This document shows positions 1-64,000 of a stretch of 64,000 nucleotides of DNA, in pieces (the first letter of the stretch is position 1; the number at the start of each line of letters is the position of its first letter). The notes beneath the pieces are model-generated. The model worked only from the letters and a program-made list of their open reading frames with translations. It was not told the origin of the DNA and made no database searches. This stretch comes from Selaginella moellendorffii (lineage: Eukaryota > Plantae > Lycopodiophyta). A program made the position numbers and the translations under genes. The DNA is taken from contig NW_003314312.1 of the NCBI RefSeq assembly GCF_000143415.4, positions 1,319,166 through 1,383,165 of the forward strand, in the 5' to 3' direction.

Positions 1-1737
1 CTAGGTATACTCACCCTTATAATCCCACATGCCGGGACTAATGTTGCTGCTTATAGGCACTTTATATACCCATCACTAGCCTTGCCAAAATCCCTTTTTG
101 GCTTTGTCCAATTCAGGTAGACAGACTTCTCCCGTCTCTGCAACCTTGGATGTTTGGATAGCACTTCCTATCCATCATTCGCTAGGGACTTAGTCCCTTG
201 GGCCTTATCTAATGCCCTCATGACACTAAATACCACTTCCTGGTGTTTTAGAGTGTTTAGGTGTCCCAATGAATGCCTTCTTTGACAATGAGCATTCCTT
301 TTTTCGACATTGACTTACTATATTCCAACATAAGCAATTTATCCCCTATAAGGGTATGTTTATCTTTCGTATCCCAATAAGAAATCTTAGGTAGTTACCC
401 TTTACTAGTTTAATCAATTATTTTGCACCTTTTGCTTAGTTGCCTCATAGTTGTCAAGTCCTACAACTCATTGTTGGTGCTTCCACACCTTCATCATTAT
501 TTAGGTCACTACACTCTAACTGCATACCTTCCAGCTTAGGCTATGCCATTCCCATTTCCATTAGGATTCTTTTGGGAAGGGGTTCTCATGAACCCGCCAA
601 CTCGACCTTAAGGCATCACATCTTGGCACATTCAGTGTCTCCACACCATCAGCTCCACGAGCCTAGCTTTATGACACTTCTTACTTGTGTCTAAGTCTTT
701 GCTAAGACCAATACAATTGTTTCTTATGCCAACTATCCGTTAGCACTACACTATATAATTTACACACAACTTTGTGTCAAGTTGCTTTCTTCTAGGAAAC
801 TCTTTCCCATAACTTTAGTATGGCACATTCTGCCATCAATGAGATACCCACTGTTCTCATACTTAGATTTTATAATCCTCCCCATCCTTCATGGGGTACA
901 ACACACCTCAGTCCAAATGCTTCCACCAGTCCTCTAGGACCATTCCCTAACTCTACTCGAGTTATCTAACTTTTTAGACTTCACTAATCCGACGACCTAT
1001 AAAGTCCCATTTTTGAGGTGTCAAATCGTTAGAATACAACTTCATTTATTCATGTCCTACCTATAAGGACCATTCTTGCAAGTGTTACTCTGACACTTGA
1101 TTATTCTTTGTTCCATATGGGCTACTTTTGCCCCTTAAGACTATTTATCCATGTGATGAGAATACCAACTCATCCTCTAAGTACACCCTCAATCCCTTGG
1201 GTTGTTCTAGCATTTATTAAGGGTAACTCTGGCTATTATTTCAAGGACTCGTGTCCTCTTCCGTATTTGACCTCCCACAATCATTAATTCTAGTCTCAAA
1301 TTCATGAGCCATATAAGGATAATTTTGTGACTTCTTTATTTTTTTGGAGTCTCTATTTTTCCTGTGATCCCGAGTATAGTTATTTACCACAACTACATTA
1401 GCCAATTTTCTGAATTAAACACTCATCTGGATCATATCCTCAACTCTTTGAGAAAAACTTTATACTATTCCTAAGATCCCAAAGTCATTCCTTTATTGGC
1501 CTTTTTCTATCCACCACCTTGCCTACAAGTTCACACATGAATTGTAATGGAGAGCCACGTGGTCTCCACCTGGAAGGCCCTTGAGTATCAGTGAACCTCT
1601 CAAGCCCGCACTCCAAGTCTCGATAAAGGCTCCAAAATTCTTGAAAGCATCCAAACTTTAGCATCCAAAAAGAGTTAGGAAATGGTAGCTTACTTGAAGG
1701 CCAACCGTAGTGCTCAGTTAAGACTATTCCTATAAAG

Positions 1738-2030
1738 ATGCACAAGAGGCCAGCAAGAAAAGGTAAGGCAGTTAAATTTATTGGTACTGTCTCTAAGCAA
1801 AAACAGGGTAAAATTAACTTGGCTCACACATTTGAGTGTGAGATTCTCTCCACTAAGTACATCACTGCGCTTGCAAAGGAGTACATAATCAAAATAGAAG
1901 GTGGAGAGTACACAATTGCCATTCAAGACTTTCCTTCTTACACATGTCCAGACTTTTACAAGCGTGAGGAACATGGGAAGGCATATGCTCCTTGCAAGCA
2001 TATGTACTACATCTTCATCAACATGTTACA
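1738..2030 (+). mobile_element. SWIM zinc-finger fragment, probably the C-terminus of a Mutator-like transposase; runs into an assembly gap
   Basis: YTIAIQDFPSYTCPDF...CKHMYYIF resembles the SWIM pattern CxCxDF...CKH (first Cys is Y here); a related fragment lies at 60882-61154. Confidence 0.6.
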
Positions 2031-2367
2031 NNNNNNNNNNNNNNNNNNNNNNNNNNNNNNNNNNNNNNNNNNNNNNNNNNNNNNNNNNNNNNNNNNNNNN
2101 NNNNNNNNNNNNNNNNNNNNNNNNNNNNNNNNNNNNNNNNNNNNNNNNNNNNNNNNNNNNNNNNNNNNNNNNNNNNNNNNNNNNNNNNNNNNNNNNNNNN
2201 NNNNNNNNNNNNNNNNNNNNNNNNNNNNNNNNNNNNNNNNNNNNNNNNNNNNNNNNNNNNNNNNNNNNNNNNNNNNNNNNNNNNNNNNNNNNNNNNNNNN
2301 NNNNNNNNNNNNNNNNNNNNNNNNNNNNNNNNNNNNNNNNNNNNNNNNNNNNNNNNNNNNNNNNNNN
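2031..2367. other. assembly gap (N run)
   Basis: 337 consecutive N. Confidence 1.
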
Positions 2368-4339
2368 ACACTAGATTTCTCCACACTATCGATATTTATT
2401 CTCTATCAATAATATAAAGTTATTATACTTTATATAATTAGTAAAAAGGCATTTTTCATTTCACTTTTCATTTTATATACTTCTGAGTGTTCTTTTCACA
2501 ATACTACCCATAGTACTCATGTGTCTCCATTTCTGTCTTTACCATCTCAAAAAAGATTTCATGGTAGTCTTTCGGGTGCGTGATGTTGTAGTGTGTCATG
2601 AGAGCATATATATACCATTATACTGATCATCGCCATTGTTTCCACCAAATGCTAGAAAACATATAAAGCATTTTTTGAAAGTGGCAGAATTGCATTTTTC
2701 TAAAACAAGTAATAGAGCATTCTTTTTCACTCAATTTGTTGTGCCCTCTATTATTGCATTTATCTCCAACTCATAATCACTATCCTCACTATCCTCTCTT
2801 TCATTCTCTTGTGTGGTTTGGTTATGCTATATAATGAGATAATTATTGCATCTTCTAACCCTTCAACCTTTGGAAGAAAGATTGTGAGAGCTAAAATTAC
2901 CAACACTAGAACTTATAGACATTTGTGTGTATTTTCCTTTTTTCGAATGAGACTGTAAATGAAGATCTATAAATTCTAGATAATATGCTATAACAAATCC
3001 CTCAAGAATGTATTCTAGAAAAGAACCAAGCCTTTCTTTTATATGAAATAAGCTTACATCAACGGTTTTTTTTTTTTTTTCCTTTCAGACGGTTATATGG
3101 ATTTATATAGAATCTTATTTCAAATTTAATAATTTTTTAATTTTGACAAACCTGACATTTACTAGCCAGAAAGCACAGAGTACAGATTTAAGGAAGTGAC
3201 AAGAATATTTTTTCTGCAAACATCTTATTTTATTATCTAACAGATATCCTTATTATAGCTATTTAAATTGTTAGAACAAGAAGTGTCCTTTAGAACATTT
3301 TTATCTATATAATATGTAAAGAATTATGAAATTATTATTTTTGCCATAACCTTAATATTTTAAAGTTTTTTAATGTTTGTATTAAACTACATTTAAAACT
3401 TCAGCTCAACTCACGAGCTCAACTCTTCAACTCGTGAGCTCAAGTATGGCCCACACTCGGGAGCTTGTGCTTTCTCCCTATGACAAATTTTGGATTAATA
3501 CTTTTGGGTTACTTGCCTATGAAGAGCTACTTGAAGGAGAAATATGGATTAAGCAGGGGATCAAGCTCATGCAAAAGTGGTATCTAATGGAGCATGCATT
3601 TCTTTTTAGTGGGTGAGTCCATCCCTTTAGACTCATCTAGTTTGCTCAGATTTTTTGCCTAAACAATGAGGACAAAATAATCACAATGAACTAGAAGGAT
3701 CTCATGCCTAATCAATATGTCCTCTCTAACTATACATCCGGAAAGCAACTTTACCTACTTGAAGCTCGACTATTATGCTAGGCTTAAAGTGTTGTGTGCC
3801 ATCATCGATGGGAGAACAGTTGCGTAAATGCCAGCATCAAGATAGCCCACCTATTGGAAGCTATTAAGACTGGATGGCAACTAAACATAGCTTATTTTGC
3901 CTACAATGGATTTGTGCCTGAAATGAAGAATGTTGCTTTATATGTATGCAAGGGAAGGCAAGTGAAAATGAGAGTATTAATCTTTTTGTGGCACATCTAC
4001 AAGTATTACACTAGAGAATCCCATGCCTCACCTTGCCATTGAGCCACCATTTATAATATCTCCTCCAATGGAGCTAGTGAAGGATGTGGATATGGAGGAG
4101 AATCAGATTAAACTGAGGAAAATTCTTCCCTAAAAAAGAAACTCCCTCTAGATATGAAAATCCAAGCTGCAAGATGTTTAGGGCTCATTTTGCAAAAACC
4201 TAGTGGCCGAGTATGCTGCGGAAAAGCTAGACACATCAAGTACGGTGATAAAATGCCATGTCCAAATTAGGAAAAGAGTTGTGGCTCGTTTACGTCTACA
4301 AAGACAACTTCGATGCCAATACAAATCTTTCCAAGCATC

Positions 4340-4730
4340 AGGGAAGTGATGAGTACACAAATGGAAAACACTAAGCAAAAGATGGATGCCAAAGTTGTAG
4401 AAGAAATTCCACAACTTAGGCCATAAAGTCTGACACGCAATGTGTCTACAAATGTTGCAAAACCATTGGCTATAGATACAGCCAATGAGGTGAGTCTAGG
4501 CCAAGTAGATCACATCCAAGAAACTCAATGAGACAAAGAGGACAAGGCTAAAAAAGAGGGTTTATTTGAATTAGGAGCTTATCACTATGAAGACTAAGCT
4601 TAATAACTTGGAGTAGGATATGGAGAATCTAACTACCTAAGGACAAGCAATAGCTTTGTAATAGAGGAGTGATGAAGAGGTAAATGTTTTATTTTATATA
4701 TCATCCCAGACAAAACAAAAGAATGAAGCC
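4340..4730 (+). repeat. dispersed repeat of unknown element, homologous to 38668-39550
   Basis: gggaagtgatgag-acacaaat...cacaacttaggcca...tacaaatgttgcaaaac...acaaagaggacaaggcta is shared; this copy lacks the ~500 bp present at 38900-39408. Confidence 0.7.
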
Positions 4731-5647
4731 CACGCTCAATATTGAGTTCAAGTGTCTTTTGGCACCATGCACCAACTTTCACTATCCCAAGTATCTCTAT
4801 GTATCCTTTAAAGATTCCTTTTGCCTTATATCACCACTCTAGACACACTAATCATTTGCATCACCCTCTACCACACTCCATATGGCACTAGTGGCTCTTA
4901 CATATGTGGGGTATAGAGGCAAAGGTCCTTGAATGGCAACCACTATGGCATACTAATATGTGTTGCATCCTTATACTCTATAAAGGAAGGCAACTTTGTG
5001 CAGGCAGTTGAGTTGTATCTTTGCCTCAAAGATCTAGAATATTAGTATTCCCTAGATATAGAATATTGTGTACCCCTAAAGAATGTGCATGCCAGGTTTG
5101 CACACCCTTGCACTAGTTAAAATATTCATGCAAAATAAGTTTGCCTCACATGGCTTCCATGGCTTTTATCATCAGCCCACTGAAGTTTTGCATGTCATCA
5201 TCCACTAAAAATTAGCCACCAATAGTACATGAAGTAAAGCCAAGGGAAAAGTGAGGCTTGAGTTACATGAGTTACATGCTCATCTGACATATCTTTGATA
5301 GGTATTTTAACTTGTGCATTGCATCCAATAGTGGCTGCAAAGCCTACATAGCTTTGTTGTGCTAGTGGGTGCATCAGGCTTTCTCCTCATGCTCTATCAC
5401 TCCAATGGAGTGGACATACCTAATCGCAAAATGAGAACATTATTTTAACCTACTCCTGCCCATGAAACATTGTGTCAATTGTTATGCAAATTGGCTGCTC
5501 CACAATTTCCTCCACCCTCATGTCCATGAAGAGGACTAGGGGCTCCTAAAAATCTGCATTTAGGAGCATCCGAGCCTACAAAATGGCATGCACTCATTCC
5601 TCTACCATGGCATTAATGCTAGGGGAAGCTATTTCTAGTGGCCCCAT

Positions 5648-6250
5648 TGTAACACACATGGTTTTAACCCTTCATCCTATAGTGATTTACTATAGGATAA
5701 CCATGAAGTGGAACCTAAACCCTCTATATGCCACATGTCACATGCCATGTGCCACATGCCATGTGTCCCAAGGACAGTAGTGTGGAACCTGAGTTTTAGG
5801 GCCTTGGGCCATTGAACAAAAACACGGAGCCAAACTCCTAGTATGGAGCCAATGAGTGATGGCATTAGAGCACGGAACAACTCTCGAGCGTACACCCCAA
5901 GGGGTAAGGAGACAAGAGCATGGAGAAATTTGGAATAATCCTAGAGTATCCAGCATCCCAATGCCAGGACTCCATACCATTCTAGTTGGTGGAGTGTCGC
6001 ATTAGGTCATTAGTATGTTGAAATACCACTAGACTTTATTTGGCTCCGTTTTGCATGCTAACTTGGGCTTAGACCCAAGCCAAACATAGAACGAAGATAG
6101 GCATGCAAGCAGGAGCTAGACTATGCCTCAGGTTGGTCAGCCATGCCCGACCTACCCACTATCCCTACTTTACATTTGAAACCCCCTATAGACCACCCCC
6201 CCCCCTTGAGGATCACACACTTTGGGCTTTCACCCCAAGCCACCCTTGAG
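5648..6250 (-). repeat. partial LTR of gypsy family B
   Basis: Reverse complement of 28320-28866 (gcttggggtgaaagcccaaagtgtg, cttgggtctaagcccaag, terminal ...ACA). Confidence 0.8.
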
Positions 6251-7249
6251 ATATAAAGTTCCTTACTAATGCTTGCACTGGCATAACACTTCCAGAATAT
6301 GTCCAAGCTTCCCTTCAAGAGCTTGGGGATGGATGGCTTCTTAATGGCAGCTCAAGCTCCATGGATTTCAAGAACCAGCCAGGCCAATCATTTTTCTCGT
6401 GCCGCATGGCATATAGGTATATTGCAAAAAATTGACTTGCTTATTTAATCATGGCTCTTTTGTAGGTATTTAAATCATTGCCTAGGTGCTCCAATGTACA
6501 CAACAAGTGTTTTTCTTAAGCTTTTAACTAGTGGGAAGAAGCTTGGCATGTATGAGCCAGAGTTCCATTGTCCCACTGCGCAAGAGTGAGAACTTTATCC
6601 CTGGTACTTTGGAGGCAAATGCCATTGTCACCTTTTGAGCTTGATCTCTACCTCAAGTGTCATCTAGGTTTGATGAGTAAAACTTCCTAGCAATAACTTA
6701 TATTTCTACTTTATTGTAGAGGCACTTTTGGAGGGAGTCAAGACAGGGATGAGATTCATATTGAGTAGACCAAAGAGGAAAAAGTGGAGAACCCGGCTGA
6801 AAACTCTTCTACCCCATTTCATCCTATAGCAATTGCTTATTTTCCAGATCCTACTGCCACTGCTCATCTAGCCCCGACTACTTGAAATGTACGAAGGCAA
6901 CTCCATAGTGAGAATGTCCAAGAGAGTAAAAACTTGATTTTCAATGATCTTGCTTATTGTAATTTAGTTGTAGATGTCAGAGAAACCAGCCAGCACTCTA
7001 TATGCTAATGTACAAATGCATTGTTTCCATCCCTCCCCATTGCTACAGAGGATGACCTCCAAGAGTTATCTTCATCAACTTCACACAAACAGGTATGAAA
7101 ACTTTAATAGTTCCTACTTTTGAACACTATTCTCTCTTTTTCCTACATGAAGTGTTGGCAACGTGGAAATAGTTATTAGGGACTACTTTCAGCTTTCCAA
7201 TGATGTGAGCTGAGAGTCTTTTATGTTCCATAGATGGATACAGGATTGG

Positions 7250-7865
7250 GAATGAATAATACCTTCAACATTGACCTTGCATTCTTTGACTTGCCTGATG
7301 GGTTACCACCTTTACAAGGCAACACTCCATCCTAGAACATCCTTCAACTGGACTATATTTTTCAAGTGGTGGATGTGGCATTCAAGGTGTTTCGATATGA
7401 GGGCATTATGCTAGTCATTTTTCCCCATTCTTTATTTTAGGGAGGTCTTCTTGCAACAATGGCGGAGAATGATGACCCTAAATTGGTTGAAAAGGTTTGC
7501 ATTTCCTTGTTTTTTATATGTTAGATTGATTGCCTCTTTTCATTGTAGGTTTTAGCATGGAACTACCATGCTCTCTACTGCTACTCTTGCCATCACAGTA
7601 TTACATGAGCTGTTAAGCATGCAGGTTTGGCATTGCCAAGATATGATAGCTCAACAAACATCATCCCGAATGCCATTAATAAGGACCATTATATAGAGTT
7701 CCTTGGCTATTGACACCATTCACCAAAGGCCATGCAAATCCTCCTAGAGCTATTTTGTCCTCTTAAGAGGATTGTGCTTGATGCTACAACAAGTTTTGGT
7801 TTGATGGTGCTAGCAGCTAAAGAGACTAGCCGTGCAGTTTTTGCACTAGAGAAGAAGAGTGCATT
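7250..7865 (+). pseudogene. decayed beta-class N4C/N6A DNA methyltransferase-like coding remnant
   Basis: Manual translation: IDLAFFDLPDGLP...P(S*)N at 7270-7340 (DPPY-like motif IV) and SPKAMQILLELFCPLKRIVLDATTSFGLMVLAAKETSRAVFALE at 7720-7855 (motif X/I-like). Internal stops; probable GT-AG intron ~7494-7548. Confidence 0.5.
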
Positions 7866-8399
7866 TGAAGGTGCTCTTGGGACATTTCATAACAAGTGAT
7901 AATAAAGTATAAATTTCTCATTATAGTAATTTTATCATGGTTGTGTATATTAAGTGGATTGATGACATAGGCTATAATTTGCCATATTATGCAAAAGCAA
8001 TAGCACAAGCTCATATACAACAAGAGCCCACAGTTAGAGAACATAATACTATACTAACTCCTCCTTTTGTGGATGTGGATGCTGAGGAAGACTATATTTA
8101 GATTTTTTTTAATCAAATTTTCTAGTGGTATTATAGAGTTTCTTCTTTGACTCATGATATTTATTTTCTTATTGGACTTATAATATTTAGCTTTTTCTTG
8201 GACTGAAAATATGTCTTAAGTTTTGAATAGAATTGTTAGTTCGTTCCGAACCAATCATTTAAACATCAACTTTTATATTTGGTGGACTATATTGACTTTC
8301 ATTTACTTGAGCTCAACTCAAAAACTACCCAACCCCCACCTTTGGACTATGTGACAATGCAAGTGGCTGCAAGGTGCTATGTCCTTCAAGTTTCCAGAT

Positions 8400-10050
8400 C
8401 CCAGCTGTTGGAAGTCCACAACAAGGAAATCCAATATGGACACCACTCCTTACACTAAGATCTTGATACTGTGGTAGATGCCTGTGGGAACCACTAAGTG
8501 ATTAGCAAATGTTTTGAGGATGATGTTTGTGTTGCCAGCCACTTCCAAGCCACTGGAGTGTGCCAAGTCAAGGGAGATGATGTTGCTCTAAGAACTAGAA
8601 TTTATCACCAATCTGGACCTCTACAAAGAATGCTCTGGGATCATGAGTGGTTTGGGTGTTGATGATACATACACAATATTGAGGTTCCATAGGAAGTCTT
8701 GTGGACTTGGTAAAAGCCTTCAGTTGAGAAGTAAAACCAACTACACATCGCAAAAGCTCACAAAGTGTGATTAGGACTGGAGTGCTAGCAATTTGAGCGA
8801 GAACCTCTTGTGGGACCTGAGAAAGAGTGGAGGGCAACTAGAAGATCCCACTCTAAAAGGCTGGAGGTTGTCTTGGAGTTGGATCTGAAGTTGTGGCTAA
8901 GGATGTGGTAATGTTACAAATATCAAAGCATGAGGGAACTTGCACGCCATAAGAGATAGTGAAGTTCTAGAAACTAATGCTGGATTCTACTCACCATCAA
9001 TGGGGCTGGAAGGGAAATTTTCTTGCATCCTCTAGTCACAGCAGCCACCTGATAACTATCCTCCATGATGTTGATTGTGCTGACATGCATGGATGTCTTT
9101 CTACAGCTCAATAAAGGGGTGTCTTCAAATCACTTTTTCTTTAGTTATTTCTAGTATCTGTCTGTTGGCTATGGAAGAGATGTATTATCTGTCAAAGGCT
9201 GTTGTTGAACATGTTGGACAGAAGGTGGCTGAAGCTTTGGGTGAAGCTTCCAACATTCCTCCATGTTGTGTGTTGTAACATCACAATGCAAGTAGTACCA
9301 GGAATGAGGATGGTTTCTCAGTCTCTCAGCCTACTGTAAGCAACATGCTCTAAGTTCCTCAAGTAACTTCTCTTGCATTTATTTCTGCTACTGGATGATC
9401 TCCTTATATCCTGCGAGCTCCAACAATGCCTTCTTTGTCACCAAGGGAACTTTATCATCACTGTGTAGAGTTGGAGAAGAACAGAACATGGTAGCACATG
9501 AGCTCTCATCTGAGGGTGGGAGGAAAGGCTCTTCTGCCCTAGAAATCCCGAGCTCTTGGAGAAGAGTCTCTACTGCAGCAAATGCTTTATGACACGTTTG
9601 AAACTCTTGCTTAAGCATCTTGCGTTGGAGATTTCTCTTGAGGCCAGAGGTGAATGTATGGATGCCATAAGATTTATTTGTGATCCTTACGTAGGACACA
9701 CTCCTTCCAATAAGACTTGAACCACATCACATACTCTGGCACAGATTCGCATGCTCCTTGAAAGTGAACAAGTCCATGAGTAAGTGATTCACTTATCACT
9801 ATTGATCAAAGTGACCTTGGAAAGATGTTTTGAATGTGGAGTAATTAGCCATGTCCACCTCCAAAAGAGTTTCTGCCCACTTTGCTACTCAGCCTGTGAG
9901 CAATCATGAGAAGTCATAGAGCTTGTGATTGATGTCATTCAACACACAATATTGCTAGAAGTGAGTGACATGTATCTTGGTGGAGATGTTGCCATTGCCA
10001 AAGAAGTATAGCAAGTTGGTGCCTCACTGTAGAATGTGGATTTGTGTAGG
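8400..10050 (-). mobile_element. degenerate LTR-retrotransposon gag/protease remnant
   Basis: Fragments FTSGLKRNLQRKMLKQEFQTCHKAFAAVE (gag-like) and PRAFFVEVQIGDKF (protease-proximal); many stops. Confidence 0.5.
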
Positions 10051-10059
10051 AAGAGCCAT

Positions 10060-11388
10060 AGTTGGTAGACTCTTTGACTCAGTATCTATGGTTAATAATG
10101 AATCCTCCTCACCAGAAAAAGTAGTATAATAATCTAGCTTGTGTCCAATTCATATGAGAAGAAAATACCCAAATGGGATAGCCCTAAATAAAAGAGTATC
10201 CTAATGAAGATTTTCCTAACCAAAATCATTGTCAGCTCCCACAAATGCCAATTCCTTATAAAGAAAAAATAAATCTAGCAAAACAAAAAGAGGAAAAGAC
10301 ATAAAAGATGTTATGGAAACCACTTGGTAGGATGTGGATACATGATTTCACTCAAAAAAAAATGGAGAAAAAAAAAAAAAACAAAATCAAACTCCAACAC
10401 TCAAAACAAATTGCTTTAAGAGAAATACATTTTCATTGAAATCTCTTGACTTTGCCCACTAAATTAAGTGTGGATGGACTTATTGGAAAGACTAAACTCA
10501 AATAAAAAAACAACAAAAAGTATGAGCTAAAACACTAAAATGCCTAAGAAAAATCGAATCAAACATTAAATTCTAAGCAAAGAGAAAGAGAATAAAAGAA
10601 AATGCCCTCCCTAGTACAAGAAACACTCATTTCTGGCATTAGTGGATGGCAATAGTATGGCTGTGATAATCTCCATGTATCAAGCTAAAATATTGCTATC
10701 TTAAGTTGTGAAGTGTTGCAAGTGAAAAATTGCTACCTCTCGTGGCCTAGAGTGAATTGACTGCCAGGAAAGGACTCACCAGAAATTTTGTCTCTAGATT
10801 TATATGCCCAGAAAATAAATTCCTAAATCAGTCTCAAAATCACAAACTTAAAGCATTAGAAATTGCCATGAAAACAAAAGAGTGCAATGGACAATAAGGC
10901 ACTCTTTAGTTTGTTGGAAAGAGGACACCAAAATGCACTAACCTAAAGAAAAAAAAAACCAAAATTGATATTTTAATCATGCAAAAAACCAAGTAGAAAG
11001 AGGATAATATGGAAAACTAATGCAAGAACATGAAAACCTTTGAGTCATGGAAGTAAAAACCCTTAGCAGTCCTAGCGCTTCTAAAAACATGAAACTAACC
11101 ACTATACCTTAAGATCTTTCTCAATTTCTCAAGAGAACTTTCCAATCTTTTAAAAAAATTAGTCTAGCTCGTCATGATTGTTGAGGCATTTTTCAACCCC
11201 AACCACAACTTCATCCCTCACACACACACTCACAAACTCACAGTTCCAAACTCAAGCCAAGCTCAAGCTCAAGAGAAAACTCAAGCCTCTCATAGGCTTA
11301 CATACAAGAATGAAAGATTATTTTAAGGTCTCTCAAGCCAGAACCTAAACTGTGACGCGAGGAGAAAGCAGTGAACCACAACAGTATG
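10060..11388. repeat. repeat shared with 61330-62089 (likely LTR/5' leader of the adjacent element)
   Basis: Collinear identity from ggtagactc-ttgact-agtatctatggttaa to ctaaactgtgacgcgaggagaaag-agtgaaccacaacagtatg. Confidence 0.75.
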
Positions 11389-11389
11389 A

Positions 11390-11676
11390 AACTTCCCCAA
11401 TGATGGCAGCTGGATCCAAGGGCTTCTTCCCTATTGTCATCATCCATAGACCATGCTGGTCCATGTATAATTCAAATTTGGTCTTCCAGGTATGCCAGTT
11501 CTTCCCATTGAATTGGAGCGGCATCCACTGCCACGTGACATCAACTAAATTGGAAGCCAATGCAGAATCTGCCCAATTGTCCCAAATGCTATCAAGTCTC
11601 AAAGGATTGCTCAGATCCCTTTCCCATTCGCTCTACCTCAGACTCATAGCTCTGTATACTATGACGAACTGCTGAC
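11390..11676 (-). mobile_element. Ty1/copia gag N-terminal fragment
   Basis: QFNGKNWHTWKTKFELYMDQHGLW matches the copia gag N-terminal pattern (F.G.N...W...M...L...GLW). Confidence 0.6.
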
Positions 11677-11719
11677 CTAGGATCCCACATGGTGCTGATG
11701 TGGAGAGCAAGGATTCGCA

Positions 11720-12000
11720 TGTTGTAAAAGACAGGTCCGATCCCCTGGAAGTGGTACAAGCCATAGTCTCCAAGGAGGATGTAGCAAATATTGCTCTTTG
11801 GCAAGAAGTGAGCTTGAGATGACAACCGCTGGCACAGTTCCCCGTTTCATGAAGAGGTTTGGTCCATACTGCTTGGACAGGGCATGCAATGAGAGGAAGG
11901 GAATTCCTGCGAGATGAAGGAGGGGCAATCCCCAGGGAGATGGAGGCAGCTTAAGGTGCAGCAAATATTTCCTTAAGGCAAGGAGAGTCCCCACAATCGT
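11720..12000 (-). pseudogene. cytochrome P450-B 5' fragment (paralog of 43147-44690)
   Basis: KYLLHLKLPPSPWGLPLL...SKQYGP...GDYGLYHFQGIGPV nearly identical to the 43147 gene; ATG lost, internal deletions, truncated. Confidence 0.9.
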
Positions 12001-12256
12001 GAATGTCAAATTTGTGAAGATTTGAGAAGCAACTAGCCCTTGGCATTTTATGCTTGCTTCTTTGAGACTTGCTTGAGAATTCTAGTCAACCACAACTTTG
12101 ACGAGCGCCACACTTGAATTGACTTGATCTTGATGCAACAATCTTTCAAGTCACTATAGATGGACTCATTGGCTCCCAACGAAAAACGTTGCTGGTTCTT
12201 GTTTCTGTTGTTTCAGTGAAAGACGGCCAAACTTGACAAGCAATATAAAAGTTTAA

Positions 12257-13793
12257 TTATATAGCTTTTGGGACTCTTGAAGAAACAACAACCTCAAGTG
12301 GTGTTTCCAACCAGAGAACAGTCCCACTTTGTTCCTTGAGCTCGTAACAATCCATGCCTTTGCCAGGAACAAAGCTCCAGTCGAAAGAGTGAATCAAGTT
12401 AAACAATAGCAATTGAGCAGTCTTCAATCCCAGTGACATCCCCGGACACATTCTTCGGCCCGCACCAAATGGAAGCAGCTCAAAGTCCTGGCCTTTTACG
12501 TCAATCGAGTTCCCAAGGAACCTTTCCGGCTTGAATTTCAATGCATCCTCCCATACTGCCGGATCTCTTCCAATTGCATAACCATTGACAAATGTGGAAG
12601 TTCCTTTGAGAATGTCATAGCCAGCAACCTTGCACGCTCATGTGAATCAGCAGCGGAGCTGGAGGATGAATGCGAAACGCTTCCTTGACGATTGCCTGAA
12701 GGTACTCCAGTTTGTCAAAGTCGCTCTCCGCAACAAGGCATTCCTTTCCAACAACGGTGTCAATCTCTTCCTGGGCCTTTTGAAGAATAAGTGGATTGTG
12801 CATGAGTTCCAACAGCGTCCATTCAATCAAACTAGCGCTGGTATCTCCTCCAGATAAAAGCTCCTGCATAATTCGAGATTAGCCAACATTTCTATAAGAT
12901 AAGCGTTGACTTTGTTACCGTGACAATAGCTTTGACCGATAACGTTGACTTTGTTCCTCTCCCCGGGCTCCTTCGCTTTTCAAGCTTTGCAGCATGGTAT
13001 CCATGAAATCTTTGGGCTGCGAGGTATTGGACTCGAGCCTAGCCTTGTGGGCATCTAAAATTCTCTGCAAGAACTTGTCTTGTCTCGCATGTATCCTCTT
13101 CATCTCTGGGATCTTCCAGTCAATCCGTCTCATGAACGCCGGTACGAACTCACTGATGTGGAATTGAAGCATCTGCTCGGTGATTTCAAACACAATGTGC
13201 TTGAAATCCTCGGCCTCACTGCTCATCTCAGCCTCATGCTCACCATACTCGAAGAAACGCTTGCTCATCAGGATCTGCATGACAACATTGAAGACATGTT
13301 GTCAGGAGGTGCTCATGTTGATTGGCTTCTGAAAGTCAGCCGCATTCACAAGCTCAGACAAGACGCCACGCATTTCTCTCGTTCGCACCCCTTGAAACGA
13401 TTCAATGCGCTTGACAGTAAAGAGCTCTGTAGCGCAAAGCTTCCTCATTCTTTTCCAGTAGTCGCCATACGGAACAAAACCAATGTCTCGGAAGTTGTAG
13501 AAGTTGTACTCCCCCATGATCAAGTATGGCCTCGAGGCAAAATTTGCATCCTGGATCTTTAGTACCTCTTTCACTAGCTCCGGACTGGAGATCACCACAG
13601 CTGGTACCATTCCCAGGCGTAAAAACACAATCGGTCCATACTTTGTGGAGAGTGCCTGGAATGAAAGGTGTAGCATTCTTCCCAAGAGATGCAAGTGACC
13701 GATAAGAGGTAGCCCCATGGAGATGGAGGCAAATTAAGCCGCCATGAAGAGAAGAGTGATCAACAAAACAACTGCGTATTGAGCAAACTCCAT
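12257..13793 (-). pseudogene. cytochrome P450-A (CYP71 clan), full length but frameshifted; intron 12864-12918
   Basis: MEFAQY start at 13793, PPSPW, ExxR (KEAFR), PERF and heme motif PFGAGRRMCPG are present; frameshifts or deletions near 13740, 13715, 13300 and 12640. Confidence 0.9.
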
Positions 13794-14409
13794 TACTGAT
13801 TCAAAGTATCAAACGTGACAGCCTGAAAGAAGGATGGATCGATGATCTATCGATATAAACATTGGTTGCATCTAACAGTCCATGTGAGTGGCTTTGACTT
13901 GATATTTCAACACGTATGTTCTTATTTTCTTGCTAAACTATTGCTTAAAACTTAGTGGTCCAAGTTTGACGATTTTATGCAATTATTGATCAAGATATTT
14001 TATGGAGCCGGCAATGTAGAAAAGCAACTTATATCGGTCTCATGCTTGTAAACAATATATGAATGAAGGAATATGTTGAAATGTTCAAGTGTAGTCAGTT
14101 TCTTGGAAGACTTGGATTCTAAGGTTCTAGTCTCCTAAGAAATAAGACTGAGCATAGAATAACGCTGCCATACCCAAGCACCCCACTTCCAGCGTGAGGA
14201 ATGGCTCGGCTGGGTGAACTACATACATGACAAAGTGTTCGGTGATCATCCGAATTGCGTCAAAAAATTTAACACTCAAGCATTCTCAGTTTGCAAGAAT
14301 TAGAATGACAAATAGCCATGCATATGAAACATTGATTTTCACTTCGTCCGTAGCTAGTTTACAAAAGGCCACACTACTAAGAGAAAAATAGATGGAAGTA
14401 CATCGATTT

Positions 14410-15230
14410 TCATATCAGGTTTAATAAATTTTGGATCTGGTTGAGTTTGTTTGAACTTGCCACCACATTGCAACTTTTCGGGTCCGACACGATGATGGTG
14501 CGCTTTGGATCCAGAATCCAAGTCCCACGAAACGTGCCTCCACTCAGTAGGTTATCCACGCCATGGTAGTGGCTGCTCGCATACACCAGATTCGCTGGGA
14601 TTGCGCAGGAGAGAACATCCAGGAACTTCAGGAAATCTTTCTTCCCATTCCGGGACGCATTCGCGGCAAGGATATCGCGGTAAAAGATGAATTCGTCTTC
14701 CTTGTCCTGGATCATCCTCCACGTAGTGTTCACGGCGTCCTGAAACGTCTGCACGCTCTGATCGGTGAGCAGCACCGCCGGAAGATTGTTAAACTTATTC
14801 TTGTAAAACTCCTTGAGAAACGAGAAGACGTCGTTCACCATCCACATATGATCGAGCATAGCGTTCTGAGCACTGATGTAATCCAGGGATTCAACATCCT
14901 CATCGTCAAATAAAGCACCCATTGAAGACGTTCTTCCTCCGGTCTAGAGCTTGTAGTCCTGCGTCAAGTCGTCACTCAAGATGCTTCTTGCCCAGCCCTG
15001 AACAGTGGAAACCGTGAGCTTGAACAGCTCCGGCTTCAACAGAGACCTCAAATCCTTCATCAGATCGTGGCACGCTCGATAGGCAAGAATATCCGGAACT
15101 TCCGCGAGCGATGCGGTTCCATAGCAGAGGCTATGAACAGTGTCGATATACGATGACGCGAGAGCTCCAGCAACCTCGTTGTCATCAAATGGATCGTCCA
15201 GGAAAGCAGTGAGCCAGGGAAACTTCGCCT
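14410..15230 (-). pseudogene. MTPSL: microbial terpene synthase-like (MTPSL) gene, 5'-truncated
   Basis: Intronless; DDxxD-type FLDDPFDD (~15181-15205) and NSE/DTE-type NDVFSFLKE; TAG and indels near 14945; RY dyad mutated to HY; no N-terminus. Confidence 0.85.
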
Positions 15231-15289
15231 GCTTCGCTTCGAATAACTATTGACGGTTCAAGCCTTGAGACTGGTTGTTGCTCAGCGGT

Positions 15290-15297
15290 TTATAAAA
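15290..15297 (+). promoter_or_regulatory. candidate TATA box of P450-C
   Basis: TTATAAAA about 40 bp upstream of the ATG at 15333. Confidence 0.45.
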
Positions 15298-15332
15298 TGA
15301 TATCAATGTGGCGTAATTCCTAATCAATCGAC

Positions 15333-16906
15333 ATGGAGTTTCTAGCGTGCGCGATTGCTCTTGTGTTCTTCATCTATGTTCTTGTATGGGGAATTCCAGG
15401 TGGAGGGCACCGCCGTCTCAACTTGCCAGTATCACCCAGTGGGTCTCTTCCATTGATCGGACACCTCCACCTCTTTGGGAGGAAACCCCATCTCTCTCTC
15501 CTTGCACTGTCCAACAAGTATGGACCGATCTTCTCTCTCCGGCTGGGAATGGTGCCATCCGTGGTGGTCGCGAGCGCCCATCTGGCCAAGGAGCTCTTCA
15601 AAACCCAGGACGTTACATTCTCTTCCAGGCCGTATTTCATGCCAGGGGAGTATAGCTTCTACAACTTCCTTGACATGGGATTTGCGCCTTACGGCGATTA
15701 CTGGAAGAACATGCGGAAGCTGTGTGCCACGGAGCTCTTCACAATCAGGCGCATCGATTCTTTCTTGTGGGTACGAACAGAGGAGCTCCGTGAGATGCTA
15801 TCCGCGCTCTTGGATTCTTCTCTGGATTGCAAGCCCGTCAACATGAGAGACATGGTCACGACATGCCTGTTCAATGTGGTCACCCGGATCTTGATGAGCA
15901 AGAGGTTCTACACGTTTGTGGGAGATGAGGCAACGATGGATGACGATGCCCGGGAGTTTAAGAGCCTCCTGCTGTCCATCACAGACCAGGCGCTCGATTT
16001 TCACATCAGCGAGTTTGTCCCGCCGTGGCTTAGAGGCATCGACTGGAAGATCCCGCGGCTCAAGAAGCTGCAGGCAAAGATTGATAGTTTCTTGCAGAAG
16101 ATAGTCGACGAGCACAAGCTTGGTGTCGATAGCGGCAAGGAGGACTTTATGCACATCATGCTCGAGTACCTCAAGGATGAACCATATTGCGAGGACAGTG
16201 TCAAGGCCAATAGCATGGTAAGTTCTTCCTCTCGTGATTTGATGTCTCTTAACTATATCCTCGAATGTGCCAGGAGCTTATATCTGGTGGAACAGACACA
16301 AGTGCCGCCGTGATCGAGTGGGCGATCCTGGAGCTTCTTCACCACCCGGAGATGCTACGAAAAGCTCAAGAGGAGATGGACGTGGTGGTGGGGAATTCTC
16401 GCCTGGTCGGAGAAGCCGACATTGCGCAGCTCCAGTATATGCAAGCAGTGATCAAGGAAACCTTCCGCCTCCATCCTCCAATTCCTCTTCTACCTCGCAT
16501 GGCATCTCACGACTGCAAGCTGGGAGGATTTGATGTTCCAAAGGGCGCAACCACGTTCTTGCACGTCTACGCCATTGGAAGGGATCCAGCCGTGTGGGAC
16601 GAACCATTGAAGTTCATGCCGGAGAGGTTCTTGGGGAATTCCTTGGATGTCAAGGGCCAGGACTATGAGCTGCTTCCATTTGGCTCTGGTCGCAGGGGTT
16701 GTCCGGGGATGATACTGGGATTACGAACGGTGCAGCTTCTGGTATCCAACTTGATTCACAGCTTCGATTGGAGCTTTGCGGGGGAGAGGGGAGGAGAAGC
16801 ATTTCCTCTGGAAGAACGAGATACTGCTGGGACTGTTATTTGGACCAAGACTCCGCTCCAAGTCGTGGCCACTCCAAGACTTAGGAAGGAGGTACTGCTA
16901 GGCTGA
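15333..16906 (+). CDS. cytochrome P450-C (CYP71 clan), intact, 505 aa; exons 15333-16217 and 16274-16906
   Basis: N-terminal TM anchor, LPLIGHLH, I-helix SGGTDT, KETFR, PERF, PFGSGRRGCPG; 56 bp phase-0 GT-AG intron at the conserved A-type position; no stops after splicing. Confidence 0.93.
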
Positions 16907-16989
16907 TTGCGATTTCATGAAATGGGCTTGCAAATATGTCCTCGTTATTTAAAAATTTCTTTTCATAAACTGTTTATACACGGTGTCGT

Positions 16990-17311
16990 GTGCATGAAAC
17001 CAAAAGGTATAATAAGCATGCTGTACTGATGAGTGAGGCTGCAACAGAACTCCTCCCAATCGTCTCTACTGTCGTTGTGGTCACCCTGCTTCATTGCGAA
17101 GTAAACTGACCATTGAATGTACAAGGTAAGAGTGGGAAGTTTTTTTGTACAGCTTTTCTCTGAGAAAATGTTTCAAACTGAAAGAGCCAATGCAATGTCA
17201 AGTCAAAAAAAGTTTTAAATGAAAGGTCAAAAATAAACTTTGAAATTAAAAACAAATGTAACTCTAAAGGATCAGCTAAAATTCCACAGTTCTCAGCTAT
17301 GGCATGAGGGG
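16990..17311 (-). pseudogene. 3' remnant (last codons and 3' flank) of an SDR gene paralogous to 51001-52388
   Basis: caaaaggtataataagcatg...gatgagtgaggc...cgtctctac-gtcgttgt-gtcacc-tgcttcattgc and ...ggcatgagggg align to 50765-51080; cut by the LTR at 17313. Confidence 0.7.
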
Positions 17312-17312
17312 T

Positions 17313-17967
17313 TGTTAGGTGCCAGCTTTGACTCTGTCAACATGAGTCAAAAGGAAAGGTTAACCTACCCTAGGGCTCATAGTGGAGCAGTAGCACAGTG
17401 GGTCAAGGGTGGCTGAGTGGAAGGAATTTCAAAAGGAGGTGTAGCATAGTTTATAGTGTTGGAATTTAACATTTGTATTAGTTGTTGGTTGACTAAAATG
17501 AATATTAGAATTCTATTGTTGATGGTGGTGCTGATGATGCTGTCAATAAAACTATGAAAGTTTAGACCATTCAAGATATTGTTTATGAGATATGAACCTT
17601 TAATCAAATTTGGCAAGAGATGTAAGATGAAATGTATGGCATGATAGATACTATGTGTAAGTGTGTTAGGGCATTCGAGGCTAAATATGGTGGTCCTCCA
17701 ACTAAAACTTCTTTGGTGGACTTAAGATTCCAACTTTTTTTGGTGATGGTGATATGGATGAATGTCTGGCTTAGCTAACAAGTTCTTAGTTACCAAAGGA
17801 ACTTCAAATGCAGAGGCTTTAGTGGCTATTCTAATGGTTTTGCATGATATAGGTCTTTTATGGTGGAATTAGCTTATATTTTGAATAAAAAACCATTAAT
17901 GTCTACCATAAATGAGTTTAAAGCTGCTTTTTGTTTATGTTTTGCCCCTCACTATGATGTGGAGAAT
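17313..17967 (+). mobile_element. old gypsy family A element: degenerate 5' LTR (17313-17471) plus gag remnant, interrupted by a family B LTR
   Basis: tgttaggtgccagctttgact LTR start; gag text ...FKAAFCLCFAPHYDVEN matches 35774-36205. Confidence 0.75.
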
Positions 17968-18877
17968 TGTCGCGAATGTGACTTCGGGTATCAAAAGATA
18001 CTTGTCGACCGGTCCTTACAGACACTCTTTCCTTACTGCCATGATGGCAGGAGATCGGTATAGTTGGATCCCTTTAGTAGCCCCTCTTGTGCTAGTGGAG
18101 TTAACTGGGCATTTCGAGTGTACTTAAACCGGACGGAATTCCTACGTGCTATTAGTTAAGCATACTTAGCCTAGTAAGGAGTTCCCGTCTCGTTATGTCT
18201 TGCACTTGCTAGTGACAAGAACCCTCGCGTATTGAGATTAGTCCCTCAATATCACTAGATGATAGCTTACCATATCTGCCAAACACCCTTGCTATCATGC
18301 CCTTTGTGTTAGTCTCATTTCGGTCCCAAATGCTATTTATAGAAAGTGTCTAGATTCGCTCATTTAGCATGTATACGGAATGTAAAGGTCGGCCTGAACA
18401 CAATGGTGTTCGTCTCGTGTCCAAATTCGCAATCTAGTGCCATTCCATATTTAGTAAGTTTTGAGCTTGTCCCAAAGACTAACTCCTGGTACTAAGGGAA
18501 GCTTGGGGTGAAAGCCCAAAGTGTGTGTTCCTCAAGGGCGGGGGGGGCCTGTGGGGGGTTCCAAATGTATAGTAGGGATAGTGGTTGGAATGCATGTTCG
18601 ACCACCTGAGACATTAGTTTGGCTCCCGCTGGGATGTGTCGCTCCTTGTTCTGCGTCCGGCTTGGGTCTAAGCCCAAGCTCCATGCCGCTCTAGTTGGTG
18701 GAGTACCCTCCTCCTCGCGTTAGGCCATCGGTATGCCAAAATTGTGCCAGACTCCGTCTGACACCATTTTGCGTGCAAGTGCTGGATACGGGGAGCTAGT
18801 GCTCGTGGGATTGTACCGGACCCTCGTTTCGTAGCGCAACGGGCTTGGAGTTTGGCTCCTAATTCAGGTGTGCTACA
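17968..18877 (+). repeat. 5' LTR of gypsy family B (910 bp) followed by an initiator-Met PBS
   Basis: TGT...ACA termini; TGGTATCAGAG at 18880-18890. Confidence 0.85.
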
Positions 18878-19068
18878 TTTGGTATCAGAGGAATTGTCTC
18901 AGCGATTCCTATCTAACTTTTGTCGGATTTTCTGACTCAAGTTGCATACGCAGAAACTTTTCTAGTAAATCTGAAGCGACCTGTGTAGGATTAGTTGGAT
19001 TGCACCATTCGGTAAGAATGTTGTATGCATGTTCAGTTACTGATAGAGGCATGCATACAGCTAGCAGG

Positions 19069-20206
19069 ATGGTGAAGAGGAACCATGCTGATGACGCTGA
19101 AACCTCTAGACGGGCAAATCGAGAGGAGGAAACTCCTACTAGAGATGCTACGGAAGAGGTAGAGGCTGAGTCAGAAGAGGAAGAGCCAGATGCTGCGGCA
19201 CTACAGCGTACAGCTCAGGAAGTCGAGATTGAGAATTTGCGAAGGGAGATTCGCAAATTGAAGAAGGAGAACAACAAGAGGAAGAAAGAAGCTGAGGCAG
19301 CTAAACCAGTTAAGCCTAAGCAACCGGACTCCTCCTCAAGTTCCGAGGACGATGAAGTTCTGCAGCAGCCCCCAGTTGCACGAATTTCAAAGTTCAAGCC
19401 CCCGAAACCACCCAACTTCAGAGGCATGCGGGACTATCAGGTTTTGGAAGACTGGGTCTACGATATGGAAAATTATTTCATAGCAGCAAACGTAGATGAT
19501 CGTACAAAAGTTGTGTGTGCACAATCCTTTCTCACCGATCATGCCAAAACTTGGTGGCGCCAGGTGTGTGCTGAAAAAGGGCAGACTAGAAGTTGGGTCT
19601 CTATCCATAAGGAATACTTGCCGGATGATCTTGGTCTAAGACTTTGCGCGGAGCTGCAGCGGTTAAAGCAGCGAGGGGATCTCATGCATTACGTTAATGT
19701 GTTTGCTCAGAAGCGTATTATGATTGCAAATATGAGTGATGAAGGTGCTCGGAGTTATTTCCTGGAGGGTTTAAGTTCACTTTCTCGTAATGAGATTTTG
19801 AAGTTTAAGCCAAAGACGTATCTGGAGTGTAAGGAGGCAGCACAGCAAGTTGCCTTTAGTCACTCGCTCATGGAACAATATCAGCAATCGTATGCTGGTA
19901 ACTCGGATAAGAATAAGAATTCTAGGAATAAACAAGGTGATCGGAAACAGAGGGTGGAAGGCAGGTTCCGCTCTGGAGGCTCACAAGCAACGGTTAACAA
20001 AGGTGGTGGTGGTTGGAGACCACCAGCAGCTTCTTCTGGTCCTAGGCCCTCTGTTCCTCCTCCTGGTGGGTACAAGCCGTAGCAACCTGCAAAACCTGCT
20101 CTTAGTGAAATGGGTAGTGTGGGTCATTGCTTCCATTGTGGAGAGTCGGGATATAGATCCTCGGAATGTCCCAACAAGCATAAGACAAGGTCTCAAGTTA
20201 ATGTCA
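19069..20206 (+). mobile_element. gypsy family B gag (5' half of a chromovirus split by the inversion)
   Basis: Retrotransposon gag core (FLTDHAKTWW...LKQRG), knuckle CFHCGESGYRSSEC after one premature TAG at 20080-20082. Confidence 0.85.
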
Positions 20207-22862
20207 GCTTCACATTGCTGATCTATCGAAACCTTACGAGGTGACATGTGATGCGAGTGGTTATGCATTGGGAGGAGTTCTCATACAAGAGGGACAGCCT
20301 ATTGCATATGAGAGTTGAACTTTAAATTCCGTGGAGCAACACTATTCCACATATAAGCAAGAGTTACTCTCTATTGTTCATGCTTTGCGGACATGGCGGC
20401 ACTATCTTTATGGTACAGTGTTCGTGGTGTTGACAGATCACAAACCACTTGTGTATCTTTTCACACAGAAGGAGTTGAACACTCGGCAAGCTCGTCGAAT
20501 GGTCAAACTTATGGAGTTTGGGGAGTTTCCTATTGAGCATCGTCCAGGAAAATCCAATATGGTGGCAGATGCTTTATCTCGTGTTCGTCATGTGACAACG
20601 TTACAAACACGATTTTGTCATCATTTGAGTAAGGTGGTCAGCGAGTTTGGGCAGTTGGTTGAGCATGCTCAGGCTCAGGATGCTGAGGTGGCCTCTTTGC
20701 GAGCCCAGATGGAAGTCCCTTTTTCATTGGTGGATGGGATTCTCTACTACAATAGCCGTGTATATTTGCCACGGGTGGATGTGTTAATTACTCAAGTTTT
20801 ATTCCACTATCATGATCGTCCAGAGGCCGGTCATTTTGGGGGGAAGAAGACGTATAAGTTGATTAAGCCCAACTTTTATTGGAGGAATATGAAGGCTGAT
20901 ATCCTCAAGTATTGTAAATCATGCGAGCTTTGTCAGCGGGTTAAGGTGCCACGGGAGAAGCCAGGAGGACTTTTGCAACCTTTACCTATTCCTCAGAGCC
21001 ATTGGTGTAGTATCTCTATGGACTTCATCACTTATTTGCCACGAACACAGAGGCAAAAGGAGCAAGTATGGGTCGTAGTGGATCAGTTGACGAAATATGT
21101 GCGGTTGTTGGCTCTTCAAAAGAATGTCACTGCCTCAGACTTGGCTGCGGTTTACTTGGAGAAGGTTTTTCCTGATTTTGGTTTGCCGGAGGACATCATT
21201 AGTGACAGGTTTGCCGGAGGACATCATGTTTTGCGGACGTGGCAGCATTATCTTTATGGTGCAGTGTTCGTGGTGTTGACAGATTACAAACCACTTGTGT
21301 ATCTTTTCACACAAAAGGAGTTGAACACTCCGCAAGCTCATTGGATGGTCAAACTCATGGAGTTTGGGGAGTTTCCTATTGAGCATCGTCCGGGAAAATC
21401 CAATGTGGTGGCAGATGCTTTATCTCGTGTTCGTCATATGACGACGTTACAAACACGATTTTGTCATCATTTGAGTAAGGTGGTCAGCGAGTTTGGGCAG
21501 TTGGTTAAGCATGCTCAGGCTCAAGATGCTGAGGTGGCCTCTTTACGAGACCAGATGGAAGCTCTTTTCTCATTGGTGGATGGGATTCTCTACTACAATG
21601 GCCATGTATATTTGCCACGGGTGGATGCATTAATTACTCAAGTTTTATTCCACTATCATGATCGTCCAAAGGCCGGTCATTTTGGGGGGAAGAAGACGTA
21701 TGAGTTGATTAAGCGCAACTTTTATTGGAGGAATATGAAGGCTGATATCCTCAAGTATTGTAAATCATGCGAGCTTTGTCAGCGGGTTAAGGTGCCACGG
21801 GAGAAGCCAGGAGGACTTTTGCAACCTTTACCTATTCCTCAGAGCCATTGGTGTAGTATCTCTATGGACTTCATCACTTATTTGCCACGAACACAGAGGC
21901 AAAAGGAGCAAGTATGGGTCGTAGTGGATCAGTTGACGAAATATGTGCGGTTGTTGGCTCTTCAAAAGAATGTCACTGCCTCAGACTTGGCTGCGGTTTA
22001 CTTGGAGAAGGTTTTTCCTGATTTTGGTTTGCCGGAGGACATCATTAGTGATCGAGATTCAAAGTTCACCAGTGGATTTTGGAAAAGCTTTGCAAAGGCT
22101 ATGCAAGTGACTTTGAAACTCTCGAGTGGAGATCATCCTCAGACGGATGGGCAAACCGAGCATGTGAATCAGGTGGTGGAAGATATGCTACGTTGTAGCA
22201 TTGGTCAAAGGCAAGGACAGTGGGATTTATATCTTCCGTTGGTGCAATTTGCTTACAACAATAGCCAACACAATGGAACCAAACTAAGTCCTTACTTTGC
22301 CATGTTTGGAAGGCATCCTCGAATAGCAGTGGAGTTGGGATTGCATTAGAGTAAGGATGTTCAAGATAAGCTTGATTCCGAGGCAACTGATCTGACCACA
22401 CAACTTGATGAGATTTTGGTGGTGTGCGAATGAAATTTGCAAGCAGCTCAGGATAGAGTGGAGAAGTTTGCCAATGAGCATCGCCAATTCCGGGAATATA
22501 AGGTGGGTGATCTCGTCTTTGTGCGCGTGATCTTTCCGTCAAGTGAGCGGCAGAACACATTGGTGCCTTTACGGATACGGAAGAGTGATAAACTTTCCTA
22601 TTGATATGCTGGTCCATATGAAGTTCTGGAATGCATTGGTAAAGCGGCTTATAGGGTGCGGCAGCCAGCTGGGGTGAAAATTCATCCGGTATTTTATGTC
22701 AGCCAATTGAAAGGTGTACTATCTCGGAGTGACGGGCCCAATGCCTCCTTGATGTATACGGCTATGGACAATAGACTAGGAGCTTGAGCAAGGTTTCCCC
22801 AGAAAGGGTGATCACCGGTACAACTCGTCCTTGGGACAAGGACTTTGTTGGGGGGGAAGAAT
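20207..22862 (+). mobile_element. gypsy family A pol 3' half (RNase H, integrase) containing an 846 bp tandem duplication; PPT at 22850-22862
   Basis: CDASGYA, TDHKPL, ADALSR, HHCC zinc finger, SMDFI, SDRD, HPQTDGQTE, GPY/F; gggggggaagaat precedes the LTR. Confidence 0.9.
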
Positions 22863-23096
22863 TGTTAGGCACCAGCTTTGACTACGTGGTCAATGTCGGT
22901 CAAAGGGAGGCTCAAGGGTATATTAAGGCTAGTTAGGGTAAGGGACTTAACCTACCCTAGGGGCTCACAGTGGAGTGGCGGCGCAATGGAGCTTTTGAGG
23001 TAGCTAGGGGGTGATTGGGTGGTGAGGAACCTCAAGAGGTGGTGTAGTATAGTCTAGGGCGACTAGATCTCTATCTTTTTGCGCCGGATCATAACA
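22863..23096 (+). repeat. 3' LTR of gypsy family A (234 bp), followed by TSD ATGAT
   Basis: TGTTAGG...CATAACA; matches 36323-36556, 56869-57080 and 62090-62322. Confidence 0.9.
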
Positions 23097-24632
23097 ATGA
23101 TGGCTTACCATATTTGCCAAACACCCTCCTTATGTGTTAGTTCCATTCTAGATCCACATACTATTTATGGTAAGTGTCTAAATTTGCCCAAGAGGCATAT
23201 CTATGGAATGTAGAGAGTGTCCTGAACCATATGGTGTTGTTCCTACAATCTAACACTATTCCATAATTAGTAAGTTTCACACTTGTCCCAAAGACTAACT
23301 CCTAATACTAAAGGAAGCTTGGGGTGAAAGCCCAAAGTGTGTGTTCCTCACGCGGGGGGGGGGGGTGGGGGCGGCGAAAGGGGGCTACTTTGGGAGGTTT
23401 CAAATGTATAGGGTTAGGGTGAAAGCCCAAAATATGTGTTTTTCAAGGGGGAGGGGCTATAGGGGGTTCCAAATGTATAGTAGAGGTAGTGGTTAGAATG
23501 TATCTAACCACTTGAGATATTAATTTGGCTCTCATTGAGCTGTATCACTCTTTGTTCTGCATTCGGCTTGGGTTTAAGCCTAAACTCCATGCTGCTTTAG
23601 TCAGTGGGGTACCCTCCTCCTCACGTTAGGCCACCGGTATGCCAAAATCGTGCTAAACACCATCTGATACCATTTTGCATATAAGTGTTGGATACAAGAA
23701 GTTGGTGCTCGTGGGATTAAGAGTGTACTAAACCCTCGTCTCGTAACGCAACGAGTTTAGAGTTCAACTCCAAATTCAAGTGCACTACATTTGGTAACAA
23801 AGGAATTGTCTTAGCGATTTTTATCCATCATTTCTCAAAGTTTCTGACTCAAGTTACATACATAGAGACTTTTCTAGTAGATCTGAAGTGATCTATGTAG
23901 GATTAGTTGGATTGCACCATTCGGTAAAAATGTTATATGCATATTCAGTTATAGATAGAGGTATACATGTAACTAGTGAGATAGTGAAAAGGAACTATGT
24001 TGATAACACTAAAACCTCTAGATGAGAGAATCAAAAGGAGGAAACTCCTACTAGAGATGTTGCAAAAGAGGTTGAGGCTGAGTCAGAAGAGGAAAAGCCA
24101 GATGCTATAGCACTACAACGTACGGCTCAAGAAGTTGAGATCAAGAATTTGCAAAAGGAAATTCACAAATTGAAGAAGGAGAATAAAAGGAGGAAGAAAG
24201 AAGTTGAGGTAGCTAAACTAGATAAACCTAAGCAATCAAACTCCTCTTCAAGTTTTGAGGACAATGAGGTTTTGCAACCACCCCCGGTTACACGAGTTTC
24301 AATCTGAAACCAACCAAGTTTAGAGGCATGTGGGACTATTAGGTTTTAGATGGATTTTAGACTGGGTCTATGATATAGAAAATTATTTCATAGCAGCAGA
24401 TGTAGATGATCATATGAAAGTTACATACGTGTAGTCCTTTCTCACAGATCATGCCAAAACTTGGTGGCGCTAGGTGTGCACTGAAAAAGGGCAGACTAGA
24501 AGTTGGACTAAGATGTAGTCTCATATTTGTAAAGAATACTTGCTGGACGATCTTGGTTTGAGACTTTTTGTGGAGCTACGGTGGTTAAAGCAACGAGAGG
24601 ATCTTATGCATTAAGTTAATGCATTTGCTTAG
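23097..24632 (+). mobile_element. older family B copy: 3' part of the LTR (to ~23789), PBS and degenerate gag
   Basis: Collinear with 18259-19710, with many transitions and stops. Confidence 0.85.
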
Positions 24633-24639
24633 AGCCCGG

Positions 24640-27250
24640 GTAGGTTTAGCATGTTCTCAACCTCTAGCACTGGATTTACTTGTGTAACAATTGGCACCTC
24701 CTCCACTCAATATTCCTTAGTTCTTCTCCAGTGTCGTGGAACAGAATGGTAGTCAAGCTTTGGATGGTAAGAGCTAGAAGGAGTGATGTTGGGCCCATCA
24801 AATGTCTGTCAATGCTTCAAACGGGCTGTCTTCATGTCCTCAAGTGGTTTATAACTTGATTCCATAGGAGTTCTAGTAACAATTTCCCCCACCATCTTAG
24901 ATATTGACCCTGCTACTGGTGTTGTCCTTCTACCAACCCACTCTTGAAGCTTGTTTAAGTTTGGACCTGTCCCAGAAAACCTTGCTTCTTGTGCAGCCAA
25001 AGCTTTTGATGATTGCTCAAGAGATTTAGTGAAGTTGGAGAGTGTAGCTTCATAGGGGGACACTTTTCCTTTCCCTGCTTCGGAAGCTCTCCAACTCCAA
25101 TGTTTGCTCTTAGAGAGATTAATTGTTGGTGTAAGTGCAATGTCAAAAGTCAATGTAAGTGCAAGGTTGATCCTAGGAAAAATGCAACATTTGAATGTGA
25201 CAAAAAAAAAATGAGAGAAAACTTACATAGAGAATATAATGGCCCCATTGAAATATTCAAACTTCCCACCATACAAGCCAACACTCCATTTGTGGAAGGT
25301 GTTCAATTGGCACTTTGTCTCCTTTATGCCACCATATGCGCATCTCATTTGCTTTTGCCTCGTGCTCCTCTTTAATTGGTGCATCCATCCATTCCCGACA
25401 AAGCTGCTTGAACTCGTGATGGAAGCTAGACTTGATGCATCGGCAATATTCATTGACGCTCTTTGCCCAATGAAACTCACAAATCTTCTCTCTACCTTGT
25501 AATGGCTGACTTTTATCACCTCTAAATACTTGTCATACAGCCAACCAGTTAGCACCAACAGCATCTGCCATGAAACCATGGAAGTTGGGTTTCTTCCCGG
25601 TTCACTGTTCAACAACCTCGAACATACATGTCTAAAAGACGGTTTGTGCTTGGAAATCTTGAACCTTAAATTTTACTATAACTATAGTCAAGTTGCATAG
25701 CAACCTATAAAAGGAATGGTTATAATGTAAATCGGTATGGATCCTTAAAAAATGAATAACCACTTACTTGTGATCATAAACATAAGCTCCCATTGTTGAC
25801 CAGCCTGAAACTTGTTCCATATGGTCAAAATGGATCCAAGAATTAGCCAAGTCCCCGTCTCTGTCCATATCCATTCATTGTACAAGGTCCACACCAGAAG
25901 CAAGACCAAGGGTGGACATTTTAAAGATGAAAGGGCGTTGACTGTTCAAAGTCACTTGGCCAATGACCAAACTCCCATGAATAAATTCATAGGGACATTT
26001 TCTTTTTAACTCCAAAATTGCATCCAATCTAGATTGAAGCTTTCCATCTCGCCCTTCTCACATGCAGTTCTTTATTCTGTTAAAAAAAAGAGTGTTTCTA
26101 GTGATAAAGTAGAGTTAAGTATTAACTTATACTTGTTTAAATTTGTCATGGGTTCTATATTTTGAAGCAGGTCCTTCAAGTTGTTCTCCGTGAACTCTGT
26201 TTTGCCATCAGTTTGTAGCAACATATCCACCACATAGTCCTTTAGTATAGACTATTAAACACACTTTGGAGTTGCGGCACTTTTTTTCCTAACCTCTATA
26301 GTAACAGTAGCTTTCAAATTGCAAAAAGAATCAGGGCGGATTCCTTCCTCTATTGCATATTAGTGGTATCTAACATGCACTGCTGCTCTACCTAAACATC
26401 CATCACGTGGAAGAAAATAATACATTTTTGCATCACAACATGTTTGACAAACAGGTGTTGCCCTGCATTAGCGATATCTAAACCCTATAGCAACCTCATC
26501 ATGCCTAGGGGGATTGCTCGTTGAGCTTTCAAAGAAACATATATTCTTACCATGATCAGAAATGCATTTCTCAGTGACACATTGAAGCTGTCCACCACAA
26601 TGGATTATGGATACATATCTGTCGAAATAGGAGAAGTGGGTTGTCTTTACTCTGCACCAATTATGTGGATCAAGACGCATCTCCATGCCCCTCTTCCTAC
26701 TTGACAAACTGGCCGGTGGAAATTCAAAGAATATATTCCCATTATAGGAACACGAAAGCTCCTCACCTCTCATGTACTGGAACTCTTTCAATTCCAACCA
26801 TAATGATCGATATTGCCGAAATGCCTTATCCATCGCTTCAAAAACTGGTCCAAAAGGAACGCACCTACTTATATGGGAAGCTATGTCGGGAAGTTCATCT
26901 TCTTCACTTTCGTCACTGGAAAGAATAACAACTTCATCCTTCACTCCTTGCACAGTTGGTTGTGAAACTAACACACTCTCTTCTGCTCGCTTTGGAGATC
27001 CTGTAACTAGAATCTCTTGACCTGTACATCTATCAAGATCCCACTGAATCCCATTCTCTCCCACACCACTGTCGAGAAGAATGGACTTTTCTATTTGATT
27101 ACCCTTATCCCGATAACTAACTGATCCCGGCTTCAACTTGAATCTTTTGCAAAGGAAGCTCTCTCCTATAACATTCTTAGAGAAAACAATTGGAGATTCT
27201 TGATTGAACTTCAAGTAGAATTCTCTCATATCTTCTCCTTGCTCGAGCAC
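24640..27250 (-). mobile_element. degenerate Mutator-like transposase with a Cys/His-rich (GCM/WRKY-like) N-terminal region
   Basis: DPHNWCRVKTT...CGGQLQCVTEKC, then CRATPVCQTCCDAKMYY...RAAVHVRYH, then FKMSTLGLASGVDLVQ*MD...GDLANSWIHFDH read through stops. Confidence 0.5.
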
Positions 27251-27589
27251 TTAGAAAAAATTTGGGGAGAAACTAACAAGAAAGAACAAAGATATTCTTC
27301 TGTATTGCGAGCTTTAATTAGCTGTGTCCTTGCAAAGGACAAGTTAAATATTTTAACAAAATAGACAACTGTTTAGAATCTAGAGATATATGAGAGAATT
27401 TTGTTGGATAGTGATTCCTATATTTACCAAAAATCATGATCTTGGTGGTTCTTATACTATACTACTAATTTATCGGATGATAACTTACTTGGAATACTTT
27501 TGTGTTCTAATCTAAGATATATTCACTAATAATTAAGACTCTAAGATATCATTGTCTATGACTTTGATATTGTCCATCTATTGATCTTT

Positions 27590-28866
27590 GAGTTTGGGCC
27601 AGTATAGGCAGACTGGCTTCGGCACTTCGTGTGCATGTTGAAATCTCTAGTCATGGGGTAGCTACTGTCGACTGGTCACATAACCTGCCTCTCTGTCGAT
27701 GTTCCTTATTCCATTAAAAGGGCGTGACCATGTAAACAACTCTAACTGCCTGTTTACAGTAGTTTATCTAAACCTTATCAACGGGTTTGGTTTCTTTGCT
27801 AAGGAGGGTTGGGGCCTCTGGTTCCTCTCTCTATGTCTCTGCGGGCAGGGCATATCACACTTTTGTAAGCTAGATGACTCCCAAAGCAGCAAGGGTGGCT
27901 GACTCCGTTGGTCATTTCCTTGTCGGCGACGGCCGGAAGGTGTTTGAGCTGGTAGCGCATCCGCGTTAGACAAAGAGGTTGCCTCCTAACTCATTTAAGT
28001 TGATGCATTTCTCACATAGTGTGAGTACCGTGAACTTTTTCTGGAGTTGTTTCCTTGGCGGTATTCTAGACTCGAGTATGCATCGACGAGGACATCGATC
28101 TTCCCTAGGGGGGGAGAGTGTCGTGAATGTGACTTCGGGTATCGAAAGTTACCTGTCGGCTAGTCCTTACGGACACTCTTACCTTACTGCCACGATGGCA
28201 GGAGGTCGGTATTGCTAGACCCGTTATGGTGTTCGTCCCGTGTCCAAATTTGCAATCTAGCGCCATTCCATATTTAGTAAGTTTTGAGCTTGTCCCAAAG
28301 ACTAACTCCTGATACTAAGGGAGGCTTGGGGTGAAAGCCCAAAGTGTGTGTTCCTCAAGGGGGGGGGGGATATGGGGGGTTCCAAATGTATAGTAGGGAT
28401 AGTGGGTAGGTCGGGCATGGCCGACCAACCTGAGGCATAGTTTAGCTCCCGCTTGCGTGCCTGTCCTTGTTCTGCGTCCGGCTTGGGTCTAAGCCCAAGT
28501 TCCATTCCATGCTAGCTAGTGGATTACCCATGTCCTCGCGTTAGGCCACCGGTATGCCGAAATAGCGCTAGACTCCGTTTGGCTCCATTTTGCATGCTGG
28601 TCCTGACATTGGGATGCTGGTTACTCTAGGATTGTTCCAAGTCGCTCCGGGCTCCTGTCCCTTTGCTCCTTGGGCTTCATGCTTGGGAGTTTGGCACTGT
28701 TCCTTCGTTCAGTGGCCCAAGGCCCTAAACCTCGGGTTTTTATGGACACGTGGCATGTGACACGTGGCATCTGTCACGTGGCACAAAGAGGGTTTAGGTT
28801 CTGCTTCATGGTGTTATCCTATGGTAAATCACCATAGGATAAAGGGTCAAAACCACGTGCACTACA
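27590..28866 (+). mobile_element. 3' end of a family B element: 3' UTR, PPT (28107-28118) and 3' LTR (28119-28866)
   Basis: agggggggagag followed by tgtcgtgaatgtgacttcgggtatc; UTR is the reverse complement of ~29640-30150. Confidence 0.8.
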
Positions 28867-29631
28867 CTATATATCTGTATTGAACCATCTTTCTTCACAA
28901 GCAAGACTAGGGCACCAAACCAAGACTTTAGCTAAATAAATCCAAATTTAAATAACTCCTTTGACTTGTCGTTAAACTTCTCGCGCCTCTATATAGCATT
29001 AGAAAAGTCCTTGAGTATCCAAAATGGCTACCTCTCCCTCACACATGCCTTAGTGCCTTAAGTCACGAACAAATAGTAAGTAACTTGAAAGTGTTTTTCC
29101 ATTATGACTAACCCACTTCAAAAATGTAGTGGAGGCATAACAATTGGAGGCTAAACAACCCTTTCTAAACCATATATCTTTGATGCCATCATACTTTAAC
29201 AAGATATATTTAATATTTCATTTTATCTCTGGTTCCATCTTTGCCAACTATAGCATCCCAAGAATGAAATCCATATTATAGATATGCTAAATAAAAAGTT
29301 TTAATATATATGATTTTGCCAACTAACACTTCCATCCCCTTTACACAAATATCAAAATGTTAAATAGGGGTAATTGCACCTTCCACCATATATGGGAAAA
29401 ACTCTTTATATCACCAGGCCATACTTCTGAATAAACTTTGCCGAAACAAAATTATCATCACTCCCACTATCCAATAAAATCTACATTAGACATACAAAAC
29501 ACACCCTCTAGCATTAATACTAATGCATGAGTGCCCTTGAGCTCCATCTTATTCAACACACAATTGAGTTAACAAGTAACAATTGAAAGCCTCTTCCTCC
29601 AATCATAATAGTCTTTGTTGTCATCCTCATG

Positions 29632-32600
29632 CTCTCTCCCCCCCTTGGGGAAGATCGACATCCTCGTTGATGCATACCCGAGTCTAGCAAACTATCAAGG
29701 AAACAACTCCGAAAGTTAACGGAAAGCACACTATGTGGGAAACACACTGACTTAAATGAGTTATGGAACAACCTCTCTTCTAAGTCCAAAGACATTAAGA
29801 CTTAAACACCCTCCGGCCGTCACCGACAAGGAAATGACTAACAGAGTTAGCCACCCTTGCTGCTCCGAGTACCACTCGGCTTACAAAGGAATGATACATC
29901 TCTGCCTGCAAGGATATAGGGAGAAGGCCAAAGGCCCAACTGCCCCTGAGCAAGAAATCAACCCCGTTGGGAAGATTTAGACAACTATTATAAACTGGCA
30001 GATTAAGTTGTTTACATGACTACGCCCCTTTGCAAAAGTGAGTCATCGAGAGAGAGGCGGGGACTTGTGATCAGTCTATAATAGTTACCCCCTTGGTTAT
30101 GGATTGAACCTATGCACCGAAGTGCCGAAGTCAGTCTGCTAAAACTAACCCAAGTACGAACGAAGGATAGAAACGACACTTTGATTTATAGAAATATAGT
30201 ATTTTATTAATTTGCAAGATTTATTACAAGATTTACAAAAGCTAGTTTTTATTACTATTCTCATACTCCATGACAAGCTCACGGGCATGTGTAAGATTAC
30301 TAAAAGGCTCCCAAGTTGATTCACAAGTTGGGTAACCTTTCCACTTAACTAGATATTCCTTCAACACGAGCCTGTCTCCGGAACCGGGAATCCAAGATAG
30401 TTTCCACTTTGTATTCAGGTTCACCATCCACAACGTCTGGTGGCGGATGAATCTCCTCTTGACATGCAACATCCATAGTGTAAGGAGCCAATAGATTGGC
30501 ATGAAATACATTATGAACATTGGACATCTCTGCAGGCAGATCCAACCAATAGGATACATCACCAATGCATTTTAGCACCCGATAGGGTCCAACATATCTC
30601 GGCAAGAGCTTTCGAGAAAAAGAACCCTTAATGTTCAAGTTTCGGGAAGATAGCCACACCTGATCTCCCACTTGATAGGATACATCCCGACGATGCTGAT
30701 CCTTATCACGTCGATACCTATCCTGAGCTTTGCCCATCACCTCAGTAGCTCTAGACCAACCTTGGCATAGCTGCTCCGCATAAGTTTCAACGGCTGGGAC
30801 CAACACTTCAGTTATTGGTTTCGGTACAACAATCTGTTGAGGAACCCTAGAAGCATTTCCTTGCAGCATCTCCCATGGAGAATAGCCTATAGCGCTGTGA
30901 AATGTGTTGTTATAACATATTTCTGCTGTATCCAAATGCTCAACCCAGTCGCGTTGGTCCGCCGCGACATAGTACCGCAGATAATCCTCAACTTGAGCAT
31001 TCACGCGTTCAGTCTGCCCATCAGTCTGAGGATGATAAGCCATACTAAACTTTAATTTGGTACCAAACAACTGGAACAGTGTGCCCCAAAACTTCCCTGT
31101 AAACCTCGAATCCCTATCCGAGATCATCTCTTTAGGAAGACCACGAACCCGCACTACTTCATGGAAAAAGAGCTTTTCTACTTGTTTCGCATTCACTATT
31201 CCCACAGTTGGAATGAAGTGTGCAATCTTCGACAACCGATCCACAACCACCATCAAAGTATCATAACCCTTAGACTTCGGCAAGCAAGTGACGAAATCAA
31301 GTGTCACACTCTGAAATGGCCATGCCGGTGCTGGAATGCATTGCAACTTTCCAGCCTGCTTCTCAGCTTTGCGCTTACATTGCTAGCATATAGGGCAGGA
31401 ACAGACATAGTCCGCTATATCACCTTCCATACCAGACCAGAAAAATCCCTTTTTAAACAAAGCTAGAGTCTTTTGCTGTCCACCATGTCCCACTGCTGGA
31501 ACATCATGATGTTCCCGCAAAAATAACTGCTACAGATCCTTAGAGGGAAGATACAATCTTTCTTGCTTATAGAATATAAGCCCATCCCGAACTGAGAAGT
31601 GAAGCTTCGCATTAGTGTGACTAGCAACTTTTGCTGCTTCGCTACCAGGGCTTTGCTTCAACAACCCCGTACGGCATAAGATTGCCTTCGCCAATGGATC
31701 ACTTCCATATGAAACCTGAACGTCCTCCAACCAATCCGAACTAATTGCCGATATTGCCCGGAATTGAGCCTGACGACTCAACGCATCCGGAACAATATTG
31801 TCTTTACCAGGTTTATATATAATTTCAATATCATATCTAACAAGCTTCTCTTGCCAACGAGCTTGCTTCGGCGTAAGCTTAGGCTACGTAGCTCAGTGTG
31901 TTACTATCTGTATAAACCTTGGGTGTCTCCAGTGTTCCAAAGCCGACACTATAGCAAACATTTCTTTCTCATGCGTTGGCCATCTTCGTTGGGTTTCATC
32001 CAATTTCTTGGAATAGAATGCAACGGGACAACCATGTCGCCTTAGCGTAACACCAACCAATTTGTCACAATCTTCCTGTAACACAGCACCAATAGCATAT
32101 CCAAACGCATCACAATGCACCTCGAAGGTTTATCAAGATCTGGAATCTTGAGAACAGGAACCGTAGTCAAGATCTCCTTCAACCGTACAAAAGCACGCTA
32201 GCAAGCTGGTGTCCAATGAAACGGAATACTACTCTTCGTCAACTCAGTTAACGGAAGAGCAATCCTTGCAAAATTGCGGACAAACTTGCGATAGTATCCT
32301 GCCAAACCGTGAAAGGATCGAACATCTGATACAGTGGTCAGGACTTCCCAAGACTTCACCGCTTCCACCTTCTTTGGATCGACCTCAATCACGCCACCAC
32401 CAACTATATGTCCGAGAAAGTTTACATGCAATTGACCAAAAGCGCATTTACTTTCCTCAGCATACAATTTGTGTTCGCGCAACTTCTGAAACACCAACTC
32501 CAAGTGTTTCAAATGATCCTCCAACGTTTCGCTGAAGACTAGAACATCGTTGATATATAGGACAACAAATGTGTCCAAATAATCTCCGAATATTCTATCC

Positions 32601-33783
32601 ATCATAGTGCTGAACGTTGCCGGAGCATTGCATAACCCGAACGGCATGACAAGGAACTCATAAGATCTGTACCGAGTCTTAAAGGCTGTCTTCTCCACAT
32701 CCTAATCCACCACCCGTATCTGATGATACCCAGACTGCAAATCAAGTCGCGTAAAATACTTAGCCTTTAAGAGTTGGTCAAACAAGTCATCAATGCGAGG
32801 CAAAGGATAACTGTTCTTGAACATGATCTTATTGAGTGCCCAATAGTCAATACACATCCTCATGGTTCCATCCTTTTTCATAACAAAAAGGACTAGCGCT
32901 CCATAAGGTGACTTGCTTGGTCGGATATGACCTTTGTCAAGAAGCTCCGTGAGTTGCTTCTTGAGTTCAGCCATCACCTTGATGTTCAACCGGTATGGAG
33001 CTTTCGTAGGTGGTTTAGAACCCAGAATAATCTCAATTTGATGATCAACCTCATGGCTAGGAGGTAGCCCTGGTGGCAAATCCTTCGGAAAGATATCCTG
33101 GTTCCCCGCCAACAACTCCAATATCCTCTTTGGTACAGGATCAACCCCGTCCCCAATTCGAATTGAGTCATTAACACCCTCAGCTTCCATCACTTGAACC
33201 CAAAAGGTCCGACATCCCCTCTTAGCTGCTTTTTGAGCGGCCTTCGTAGTCAGGAACTTTGCATCCCAATCCTTTGAGGAACGCTTTTGCAACTGAAAGG
33301 ATACATCAAGACGTCGTTCTGACTTCAACGTGATACGACTTTGTCCAGCACCATAAATCCCTTTTATATAATTGTTGAAGAAGTCCATACCAAACACCAT
33401 CTGAAAATCTGGTATCTTCAACACTACCAAGTCCACTCTTTCTTTCCACTTGGATATCTTTATTGGAAAATCACTCACAAACTTTCTGGCTACTTGCCCA
33501 CCTCTCGCAAACCGGAAGTGCATAGGCGACATTTGCTCAGCATTCAATCCTAACAACTTAACTAAGTCTTCAGATATCATATTGTGCGTAGCTCCCATGT
33601 CAATCATCACTTGGATTCGGTGTCCACGGACAAAGCCTACCAGATACATCAACGGATCAGTGTTTGCATTGACTGCAAGAAAAGCTTGAGGAAAGCAACG
33701 AAAGTTACTTACCTCTTCTTCCTCATAGTCTGTATTGACCAACTCGTCAACCCCTTCAGCTTCACCACCACCGTCTTCCCTTA
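29632..33783 (-). mobile_element. gypsy family B pol (protease, RT, RNase H, integrase, chromodomain) plus 3' UTR and PPT; 3' LTR missing
   Basis: [52 protein letters not shown], chromodomain EYKVETILD...YLVKWKGYPTCESTWEP; stops and frameshifts. Confidence 0.92.
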
Positions 33784-36322
33784 ACTAGAGTCTCGCTCAA
33801 CAATCGTTTCAACACCACAAAACTCTCCTCTTGTGGCTTCTTCCACTCGAATGGCACATTCTTGCATAACAACCGCGTCAAAGGAATAGCCACCTCCGCA
33901 AACTTATGCTGGAAACGTCGATAGTACCAAGAAAACTGCACAACTCGGCCACTGTAGTCAGTGTAAGCCAATTTTCCACTACAGCCACCTTCCTTAGATC
34001 CGTCTTGACACCCTTAGATATCACAATATGGCCGAGATATTCCACCTCTGACTTTGCAAATTCACATTTGCTCTTCTTCGCATAAAGTTTTTTGTCTCGA
34101 AGTAACAAAAGAACCTTGTGCAAATGAACCCTATGCTCCTCCATATTCTTGCTAAAAACAAGAATATCATCCAAGAAAATCTCCACAAACTCATGAAGAT
34201 AATGCCCAAATACCTCCGTCATCAACCGAGTAAATGTGGCCAGTGCATTCATCAAACCAAACAGCATAACTGTAAACTCAAAATGTCTAAAGCTTGTGTT
34301 GAATGCCGTCTTAGAGATAAATGCATCATCCATTGCAATCTGATAATATCCACTCCTCAAATCAATCTTGGTAAACACTCATGCTTCACCAAGCTTGTCC
34401 AGGATATCATCCACATGTGGCATCGGCATCTTGTCCGTCACTATCTTCTTGTTTAAAGCGTAGTAATCAATACACATCTGCATTGAACCGTCCTTCTTCT
34501 TCACAAGCAAGACTAGAGCACTAAACGGAGACTTACTTGGCTGAATAAATCCAAACTCAAGAAACTCCTTGACTTGTCGTTGAACTTCTTGCTCCTCTGC
34601 ATAACTTAACCGAAATGAACGCCAGTAAATTGGCCGCGTCCCTGGCTCCAATGTAATCCTATGCTCCACACCTCGTAATGGAGGCAATCCATGAGGAAGT
34701 TCAGATGGAAAAACATCAAAAAACTCGTCAAGTACATCCCATACTGCTACTTCTCCCCCACATGTGCCTGGATCCCCCAAGTCAGCAAGTAACTCGAAAG
34801 TGCTTTTCTATTACAACAAGCCCGCTTCAAAGATGTAGCAGAGAGCATAACAACTGGTGGTTGAACACCCTCGCCAAAGCACACATTTTTAACGCCACCA
34901 TACTCCAACGAGATACGCTTAATACTCCACTTTATCTCGGGATCCACCTTCACCAACCATGGCATCCCAAGAATGAGATCCATACGATGAATATCCGCGA
35001 GATAAAAAGTCTCCACAAGTGTGGTTTTGCAAACCAACACTTTCAGCCCCTCGACACAAGCATCGAAATGCTGAGTAGAGGTAGCTGCACCCACTATTTA
35101 GTAAAATCCGCACTGGATCGCCATGGAACACGCCCTCCAGCATTAAAGCTGATTCACGTGTATCCTCAAGCTCCATCTTGTTCCACATACAGTTGAGCTG
35201 ACGAGCAACGATCGAAAGTCGCTTCCTCCGACCGGAATGGTTGTTCTCCTCATCCTCACGCTGCAAAGGTTGCAACTTTTTAGTATCTGACTTACTGTGA
35301 GTAGAAGATTGGCCATTCTTCTTGTTCTATTGCTTGTTCTTCAACTATGGACAATCAGCCTTATAGTGTCCAAGTTCGCCACAATGATGACAACCCTGTT
35401 TATAATTCTTCACAAAGAACTTCTGCTTCTTGGACCCCTTTGCATCTGAAGTAATCACCACCGACTTCAACTTGTGATGCTTGTTCCCATCCTTGTGTCC
35501 ACGGCGATCATCACGACGATTCTTGACAAAAGGACTCCGTGAACGCTTGCGAGACTTGTGCTTGTCATTGTCAAGTCGACGAGCTACATCAAAGAGCTCC
35601 TCTAAACTCTTTGTAGGTTGAGAATGATGCAAGTGTTGCCGCATGCTCTCACTATGTAGGCCATCAATGAAGTAGGATTTGTTTTGATCTAGATCCTTCG
35701 TTGGAACACGACTAATCAAGCAAGTAAGCTTCTCAATATAGTCCCCGAGCGTCATTTTCCCTTCCTGGAAATGTCAAAGTTCTGTACAAGCATTCTCCAT
35801 GTCGTAATGAGGGGCAAAACGTAAACAGAAAGCAGCCTCAAACTCATCCATGGTAGACACTAGTGGTTTCTTATCCGCAACACTGGACTCCTCAAGCCAA
35901 TTCCACCATCGAAGACCCGCATCATGCAAAACCATCGGAATAGCCACTAAAGCCTCTGCATCTAGAGTAACTCTAGCAGCCGAGAACTTCTTCACATTGG
36001 CTAGCCAAGCAAGACACTCATCCACACCACCATCACCGGAAAAAGTTGGAATCTTGAGTCGATCTACCAAAGAAGGCTTACTTGGAGCGCTACCCCGTCC
36101 AGCCTCAAGTGCCTCAACACGCCCACGCATGGTATCCATCATGCCATGCATCTCGTCTTGCATCTCTTGCTGATTTCGATTAAGGGCTCGCAGCTCATGA
36201 ACCACATCTTGAATTATCCAAATCTCCGCAACTTCGTCGGCACCATCGTCGGCACCACCATCGACAATAGGATTCTAGCGTTCAGCTTGGTCGGCCATCG
36301 CAACCAACTCCTTTGATACCAA
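33784..36322 (-). mobile_element. gypsy family A 5' half: PBS, gag (CHHCGELGHYKADC), protease, RT
   Basis: TGGTATCAAAG PBS on the minus strand at ~36311-36321; KIDLRSGYYQ, FLDDILV; stops. Confidence 0.9.
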
Positions 36323-36556
36323 TGTTATGATCCAGCGCAAAAAGACAGAGATCTAGTCGCCCTAGACTATGCTACACCACCTCTTGAGGTTCCTCACCAC
36401 CCAACCACCCTCGAGCTACCTCAAAAGCTCCACTACGCCGCCGCTCCACTGTGAGCCCCCAGGGTAGGTTAAGTCCCTTACCCTAACATGCCTTAATATA
36501 CCCTTGAGCCTCCCTTTGACCGATGTTGACCACGTAGTCAGAGCTGGTGCCTAACA
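36323..36556 (-). repeat. 5' LTR of gypsy family A (234 bp), flanked by TSD ATGAT on the minus strand
   Basis: Reverse complement of 22863-23096 with about 15 substitutions counted by eye; atcat at 36557-36561. Confidence 0.9.
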
Positions 36557-36861
36557 ATCATGTTGTGATATTGAGGGACTAAACTCAATATGCAAGGGTT
36601 CCTACTAAGCCAATGCAAGATAGAGCAAAAAAGAACTAAAAGCTAAGCCAAGAATGCTTAGCAAAAAAAATATAGAAGTTCCTACCTTATATTCATTTGG
36701 TTGAGTACAGATGCTAAACCTAGTTTACTAACACTTGGACAAGAGGGGCTATTGAAAGGAACTAATAGTACTAATCTTTTGCCGTCATAGTAGTAAAAAG
36801 AGACTGCTCGTAAGAACTACCTAACAAGTATCTTCCAATACCTGAAATCATATTTGCAACA
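36557..36861 (-). repeat. 5' part of a family B LTR (the other half of 23097-23789)
   Basis: Reverse complement matches 17968-18263 (gtccctcaatatcac; tgt-gc-aat-tga-ttc-ggtat). Confidence 0.75.
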
Positions 36862-36899
36862 AATTTTAAAAGCTTTCCTTTAAATTGAGTCAATTTCAA

Positions 36900-38660
36900 A
36901 AGTTGATCTCTATTTAATACTCAAAGAAGTACCTAGGCAAGAAAATCTTAGACTAGATATCGATTCAGCTCTAAGAGATTTCTCTCTAAAAGAGGATCCT
37001 ACCTATAAAATTGATCAATAAAGAAATTATGTTTCACATGTTTCCTGTGATTAACCATTTGAGTAAATTAATTTAGCATATAAGAATAATCCATATATTG
37101 TGACAGTTGCTTAAGGATTGCAAAATGAATTTCGCAATCAGACAATAAACCTACTAAAATATTATAAGGACATTTTAGCCTGGTCTTACACATATTTAAA
37201 AAGCATCCCACTAAAACTCTATACATATCATATTGAAATATTCTTGGAAAATATGCCTAAAAGGCAGATACTCTATAGAATAATCCTAATTACTAAGGTA
37301 AAGCCAAGGAGAAAATCGATAAACTTCTTTAGATAGGATCCAGAATGCTCAATGGTTTTCACCATTTGTAATTGTGCCTAAGAAAAATGGCAAATTATGA
37401 GTTTATGTGAATTATAAAAAGCTAAATGATGCAAAAAAAAAGGATATGTTCCCTATTCCTTTCATAAATAAAATTTTGGATTTAGTTGCAAGTCATGAGA
37501 TATATTCATTTTTAAATGGATTCTTTAATTATAACTAAGTGGAAGTAGCACCTAAAGATCAACATAAAATAACTTTTATAAACCCATAGAGAACTTATAC
37601 CTATTGCAAAATATTTTTTGGCCTATGTAATACTCCTTTTACATTTCAAAGAGTTGTTATAGATACTTTCAAAGAATATTTTATATATTTTATGAGAGTT
37701 TTCATAAATTATTTAAGTGTCTTCAACTAAAAAAAGGAACATTTAATTTGCTTGCAAAAATGTTTCCAAAAATGCAAACAATATAGCATTTCTCTTTATC
37801 CAAATAAATGTACTCTCTTTGTAGCATACTTATAAATTATATTATATGCAAGGAAGGCATCCTTATAAACAAAGACAAAACTCAAGTGATTGAGACAATG
37901 TTTTCACCACACAACTTTAAAAAATTTCGTTGCTTTTTAGATAAAGTTGGTTATTATAATTTATAAAAGCTTATACAAAAATTGCTAAACCACTTACTGA
38001 TATTTTAAAGAAAGATACTCTATTTATATAAAACAAAAATTGTCAAGAAGCATTTTCAAGGTTTAAACAATGCCTTAAAAAGGCATCTATACTTATTAAG
38101 CCTAATTGGACAAAACAGTTTCACCTACAGATGGATATTTTTTATATTGCCATAAATGCAATATTGTCCTAGACACAAAGTGATTAAATATATTATCTTA
38201 TCTACTATACTAGTAAACATTTAAATCCTTCTGAGCATAACTATATAATGACTAAAAAAGAAGCCTTGGGCCTAGTTTATGCATTAAAAAAATTTAAACA
38301 TTATCTTTTAGCAACAAAAGTAGTTATCTTTGCTGGCCATGAGGCTCTTTTATATCTTATTAACAAGTTATGCATATTCGCTCAACTAACTAAATGGTTT
38401 TACTATTACAAAAATATAATCTTGAAATAATACATAGATCTACAAAACTTTTATGAATAAGATGATTGCCTAAGCCATATCACTATAGGAGAGTCACCTA
38501 ATACTAAAATAGATAAACTCTCAGATGCTTACTTATTTATAATTTCTATGCCTACCACTCAATTGGAAGATATATAAATTTATCTTTTTACATGCACTAC
38601 TATCTCACCATACTTTGTCAAAGAAAAAGAAGTTGTTTGTCTTAAGCATACGACTTTACT
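36900..38660 (+). mobile_element. highly degraded, AT-rich Ty3/gypsy RT-RNase H of a third family
   Basis: WFSPFVIVPKKNGKL, KLNDA..KD.FPIPFI, APKDQHKITF, MTKKEALGLVYALKKFKHYLL. Confidence 0.7.
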
Positions 38661-39935
38661 TTATCATGGGGGAAGTGATGAGGACACAAATAGACAACAC
38701 TAAGCGAACAATAGATGCCGAAGTTGTGAAAGAAATTTCACAACTTAGGCCACAAAATCCAACATATTATATACCTACAAATGTTGCAAAACTATTGGTT
38801 GTAGATATAGTCAATGAAGTGAGTTTAGGAAGATCACAACCAAAAAACTTAACAAAACAAAGAGGACAAGGCTACAAAAGAGGGTCTAGGTGAATTAGAG
38901 GAGTATGGGTTGAGTTTTCTCTGGTCCACCTATGCATTTGACAATGACACACCCTCAACCAAACAGTCTAGCGAGACAAGGCAGCCACAATAGTAGCAGA
39001 TGCCACAGCAGCACAACAAGGTCAAGGCTAGCCATGCCTTCACACACAAGTCTGCGAGTTAGCCTAGTGAGCTAGTAGTCCGAAGCTTATAGGAGGAGCT
39101 CACTCAACACATCAAGAGGAGTAGCCAAGTAGCAAATCAACAAGCTGATGCAGCCATTAGAAGATGAAGAAATAGCCAAATACCATGTGTAGGTCTTGAG
39201 CTACCTCAAGACAATCACCAAGAAAGTGGATAGAGTCATGAGCAAGTAAAATCATCAATGCCATATAATTCAAGAACTCAAGAGTGCAATCCCAGCTTCC
39301 ACATCCACCAATGTAGAGTGCATCAGCCACGAAAATCAACATATTGCACTGCTTGATCAGGAAAATTAGATCATATGTCAAGAATTTGACGATCTATGCT
39401 AAAGTGTTGAGCTTATCACTATGAAAACCAACCTAGAGCAGGATTTGGAAAATTTGATTGTCTGAGGACAGGTAGTAGCTTTATTGTGGGAAAGTCATAA
39501 AGAGGTAAATGTTTTATTTTTATATCTTCCTAAGCAGAGCAAAAGAAAAAAGCTTAAGCAAAATGGAGTTACATATAAATTTAGCATTCAAAGAAGAAAG
39601 CATTGCTCATCATAAACAAGCAAGAAAAAGTTAAAAATGGTTATGTAGTATATAAGTAACACTTAGACGTGTTGAAAAACAACCACCATTTACTATTGTA
39701 TGCATTTGTATTGAATTAACCATCTTTTTTCTCGCCTATGACTATTTGTGCAAAATAAAATTAAGTGATATATATTTATCCTTACTCACGCCTTTAAAGT
39801 TTGAGACTACGTTTTATTCTCTATTCTATTCTTTTTTCTCTTCTTCTCTTCTTTACGTTCTTGTCTCTAATTTTTTTATTACTATTTTGTAAGTAAAGGC
39901 AAGAACATGAGTATAGGCAAAAAAAACCTTACTCA

Positions 39936-40235
39936 GAAGACGAATTCATCTATTACTGTGATATCCTTCCTGCAAATGCTTCCCAGAATAGGAAGAAAGA
40001 TTTCCTGAAGTTCCTGGATGTTCTCTCCTGCGCAATCCCAGTGAATCTAGTGTTCCACTATGCGAGCAGCCGCTACCATGGCATGGATAACCCCCTACTG
40101 GGTGGAGGCACATTTCGTGGGACTTGGATTCTGGATCCAAAGTGCACCATGATCATGTCAAACCCGAAAAGGTGCAAAGCAGTTGCAAGTTCAAACAAAC
40201 TCAACCAGATCCAAAATTTATCAAACCTGATCTGA
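39936..40235 (+). pseudogene. MTPSL: MTPSL C-terminal fragment (second copy)
   Basis: EDEFIYYCDIL...FLKFLDVLSCAIPVNLVFHYASSRYHG...NLSNLI* is collinear with 14410-14700 and retains the RY dyad. Confidence 0.85.
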
Positions 40236-41435
40236 AATCGATGTACTTCCAACTATTTTTCTCTTAGTAGTGTGGTCTAATTTGCTGCATACAGACGAAG
40301 TGAAAATCAATGAAAAAATGCATGGCTATTTGGCATTCTTGTAAACTACTACAGCCACGAGAGAACACTTTGTCATGTATGTAGTTCACCCTGCCGAGTC
40401 ATTCCTCACATGGTGCACGTATGGAAGTGGGGTGCTTGGGTATGGCAGTGGTATTCTATGCTCAGTCTTAGAGATTAGCAGACTCAAAGCTTAGAATCCT
40501 AGGTCTTCCAAGAAACCTCCAAATCTTGCTGTTTCCTGGAAGATAATGAAATGCTATCAGTGATAATTTTACATTTTTTTACAGGAAATTATATTACCTC
40601 ATGAATGAATGGTTTTAAACAGTGAGCCATAGAAGCTAGGCTACAACATTTTCATTCTTTGGTATTGATGTCTCTGACACTAGGAATGCCTCGCCCACAT
40701 TTGCTGTGTCCAATCTAGCATGGTGGGCATCTGCAGTCTTGGAATTTACTCTTAGAAGCCTCTAGGGACTTGTTTCCAATTTAATAAAAAAGGTTGATGC
40801 AATTCGATGCCAAACACGCGGTCGTGTATGTACTGTGGAATTAAAATTTGTTGAATAAAAAAAATTGAAGCTTCCTTCTTGAAGTGAATGATTTGATCAC
40901 TAACATTGTCTTATGCCACTAAATTTTCAAGATTACACACCAGCATGTTTGGCATTTTCTCAAATGACATAAATAGGTGTCCTGTCCTGGAAGACAAGAA
41001 AACTTCTTAGTCTAGTCAGAATATTTGATCTGTTTAGCTTGGTGTGTCTGGTGTTGTAGCAATCAATTTGTAGCAGGCAGCCTTGGTGGCAGTGAAGAAA
41101 AATAAGAAAATAATAAAACTAAGACATAATAATGTTAAACACTTTGAATTTAAAGTCCTGAAGATTACACTTTGACATTTTAACATATAAATTTCTTTTC
41201 GACATAAAATATCATGATCAATAATTCCATAAAATCGTCACACTTTCCACTTGTTTGTCTATTTTAAGCGGACCATCCAAGAATCAGAATAGTTCAGCAA
41301 GAAACTAAGAACATACGTGTTGAAATATCAAGTCAAAGCCACTGACAAGGACTGTTAGATGCAACCAAGCATACATCGATAGATCATCAATTCATCCTTC
41401 CTTCAGGCTGTCACGTTTGATACTTTCAATCAGTA

Positions 41436-42850
41436 ATGGAGTTTGCTCAATATGCATTGTTTTGTTGATCACTCTTCTCTTCTTGCTGCTATCTTTCAAG
41501 CGTCCATAATTTGCCCCCATCTCCATGCTGCTCTTGGGAAGAATGCTACACCTTTCATTCCAGGCACTCTCTCAAAGTATGGACCGATTGTGTTTTTACA
41601 CCTGGGAATGGTACCAGCTGTGGTGATCTCCAGTCCAGAGCTAGCAAAAGAGGTACTAAAGACCAGGATGCAAATTTTGCATCGAGGCCATACTTGATCA
41701 TGGGGGAGTACAACTTCTACAACTTCCGTGGTTTTGTTCCTATGGCGACTACTAGCATGAGGAAGCTTTGCGCTACAGAGCTCTTTACCGTCAAGCGCAT
41801 TGAGTCGTTTCAAGGGGTGCGAACGAGAGAAATGCGTGGTGTCTTGTCTGCGCTTGTGAATGCGGCTGACTATCAGAAGCCAATCAACATAGGCACCTCC
41901 TGACAACATATGTCTTCAATGTTGTCATGCAGATCCTGATGAGCAAGCGTTTCTTCGAGATGGTGAGCATGAGGCTGAGATGAGCAGCGAGGCCAAGGAT
42001 TTCAAGCACATTGTGTTTGAGATCACCGAGCAGATGCTTCAATTCCACATCAGTGAGTTCGTACCCGCGTTCATGAGACAGATTGACTGGAAGATCCCAG
42101 AGATATATGCGAGACAAGACAAGTTCTTGCAGAGAATTATAGACCACCACAAGGCTAGGCTCGATTCCGAGACCTCGCAGCCCATAGATTTCATGGATAT
42201 CATGCTGCAAAGCTTGAAAAGCGAAGGAACCCGGGGAGAGGAATAGGTCAAAGCTATTGTCACGGTAACAAAGTCAATGCTTATCTTATAGTAATGTTGG
42301 CTAATCTCGAATTATGCAGGAGCTTTTATCTGGAGGAGATACCAGCGCTAGTTTGATCGAATGGACGCTGTTGGAACTCATGCACAATCCACTTATTCTT
42401 CAAAAGGCCCAGGAAGAGATTGACACCGTCGTCGGAAAGGAACGCCTTGTTGCAGAGAGCGACTTTGACAAACTGGAGTACCTTGGGCAATCGTCAAGGT
42501 CCAGCTCTGCTGCTGATTCACATGTCAGCCGAAGCGTGTAAGGTTGCTGGCTATGACATTCCCAAAGGAACTTCCACAATTGTCAATGGTTATGCAATTG
42601 GAGGAGGTCCGGCAGTATGGGAGGATGCATTGTGATTCAAACCGGAAAGGTTCCTTGGGAACTCGATCGACATAAAAGGCCAGGACTTTGAGTGTCATGT
42701 CACTGGGATTGAATGCTATTGCTTAACTTGATTCACGCTTTGGACTGGAGCTTTGTTCCTGGCAAAGGCATGGATTGTTACGAGCTCAAGGAACAAAGTG
42801 GGATTGTTCTGTGATTGGAAACAACAAGATTCCCAAAAGCTATAACTAAA
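41436..42850 (+). pseudogene. cytochrome P450-A second copy; intron 42265-42319; heme-binding motif deleted
   Basis: Near-identical to 12257-13793 in reverse; multiple frameshifts, TAG at 42244, loss of LLPFGAGRRMCPG after GQDFE. Confidence 0.9.
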
Positions 42851-43146
42851 TTAAACTTTTATACTAATCATAAAAATGTGAGTTTGTTCCTATCACTAGA
42901 AGCTAATTTTAAAGATGAAAGGTCACTGAAACAACAGAAACAACAACCAGCAATTGGGAGTCTTGAGTCCATCTATAATGACTTGAAAGATTGTTGCATC
43001 AAGATCAAGTCAATTCAAGTGTGGCGCTCGTCAAAGTTGTGGCTGACTAGAATTCTCAACAACCAAGTCTAAAGAAGCAAGCATATAATTGCCAAGGGCT
43101 ATTTGCTTCTCAAATCTCAAATCTTCACAAATTCAACATTCACGAT

Positions 43147-44690
43147 ATGGGGACTCTCCTCTATGTCATAATCTTGCTTGCTTTTGTCTATGTCTTAAGG
43201 AAATATTTGCTGCACCTTAAGCTGCCTCCATCTCCCTGGGGATTGCCCCTCCTTGGACACCTTCATCATCTTGCAGGAATTCCTTTCCTCTCATTGCATG
43301 CCCTGTCCAAGCAGTATGGACCAATTCTTTTCATGAAGCTGGGAACCGTGCCAGCGGTTGTCATCTCAAGCTCGGTTCTCGCCAAAGAGGTGTTGAGGTC
43401 GCAAGATCAGATGTTTGCTTCCAGGCCTTACATCCTCGTTGGAGACTATGGCTTGTACCACTTCCAGGGGATCGGACCTGTCCCTTACAACGATCACTGG
43501 AAGATGATGCGAAAGCTCTGCGCCACGGAGCTTTTCACTCCCAAGAGGATCGATTCGTTTCTCCCAATCAGGCTAGAGGAGATCACCGGCATGTTTTCGG
43601 CGCTTCGAGGTGCTGGAGCGCACAAAGCTGTGGACATGAGGAACATGTTGTCGATCTTCACCTTCAATGTCATGACCCGGATTCTCATGAACAAGAGATT
43701 CTTCGAGTACGGGGAGGATGAGGAGCACATCGATGGCGAGGCCAAGCAGTTCAAAGACATTGTGTTCGAGACAGCAGACCAGGGACTCCAGTTTCATATC
43801 AGCGAGTTCATCCCGCACTGGCTCCGGTGGATTGATTGGAAAGTCCCGGAACTGAAGAGGCTCCATGCGAAGAAGGATAAGTTTCTCCAGAACATCCTTG
43901 ACCAGCACAAGGACATGGCATCGACAAAGGAACACAAGGACTTCATGGACATCATGCTGCAAAATCTAGAGCACAGAGGAGCAGCCAGGGAGGATTTCAT
44001 CAAGGCAGTAGTCCTTGTAAGTTTCCCCACACAACTTGTTTTGGTCACCAATCTCAAAACCATTTTGATCTGCAGGAACTCACCATTGCGGGGACCGATA
44101 CAAGCGCTTGCATTGTCGAATGGACCCTTCTGGAGCTCCTTCACAACCCCCGAGTCCTGAGTAAGCTCAAGGAAGAGCTTGATGCTATGGTAGGATCAAG
44201 TAGTCACATGGTCGAGGAGCCCGATTTCCAGAACCTGGACTACCTCAACGCGGTGATCAAGGAAGCTTTTCGTCTCCATCCACCTCTGCCGCTCCTCATT
44301 CCTCACATGTCGACTCAGACTTGCACCATAGCCGGCTTTCACGTCCCAAAAAATGCCTTCTCGTTTGTCAACGAATACCCATACCGAAAAAAAGCAGGGG
44401 TATGGGAAAAGGCGGATGAGTTTTGGCCGGAGAGGTTTCTTGGTAAGTCCGTGGATGTTAGAGGCCAGGACTTTGAGTTGCTTCCATTCGGATCTGGGCG
44501 ACGGGCTTGTGCGGGAATGCAGCTGGGCTTGAAGACTGTCCAGCTTTTGGTGTCCAATTTGGTCCATGCTTTTGACTGGAGCTTTGTTCCAGGCAAACCG
44601 AGTGAAGATTACCTCCTTCAAGAACGTCATGGCACGGTTAACTGGATCAAGACCCCATTACAAGTTTGTGTCGTTCCTAGGACCAGATAG
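43147..44690 (+). CDS. cytochrome P450-B (CYP71 clan), full-length open frame, 494 aa; exons 43147-44016 and 44076-44690
   Basis: TM anchor, LPPSPWGLP, I-helix IAGTDT, KEAFR, PERF, PFGSGRRACAG; 59 bp GT-AG intron; aberrant NEYPYRKKAG where AIGRDP is expected. Confidence 0.85.
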
Positions 44691-44899
44691 CCATTTATCT
44701 CTTCTGTTTAACTGAAAATAAACCAATCTTTTGGTACAATGGATTGAACTATCTCAGGGAAACTCGGGCAACAGGATCATGTTTCTTGGTACAGAGTGAT
44801 GTTAATTGGGTGCTGGTAGTTCCCAATATTTTGCAGTGCTACTTCAAAACCCCTAAGTGATCCTCATTGCTTCCCTATGAAGCATGTAAGCATGCTTCA

Positions 44900-45472
44900 C
44901 AGACTAGGCTCTCTTGAGCTGATCAAAGGGATGTTTCAAGAAGATTGTTACCACAGGCTAGAAAGTTGGCTAGCAATCATTCTTCCCCATCTCAGGTATG
45001 GCATCAAGCTTACCATTAGAGCAAACATAAATTGCACTCATTACAGAATTTTTTATATACATTTTCTAGGATCCTTCTCACTGTTCTGTATAAAGCATTG
45101 TTTACTTGACCAGAAAAAAGAATGCAAATCTCATTCACAACAACCATTGCAAGATCATAGAGAGTGTCTTGGCCACTATGAACGTTGCAATCGTAAAAGG
45201 CCACCATGGGGCAGCTGATCCAAAGCTGCAGTGTACCTCCACAATCCTGTGTTCTTTTTGGGCGCCAAAAAACACACTCTGGCAGTCTCAAACCCAGTTC
45301 CCGACCTGCCCCTGCATGCGAAAATATTTCACTCCCCCTACTCTTATAGTGTGGCTGTGCTGCATCAAAGACTAATTTCTCAATTAGAGTCTACGGTGGC
45401 GGGTTCGAGTCCAGCGACAAAACCGCCGGTCCGTGGCTCCAAGCTTGAGTCTTGGCTAAGTATGGCACCCAT
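44900..45472 (-). pseudogene. strongly decayed SDR paralog remnant
   Basis: 45276-45325 actctggcagtctcaaaccca-ttcc...gcccctg matches SDR exon 2 start (52182-52221), translating SGTGFETARV; the rest is weak. Confidence 0.45.
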
Positions 45473-45769
45473 GTTGTATTCCAGCCAGAAAATGCAAAGG
45501 CAGAAAAGTCTAGGATTCAACAACAAGGAAGCAATATGAAAGTAATACTCCTGGGGTTGGATCTGAGCTCTCTCATGTTGGGAAGGGCTTTAAACCTTAC
45601 CCTAAAGAAGAAAAAAGAAAGAATAGAGCTGGATCTCAAGGTATATGCATCTAACATGATTAGAGCAACAGATCTATAATACTATAGCTACTAGAGGTAT
45701 TGCATGAGCTAATGAGGAGTGAGCATTGAAGCTAACTGGAGTTAATTGGAGGTGGTGGATTCCATTGTG

Positions 45770-46740
45770 TTCCAACACTCCCATTTTTTGGTGTGCCACC
45801 GACAAGAACAACTCCTAAATTGTGGCAATGATTAGTGAATGTGGGCTCTTGGTAAAGGCTTGGTGAGGCATCTATTCATGACTTGAAAGGAAATAAGCCT
45901 TAAAAGTTCCCTTGCAAATATATTCCTGGATAAATTGAAATCTATGATTTGTCCTTCCATGATGTCGTATGTCCTTTGTGAGAGCAATAACACTCTCATT
46001 GTCACAAAAAATTGGTATAATCTCTCACAAGAGATTTTTGTGTAGCCACAGAGCGTCCTGTGTCATTGCTATCAGCACCACACACTCTGCTTTAGCACAG
46101 TGATGTGCTGTTTCTTGTTGGACCATATGATCAATGCAAAGCCCTAATTAAAAAAATAATCTAATGTGGATTTGCAAAAATCTAGATCTCCAACGAGCAT
46201 ATCTGCTCCAATTGAACTCTACCTCTAGAACTTCTTCATAAACAAAGCCATAGTTGACAATATTAATAAGGTAGTGGAAAATCCTTTCACAGCAACCTAG
46301 TGTTCCCAACCTGGATTGTCTATGAACTAGGAGACAATTCTCACAAGGAATGTGATATCTTGATGTGTGCACACTATTAAGTATACTAGGCTGCCAACGG
46401 CTTATCAGTATGGAACACCAGTCATTATAGCATGGTGGTCCTTTGATGTGTTGAGCTATAAGGAGGTAGTAAAAAGTTGTTGGTGTTGGTATTAGCTTTG
46501 TGTTCTACATTTGAAAATAATTAAAGAGATCAGAAACATGACCATAGCAAACCTTGAAGACAACTACTCCTTAACAGCAATTGAAATAACCATATTCTCC
46601 ATAATGATTAGTGTGTTATTTACATAGATCCTGATCAATATCATCTATTGTGCTCCATGTGAAGATAGCCTCTTCAATCTACATCATTTTGAGTGAAGTC
46701 AATGGGTAGTAAAAAGTTACCAATCTTTTCATACTAAATT
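45770..46740 (-). mobile_element. degenerate Ty1/copia RT/RNase H remnant
   Basis: WSNKKQ...AKAE-like text near 46085-46125; heavily mutated. Confidence 0.45.
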
Positions 46741-47899
46741 CTTGATGCTTGCTTTATTTAATTTTTAGATGAGAATGGTCCAAAGTTGAGTTGAACTCAA
46801 CTCAGCACAACTTAACTCAAGTCAATGTAGCCAACTAAAATTCTTATGAAAGAAATTTAAGCTGAAAAAATGACAGTTCTAATGAACTTTAGATTACTGA
46901 AAGATGTAATTACTTGGGGTCAAAAGTTTCTATTATGTTAAGTCATTTAAACAGAAAAAAATTCATAAGAACCTATCTTTCCTAAATCTGAACTACTTTT
47001 AAAATTGTCACATTTTTATTTTCTTGTAATTCATTAAAAAATATTTAAATAGAAGTTAAGAGAAACAAGTTAAAACATTTTGACAGTGGAATAGGAGTCT
47101 AATTTTGATTATCTTGGAATGCAAGTTTGATATAGAGCTTCTTCATCCTAGCATTGCCATCATTGCCAAACTTCCTTCTAGTCAAATGTAAGTGTTTGCT
47201 TCTTAAGGAGCTCCAACTCCTAGCAATTTATCTTTTATGCCTTTTGAACTCTTGCAAATATTGTTGGGTATATTCTTCCATCCTTTACACTTTTTGTAAC
47301 AAGTTAAGTAGTGCCTCAAATGACACACTTCAATATCAAAGATACTTATAGATAATATTTATAAGAAGGATTTTTAAAATCATGTTACACTTATAAGCTG
47401 TATATCACATGAAATAAGGCTAATTATATTGGCAATCATAAATTGTTGTACTTGTGGACTTTTTTGGTAGTCACCCCTTTGCAATCCCTTCTAATGATGT
47501 GTTTAATGTAGATGTTGAAAGTGTTAACTGGATTGTCATCGATGTGTGGTGCCAAAAACTTCTCATCTTTGCTTACAGTTTATGTGATATAAACAATCCT
47601 TGTTATCATGTTCTCAAATACCTCTGGTAGTATTTCTCTTTTTTCTTCAAGAAAACATTGAAAAACTCTTGTATGGAAGCCTTGATTTTACAATATTATA
47701 AATCATGTCATATAAAGTTTTATTCACTACAAAAGTAATATATGTGTAATTGAGAAAAATGAAGTGTATAATAAGAAACTTACATTCATGAGTAGAAATT
47801 TAGGCTATAGTCTCTAGCCATTCTTTTGGTCTACAATTGTTTGCAATACATATTAGTTTTTTTAACTTTGAATACTTTATATATTGAATTTTGCTGTGC

Positions 47900-50500
47900 C
47901 ATATACACCTCCTCCTCAAGATCACCCACCATTGAGGAATGCTGTGTGCACATCAAGTTGATAGAGCTCAAGATCAAGCTCAGCTGCTAAAACTAGAAGC
48001 AAGCAAATGGTGGTTAACTTAACTACCCGACTGTGATCTGAATTTGCGAGAAGCCACAAATGACAAATCTGGCTTTGAATTGCTCCACACTCCCATCTGC
48101 CTTTGTACTTCTTTTTAAAGAGCCACTTGGAGCTCATGACTTTCCTTCCTGGTGGCAATGGCATGAGAGTCCAAGTGTCATTTTTAAGCAAAGAAGAATA
48201 CTCATCTTGTATCACTTCTTGCCACTTTTGAGCGTCAGGACTAGCAAGAGCCTCCATATATCCTTGAGGCTCAGGAAGGCTTTGCATTGCCCAGTAGAAT
48301 CATTTCTGTCGTGGTTCCTGGGCAATGGCCTCAAGCACTTTGACTGAAAGCTTGGTTACACGTTCAGAGCGTCGTGGACCAAAGACCTGTGGAGGTGGAG
48401 GAGTCATCACTGGGTCAACTGAAATATTTCATCGCCTAAAATGTCGTCGACGATGGCAACAAGCGAGGGCTCAGCTGAAGAAGTGGGACTGCTGGTGGAA
48501 GCAGTAGAAGGTGCAAGAAGTGGCGTGTGAGGAGGAGATCTATCACCTCCAGCCACCAAGGGCACTGCTCGGCCAGGATCTTGTGGGCCTTGGTTGTTAG
48601 CTCCTCCTGGAGGAAGTACCTTTGAGGTCTCGATACAGCTCTTGCTCGTTGAAAATCACATCGCGGCTCACTACAAGCTTCTTTTGGAAGAGATTATAGA
48701 GCCGGTAGGCCTTGGCCCCCGAAGATGGTCTTCGTGCTGCGTGGATCGAGCTTGCGCCTGTTCGGATCAGGGATGCGGGCGTACGCACTGCACCCAAAGA
48801 TCCGGATGTGCCCTCAATTTGGACGTTTCCCAGTCCAAACGTGATGCGGGATCAAGCCTGTGCTCCGGGTGGGCAAACGGTTACGCAAGTACACCGTCGT
48901 GTTCACTGCTTCTCCTCAGAAGCTGTGTGGCAGTCCGGAATGTAGAAGAAGGCAACGCACCATATCCAAGAGCGTCCGGTGCCACTGGTGTATAAGCAGC
49001 CGTGTACTGGTGAGAAATTCCTACCTCAGCTAGGAATTGGAGAAATCCTTGTGCAATGTATTCTCCTCCGCCATCTGTGCGTAGCACACTGATTTTTCTT
49101 CCTGTAAAATTTTCTGCCCAGCTTTTGAAAATTTTAAAGTTTTCAAAAACTTCGGATTTGTTTCGTACCAAACACACCACTGTGTATCGTGAGTGATCAT
49201 CTATGAATGAAACAAAATACCTCTTCCCACTTAGGGAATTTACAGGAAGATAGCAACCTTCGCTGTGAATAAGATCAAGCACTGCTGTGGCCTGGTTTTC
49301 CAAAGGTCGGGGAGGAAAAGGATAGCATGCATGTTTGCCAAGTTGGCAAGTCCCAGATGTCCAGATGGAAATGCGATGCCATCCTTCTCATTTACATGCC
49401 CGAGACGAGCATGCCAAAGATGAATTGTCTCTTGGCCTTGAAGCGCTAGCATGTATGTCCCTGGATAAACAAGCTCTGCGTTGAGGCGATAGAGTGTATC
49501 GTACCTCACTGCCATCTGCTCCAAAAATAGTACATCCTTCTGCAAAGAATGTGAGCGAGAACCCTTGATCGGAGGCAACGCCAACCGAAAGGACAGTCTG
49601 GCCTGCACCGGGCACATAGTGCATGTTATGGATTTCCTTGAGAGATCCATTGGGCAACTTGACTTACACCATGCCACGGCCTTCAACGTCGAGAGGTCGC
49701 TTGTCTCCAACAAAGACTTGTTTTGGGGAAAGCAATTCGTGGAAAGTGTGGAATGCTGTACGAAGAGGAGTCATGTGGTAAGAAGCACCACTGTCCAACC
49801 AGAGGATGTCTAAACCAGATCTCGCTCTATGTGCCCCATCTTCCCGCAGTAGGTACACGGCCCCTTCTTTTTCTTGTTTCCGAAGCCAGGTGTTGGTGTC
49901 GCAGGAGCACTGGCAAGTCCGCGAGAATTCCCATGCTTCTTGGCATTTCCATTTCCTGACTTCTTGCCGATGAACAAAGCCTGATCACGAGCAGAATCTG
50001 AGGAGGTCGTGCTTGCTTTTCGCTCCAGAAGCTTGCGCTCTTCTTCCAAGAGATTGGAATAAAGCTCGTCTAGGGTCTTTCCTGGAACGAAGGAGAACAT
50101 GGAGGAAGACGGTTGGAGTTCAGAAGAAACCGAATAGAGAAGGAAAGCTTTGGCATAATCGTCCGAGACAGGCGCGCCAGCCTCCTTAAGCTCTTGCATC
50201 TGCCAATGTACGATGCCATCGTGTCTGTTGGCTGCATCCGGAGAGAAAGGAACTTCTGGGTTAAGGACGATCTTGGCATTTGCTGCTTTCACAGCAACCT
50301 GCACCAAGGACTCCCAATTCTCGTGAGCGGTCTTCGAGAGATCCAGCAGATGGATGAACTCGTCGCCGAGTCCTAAGCCAATGACAGAGAGGGCTTGGCT
50401 TTCCACGCTGGCTGGAGAGCTGGTTCAGCTTCGGTGCCGTCCACGATTGTCCAGCAATCGTTTGCCATCAAGATGACCTTTGTTCTCTAGGTAAGTTTTC
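47900..50500 (-). mobile_element. Ty1/copia retrotransposon, internally deleted (gag, protease, integrase, RT start)
   Basis: CTYCGKMGHIERD, WLDSGASYHMT, LWHARLGH, FIDDHSR, LRTDGGGEY, EPQGYMEAL...KW, QLDVHTAFLNG in copia order. Confidence 0.9.
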
Positions 50501-50668
50501 TCCTGTGAATTTGTGTAGTAGTTTCTCCCAGATGTTGGCTGGGGTTACAGCAGCGGAAGAAAATGCAATCTAAAGTTAGCGCTAGAAACAGAAATTTTAT
50601 TGACGGGAGTGAGACGCGGGGAAAGTGCACACGCGCCTACACTGTGGGCAAAGCTGCTCGTGGCGTTT

Positions 50669-50755
50669 CGGAGAAGCATTAAGTCATGGTCACTCCGAAG
50701 GAGGTACTCTTAGGCTGATTGATAAACCATAAGTACGGAGATTCCATGAAATGGT
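50669..50755 (+). pseudogene. 3' remnant of a second P450-C copy
   Basis: ggagaagcatt / aagtcatggtcactcc / gaaggaggtactcttaggctgattg / gattccatgaaatgg align in order to 16793-16925, including the stop codon. Confidence 0.7.
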
Positions 50756-51000
50756 GTTTAAGAAGCATGAATCCAAAAGGTATAATAAGCATGCCTGATG
50801 AGTGAGGCGCAACAGAAATACGTCTCTACCGTCGTTGTCGTCACCTTGCTTCATTGCCACACTTTTCCTGGCCCGTTCACTTCACTGGTTTGCCGTCAAA
50901 ATGGTCCAGACTCAGAGTCAACTGATGTAGAAGGAAGTTGTAAAAGCTCCTCATTCAAAAATAAACGCAGGCCAAAACTTTGAAAGAAAATTAATGTAAC

Positions 51001-52388
51001 TCAAGGATGAGACTTGATAAACTCCTCACTAAAAGTCCGCAGCTCTGCAGCCAACTTCATGTCCTTGGCATGAGGGGTGCAATCCGCTTCGTTGCAATCC
51101 AAGTAGTACTTTCCACTCACGCCCTCCATGCAAGGATGGACCGCAAGAAGCATGGTTGTAGCAGCGCCCTGAAAGAAATCACAGCTTTAATCCAGAAACG
51201 TAGGCTATGATATGTTTGTACCTGCGGGATGGATTTGCAAAGTGGGCTCGCAAGGAAGAGAAGCAGCTCTGCACAGCAGCACAAGTCGATCAATCTCAAT
51301 TCTTTTCAGATACTAACTTACTAGCTGAAGTCTGGTTGAAATCTCTTCCAAGGTTCGTCTTGATAGTTCCAGGATGAAGTGAATTTACAGTCACGTTGGC
51401 ACCCTTCTCCTGAAATGGAAGATCATCAAAATTATGTCTGGGAAAACTCGAGCACAAAAACTTTGAATCTATGGGCACCTTCAAGCGGCTTGCTAACTCC
51501 CTGGTATGCAGTATGTTGGCCAGTTTTGATCTTCCGTAGCTAGTAATCCATTGGAAGCTGCACGACGAGAGTTAAAGAAAATTCATTGGAAGATTGCAAG
51601 GAAAACCCAAATGCTTCCTCCTAATTATCAATTAAAAAACTAACCTGTTCTTATCATTCAGCTTGTCAAACTCAATCCCGCCTTTTGGAACATATCTGTG
51701 TCCTTCAGACGCCACCATGACAATCCGACCTTGCACTCCAGTTTGAGATGCAGTCTGGATCATCTTGTCCAACAGCAGCTCAGTGAGCAAAAACGGACCT
51801 GGATCATCATCCAAAGAGTGAAGGTTTTTCTAACAGACAAAACTTGAACACCATACCCATATGGTTTGTCGCGAAATCGAGCTCCAAGCCATCCGGTGAG
51901 AGCTGGAAGTTATTGGCCGTCATCCCAGCATTGTTTCTGCATTGATCCATGCATTTTGATCAGAAACACTAACAGGAGTGACTCACATGAGGATGTGGAG
52001 CGGGAGATTTAGAGCGTTGAAGTCGTCGACAAATTTCCTGACCGACTTGAGAGAGCTCAGATCCAACTCAAGAACAGTGACCCTTGCATTAGGGAATTCG
52101 CGTTGGATCTTGGACTTGGCTGCTTCAGCGTTCTGTAGCTTCCTGGCTGGGATAACAACGTGTGCACCGTGCTTGGCGAGAACTCTGGCAGTCTCAAACC
52201 CAATTCCGGAGGTAGCCCCTGTAGCTTGATAATGAGAAATCGAAGCAAACTACCGATGGAATCGGCATACCTGTGACGATTACCACTTTGGATTCCAGAG
52301 AAATCCCCTTTGCAACTTTCTCGGCTGTAGCTCCCGATCCAAAGCCTGTAGCGCCGCGGTATCCTGTGAAGTAGCTTATCACGCCCAT
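51001..52388 (-). CDS. short-chain dehydrogenase/reductase, TIC32/retinol-dehydrogenase-like, intact, 321 aa, 8 exons (52388-52271, 52218-51987, 51936-51857, 51798-51645, 51557-51479, 51409-51322, 51268-51222, 51168-51001)
   Basis: [24 protein letters not shown] (YxxxK), LHPG; all introns GT-AG (50-87 bp); exon sum 966 nt in frame. Confidence 0.9.
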
Positions 52389-52868
52389 GATTCCTGGATT
52401 GCTTGCACAGACTTGTGACTTTGATCCCGAGACGGCTGCTTAAATACATTCCTGGCCAGCTTGACTGACGCCCAAATGTGACATCCACGAAAGCGCTTAG
52501 AGAAGATTCTGAAACATTCGGTCAATTTGGAATGGTGGTTGATTACAAGGTATTATCAATCAATAACCATGACGATCCATTGCTCAAACAACACGTCGAC
52601 TGACGTACATAATGTCCATGCATGACCTTTGTTCACCGCGCAAACGCCACTTTGATATCTCAGCGTGTGAAAAGTCGCCTGGGCGCCATTGCTCGAATTT
52701 TCAGCCTCTAAAGAACATGTCAATGTCAAACCCAGCGAGCGAATGAAAACCGTGATATATAAATGGTTCCTTGTGGTGCCAAAGTCATTGACAAAGCTAC
52801 ATCTCGAGATCGATCAGCAAAAGAAAGCATGGCTCTTTTTCTCCCAGCCCTGTAAAGGTTCTTCAAGG
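52389..52868. promoter_or_regulatory. candidate bidirectional promoter between the SDR and the FAD oxidase
   Basis: 480 bp between divergent ATGs; TTGACT 52461, TGACG 52466/52570/52601, GGTCAA 52520, TATATAAA 52756. Confidence 0.45.
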
Positions 52869-55800
52869 ATGATAGCGATACTATCGATATTCTTGGTCGT
52901 TCTATTTGCTCCCGGCCATGTCCACCCCAAGTGTATAGCGGGCGAGCTGTGCTGGCCAGACGCACAGACCTGGGCATCCTTCAATCGCTCCGTGGGAGGA
53001 AGAATGATCAGCGTGGCCCCTCCAGCATCGCCATGCCATGATCCAAACTACGATGAGCGAGCCTGCAATGCTGTGAGGAGCGGCTGGAACAGTCCGTTCT
53101 GGAGGACCGATCAACCGGGTGCGCTGCAACGGACGAGCTGGGAATTGTTTGGGGAGCAGCGCTGCCTGATCTCCTCCAACAGGACCGCCGCTTACTTCCA
53201 GGGTGCGGTCCCGGTCTACGCGATCAACGTTACTCGGGCGGCCCACGTCCAAGAGGCCGTCAAGTTTGCGTCCCGGCACGACTTGTGCATCGTGATAAAA
53301 AACATGGGGCATGACTTCCTCGGGTGGAGCACGGCGGTGGGAGCTCTCAGCATTTGGGTGCACCACCTCCAGAAGATCCAGTTCCACAAGAGCTTCAAAT
53401 GCGGCCGTGGTAGTGACCGTGGCTACTCAGCAGTGACGGTGGGAGCTGGAATTCAGTGGGAGGAGCTCTATTGGCAAGCGTATCAATGAAAGATGATCCT
53501 GGCTGGCGGGGGATGTTCCTCGGCTGGAGCAGCTGGCAGATACCCTCAAGGTGGCGGCCAAAGTTTCCTTTCCCCGCTAATCGGCTTGAGCGCTAGTACG
53601 AGGTGGTAACTGCGGATGGTAGGCTTGTCAAAGCAAATGCGTGCCAAAACACGGACTTGTTCTGGGCTCTCCGGGGTGGCGGCGGAGGAACATTCGGAGT
53701 TGTGCTCTCAGCAACGCACAGGACTTTTCCAGCTCTTGACAGCCTTGTCTTCGCTCCTCACAACTTCAGTGCCCCTGATACCACCACCTTTCAGGGGCTC
53801 ACTCTGTTTACGAGGTTGAATCCCTCTCTCTTCGATGCCGGCTGGTCCGGTTACAAAGAGTTTGTTATGCTCTCTGCTACATCTTTGAAGCAGGCTTGTT
53901 GTAATGGACAAGCCTGCTTCAAAGATGTTGCAGAGAGCCAAACTCTTTGTAAGCTGAGAATGACGCAAAGTGTTGCCGCATGCTCTCACTATGTAAGCCA
54001 TCAATGAAGTAGGACTTGTTCTGATCTAGATCTTTCGTTGGAACATGACTAATCAAGCAAGTAAGCTTCTCAATATAGTCCCCAAGTATCATTTTCCCTT
54101 GTTGGAAATGTCGAAGTTTTGTACGAGCATTCTCCATGTCATAATGAGGGGCAAAATGTAAACGGAAAGTAGCCTCAAACTCATCCATGGTAGACACTGG
54201 TGGTTTTTTATCCGCAATACGAGACTCCTCAAGCCAATTCCATCATCAAAGACCCACATCATGCAAAACCATTGGAATAGCCACTAAAGCCCCTGCATTT
54301 GGAGTTTCCCTAGCAGCCAAGAACTTCTTCACATTGGCTAGCCAAGCAAGACACTTGTCCACACCACCATCACTGAAAAAAGTTGAAATCTTGAGTCAAT
54401 CTACCAAAGAAGGCTTACTTGGAGTACTACCTCATCTAGCCTCGAGTGCCTCAACACGCCCACGCATGGTACCCATCATGCCATGCATCTCGTCTTGCAT
54501 CTCTTGCTGATTTCGATTAAAGGCTCGCAACTCGTGAAACTCATCCAAATCTCCACAGCTTCATCGGCACCATCGCTGGCACCACCATCGACAATAGGAT
54601 TCCAGCGTTCAGCTTGGTCGGCCATCGCAATCAACTCCTTTGATACCAATGTTATTGGAGCCAAGGACACAGCCAATTTACTGGCGTCTATTTTGGTTAA
54701 ATTATGCGGAGGAGCAAGAAGTTCAATGACAAGTCAAGGAATTACTTGAGTTTGGATTTATTCAGCCAAATAAATCCCTGTTTGGTGCTCCGGTCTTGCT
54801 TGTGAAAAAGGAGGACAGTTCAATGCGGATGTGTATTGACTACTGCCCCTTGAACAAGAAGACAGTGAAGGATAAGATGCCGATGCCACATGTGGATGAT
54901 ATTCTGGACAAGCTTGGTGAAGCAAGAGTGTTTACCAAGATTGATTTGAGGAGTGGATATCATCAGATTGCAATGGATGATGCATTTATCTCCAAGACGG
55001 CATTCGTTGTTACGAAAGAATGTGCCATTCAAGTGAAAGCAGCCACAAGAGGAGAGTTTTGTGGTGCTGAAATGATTGTTGAGCGAGACTCCAGTGCTTT
55101 GCATTGTTGATCCATTAAAACCTTACGAGGTGACATGCGATGCGAGTGGTTATGCATTAGGAGGAGTTCTCATGCAAGAGTTGCATATGAGAGTTAAACT
55201 TTGAATTCTGCGGAGCAACACTATTCCATATATAAGCAAGAGTTATTCTCTATTGTTCATGCTTTGCAGACATGGCGGCACTATCTTTATGGTGCAGTGA
55301 TGGTGGTGTTGACAAATCACAAACCACTTGTGTATCTTTTCACACAGAAGGAGTTGAACACTAGGCAAGCTCGTTGGATGGTTAAACTCATGGAGTTTGG
55401 GGAGTTTTCTATTGAGCATCGTCCAGGAAAATCAAATGTGGTGGCAAATGCTTTATCTTGTGTTTGTCATGTGATGATGTTACAAACAGGATTTTGTCAT
55501 CATTTGAGTAAGGTGGTCAGCAAGTTTAGGCAGTTGATTGAGCATGCTCAGGCTCAGGATGCTGAGGTGGCCTCTTTACGAGAAGAGATGGAAGCCCCTT
55601 TCTCGTTGGTGGATGGGATTCTCTACTACAATGGCCGTATATATTTGCCACGGGTGGATGCATTAATTACTTAAGTTTTATTCCACTATTATGATCGTCC
55701 AGAGGCCGGTCATTTTGGGGGGAAGAAGACGTATGAGCGCAACTTTTATTGGAGGAATAGGAAGGCTGATATCCTCAAGTATTGTAAATCATGCGAGCTT

Positions 55801-57563
55801 TGTCAGTGGGTTAAGGTGCCACGGGAGAAGCTGGGGGGACTTTTGCAACCTTTACCTATTTTTCAGAGTCATTGGTGTAGTATCTCTATGGATTTCATCA
55901 CTTATTTGCCATGAACATAAAGGCAAAAGAAGCAAGTATGGGTTATAATGGATCGGTTGATGAAGTATGTGCGGTTGTTGGCTCTTCGGAATACTGACAC
56001 TTCCTCAGACTTGGCTACAGTTTACTTGGAGAAGGTTTTTCCTGATTTTGGTTTGCCAGAGGACATCATTAGTGATCGAAATTCAAAGTTCACCAGTGGA
56101 TTTTGGAAAAGCTTTGCATAGGCTATGCAACTGACTTTGAAACTCTCGAGTGGAGATCATCCTCAGACGGATGGGCAAACTGAGCATGTGAATCAGGTGG
56201 TGGAGGATATGCTACGTTGTAGCATTGGTCAAAGGCAAGGACAACAGGATTTATATCTTCCGTTGGTGCAATTTGCTTACAACAATAGCCAACACAGTGG
56301 AACCAAACTAAGTCCTTACTTTGCCATGTTTGGAAGGCATCCTCGAACAGTAGTGGAGTTGGGATTGCATTTGAGTAAGGATGTTCAAGATAAGCTTGAT
56401 TCCTAGGCAACTGATCTAGCCACAAAACTTGATGAGATTCTAGTGGTGTGCAAACAAAATTTACAAGTAGCTCAGGATAGAGTGGAGAAGTTTGCCAATG
56501 AGCATCGCCAATTCCGGGAATATAAGGTAGGTGATTTCGTCTTTGTGCGAGTGATCTTTCCATCAAGTGAGCAGCAGAACACCTTGGTGCCTTTATGGAC
56601 AGGGAAGAGTGATAAACTTTCCTATCGATATGCTGGTCCATATGAAAAGCGGCTTATCAGGTGTGGCTGCCAGCTGGGGTGAAAATTCATCCGATATTTT
56701 ATATCAGCCAGTGTAAATGTGTACTATCTCAGAGTGACGGGCCCAATGCCTCCTTGATGTATATGGCTGTGGAAGATAGACTAAGAGCTTGAGTAGAGTT
56801 CCCTCAAAAGGGTGATCACCAATAAAATTTGTCCTTGGGACAAGGACTTTGTTGGGGGGGGGGAGAATTGTTAGGCGCCAACTTTGACCACATGGTTAAT
56901 GTCAGTCAAAGAGAGGCTCAAGGATATATTAAGGGTGAGGGACTTAACCTACCCTAGGGCTCACAAGGGAGCGGCGGTGCAACGGAGCTTTTGAGGTAGC
57001 TTCAAGTGAGGAACCTCAAGAGGTGGCGTAGCATAGTCTAGGGCAACTAAATCTTTGTCTTTTTGAGCTGGATCATAACATGCTTGGGCCTCAACAACTT
57101 GGGAGTCTTGGATGTCTTCGCAACGAGGCTGATCCCGAGATCACTCTTCAACCACGAACAAGACCTCCTCCCAAAGGCCATGATGCGTGTCATGACCGAG
57201 CTGCAAGTTCTAGCTACATATGCAATCCTAGGGAGCGGAAAAGTGCGAGAACCCCAAGACAGCACTGTGAATCCAGCATATCGCGACGGACTGTGGCTGC
57301 TCGTATTGCCCCTGACTTGGTGGGACAATGCGACAGTGGCGGAGATGAGGGCTGCTGCGAATCTAGTGTTGCAGGCGAACAAGCTCTTCATCAATCTCAC
57401 GCCAGGCTCCGGGACTTACGTGAACGAGGCCGATTACAACGAGCCCAATTGGCAGCAATCCTTCTTTGGGAAGAACTATCCTCGCCTGTACCACATCAAG
57501 AGCATGGTCGATCCTACCAATCTCTTTACGTGCCATCACTGTGTGGGTAGCGAATTCAACTGA
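52869..57563 (+). pseudogene. secreted FAD-linked oxidoreductase (BBE/VAO family, fungal-type), split by a retrotransposon: 5' part 52869-53853, 3' part 57081-57563
   Basis: Signal peptide, C...CWP...W..FN.SV.GR, GHDFLG(W)[19 protein letters not shown]-terminal YVNEAD...FFGKNYPRL..IK..VDP.NLF; TGA at 53487, small deletions, no introns. Confidence 0.88.
53854..57080 (+). mobile_element. rearranged gypsy family A element inside the FAD oxidase: inverted gag/PBS piece (~53940-54655), deleted pol, PPT and 3' LTR (56869-57080)
   Basis: Sequence identity to 33784-36322 and 20207-23096. Confidence 0.88.
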
Positions 57564-57609
57564 GAATCCAGTGAAAAACATAGCGATTCCATACAAATGT
57601 TGAAATGTT

Positions 57610-59126
57610 ACAGTAGCGATTCCTTGGTTTCGTTCTTGGGCTCTGGATTGCCACTCTAGCAGCTGCCAAGACGGTGAAGTGAGACGGTGAGTCGATCCTG
57701 TCCACCTGCATTTTTGAGGGATTAAGCAACGATCTTGCCAATTCCAGTCAAGGCCAGCTGGAGGATGGAAGGTTATGTATGATTGGAATGGGGAGGATAC
57801 CTGTGGGGATGGAGACACGGCATTGTGGCCGGAATCACTTGTTCCTCCCCAAATGACAATGGCTATCAAGTGGTCACGGAATTGTGAGTTTTAATACCTC
57901 TTATCACTTTGATCGTCACTTTCTTCTTTCTTTCCAGGGAGCTCTTTCAAGTGTCGATCATTGGAATGTTCCCGATCGGTGTCACAAATTTTCTGGATCT
58001 CAGGAAACTGTGGGTTGGTGTGTGTTGGTTTTCGTTTACTGAGTTCTTGCGTTCTTCTCTGGAAGGGACTTGCATGGCAACAAACTCACCGGACTGATTC
58101 CTCCTCAAATAGGACAGACGCTTGTAACCCTGTAATGTTATTGCTAGCGGTCTGGCCGAAAAATTCTCGACTTATTTTGATTTTTTCTTTGCAGGAACTT
58201 GAGATGGAACAAGCTGCAAGACGCCATACTTGTTGAGATTGGGCAGCTGAAGAAACTACAAAACTTGTGAGTAGAGTTTCGCTTCTGTTCTAAGTTCTTT
58301 CTTTCATCGTTTCTTCTGTCAGGTTTTAAGATTTAACAGCCTTAGAGGACCTATACCGAAGGAGCTCACGTATCTGCAGGAGCTTCGATACGTCCATCTT
58401 CACGAGAACAAGCTTATCGGCCGGATCCCTCCGGAGTTTGGAGAACTTCCTTATCTCCGACAATTGTAAGCTTCAGTTTCATCCATACAGACATATTTTC
58501 TTATATTATTCTCTCGCAGGGATGTCAGCAACAATCATCTTGTGGGAACCATCAGAGAACTGCTAAGAAGCGAACAGAATCGTGCTAGAGATGCATTTCC
58601 ATCTCTCCGAATTTTGTAAGCTTTCCTTCTTTTGTGCTTGGAGTCTTAAGCTCGACGTCCCCACAAGTACCTAAACAACAATTACCTCACCGGAGGAATA
58701 CCAGCAGAACTTTCGTACTTGCGCAATCTAGAAATCCTGTAAGCTCGACGCTAGAGTTGTCCTCGCCTGCTGATTCCCCCCGTGGCTATGCAGGTACTTG
58801 TCTTACAACAAACTTACAGGTCCGGTACCGGACGCAATCGCAAGCATCCCGAAGCTAACCTACCTGTGAATTTTTCTCACGCAAAAGCTCGTTTTTCTCG
58901 TAGATACCTGGATCACAATGCTTTGAATGGCCGACTGTCGTCAGCCTTCTACAGCCATCCGAGCCTGAAAGAGATGTACGTTGGCTCTTTTGCTTGATCA
59001 TCGATGTAGTAATATCCAAGCGTTTCTTTTTCCAGGTATATTGAAGGGAACCAATTCAGCTCTTCCGCCAAACCAGTTGGTATACACAGGACAATGGAAG
59101 TATCCGATGCCGACTTCATTTTTTAG
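57610..59126 (+). pseudogene. multi-exon extracellular LRR protein (At1g13910/At5g61240-like), probably disrupted
   Basis: KTVK*D, GWKVMYDWNGEDTCGDG, LRWNKLQDAI..EIGQLKKL, LHENKLIGRIPPEFG, LDHNALNG...FYSHPSLKEMYIEGNQF, ends EVSDADFIF*; stop at ~57680 and frameshifts. Confidence 0.75.
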
Positions 59127-59149
59127 AAGGAAAGAGTTTTATTCATGCA

Positions 59150-59421
59150 GTTTCTGGTCCACGATTACGCTAGAAGTTGCCAAGGAGAGATTCAGGGAGA
59201 TCAGGGAGAATATTACTTTTTCACGTGCTAGTGAGTTCGATTCCCGGTACCAGTCACTTTTCAGCCGTGAAGCGTTTCATGCTGTTATTGTGGTTTGTCT
59301 GAGACTGCAGAATGCATCCCTGGACAATCTATCATGCATGAGAAAAGCGTACATGGAATATGAGGAGATTAAGGATGCTAGCCAGCTTCTTAGAAGGATG
59401 CCTGAAATGATTCCAGCATAA
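59150..59421 (+). pseudogene. possible PPR gene fragment
   Basis: AYMEYEEIKDASQLLRRMPE resembles a PLS-type PPR motif; short and isolated. Confidence 0.3.
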
Positions 59422-59577
59422 TGCGAGCCGTGATTTCATTGATGTAGTCATGGTACTCTCGATACCGTACTATTACAAACAACTTATAGATTTTGTTGGC
59501 ATGGATGAAAATTTCCACAAAAGTATGGTGATCCTGCAGCAATTTCAACTCTCTTTGAGTTTACACTGAAAACACCA

Positions 59578-60250
59578 ATGACCCTTGCAGGATTTGTGTA
59601 CTGCTTAACTTGCTTGATCGTTGTATTGTCGTCTCTGGGTGTTGCTATTGATCCGTTTGAGACGGTGATTCCCGACTGGGTCGATTTGTTTCATTTCCCG
59701 CGACCTTCACTTCGGGTAGCTTACGGATCGCAGAACGTGACCGAAAGGCAGTTTTCGCCGGCTGAAGTTCTTCTGCAGCCCAAGGTGAGCATCACGAATG
59801 CTGGGAATAGAGACCTTTTTACGCTTGTAATGGTATCCTCCCGGTCCACAAATTCCCATCTTGAGGAACATTCTGCACTGGATTGTAGTTAATATCCCAG
59901 CTCAATCTACCAGTAAGCTCTTATTCCAAAAGAAATCAGGACCGCTTGAGTACATTTATAATGAATTTGCAGATGCATCAGAGCAAGGAGACCATCTTGC
60001 CCCTTACTTATCTCCTACACCAGTTCAGGGAGTCCACCGTTATTATTTTCTTCTCTTCAGACAGGTGAGAAAGACTTTGAGGAGTCCTCACATGACTTGA
60101 ACATTGTGATTGCAGAAGAAACAAATTCATGCTGGAAGTCTGGCTGGAAGTCTTATCAGGACTCTCTTCAGTGTCCGTGTGTTCACAGAGAATTATGATT
60201 TGGGTTATCCTGTAGATGGAGTCTTCTTCACCTCCAGAGTGATTATATAA
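59578..60250 (+). pseudogene. PEBP (FT/TFL1/MFT-family) gene with an N-terminal hydrophobic leader; frameshifting deletion at the DPD motif
   Basis: VIPDWVD, LRVAYG, FTLVM, (D)PPGP..P.LRNILHWIVVNIP, PTPVQGVHRYYFLLFRQ, FSVRVFTENYDLGYPV; introns after 59912 and 60064. Confidence 0.8.
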
Positions 60251-60881
60251 CTGATGAACTCGTATGAATAAATTGAGTAGACATGATCCCAATATCCTCT
60301 CCTCCATTGCAAGCATATATGACTTTCCATCCTCCACCTACCTTGAGTCATAAGATCGTCACTTAAAGTTAACTATATCAAGAATGTGGGTGGAAATTAT
60401 CAGCTCACGCTCGCTTCACCATAGCACCCAGATTGAAATTTTTTCTTTCTTTTATTTATTGTGTTTCAGAATATTCTCAGAATATTATTAATGTATGGCT
60501 GGGAAAAATTTAATAATTTCTTCTTCCTATGGATTCCCGTGAATGATCTCCTTGTCGTGAGTGTCTGGGAGGATCCAAGTTGTACATGCATACTCCACGT
60601 TCAAGAGTGAGCCTGGAAATTGCTGAAGAAGGGCGTGTTGTTACCAGTTCAGCTGCGGCTATCGACCTTGTTGAGTCGGAGAGGGTCGGTCTTGGGATTA
60701 GCGAGGATGAATTGGTTTGGTTCCTTAAAGTCTTTCCACTTAGGTCTCTCCTCGAGCAGCTTACCACACTAATAGCAAGGTATATACTATAGTCTAAGCA
60801 TTCTCACACGGGAATGCCTAGAAACTCTCAGCTTGCTTACACCACAAGCTGCTAGAATTTTATGAGAAAGGTGGTACAAGA

Positions 60882-61154
60882 TTGATCACAAGGATAAAGT
60901 ACATCAGTGCCATGGCTAAGGATTTTATTGTTGTGACTGAGTCATCAAAGGGTATGAGCTACACTATCAGAATCTACGAAAATCCATCTTGTACCTATTC
61001 AGATTTTACACAAAAGGAGAACAGAGGAAAGGTATATTTAGCCTGCAAGCATATCTATTACATTTTTATGCAGAAACCAAACCAAGATCCTAAGATCAAC
61101 CATCACATCCACCAGACAAGCCTTACAATTGCAGAGTTTGATAAGTGTTTCTAG
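60882..61154 (+). mobile_element. SWIM zinc-finger fragment (Mutator-like transposase C-terminus)
   Basis: YTIRIYENPSCTYSDF...ACKHIYYIF, homologous to 1738-2030. Confidence 0.6.
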
Positions 61155-61329
61155 ATTACTTTTAGTGTTCAGATTTATATTTATATTTGTATTTTTTTGG
61201 TTGAATTTACTTGGAAATATAAATTAAATCAAAATTTGAAAAATGAAAAGATGTTGGTTTGGGACAAACCAATGTTTTTCTTGTGTTTGAGAAGCCATGA
61301 GCTCATGAGCTCAAAACCTACCCAGGCTC

Positions 61330-62089
61330 TATGGGTGGTAGACTCCTTGACTTAGTATCTATGGTTAACAATGAATCTTGCTCACCAGAAAAAGTAATAT
61401 AATAATCTAGCTTGTGTAGAAGGCATGAAAAATGTTTGCAGACCCTAGGCACTATATAGAAGATTGCTGGTTGTTGTCTTTGACTAGAATGAGTGCAAAC
61501 CAACATAAAGTGTCCAATATGCAATAAATGCTAAATCTTGGAAAATGCAATGCACTAAAGAACTTCAATTCGTATGAGAAGAAAGTACCCAAATGGGATA
61601 GCCCCAAATAAAAGAGTATCCTAATGTATACTTCCCCTGCTAATTCCTCATAAAAAAAAAAGAAATCTAGCAAAAAAAGGGGGAAAAGACACAAAAGATG
61701 TTATGGAAATCACTTGGTAGGGATGTCACTCAAAAAAAATGGAGAAAAGAAAAGAAAAGAAATCAAACTCCAACACTCAAAACAAAATGCTTCAAGGGAA
61801 ATACATTTTCATAGAAATCTCTTGACTTTGCCCACTAAACTGAGTGTCATTGAAAAGACTAGACTCAAACAAGAAAAAAAGACAAAAATTATGGGCTAAG
61901 ATGTCAAAATATCTAAGAAAAATCAAGTCAAACATCAAATTCTAAGCAAAGAGAAGGAGAATGGGGTGGAACTCTATACTCAAGCCTCTCATAAGCTTAT
62001 ATACAAGGATGAAAGAATATTCTAAGGACATGGAATATTTTATATCTAAACTGTGACGCGAGGAGAAAGTAGTGAACCACAACAGTATG
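61330..62089. repeat. direct repeat of 10060-11388
   Basis: Collinear blocks with indels; both end in cacaacagtatg. Confidence 0.75.
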
Positions 62090-64000
62090 TGTTATGATCC
62101 AGCACAAAAAGACAGAAATCTAATTGCCCTAGACTATGCTACGCCACCTCTTGAGGTTCCTCACCACCCAACCACCCCCAAGCTACCTCAAAAGTTCCAT
62201 TGCGCCGCCGTTCCACTATGAACCCTAGGGTAGGTTAAGTCCCTTACCCTAACATGCTTTAATATACCCTTGAGCCTCCCTTTGACCGATGTTGACCACG
62301 TAGTCAAAGCTGGCACCTAACAATTCGTCCCCCCTCAACAAAGTTCTTGTCCCAAGGACGAGTTGTACCGGTGATCACCCTTTCTGGGGAACTCTGCTCA
62401 AGCTCTTGGTCCATCTTCCACAGCCGTATACATCAAGGAGGCATTGGGCCCATCACTCTGAGATAGTACACCTTTCAACTGGCTGACATAAAATACCGGA
62501 TGAATTTTCACCCCAGCTGGCAGCCGCACCCAATGAGCCGCTTTACCAATGCGCTCCAGCACTTCATATGGACCAGCATATTGATGGGAAAGTTTATCAC
62601 TCTTCCCTGTCTGTAAAGGCACCAAGGTGTTTTGCTGCTCACTTGACGGAAAGATCACTCACACAAAGATGAGATCGCCCACCTTATATTCCCGGAATTG
62701 GCGATGCTCATTGGCAAACTTCTCCGCTCTATCCTGAGCTGCTTGCAAATTCCGTTTGTACACCACCAAGATCTCATCAAGTTCTGTGGCCAGATCAGTT
62801 GCCTCGGAATCAAGCTTATCTTGAACGTCCTTACTCAAATGCAATCCCAACTCCATTGCTGTTCGAGGATGCCTTCCAAACATGGCAAAGTAAGGACTTA
62901 GTTTGGTTCCACTGTGTTGGCTATTGTTGTAAGCAAATTGCACCAACGGAAGATATAAATCCCACTATCCTTGCCTTTGACCAATGCTACAACGTAGCAT
63001 ATCCTCCACCACCTGATTCACACGCTCGGTTTGCCCATCTGTCTGAGGATGATCTCCACTCGAGAGTTTCAAAGTCACTTGCATAGCCTTTGCAAAGCTT
63101 TTCCAAAATCCACTGGTGAACTTTGAATTTCGATCACTAATGATGTCCTCTGGCAAACCAAAATCAGGAAAAACCTTCTCCAAGTAAACCGCAGCCAAGT
63201 CTGAGGCAGTGTCAGTATTCCGAAGAGCCAACAACCGCACATACTTCATCAACCGATCCACTATGACCCATACTTGCTCCTTTTGCCTCTGTGTTCGTGG
63301 CAAATAAGTGATGAAGTCCATAGAGATACTACACCAACGGCTCTGAGGAATAGGTAAAGGTTGCAAAAGTCCCCCCGGCTTCTCCCGTGGCACCTTAACC
63401 CGCTGACAAAGCTCGCATGATTTACAATACTTAAGGATATCAGCCTTCATATTCCTCCAATAAAAGTTGCACTTAATCAACTCATACGTCTTCTTCCCCC
63501 CAAAATGACCGGCCTTTGGACGATCATGATAGTGGAATAAAACTTGAGTAATTAATGCATCCACCCGTGGCAAATATACACAGCCATTGTAGTAGAGAAT
63601 CCCATCCACCAATGAGAAAGGAGCTTCCATCTGGTCTCGCAAAGAGGCCACCTCAGCATCCTGAGCCTGAGCATGCTCACCCAACTGTCCAAACTTGCTG
63701 ACCACCTTACTCAAATGATGACAAAAGCGTGTTTGTAACGTCGTCACATGACGAACACGAGATAAAGCATCTGCCACCACATTCGATTTTCCCGGACGAT
63801 GCTCAATAGAAAACTCCCCAAACTCCATGAGTTTGACCATCCAACAAGCTTGCTGAGTGTTCAACTCCTTCTGTGTGAAAAGATACACAAGTGGTTTGTG
63901 ATCTGTCAACACTACGAACACTGCACCATAAAGATAATGCCACCACATCCGTAAAGCATGAACAATAGAGAGTAACTCCTGCTCATATGTGGAATAGCAT
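62090..64000 (-). mobile_element. gypsy family A element 3' end: RNase H/integrase, PPT and 3' LTR (62090-62322); continues beyond the window
   Basis: Integrase motifs as at 20331-22349; LTR matches 22863-23096. Confidence 0.92.

What the first reader, a model, noticed from the sequence alone, without database searches (positions are those of the whole stretch)
11720..57563. Candidate terpenoid biosynthetic gene cluster built around a microbial-type terpene synthase
Seen: every recognisable non-transposon gene in this 46 kb is an enzyme of one theme, namely MTPSL (2 copies), CYP71-clan P450s of three types (6 copies or remnants), SDR (3) and a FAD-linked oxidase, packed with 100-600 bp spacers. 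Established: a scaffold-forming terpene synthase plus P450, SDR and oxidase tailoring enzymes is the typical layout of angiosperm and fungal terpenoid clusters, and MTPSLs are characteristic of non-seed plants. Inference: the ancestral unit was P450-B<-P450-A<-MTPSL // P450-C-><-SDR // FAD oxidase, making an oxidised mono- or sesquiterpenoid. I know of no characterised MTPSL-centred plant cluster with this composition, but cannot verify novelty. In this window the synthase is dead, so the working version would be elsewhere or in another haplotype.
Basis: partly seen in the sequence, partly recalled or inferred. Interest (0 to 1): 0.92.

Follow-up and report, generated by a model that had tools for sequence, protein, structure and literature searches.

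The report
Decayed spikemoss terpene-synthase/P450 gene block
In the spikemoss Selaginella moellendorffii this stretch carries a transposon-riddled, mostly dead copy of a repeatedly duplicated block of enzyme genes (microbial-type terpene synthase, three kinds of P450, a reductase and a fungal-type flavin oxidase), so it is a relic of a possible terpenoid pathway cluster and cannot work as one by itself.

Summary
The window is Selaginella moellendorffii scaffold GL377616.1, about 1,319,166-1,383,165.

**Dead**
- Both microbial-type terpene synthase (MTPSL) copies. One lacks residues 1-89 and has a stop, a deletion and an RY-to-HY change. The other is a 99-residue tail.
- Both P450-B copies.

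**Intact**
- P450-A (spliced transcript in four RNA contig sets), P450-C and one SDR.
- I count five P450 loci, not six. I count one SDR plus one fragment, not three SDRs.

**The block elsewhere**
- It recurs at least three more times (L002, L003, L007), so the linkage is real but comes from segmental duplication.
- The 5' truncation of the synthase is shared with the neighbouring copy, so it predates that duplication.
- An intact 372-aa MTPSL of this lineage lies on GL377664.1 beside dead P450-A and P450-B copies.
- The nearest other intact MTPSL, and a more distant FAD oxidase paralogue, have unrelated neighbours.
- The FAD oxidase is fungal-type (MtVAO615-like).

**Verdict:** this is a decaying relic of a candidate cluster, and no shared pathway has been shown. 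The scan had already found the same block on adjacent DNA (s1-334485) and on another scaffold (s1-420466).

The parts
11721..11976 (-). P450-C' fragment (about residues 17-115 of P450-C only)
   Evidence: tblastn of P0004: 89-90% identity over residues 17-81 and 95-115. This is the inverted nucleotide duplicate of 43191-43389.
12260..13793 (-). P450-B pseudogene
   Evidence: PF00067 matches in three ORF pieces. Against the intact paralogue P0002 it has a stop and a 6-residue gap in the membrane anchor, a stop at 13302-13304, and a frameshift with a stop near 12640. No RNA contigs apart from scraps.
14413..15228 (-). MTPSL pseudogene 1, 5'-truncated
   Evidence: PF19086 match. It aligns only to residues 90-372 of the intact ORF L007:7476-8594, at 84% identity. 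It has TAG at 14944-14946, a 6-residue deletion, and SSRYHG changed to SSHYHG. The DDPFD and NDVFSFLKE motifs are still readable. No RNA contigs at 98% or more.
15333..16906 (+). P450-A, intact and transcribed (SELMODRAFT_421431)
   Evidence: 100% match to P0001 in two exons, 15333-16217 and 16274-16903. Spliced contigs with the 56-nt GT..AG intron removed and at most one mismatch are present in four runs from four studies.
16992..17097 (.). Copy of the SDR 3' flank only; the SDR that once followed P450-A is gone
   Evidence: 83% nucleotide match to 50765-50857. No SDR coding pieces by tblastn. Retrotransposon sequence starts at about 17500.
17500..24633 (+). Ty3/gypsy retrotransposon material (gag, RNase H, integrase), with an internal duplication
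   Evidence: Pfam Retrotrans_gag, RT_RNaseH, Integrase_H2C2 and rve. Repeats are shared with 55-57 kb and 62-64 kb.
29500..36560 (-). Ty3/gypsy retrotransposon material (gag, protease, RT, integrase)
   Evidence: Pfam RVP_2, RVT_1, rve, SH3_Tf2-1 and Retrotrans_gag.
39936..40232 (+). MTPSL pseudogene 2, C-terminal 99 residues only
   Evidence: 89% identity to residues 274-372 of the intact L007 ORF. It is part of the inverted duplicate of 14302-14700.
41436..42844 (+). P450-B' pseudogene
   Evidence: tblastn of P0002 gives five or more HSPs in different frames, with stops. 89.5% nucleotide inverted duplicate of 12479-13942.
43147..44690 (+). P450-C, intact (SELMODRAFT_115322)
   Evidence: 100% match to P0004 in two exons, 43147-44016 and 44076-44687. 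Its 31-mers are held at 0.5-0.84 in the same contig sets that carry spliced P450-A.
45395..45604 (+). Degenerate SDR exon-2 fragment
   Evidence: 44% identity to SDR exon 2. No other SDR exons nearby.
47925..50424 (-). Ty1/copia retrotransposon remnant
   Evidence: Pfam RVT_2, rve, Retrotran_gag_2 and zf-CCHC.
51001..52388 (-). SDR, intact, 8 exons, 317 aa
   Evidence: adh_short match. The motifs [12 protein letters not shown] and YGRSK are present. Canonical GT-AG splicing gives an open 317-aa frame, as in the annotated copy in L002 (321 aa). Against that copy dN is 0.0055 and dS is 0.032.
52869..53854 (+). FAD oxidase pseudogene, 5' part (residues 1-334)
   Evidence: 93% identity to the intronless P0122 (558 aa). 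It has a stop at 53487-53489 and a frameshift plus stop near 53580-53600. PF01565 match.
53855..57077 (.). Retrotransposon sequence replacing residues 335-397 of the FAD oxidase
   Evidence: Nucleotide repeats shared with 20.2-23.1 kb, 34.3-36.3 kb and 62-64 kb. The gap in the P0122 alignment falls here.
57078..57563 (+). FAD oxidase pseudogene, 3' part (residues 398-558, BBE domain)
   Evidence: 93% identity to P0122. PF08031 match.

Best explanation
The region is one decaying paralogous copy of a multi-gene block, internally re-duplicated in inverted orientation and broken up by LTR retrotransposons. The block has been segmentally duplicated several times near the end of S. moellendorffii scaffold GL377616.1 and onto GL377664.1.

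The inferred ancestral unit is P450-A head-to-head with an MTPSL, followed by P450-B and P450-C, with a head-to-head SDR/FAD-oxidase pair next to it.

In this window the scaffold-forming enzyme was already dead before the latest duplication. It had lost its first 89 codons together with part of the shared intergenic region. P450-B and the FAD oxidase died later. Only P450-A (transcribed), P450-C and the SDR remain intact.

The window therefore cannot make a terpenoid on its own. Whether the ancestral block was a true co-functional terpenoid cluster is inferred from composition only. I put that at about one in three.
For: - **Identity and position:** P450-A is SELMODRAFT_421431 at GL377616.1:1334498.
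- **Inverted internal duplication:** 11794-14700 matches 43389-39936 at 86-90% nucleotide identity.
- **Lesions:** MTPSL; P450-B and B'; FAD oxidase.
- **Intact genes:** P450-A and P450-C match their annotated proteins at 100%. The SDR splices to an open 317-aa frame.
- **Transcription:** spliced P450-A contigs appear in four studies. None covers the MTPSL or P450-B remnants.
- **Other copies of the block:**
  - L002 has SDR head-to-head with an intact FAD oxidase, a P450 pseudogene, and P450-A' head-to-head with a truncated MTPSL, then intact P450-B and a P450-C fragment.
  - L003 has a FAD oxidase, P450 fragments and a full-length but frameshifted MTPSL.
  - L007 has a dead P450-A head-to-head with an intact 372-aa MTPSL, then a broken MTPSL and a dead P450-B.
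- **Shared truncation:** the same residue-90 truncation occurs in the window and in L002. Their P450-A and SDR copies are 98-99% identical.
- **Transposon content:**
Against: - RNA evidence comes from assembled contigs only, which cannot prove that the MTPSL remnant is silent.
- I could not examine the allelic haplotype of this exact stretch, so an intact allele is not excluded.
- The order of decay events is inferred from shared lesions and identities, not from a rooted tree.
- The recurrence of MTPSL/P450 head-to-head pairs elsewhere in this genome (first-stage notes s1-431113, s1-431118, s1-398802, unchecked) could mean the pairing is functionally favoured.
Confidence: 0.7

Rival explanations
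1. A working pathway exists but is dispersed. The intact members scattered over the paralogous copies act together in trans to make an oxidised sesquiterpenoid. These are the MTPSL on GL377664.1, P450-A, P450-C and the SDR here, and P450-B and the FAD oxidase in the adjacent copy. This window would then be a live part of that pathway.
For: - Every enzyme class has at least one intact copy: L007 7476-8594, P0001 and P0004, P0002 and P0122, and the SDR.
- P450-A is transcribed, and P450-C k-mers are present in the same RNA contig sets.
- SDR dN/dS is about 0.17.
- The FAD oxidase's nearest characterised relatives oxidise bulky secondary alcohols (PMC6017366). That chemistry would suit a terpene alcohol.
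Against: - There is no co-expression or activity data.
- Intact members are never together in one fetched copy, and decay is reciprocal. That argues against selection for the set.
- Expression of the intact MTPSL is untested.
- The dN/dS value rests on 11 substitutions.
Confidence: 0.2
2. The block was never a pathway. Unrelated specialised-metabolism genes from large, fast-evolving families happened to lie together in a transposon-rich, duplication-prone scaffold end. They were then amplified as passengers of segmental duplication.
For: - All observed linkage traces back to one ancestral juxtaposition.
- The closest intact MTPSL (P0277) has unrelated neighbours, and so does a FAD oxidase paralogue (P0129).
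- The region is more than half retrotransposon sequence.
- S. moellendorffii has 48 MTPSLs (PMC6779861) and, to my knowledge, some two hundred P450s, so some MTPSL-P450 adjacency is expected by chance.
Against: - Four enzyme classes within about 15 kb, including a rare FAD oxidase family, are unlikely to meet by chance.
- Two head-to-head pairs with spacers of 100-480 bp (P450-A with the MTPSL, SDR with the FAD oxidase) suggest shared regulation.
- Other MTPSL/P450 head-to-head modules are noted elsewhere in the genome, though those notes are unchecked.
Confidence: 0.25

Closest known systems
Angiosperm terpene synthase/P450 biosynthetic gene clusters (for example the rice momilactone and phytocassane clusters and Arabidopsis triterpene clusters)
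   Same: A scaffold-forming class I terpene synthase lies next to CYP71-clan P450s and a short-chain dehydrogenase within a few kilobases. The block grew by local duplication and is embedded in transposon-rich DNA.
   Different: - The synthase is a single-domain microbial-type enzyme (PF19086), not a classical plant TPS.
- The block also carries a fungal-type VAO/BBE oxidase.
- The host is a lycophyte.
- In this window the synthase, one P450 type and the oxidase are pseudogenes.
- No product or co-expression is known.
SmMTPSL family of Selaginella moellendorffii (Li et al. 2012, as summarised in PMC6779861; eight members characterised in PMC7826640)
   Same: The remnants belong to this family. 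They match PF19086, carry the DDxxD and NSE/DTE motifs, and are 72-84% identical to full-length S. moellendorffii MTPSLs of 367-372 aa.
   Different: Characterised SmMTPSLs are full-length mono- or sesquiterpene synthases. The window copies lack residues 1-89 or residues 1-273 and carry a stop. In the papers I could search, no linkage of MTPSLs to P450, SDR or FAD oxidase genes is described.
Fungal clade-II VAO-type flavoprotein oxidases MtVAO615 and MtVAO713 (PDB 6f72, 6f74; PMC6017366)
   Same: The intact paralogue P0122 aligns end to end with MtVAO615 (E 2e-90). It keeps the His and Cys positions that tether FAD bicovalently (sequence read). Its nearest relatives outside Selaginella are fungi.
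   Different: - It is encoded in a plant genome, in a lycophyte-plus-fern group nested among fungal sequences.
- The substrate is unknown, and so is that of MtVAO615.
- The window copy is broken.

Membership tests
Microbial terpene synthase-like (MTPSL) class I terpene synthases | Single alpha-domain fold matching microbial-type TPS profiles and not plant TPS profiles | tested here: met
   PF19086 is the only Pfam match. The closest solved chains are microbial-type terpene synthases. The closest proteins are S. moellendorffii MTPSLs.
Microbial terpene synthase-like (MTPSL) class I terpene synthases | Complete catalytic apparatus: full-length helices, DDxxD, NSE/DTE and the RY pair | tested here: not met
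   In the window copy, DDPFD and NDVFSFLKE are present, but residues 1-89 are missing, there is a TAG at 14944-14946 and a 6-residue deletion, and RY has become HY. The second copy holds residues 274-372 only. All features are met by the paralogue L007:7476-8594.
Plant biosynthetic gene cluster (operational definition: at least three different enzyme classes of one pathway, co-located and co-regulated) | Physical co-location of a scaffold enzyme with two or more tailoring enzyme classes | tested here: met
   MTPSL, P450, SDR and FAD oxidase lie within 46 kb here, and within about 12 kb in L002.
Plant biosynthetic gene cluster (operational definition: at least three different enzyme classes of one pathway, co-located and co-regulated) | All members functional in one locus | tested here: not met
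   In the window the MTPSL (two copies), P450-B (two copies) and the FAD oxidase are pseudogenes. None of the four other fetched block-related stretches (L002, L003, L004, L007) has a complete intact set.
Plant biosynthetic gene cluster (operational definition: at least three different enzyme classes of one pathway, co-located and co-regulated) | Co-expression of members | tested here: inconclusive
   P450-A is spliced and present in four RNA contig sets, and the MTPSL remnant is absent from them. P450-C k-mers are present. Contigs give no expression levels, and the SDR and FAD oxidase were not examined.
Plant biosynthetic gene cluster (operational definition: at least three different enzyme classes of one pathway, co-located and co-regulated) | Members act on one another's products | not testable with these tools
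   This needs heterologous expression and metabolite analysis.
CYP71-clan (A-type) plant P450s | P450 fold with a heme-binding FxxGxRxCxG motif, and nearest named relatives in CYP71-clan families | tested here: met
   PF00067 match. PFGSGRRGCPG and PFGSGRRACAG are present. Outside Selaginella the best hits are named CYP81, CYP71, CYP75-like or CYP750. No family number was assigned.
Classical short-chain dehydrogenase/reductase | TGxxxGxG cofactor motif, NNAG, and a catalytic Ser...YxxxK | tested here: met
   [20 protein letters not shown] and YGRSK lie in an open spliced 317-aa frame. adh_short match. Its resemblance to TIC32/WWOX-like SDRs is recalled from memory and was not tested.
VAO/BBE-type bicovalent flavoprotein oxidase, fungal clade II (MtVAO615-like) | FAD_binding_4 plus a BBE domain, the His and Cys FAD-tethering residues, and end-to-end similarity to the fungal clade and not to plant BBE-likes | tested here: met
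   For the family: PF01565 and PF08031. MtVAO615 scores E 2e-90 over the full length, whereas plant BBE-likes score about 1e-21 over the FAD domain only. The top 120 relatives are fungi, rotifers and a fern, with no seed plants. The window copy itself is a pseudogene.

The most novel reading that the evidence does not exclude
Lycophytes may have assembled a terpenoid pathway block around two enzymes of microbial or fungal ancestry, plus plant CYP71-clan P450s and an SDR. The two are an MTPSL and a clade-II VAO/BBE-type flavin oxidase, both with a lycophyte-plus-fern distribution. On this reading the pathway still runs in S. moellendorffii from intact members spread over the paralogous copies. 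It would be the first MTPSL-centred plant biosynthetic cluster, and an example of horizontally acquired enzymes being wired into a plant cluster.
Probability: 0.18. Interest if true: 0.75.

Novelty: new variant of a known kind. Interest (0 to 1): 0.4.

Why it matters
Plant terpene synthase/P450 clusters are well known in seed plants. In the papers I could search, none is described that is built on a microbial-type synthase, and none pairs it with a fungal-type flavin oxidase.

If the block is or was a real pathway, clustering of specialised metabolism would reach back to lycophytes. It would also show that horizontally acquired enzymes can be recruited into plant clusters.

This particular window adds a decay series. 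It shows which members are lost first, and that the synthase died before the block's latest duplication. That is useful for asking whether linkage is under selection. On its own, the window is a relic.

Tried and rejected
- **Third SDR.** tblastn with all eight SDR exon peptides found only the intact gene and one exon-2 fragment. The stretch after P450-A holds only a copy of the SDR 3' flank.
- **TPS first exon elsewhere.** I asked whether the MTPSL is intact with an upstream exon. It is not. Its intact relatives are intronless (L006, L007). Only 105 bp separate the truncated end from the P450-A start codon, and the same break occurs in L002.
- **Transposon in an intron.** I asked whether the retrotransposon in the FAD oxidase sits harmlessly in an intron. 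It does not. The intact paralogue is intronless, 63 residues are missing, and there is a separate stop and a frameshift.
- **Apparently full-length database models.** The 388-aa called gene in L003 and the corresponding 382-aa RefSeq protein (P0243) look like a full-length MTPSL. P0243 is a chimera of a frameshifted MTPSL with P450-B fragments. P0242 is also a chimera, of P450-A-derived pieces and a broken MTPSL.
- **Co-transfer of MTPSL and FAD oxidase as one fungal cluster.** This was not testable, because no fungal loci could be fetched. It is disfavoured because an intact MTPSL (P0277) and a FAD oxidase paralogue (P0129) are unlinked to the other gene classes.
- **Failed look-ups.** Exact look-ups for P0002, P0004, P0124, P0164 and P0241 found no record.
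- **Literature.**
  - Li et al. 2012 is not held.
  - A search for the SELMODRAFT locus tags gave nothing.
  - Searches for an MTPSL cluster, and for horizontal transfer of the oxidase, gave nothing relevant.
- **Unidentified ORFs.** Several ORFs in the spacers have no Pfam match. They include the 260-aa ORF at 26471-27250.


Full report
**Where the window is**

The first exon of P450-A matches SELMODRAFT_421431 of Selaginella moellendorffii at 100%. That gene lies at GL377616.1:1334498-1336071 of assembly GCA_000143415.2. The window therefore covers about 1,319,166-1,383,165 of a 1.44-Mb scaffold, close to its end.

**What is in 11.7-57.6 kb**

Pfam scans, self-comparisons and tblastn with annotated paralogues give the map below.

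| Position | Strand | Feature | State |
|---|---|---|---|
| 11721-11976 | - | P450-C' | fragment |
| 12260-13793 | - | P450-B | pseudogene |
| 14413-15228 | - | MTPSL | pseudogene |
| 15333-16906 | + | P450-A | intact |
| 16992-17097 | . | SDR 3' flank | flank copy only |
| 17.5-24.6 kb, 29.5-36.6 kb | | Ty3/gypsy | transposon sequence |
| 39936-40232 | + | MTPSL tail | 99 residues only |
| 41436-42844 | + | P450-B' | pseudogene |
| 43147-44690 | + | P450-C | intact |
| 45395-45604 | + | SDR exon 2 | degenerate fragment |
| 47.9-50.4 kb | - | Ty1/copia | transposon remnant |
| 51001-52388 | - | SDR | intact |
| 52869-53854 and 57078-57563 | + | FAD/BBE oxidase | pseudogene, halves separated by 3.2 kb of retrotransposon |

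- The stretch 11794-14700 is an inverted duplicate of 43389-39936 at 86-90% nucleotide identity.
The exceptions are five P450 loci and not six, and one SDR plus a fragment and not three SDRs.

**State of each gene**

- **P450-A and P450-C.** Both match their annotated 505-aa and 494-aa proteins at 100%, each in two exons.
- **SDR.** It splices through seven canonical GT-AG introns of 46-105 nt into an open 317-aa frame with [12 protein letters not shown] and YGRSK. The annotated copy in L002 has the same structure. Between the two copies dN is 0.0055 and dS is 0.032.
- **P450-B.** Compared with the intact paralogue P0002, it has a stop and a gap in the membrane anchor, a stop at 13302-13304, and a frameshift with a stop near 12640. 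P450-B' is shattered across frames.
- **MTPSL remnant.** It aligns only to residues 90-372 of an intact relative. It has TAG at 14944-14946, a 6-residue deletion, and the RY pair changed to HY. Only 105 bp separate its truncated end from the P450-A start codon. The second remnant holds residues 274-372 only.
- **FAD oxidase.** Compared with the intronless 558-aa P0122, it has a stop at 53487-53489 and a frameshift with a stop near 53590. Residues 335-397 are replaced by transposon sequence.

**Transcription**

- I laid four contig sets from four studies on 11600-17400 at 98% identity or more.
- All four carry P450-A with its 56-nt intron precisely removed and at most one mismatch, so these runs are RNA.
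- None covers the MTPSL or P450-B remnants beyond scraps of under 140 nt.
- P450-C k-mers are held at 0.5-0.84 in the same runs.
- Contigs cannot prove silence.

**The block elsewhere**

- **L002 (GL377616.1:1385294-1406970).** This is the adjacent copy.
  - It has the SDR head-to-head with an intact FAD oxidase (P0122), then a P450 pseudogene.
  - P450-A' sits head-to-head with an MTPSL truncated at the same residue 90.
  - Intact P450-B (P0002) and a P450-C fragment follow.
- **L003 (1411393-1433309).** It has a FAD oxidase, P450 fragments and a full-length but frameshifted MTPSL. The RefSeq model there (P0243) is an MTPSL/P450 chimera.
- **L004 (1274845-1296876).** It has a FAD oxidase copy with a P450-C fragment and an SDR fragment.
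- **L007 (GL377664.1:152470-173905).** It has a dead P450-A copy head-to-head with an uninterrupted 372-aa MTPSL ORF carrying DDPFD, NDVFSFPKE and SSRYHG. PF19086 covers that ORF from profile position 1 to 198. A second, broken MTPSL and a dead P450-B follow.

Two genes outside the block have only unrelated housekeeping neighbours. One is the nearest other intact MTPSL, P0277 (SELMODRAFT_422096, GL377620.1). The other is a more distant FAD oxidase paralogue, P0129 (GL377639.1).

**Reading**

- The linkage is real and multi-gene, but it is one ancestral juxtaposition copied by segmental duplication.
- The residue-90 truncation is shared by the window and L002, whose P450-A and SDR copies are 98-99% identical. 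The synthase was therefore already dead when that duplication happened. P450-B and the oxidase decayed here afterwards.
- Decay is reciprocal between copies. The intact MTPSL sits beside dead P450-A and P450-B copies, and the intact P450-A sits beside a dead MTPSL. This argues against strong selection for linkage in cis.
- A pathway working in trans from the surviving members is still possible.

**The oxidase**

- Its closest relatives outside Selaginella are fungi: Calcarisporiella, Rhizoctonia and Ceratobasidium, chytrids, and Mortierella.
- Bdelloid rotifers and the fern Ceratopteris also appear. There are no seed plants among the top 120 hits.
- P0122 matches MtVAO615 over its full length at E 2e-90. 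Plant BBE-likes match only the FAD domain, at about 1e-21.
- A quick tree puts the Selaginella and Ceratopteris sequences together (SH-aLRT 85) among fungal and rotifer lineages. The tree is midpoint-rooted and has no plant BBE outgroup.
- MtVAO615 has no known substrate. Relatives of MtVAO713 oxidise bulky secondary alcohols (PMC6017366).
- The lycophyte-plus-fern distribution with microbial affinity parallels what is reported for MTPSLs (PMC7826640, PMC6779861).

**Novelty**

- In the searchable literature I found no description of an MTPSL linked to P450, SDR or FAD oxidase genes. Li et al. 2012 could not be read.
- The scan itself had already reported this block on the adjacent DNA (s1-334485) and on another scaffold (s1-420466), with the same conclusion of decaying duplicates. 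I reached that conclusion independently from the fetched loci.
- I added three things:
  - the intact 372-aa MTPSL ORF on GL377664.1;
  - the shared truncation, which dates the synthase's death;
  - the pseudogene status of the oxidase in this window.

**Verdict**

- The interpretation as a candidate cluster is partly supported as a relic.
- This window cannot make a terpenoid by itself.

Noticed in passing
L007:7476-8594 (GL377664.1, about 163,3xx-164,4xx, reversed): An uninterrupted 372-aa MTPSL ORF with DDPFD, NDVFSFPKE and SSRYHG. It is 84% identical to the window's dead copy. The called gene model there (443 aa, 7476-10267) runs on past it. It is the best candidate for the working synthase of this lineage.
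   Followed up: partly
L003:13185-15241 and L007:10001-11436: Database gene models are chimeras. XP_024542662.1 (P0243) joins a frameshifted MTPSL to P450-B fragments. SELMODRAFT_428158 (P0242) joins P450-A-derived pieces to a broken MTPSL. The tail of SELMODRAFT_421442 (P0223) matches a P450-C piece.
   Followed up: partly
window 52869-57563 and proteins P0122-P0240: The FAD oxidase family is fungal-type, with relatives in the fern Ceratopteris and in bdelloid rotifers but no seed plants among the top 120 hits. This is a possible ancient horizontal acquisition, parallel to the MTPSLs.
   Followed up: partly
window 20378-22051: The gypsy pol ORF (20331-22349) contains an internal tandem duplication of its RNase H/integrase-zinc-finger segment. 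20378-21205 matches 21224-22051 at 96%.
   Followed up: no
window 24957-26675: A repeat shared at about 87% with L007:4-1702 and L003:3495-5177, which lies beside other copies of the block. It overlaps the 260-aa ORF at 26471-27250(-), which has no Pfam match. It may be an unclassified transposon or a further member of the block.
   Followed up: no
window 57676-58267: The sequence just downstream of the FAD oxidase is conserved in the L003 and L004 copies and is incorporated into the tails of their gene models (P0223 residues 354-486, P0209 residues 357-481). ORF 57913-58233 in this stretch was scanned against Pfam and had no match.
   Followed up: no
window 2031-2367: An assembly gap of 337 N lies inside an ORF whose readable part looks like a SWIM/MULE-type transposase zinc finger.
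   Followed up: no
window 10246-11388 and 61638-62089: Direct repeats at about 83% identity flank the whole studied region on both sides, next to gypsy sequence at 62-64 kb.
   Followed up: no

What the first reader, a model, noticed from the sequence alone, without database searches (positions are those of the whole stretch)
11720..17311. The whole cluster was duplicated and then lost genes reciprocally
Seen: MTPSL, P450-A and P450-B with their spacers (11720-14700, minus) recur inverted at 39936-43490. The P450-C 3' end plus SDR 3' end (16793-17311) recur in direct orientation at 50669-51080. The left copy keeps P450-C and only stubs of P450-B and the SDR. The right copy keeps P450-B and the SDR and only an ~85 bp stub of P450-C. 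One full-length copy of each of these three enzymes therefore survives, while MTPSL and P450-A died in both. Inference: tandem duplication, inversion of one sub-block, then complementary loss, possibly with selection keeping the tailoring enzymes for a substrate made elsewhere.
Basis: partly seen in the sequence, partly recalled or inferred. Interest (0 to 1): 0.78.

Follow-up and report, generated by a model that had tools for sequence, protein, structure and literature searches.

The report
Two decaying copies of a spikemoss gene cluster

Summary
Window 11721-14700 recurs inverted at 43491-39936. It carries the 3' part of the MTPSL gene, P450-A, the 5' end of P450-B and their spacers. A second, patchy homology runs direct, 16860-17312 against 50681-51078 (P450-C 3' end, spacer, SDR 3' end).

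The window is S. moellendorffii. P450-C is CYP797H2 and P450-B is CYP797H4; both are intact annotated genes. The right SDR reads as an intact 8-exon, 321-codon gene. Both P450-A copies, both MTPSL copies, the left P450-B and the left SDR are dead. Right P450-C is reduced to about 43 coding bases.

- The same scaffold carries, outside the window, an intact A-type P450 (SELMODRAFT_115634, about 97.5% identical to dead A-left) and CYP797H6 (97.3% to CYP797H2). So there are at least three units, and the left unit's closest kin probably lies outside the window.
- Divergence between the paired segments ranges from 5% to 18%. It is not uniform.
- Four of the five truncations abut retrotransposon fragments.
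- The two P450-A copies carry different lesions and dN/dS is 0.45, so they died independently after duplication.

Selection for "one survivor each" is not shown.

The parts
11721..12005 (-). Left P450-B remnant (CYP797H4-type). The start codon is changed to GTG. It has 30-, 12-, 19- and 10-bp deletions, and homology ends at H4 codon ~115.
   Evidence: tblastn of P0001, 89-90%; nucleotide alignment; sister of CYP797H4 in the tree, 97/88
12260..13793 (-). Left P450-A pseudogene. Six indel lesions (about -16, -1, -1, -2, +14, -8 bp) give stops and frameshifts.
   Evidence: tblastn against P0002; alignment; Pfam p450 on the pieces
14413..15246 (-). Left MTPSL remnant, headless. The ORF starts 13 codons before the DDxxD motif, so about 89-108 N-terminal codons are missing. 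There is an in-frame stop at 14944-14946, and the NSE/DTE motif is present. It is annotated as a 177-185 aa protein (SELMODRAFT_421430 / XP_024542657.1).
15333..16906 (+). Its ATG lies 87 nt from the MTPSL remnant.
   Evidence: tblastn 100% to P0005; name; splice sites and heme motif
16907..17312 (.). Left spacer between P450-C and the SDR, plus a degraded remnant of the last SDR exon (about 17255-17312). The rest of the SDR is absent, and a gypsy-family fragment follows from 17506.
39936..40232 (+). Right MTPSL remnant: the last ~99 codons only, with no DDxxD or NSE motif. A gypsy RNase H fragment (38188-38427) lies upstream.
41436..42844 (+). Right P450-A pseudogene. About 17 indels (1 to 35 bp) and stops; none is shared with the left copy.
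43147..44690 (+).
   Evidence: tblastn 100% to P0001; name
47925..50424 (-). Truncated copia-type retrotransposon (gag, integrase, start of RT). Its 5' side lies next to the P450-C stub, and no LTR pair was found.
   Evidence: Pfam Retrotran_gag_2, rve and RVT_2; self-BLAST
50681..50723 (+). Right P450-C stub: the last ~13 codons (with a 9-bp deletion) plus the stop codon.
51001..52388 (-). Right SDR gene (classical adh_short type). Eight exons, all GT-AG, consistent phases, 966 nt / 321 codons. TGxxxGIG, NNAG, YxxxK and PG motifs are present.
   Evidence: exon by exon; the joined model was not searched
10063..11632 (-). Copia-like element fragment (DUF4219 gag start at 11348-11632) that abuts the truncated left P450-B. 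A second copy lies at 61336-62089.

Best explanation
The window holds two paralogous units of a multi-copy block in Selaginella moellendorffii. The block is MTPSL, then CYP797H A-type, then CYP797H B-type, followed by CYP797H C-type convergent with an SDR (with a FAD oxidase next to the SDR in the right unit). Segmental duplication produced the units. Between the two units the MTPSL-A-B sub-block is inverted relative to C-SDR. After duplication the genes stayed under constraint for a while. They were then lost independently, by small indels (both P450-A copies, left P450-B) and by truncations, four of which lie next to retrotransposon fragments (left B, left SDR, right MTPSL, right C). The left MTPSL lost its head where it now meets CYP797H2. 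Within this pair the losses happen to be complementary: CYP797H2 survives only on the left, and CYP797H4 and the SDR only on the right. At least one more unit on the same scaffold keeps an intact A-type gene and a near-identical C-type gene (CYP797H6). So the pattern is birth-and-death turnover of an array, not a two-copy reciprocal resolution. Shown: the homology, orientations, lesions, intact ORFs, extra paralogues and heterogeneous divergence. Inferred: the order of events, the causal role of the TEs, and that the left unit is closer to the third unit than to the right one.
For: Inverted and direct homologies. Species and gene identities: (CYP797H2 and CYP797H4 at 100%). Lesions differ between A-left and A-right. 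dN/dS is 0.45 (A), 0.23 (B) and 0.52 (MTPSL). The headless MTPSL is shown by the PDB 9lpb register and by SELMODRAFT_428156, whose first 89 residues have no match anywhere in the window. TE domains lie next to the truncations. Extra units: P0002/P0123 and P0124/P0125 sit on the same 1,441,712-bp scaffold but are not encoded in the window, where the best matches are 96-97%. Of 400 comparable codons, A-left differs from P0002 at 7-9 and A-right at 22-24, while P0002 has only 1 private change. The tree has A, B and C clades at 100/100, with the B-left stub sister to CYP797H4. GenBank numbering places 115634 and H7P on the strand of the left MTPSL and H6 on the strand of H2 and H4.
Against: Its structure and its closer kinship to the left unit therefore rest on protein identities, accession order and an unchecked earlier scan note. 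The A-clade topology is unresolved. The divergence heterogeneity could be partly alignment noise in the indel-rich spacers. TE adjacency does not prove that TEs caused the deletions. No expression data were available, so 'intact' means an open reading frame only.
Confidence: 0.8

Rival explanations
1. One reading: one tandem duplication of the whole cluster, inversion of one sub-block, then reciprocal loss, with selection keeping exactly one copy of each tailoring enzyme for a substrate made elsewhere.
For: Within the window the retention pattern is exactly complementary. dN/dS for B is 0.23, consistent with CYP797H4 being under constraint. The neutral-class divergences overlap broadly at 0.09-0.18.
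Against: An intact A-type gene and CYP797H6 (97.3% to H2) lie on the same scaffold outside the window, and an H4-like gene lies on a 658-kb scaffold, so retention is not one-each. Divergence is heterogeneous: my hand-calculated chi-square on six neutral classes is about 16.5 with 5 df. No test of selection on retention is possible from two units.
Confidence: 0.15
2. Two-step or homogenised history. The A/B core of pair 1 (5-9% divergence) is either younger than the outer parts and pair 2 (15-18%), or has been homogenised by gene conversion between the inverted copies or with the third unit. This can hold alongside the best explanation.
For: p = 0.035-0.05 across 12599-13656, against 0.15-0.18 in the M-A spacer and pair 2. 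dS of A is 0.085 +/- 0.019, against 0.144-0.158 for B and M. P0002 sits on a zero-length branch at the A node.
Against: Past purifying selection on A and on the B promoter could also lower divergence. Standard errors are large for the short segments. No conversion tract boundaries were tested.
Confidence: 0.3
3. Assembly artefact: the two units are mis-joined haplotypes of one locus.
For: The S. moellendorffii assembly is known to contain both haplotypes (general knowledge).
Against: Substitution divergence of 5-18%, dozens of indels, a different gene content and about 34 kb of different TEs between the units are far beyond allelic variation. The two copies also lie in opposite orientation for one sub-block.
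Confidence: 0.02
4. Gene-fragment capture by a transposon (Pack-MULE or Helitron type) copied the MTPSL-A-B block.
For: The block is surrounded by TEs.
Against: No terminal inverted repeats frame the block. It carries full-length genes with native spacers and introns. dN/dS below 1 shows the copies were functional after duplication. A second, separate homology (C-SDR) lies in the same neighbourhood.
Confidence: 0.03

Closest known systems
Birth-and-death evolution of tandemly duplicated plant specialised-metabolism genes (P450 and TPS arrays; Nei & Rooney model). General knowledge.
   Same: Repeated segmental duplication, independent pseudogenisation by indels and TE-associated deletions, and a mix of live and dead copies in one array.
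   Different: Here the duplicated unit is a multi-gene block (MTPSL, three CYP797H types, an SDR) and not a single gene. One sub-block is inverted between units.
Reciprocal gene loss / divergent resolution after duplication (Lynch & Force 2000; fractionation after WGD). General knowledge.
   Same: Within the two units of this window, alternative copies of B, C and the SDR were retained.
   Different: The classic case involves two copies only and has consequences for hybrid incompatibility or subgenome fractionation. Here further copies exist on the same scaffold, the two units are 34 kb apart on one chromosome, and two genes died in both.
TPS-CYP gene pairs and clusters in plants, and the head-to-head MTPSL gene pair with a bidirectional promoter in Marchantia (bioRxiv 10.64898/2026.07.16.738752). 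MTPSL family: Li et al. 2012, reviewed in PMC6779861.
   Same: A microbial-type terpene synthase lies next to P450s and a dehydrogenase, and the left unit has MTPSL head-to-head with a P450.
   Different: In both units here the terpene synthase is dead (headless, or only the last 99 codons), so no working cluster is shown. The Marchantia pair is CPT-MTPSL, not MTPSL-P450.

Membership tests
Cytochrome P450, CYP797H subfamily (CYP71 clan) | p450 domain with the heme-binding FxxGxRxCxG, ExxR and I-helix motifs; identity to named members | tested here: met
   Pfam PF00067, E 1e-26 to 4e-60. 100% tblastn identity to CYP797H2 and CYP797H4. Motifs present.
Microbial terpene synthase-like (MTPSL), functional member | Complete alpha-domain (~350-370 aa) with DDxxD and NSE/DTE motifs and an open reading frame | tested here: not met
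   Left copy: both motifs are present, but about 89-108 N-terminal codons are missing and there is an in-frame stop. Right copy: the last ~99 codons only. By homology both are MTPSL-derived (Pfam PF19086; 97% to SELMODRAFT_421430).
Classical short-chain dehydrogenase/reductase (adh_short) | Rossmann TGxxxGxG, NNAG and catalytic YxxxK motifs; an uninterrupted CDS | tested here: met
   Exon 2 hits adh_short positions 8-80 and exon 6 hits positions 170-193. The motifs were read. Eight GT-AG exons, 321 codons. The joined model was not searched.
Reciprocal gene loss after a single duplication | Two paralogous segments of equal age | tested here: inconclusive
   Paralogy is certain. Divergence ranges from 0.05 to 0.18, and dS from 0.085 to 0.158.
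Reciprocal gene loss after a single duplication | Each gene retained in exactly one of the two copies, with no other copies | tested here: not met
   The pattern holds inside the window. Outside it, CYP797H6, the intact A-type 115634 and CYP797H7P lie on the same scaffold, and an H4-like gene lies on another scaffold.
Plant biosynthetic gene cluster | Three or more non-homologous enzyme classes co-located | tested here: met
   MTPSL remnant, P450s, SDR and a FAD_binding_4 oxidase.
Plant biosynthetic gene cluster | Intact scaffold-forming enzyme, and co-expression or a shared pathway | tested here: not met
   MTPSL is dead in both units. Co-expression cannot be tested with these tools.

The most novel reading that the evidence does not exclude
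The surviving CYP797H2, CYP797H4 and SDR, split between two units 34 kb apart, still act together as a 'distributed' tailoring module on a terpene made by an MTPSL encoded elsewhere. On this reading, selection and not chance explains why the array keeps at least one copy of each while every local MTPSL copy has died.
Probability: 0.1. Interest if true: 0.5.

Novelty: new member of a known kind. Interest (0 to 1): 0.25.

Why it matters
The result gives a clean, base-level picture of how a lycophyte MTPSL/P450/SDR block turns over: duplication, inversion, a period of constraint, then independent death by indels and by truncations next to retrotransposons. It is also a caution for genome mining. 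The neighbourhood looks like a terpenoid gene cluster, and the headless MTPSL is annotated as a protein, yet no unit in the window has a working terpene synthase. It does not reveal a new mechanism.

Tried and rejected
2. Word search with the 177-aa MTPSL piece: it returned only the truncated local model and one 252-aa relative, because of the length filter. The relative was still enough to show that the head is missing.
3. PDB search with the 100-aa MTPSL piece: no hit.
4. PDB searches with SDR exons 4 and 8: only spurious designed-repeat proteins. Pfam on the short SDR exons: no hits except exons 2 and 6.
5. Protein tree to resolve which A copies are sisters: a polytomy.
6. Search for TIRs around the right block: none. 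TE capture rejected.
7. tblastn of the right FAD oxidase and SDR exons against the left unit: no FAD remnant, and only the remnant of the last SDR exon.
8. Literature: no paper on CYP797H or on this cluster.
9. The large representative search, structure prediction and fold search were not used, because the family scans left no protein open.
10. The joined (spliced) SDR model was not searched or folded. Only exon-wise references and phase arithmetic were used.
Full report
**Source and identity.** The window is from a 1,441,712-bp scaffold of Selaginella moellendorffii. A P450 exon query returned SELMODRAFT proteins at 100% identity, and tblastn places two of them exactly in the window.
- CYP797H4 (SELMODRAFT_115322) lies at 43147-44016 and 44076-44687, plus strand.
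- CYP797H2 (SELMODRAFT_421431) lies at 15333-16217 and 16274-16903, plus strand.
- Both genes have one short GT-AG intron, a stop codon, and the heme, ExxR and I-helix motifs.

**The observation: pair 1.** Pfam and tblastn show what it carries:
- the first ~115 codons of a CYP797H4-type gene;
- a whole A-type P450;
- the 3' part of an MTPSL gene;
- the spacers between them.

The right copy has about 600-730 extra bases in the MTPSL-A spacer.

**The observation: pair 2.** BLASTN sees only 16992-17097 against 50765-50857 at 83%. Local alignment with shuffling controls extends the homology to 16860-16925/50681-50754 and 17165-17312/50898-51078 (z = 10.7 and 13.1).
- The segment holds the last ~13 codons and stop of a C-type P450, the spacer between the convergent genes, and a remnant of the last SDR exon.
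- The stub matches the CYP797H2 3' end (score 28) and not the A or B 3' ends (scores 7-9).
- The stub is about 43 coding bases, not about 85.

**State of each gene.**
- **Left P450-A** has about six private indels that create stops and frameshifts. **Right P450-A** has about seventeen indels plus stops. None of these lesions is shared between the two copies.
- **Left P450-B** has lost its ATG, carries four deletions, and ends at codon ~115, next to a copia-like gag fragment.
- **Left MTPSL** keeps its DDxxD and NSE/DTE motifs but has an in-frame stop at 14944-14946 and no head. Its ORF starts 13 codons before DDxxD and only 87 nt from the CYP797H2 ATG.
  - The register against a 369-aa solved terpene synthase puts about 108 residues upstream.
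  - The close relative SELMODRAFT_428156 has 89 residues upstream, and these match nothing in the window.
  - JGI and RefSeq nevertheless annotate the left copy as a 177-185 aa protein.
- **Right MTPSL** is only the last ~99 codons. A gypsy RNase H fragment lies upstream of it.
- **Right SDR** reads as eight exons between 52388 and 51001. All splice sites are GT-AG, the phases are consistent, and it totals 966 nt or 321 codons with the TGxxxGIG, NNAG, YxxxK and PG motifs. Exons 2 and 6 hit adh_short. I checked it exon by exon and by phase arithmetic only. The joined model was not searched or folded.
- **Left SDR** is reduced to a degraded piece of its last exon, followed from 17506 by a gypsy-family fragment.
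- **Right P450-C** lies next to the 5' side of a truncated copia element at 47925-50424.

Four of the five truncations sit next to retrotransposon fragments. The exception is the lost head of the left MTPSL.

**Divergence between the two units.** These are substitution-only values, all measured with one method.

| Segment | p-distance |
|---|---|
| A gene | 0.051 |
| B stub | 0.064 |
| A-B spacer | 0.087 |
| MTPSL coding part | 0.094 |
| MTPSL-A spacer | 0.154 |
| Pair 2 | 0.18 |

Nei-Gojobori estimates:

| Gene | dS | dN/dS |
|---|---|---|
| P450-A | 0.085 +/- 0.019 | 0.45 |
| P450-B | 0.144 +/- 0.052 | 0.23 |
| MTPSL | 0.158 +/- 0.054 | 0.52 |

Two conclusions follow.
- dN/dS is well below 1 even for A, where both copies are dead, and the two copies carry different lesions. 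The genes were therefore still constrained for part of the time after duplication and died independently.
My hand calculation from the counts, over six roughly neutral classes, gives a chi-square of about 16.5 with 5 df. The A/B core is about half as diverged as the outer parts. Past constraint, gene conversion or a two-step history could each explain this, and I cannot separate them here.

**The array is larger than the window.** Cluster look-ups and tblastn show further paralogues on the same scaffold that are not encoded in the window:
- an intact 498-aa A-type P450 (XP_002982021.2 / SELMODRAFT_115634);
- CYP797H6 (SELMODRAFT_421437), 97.3% identical to CYP797H2;
- CYP797H7P.

A 658-kb scaffold carries an H4-like gene (97.6% identical) and an MTPSL.

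Over 400 comparable codons, dead A-left differs from 115634 at 7-9 sites and A-right differs at 22-24. The intact 115634 protein has only one private change and sits on a zero-length branch.
- A functional P450 that had diverged as long ago as the left-right split would be expected to show several private changes. This is my inference.
- Taken with the 97.3% H2/H6 identity, it suggests the left unit is closer to the third unit than to the right one.
- The protein tree leaves the A clade unresolved.

GenBank accession order places 115634 and H7P on the strand of the left MTPSL, and H6 on the strand of H2 and H4. The third unit therefore seems to share the left unit's orientation. This too is an inference.

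An earlier scan note (s1-334485) describes a decayed third copy starting 3771 bases beyond the window's end. Other notes describe head-to-head MTPSL-CYP797 pairs elsewhere in the genome.

**Verdict.** Duplication, inversion of one sub-block and complementary decay within this pair are all real. The step from there to a closed two-copy reciprocal loss, possibly held by selection, is not supported. A-type and C-type genes have further intact copies nearby, divergence is uneven, and most truncations lie beside TE fragments. The best description is ordinary birth-and-death turnover of a multi-unit CYP797H/MTPSL/SDR array. The alternatives fare as follows:
- Mis-joined haplotypes are excluded by the level and kind of divergence.
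- Transposon capture is unlikely: there are no TIRs, the genes are full-length with native spacers, and there was constraint after copying.

No literature on CYP797H or on this cluster was found. MTPSL background is from PMC6779861.

Noticed in passing
window 45395-45604 (+): An isolated, old SDR exon-2-like fragment (44% aa identity to the right SDR's exon 2, E 2e-11, with a stop inside) lies between CYP797H4 and the copia element. No other SDR exons were found around it.
   Followed up: partly
window 52671-54004 (+): A FAD_binding_4 oxidase gene lies head-to-head with the right SDR, in two ORF pieces (52671-53486 and 53597-54004). It seems to stop about 340 codons in, just before a gypsy-family fragment at 54129-54523. 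An 84% palindrome lies at 53851-53952. No remnant of this gene lies in the left unit.
   Followed up: partly
window 40537-41269: The right MTPSL-A spacer has about 600-730 extra bases that are absent from the left copy. They include a 22-nt inverted repeat (40807-40828 / 40934-40955), so this may be a small insertion element.
   Followed up: no
window 14289-14922 (-): The headless, stop-containing MTPSL remnant is annotated as a protein in both JGI (SELMODRAFT_421430, 177 aa) and RefSeq (XP_024542657.1, '(E)-2-epi-beta-caryophyllene synthase-like', 185 aa). The model starts at a Met after the in-frame stop and lacks the DDxxD motif.
   Followed up: yes
window 20207-23096, 55096-57080, 62090-63997; also 30348-36558: There are several gypsy-type retrotransposon copies, 89-96% identical to one another, including a tandem-like pair at 20378-21205 / 21224-22051. 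The two cluster units are islands within this TE-rich stretch.
   Followed up: no
outside the window: 658,485-bp scaffold: SELMODRAFT_130230 (97.6% to CYP797H4) and the MTPSL model SELMODRAFT_428156 lie on another scaffold. The MTPSL model has the N-terminal head but skips the NSE region. In the tree the left B stub groups with CYP797H4 and not with 130230, so 130230 may be a further paralogous unit and not simply the other haplotype.
   Followed up: partly
window 2031-2367: An assembly gap of 337 N.
   Followed up: no
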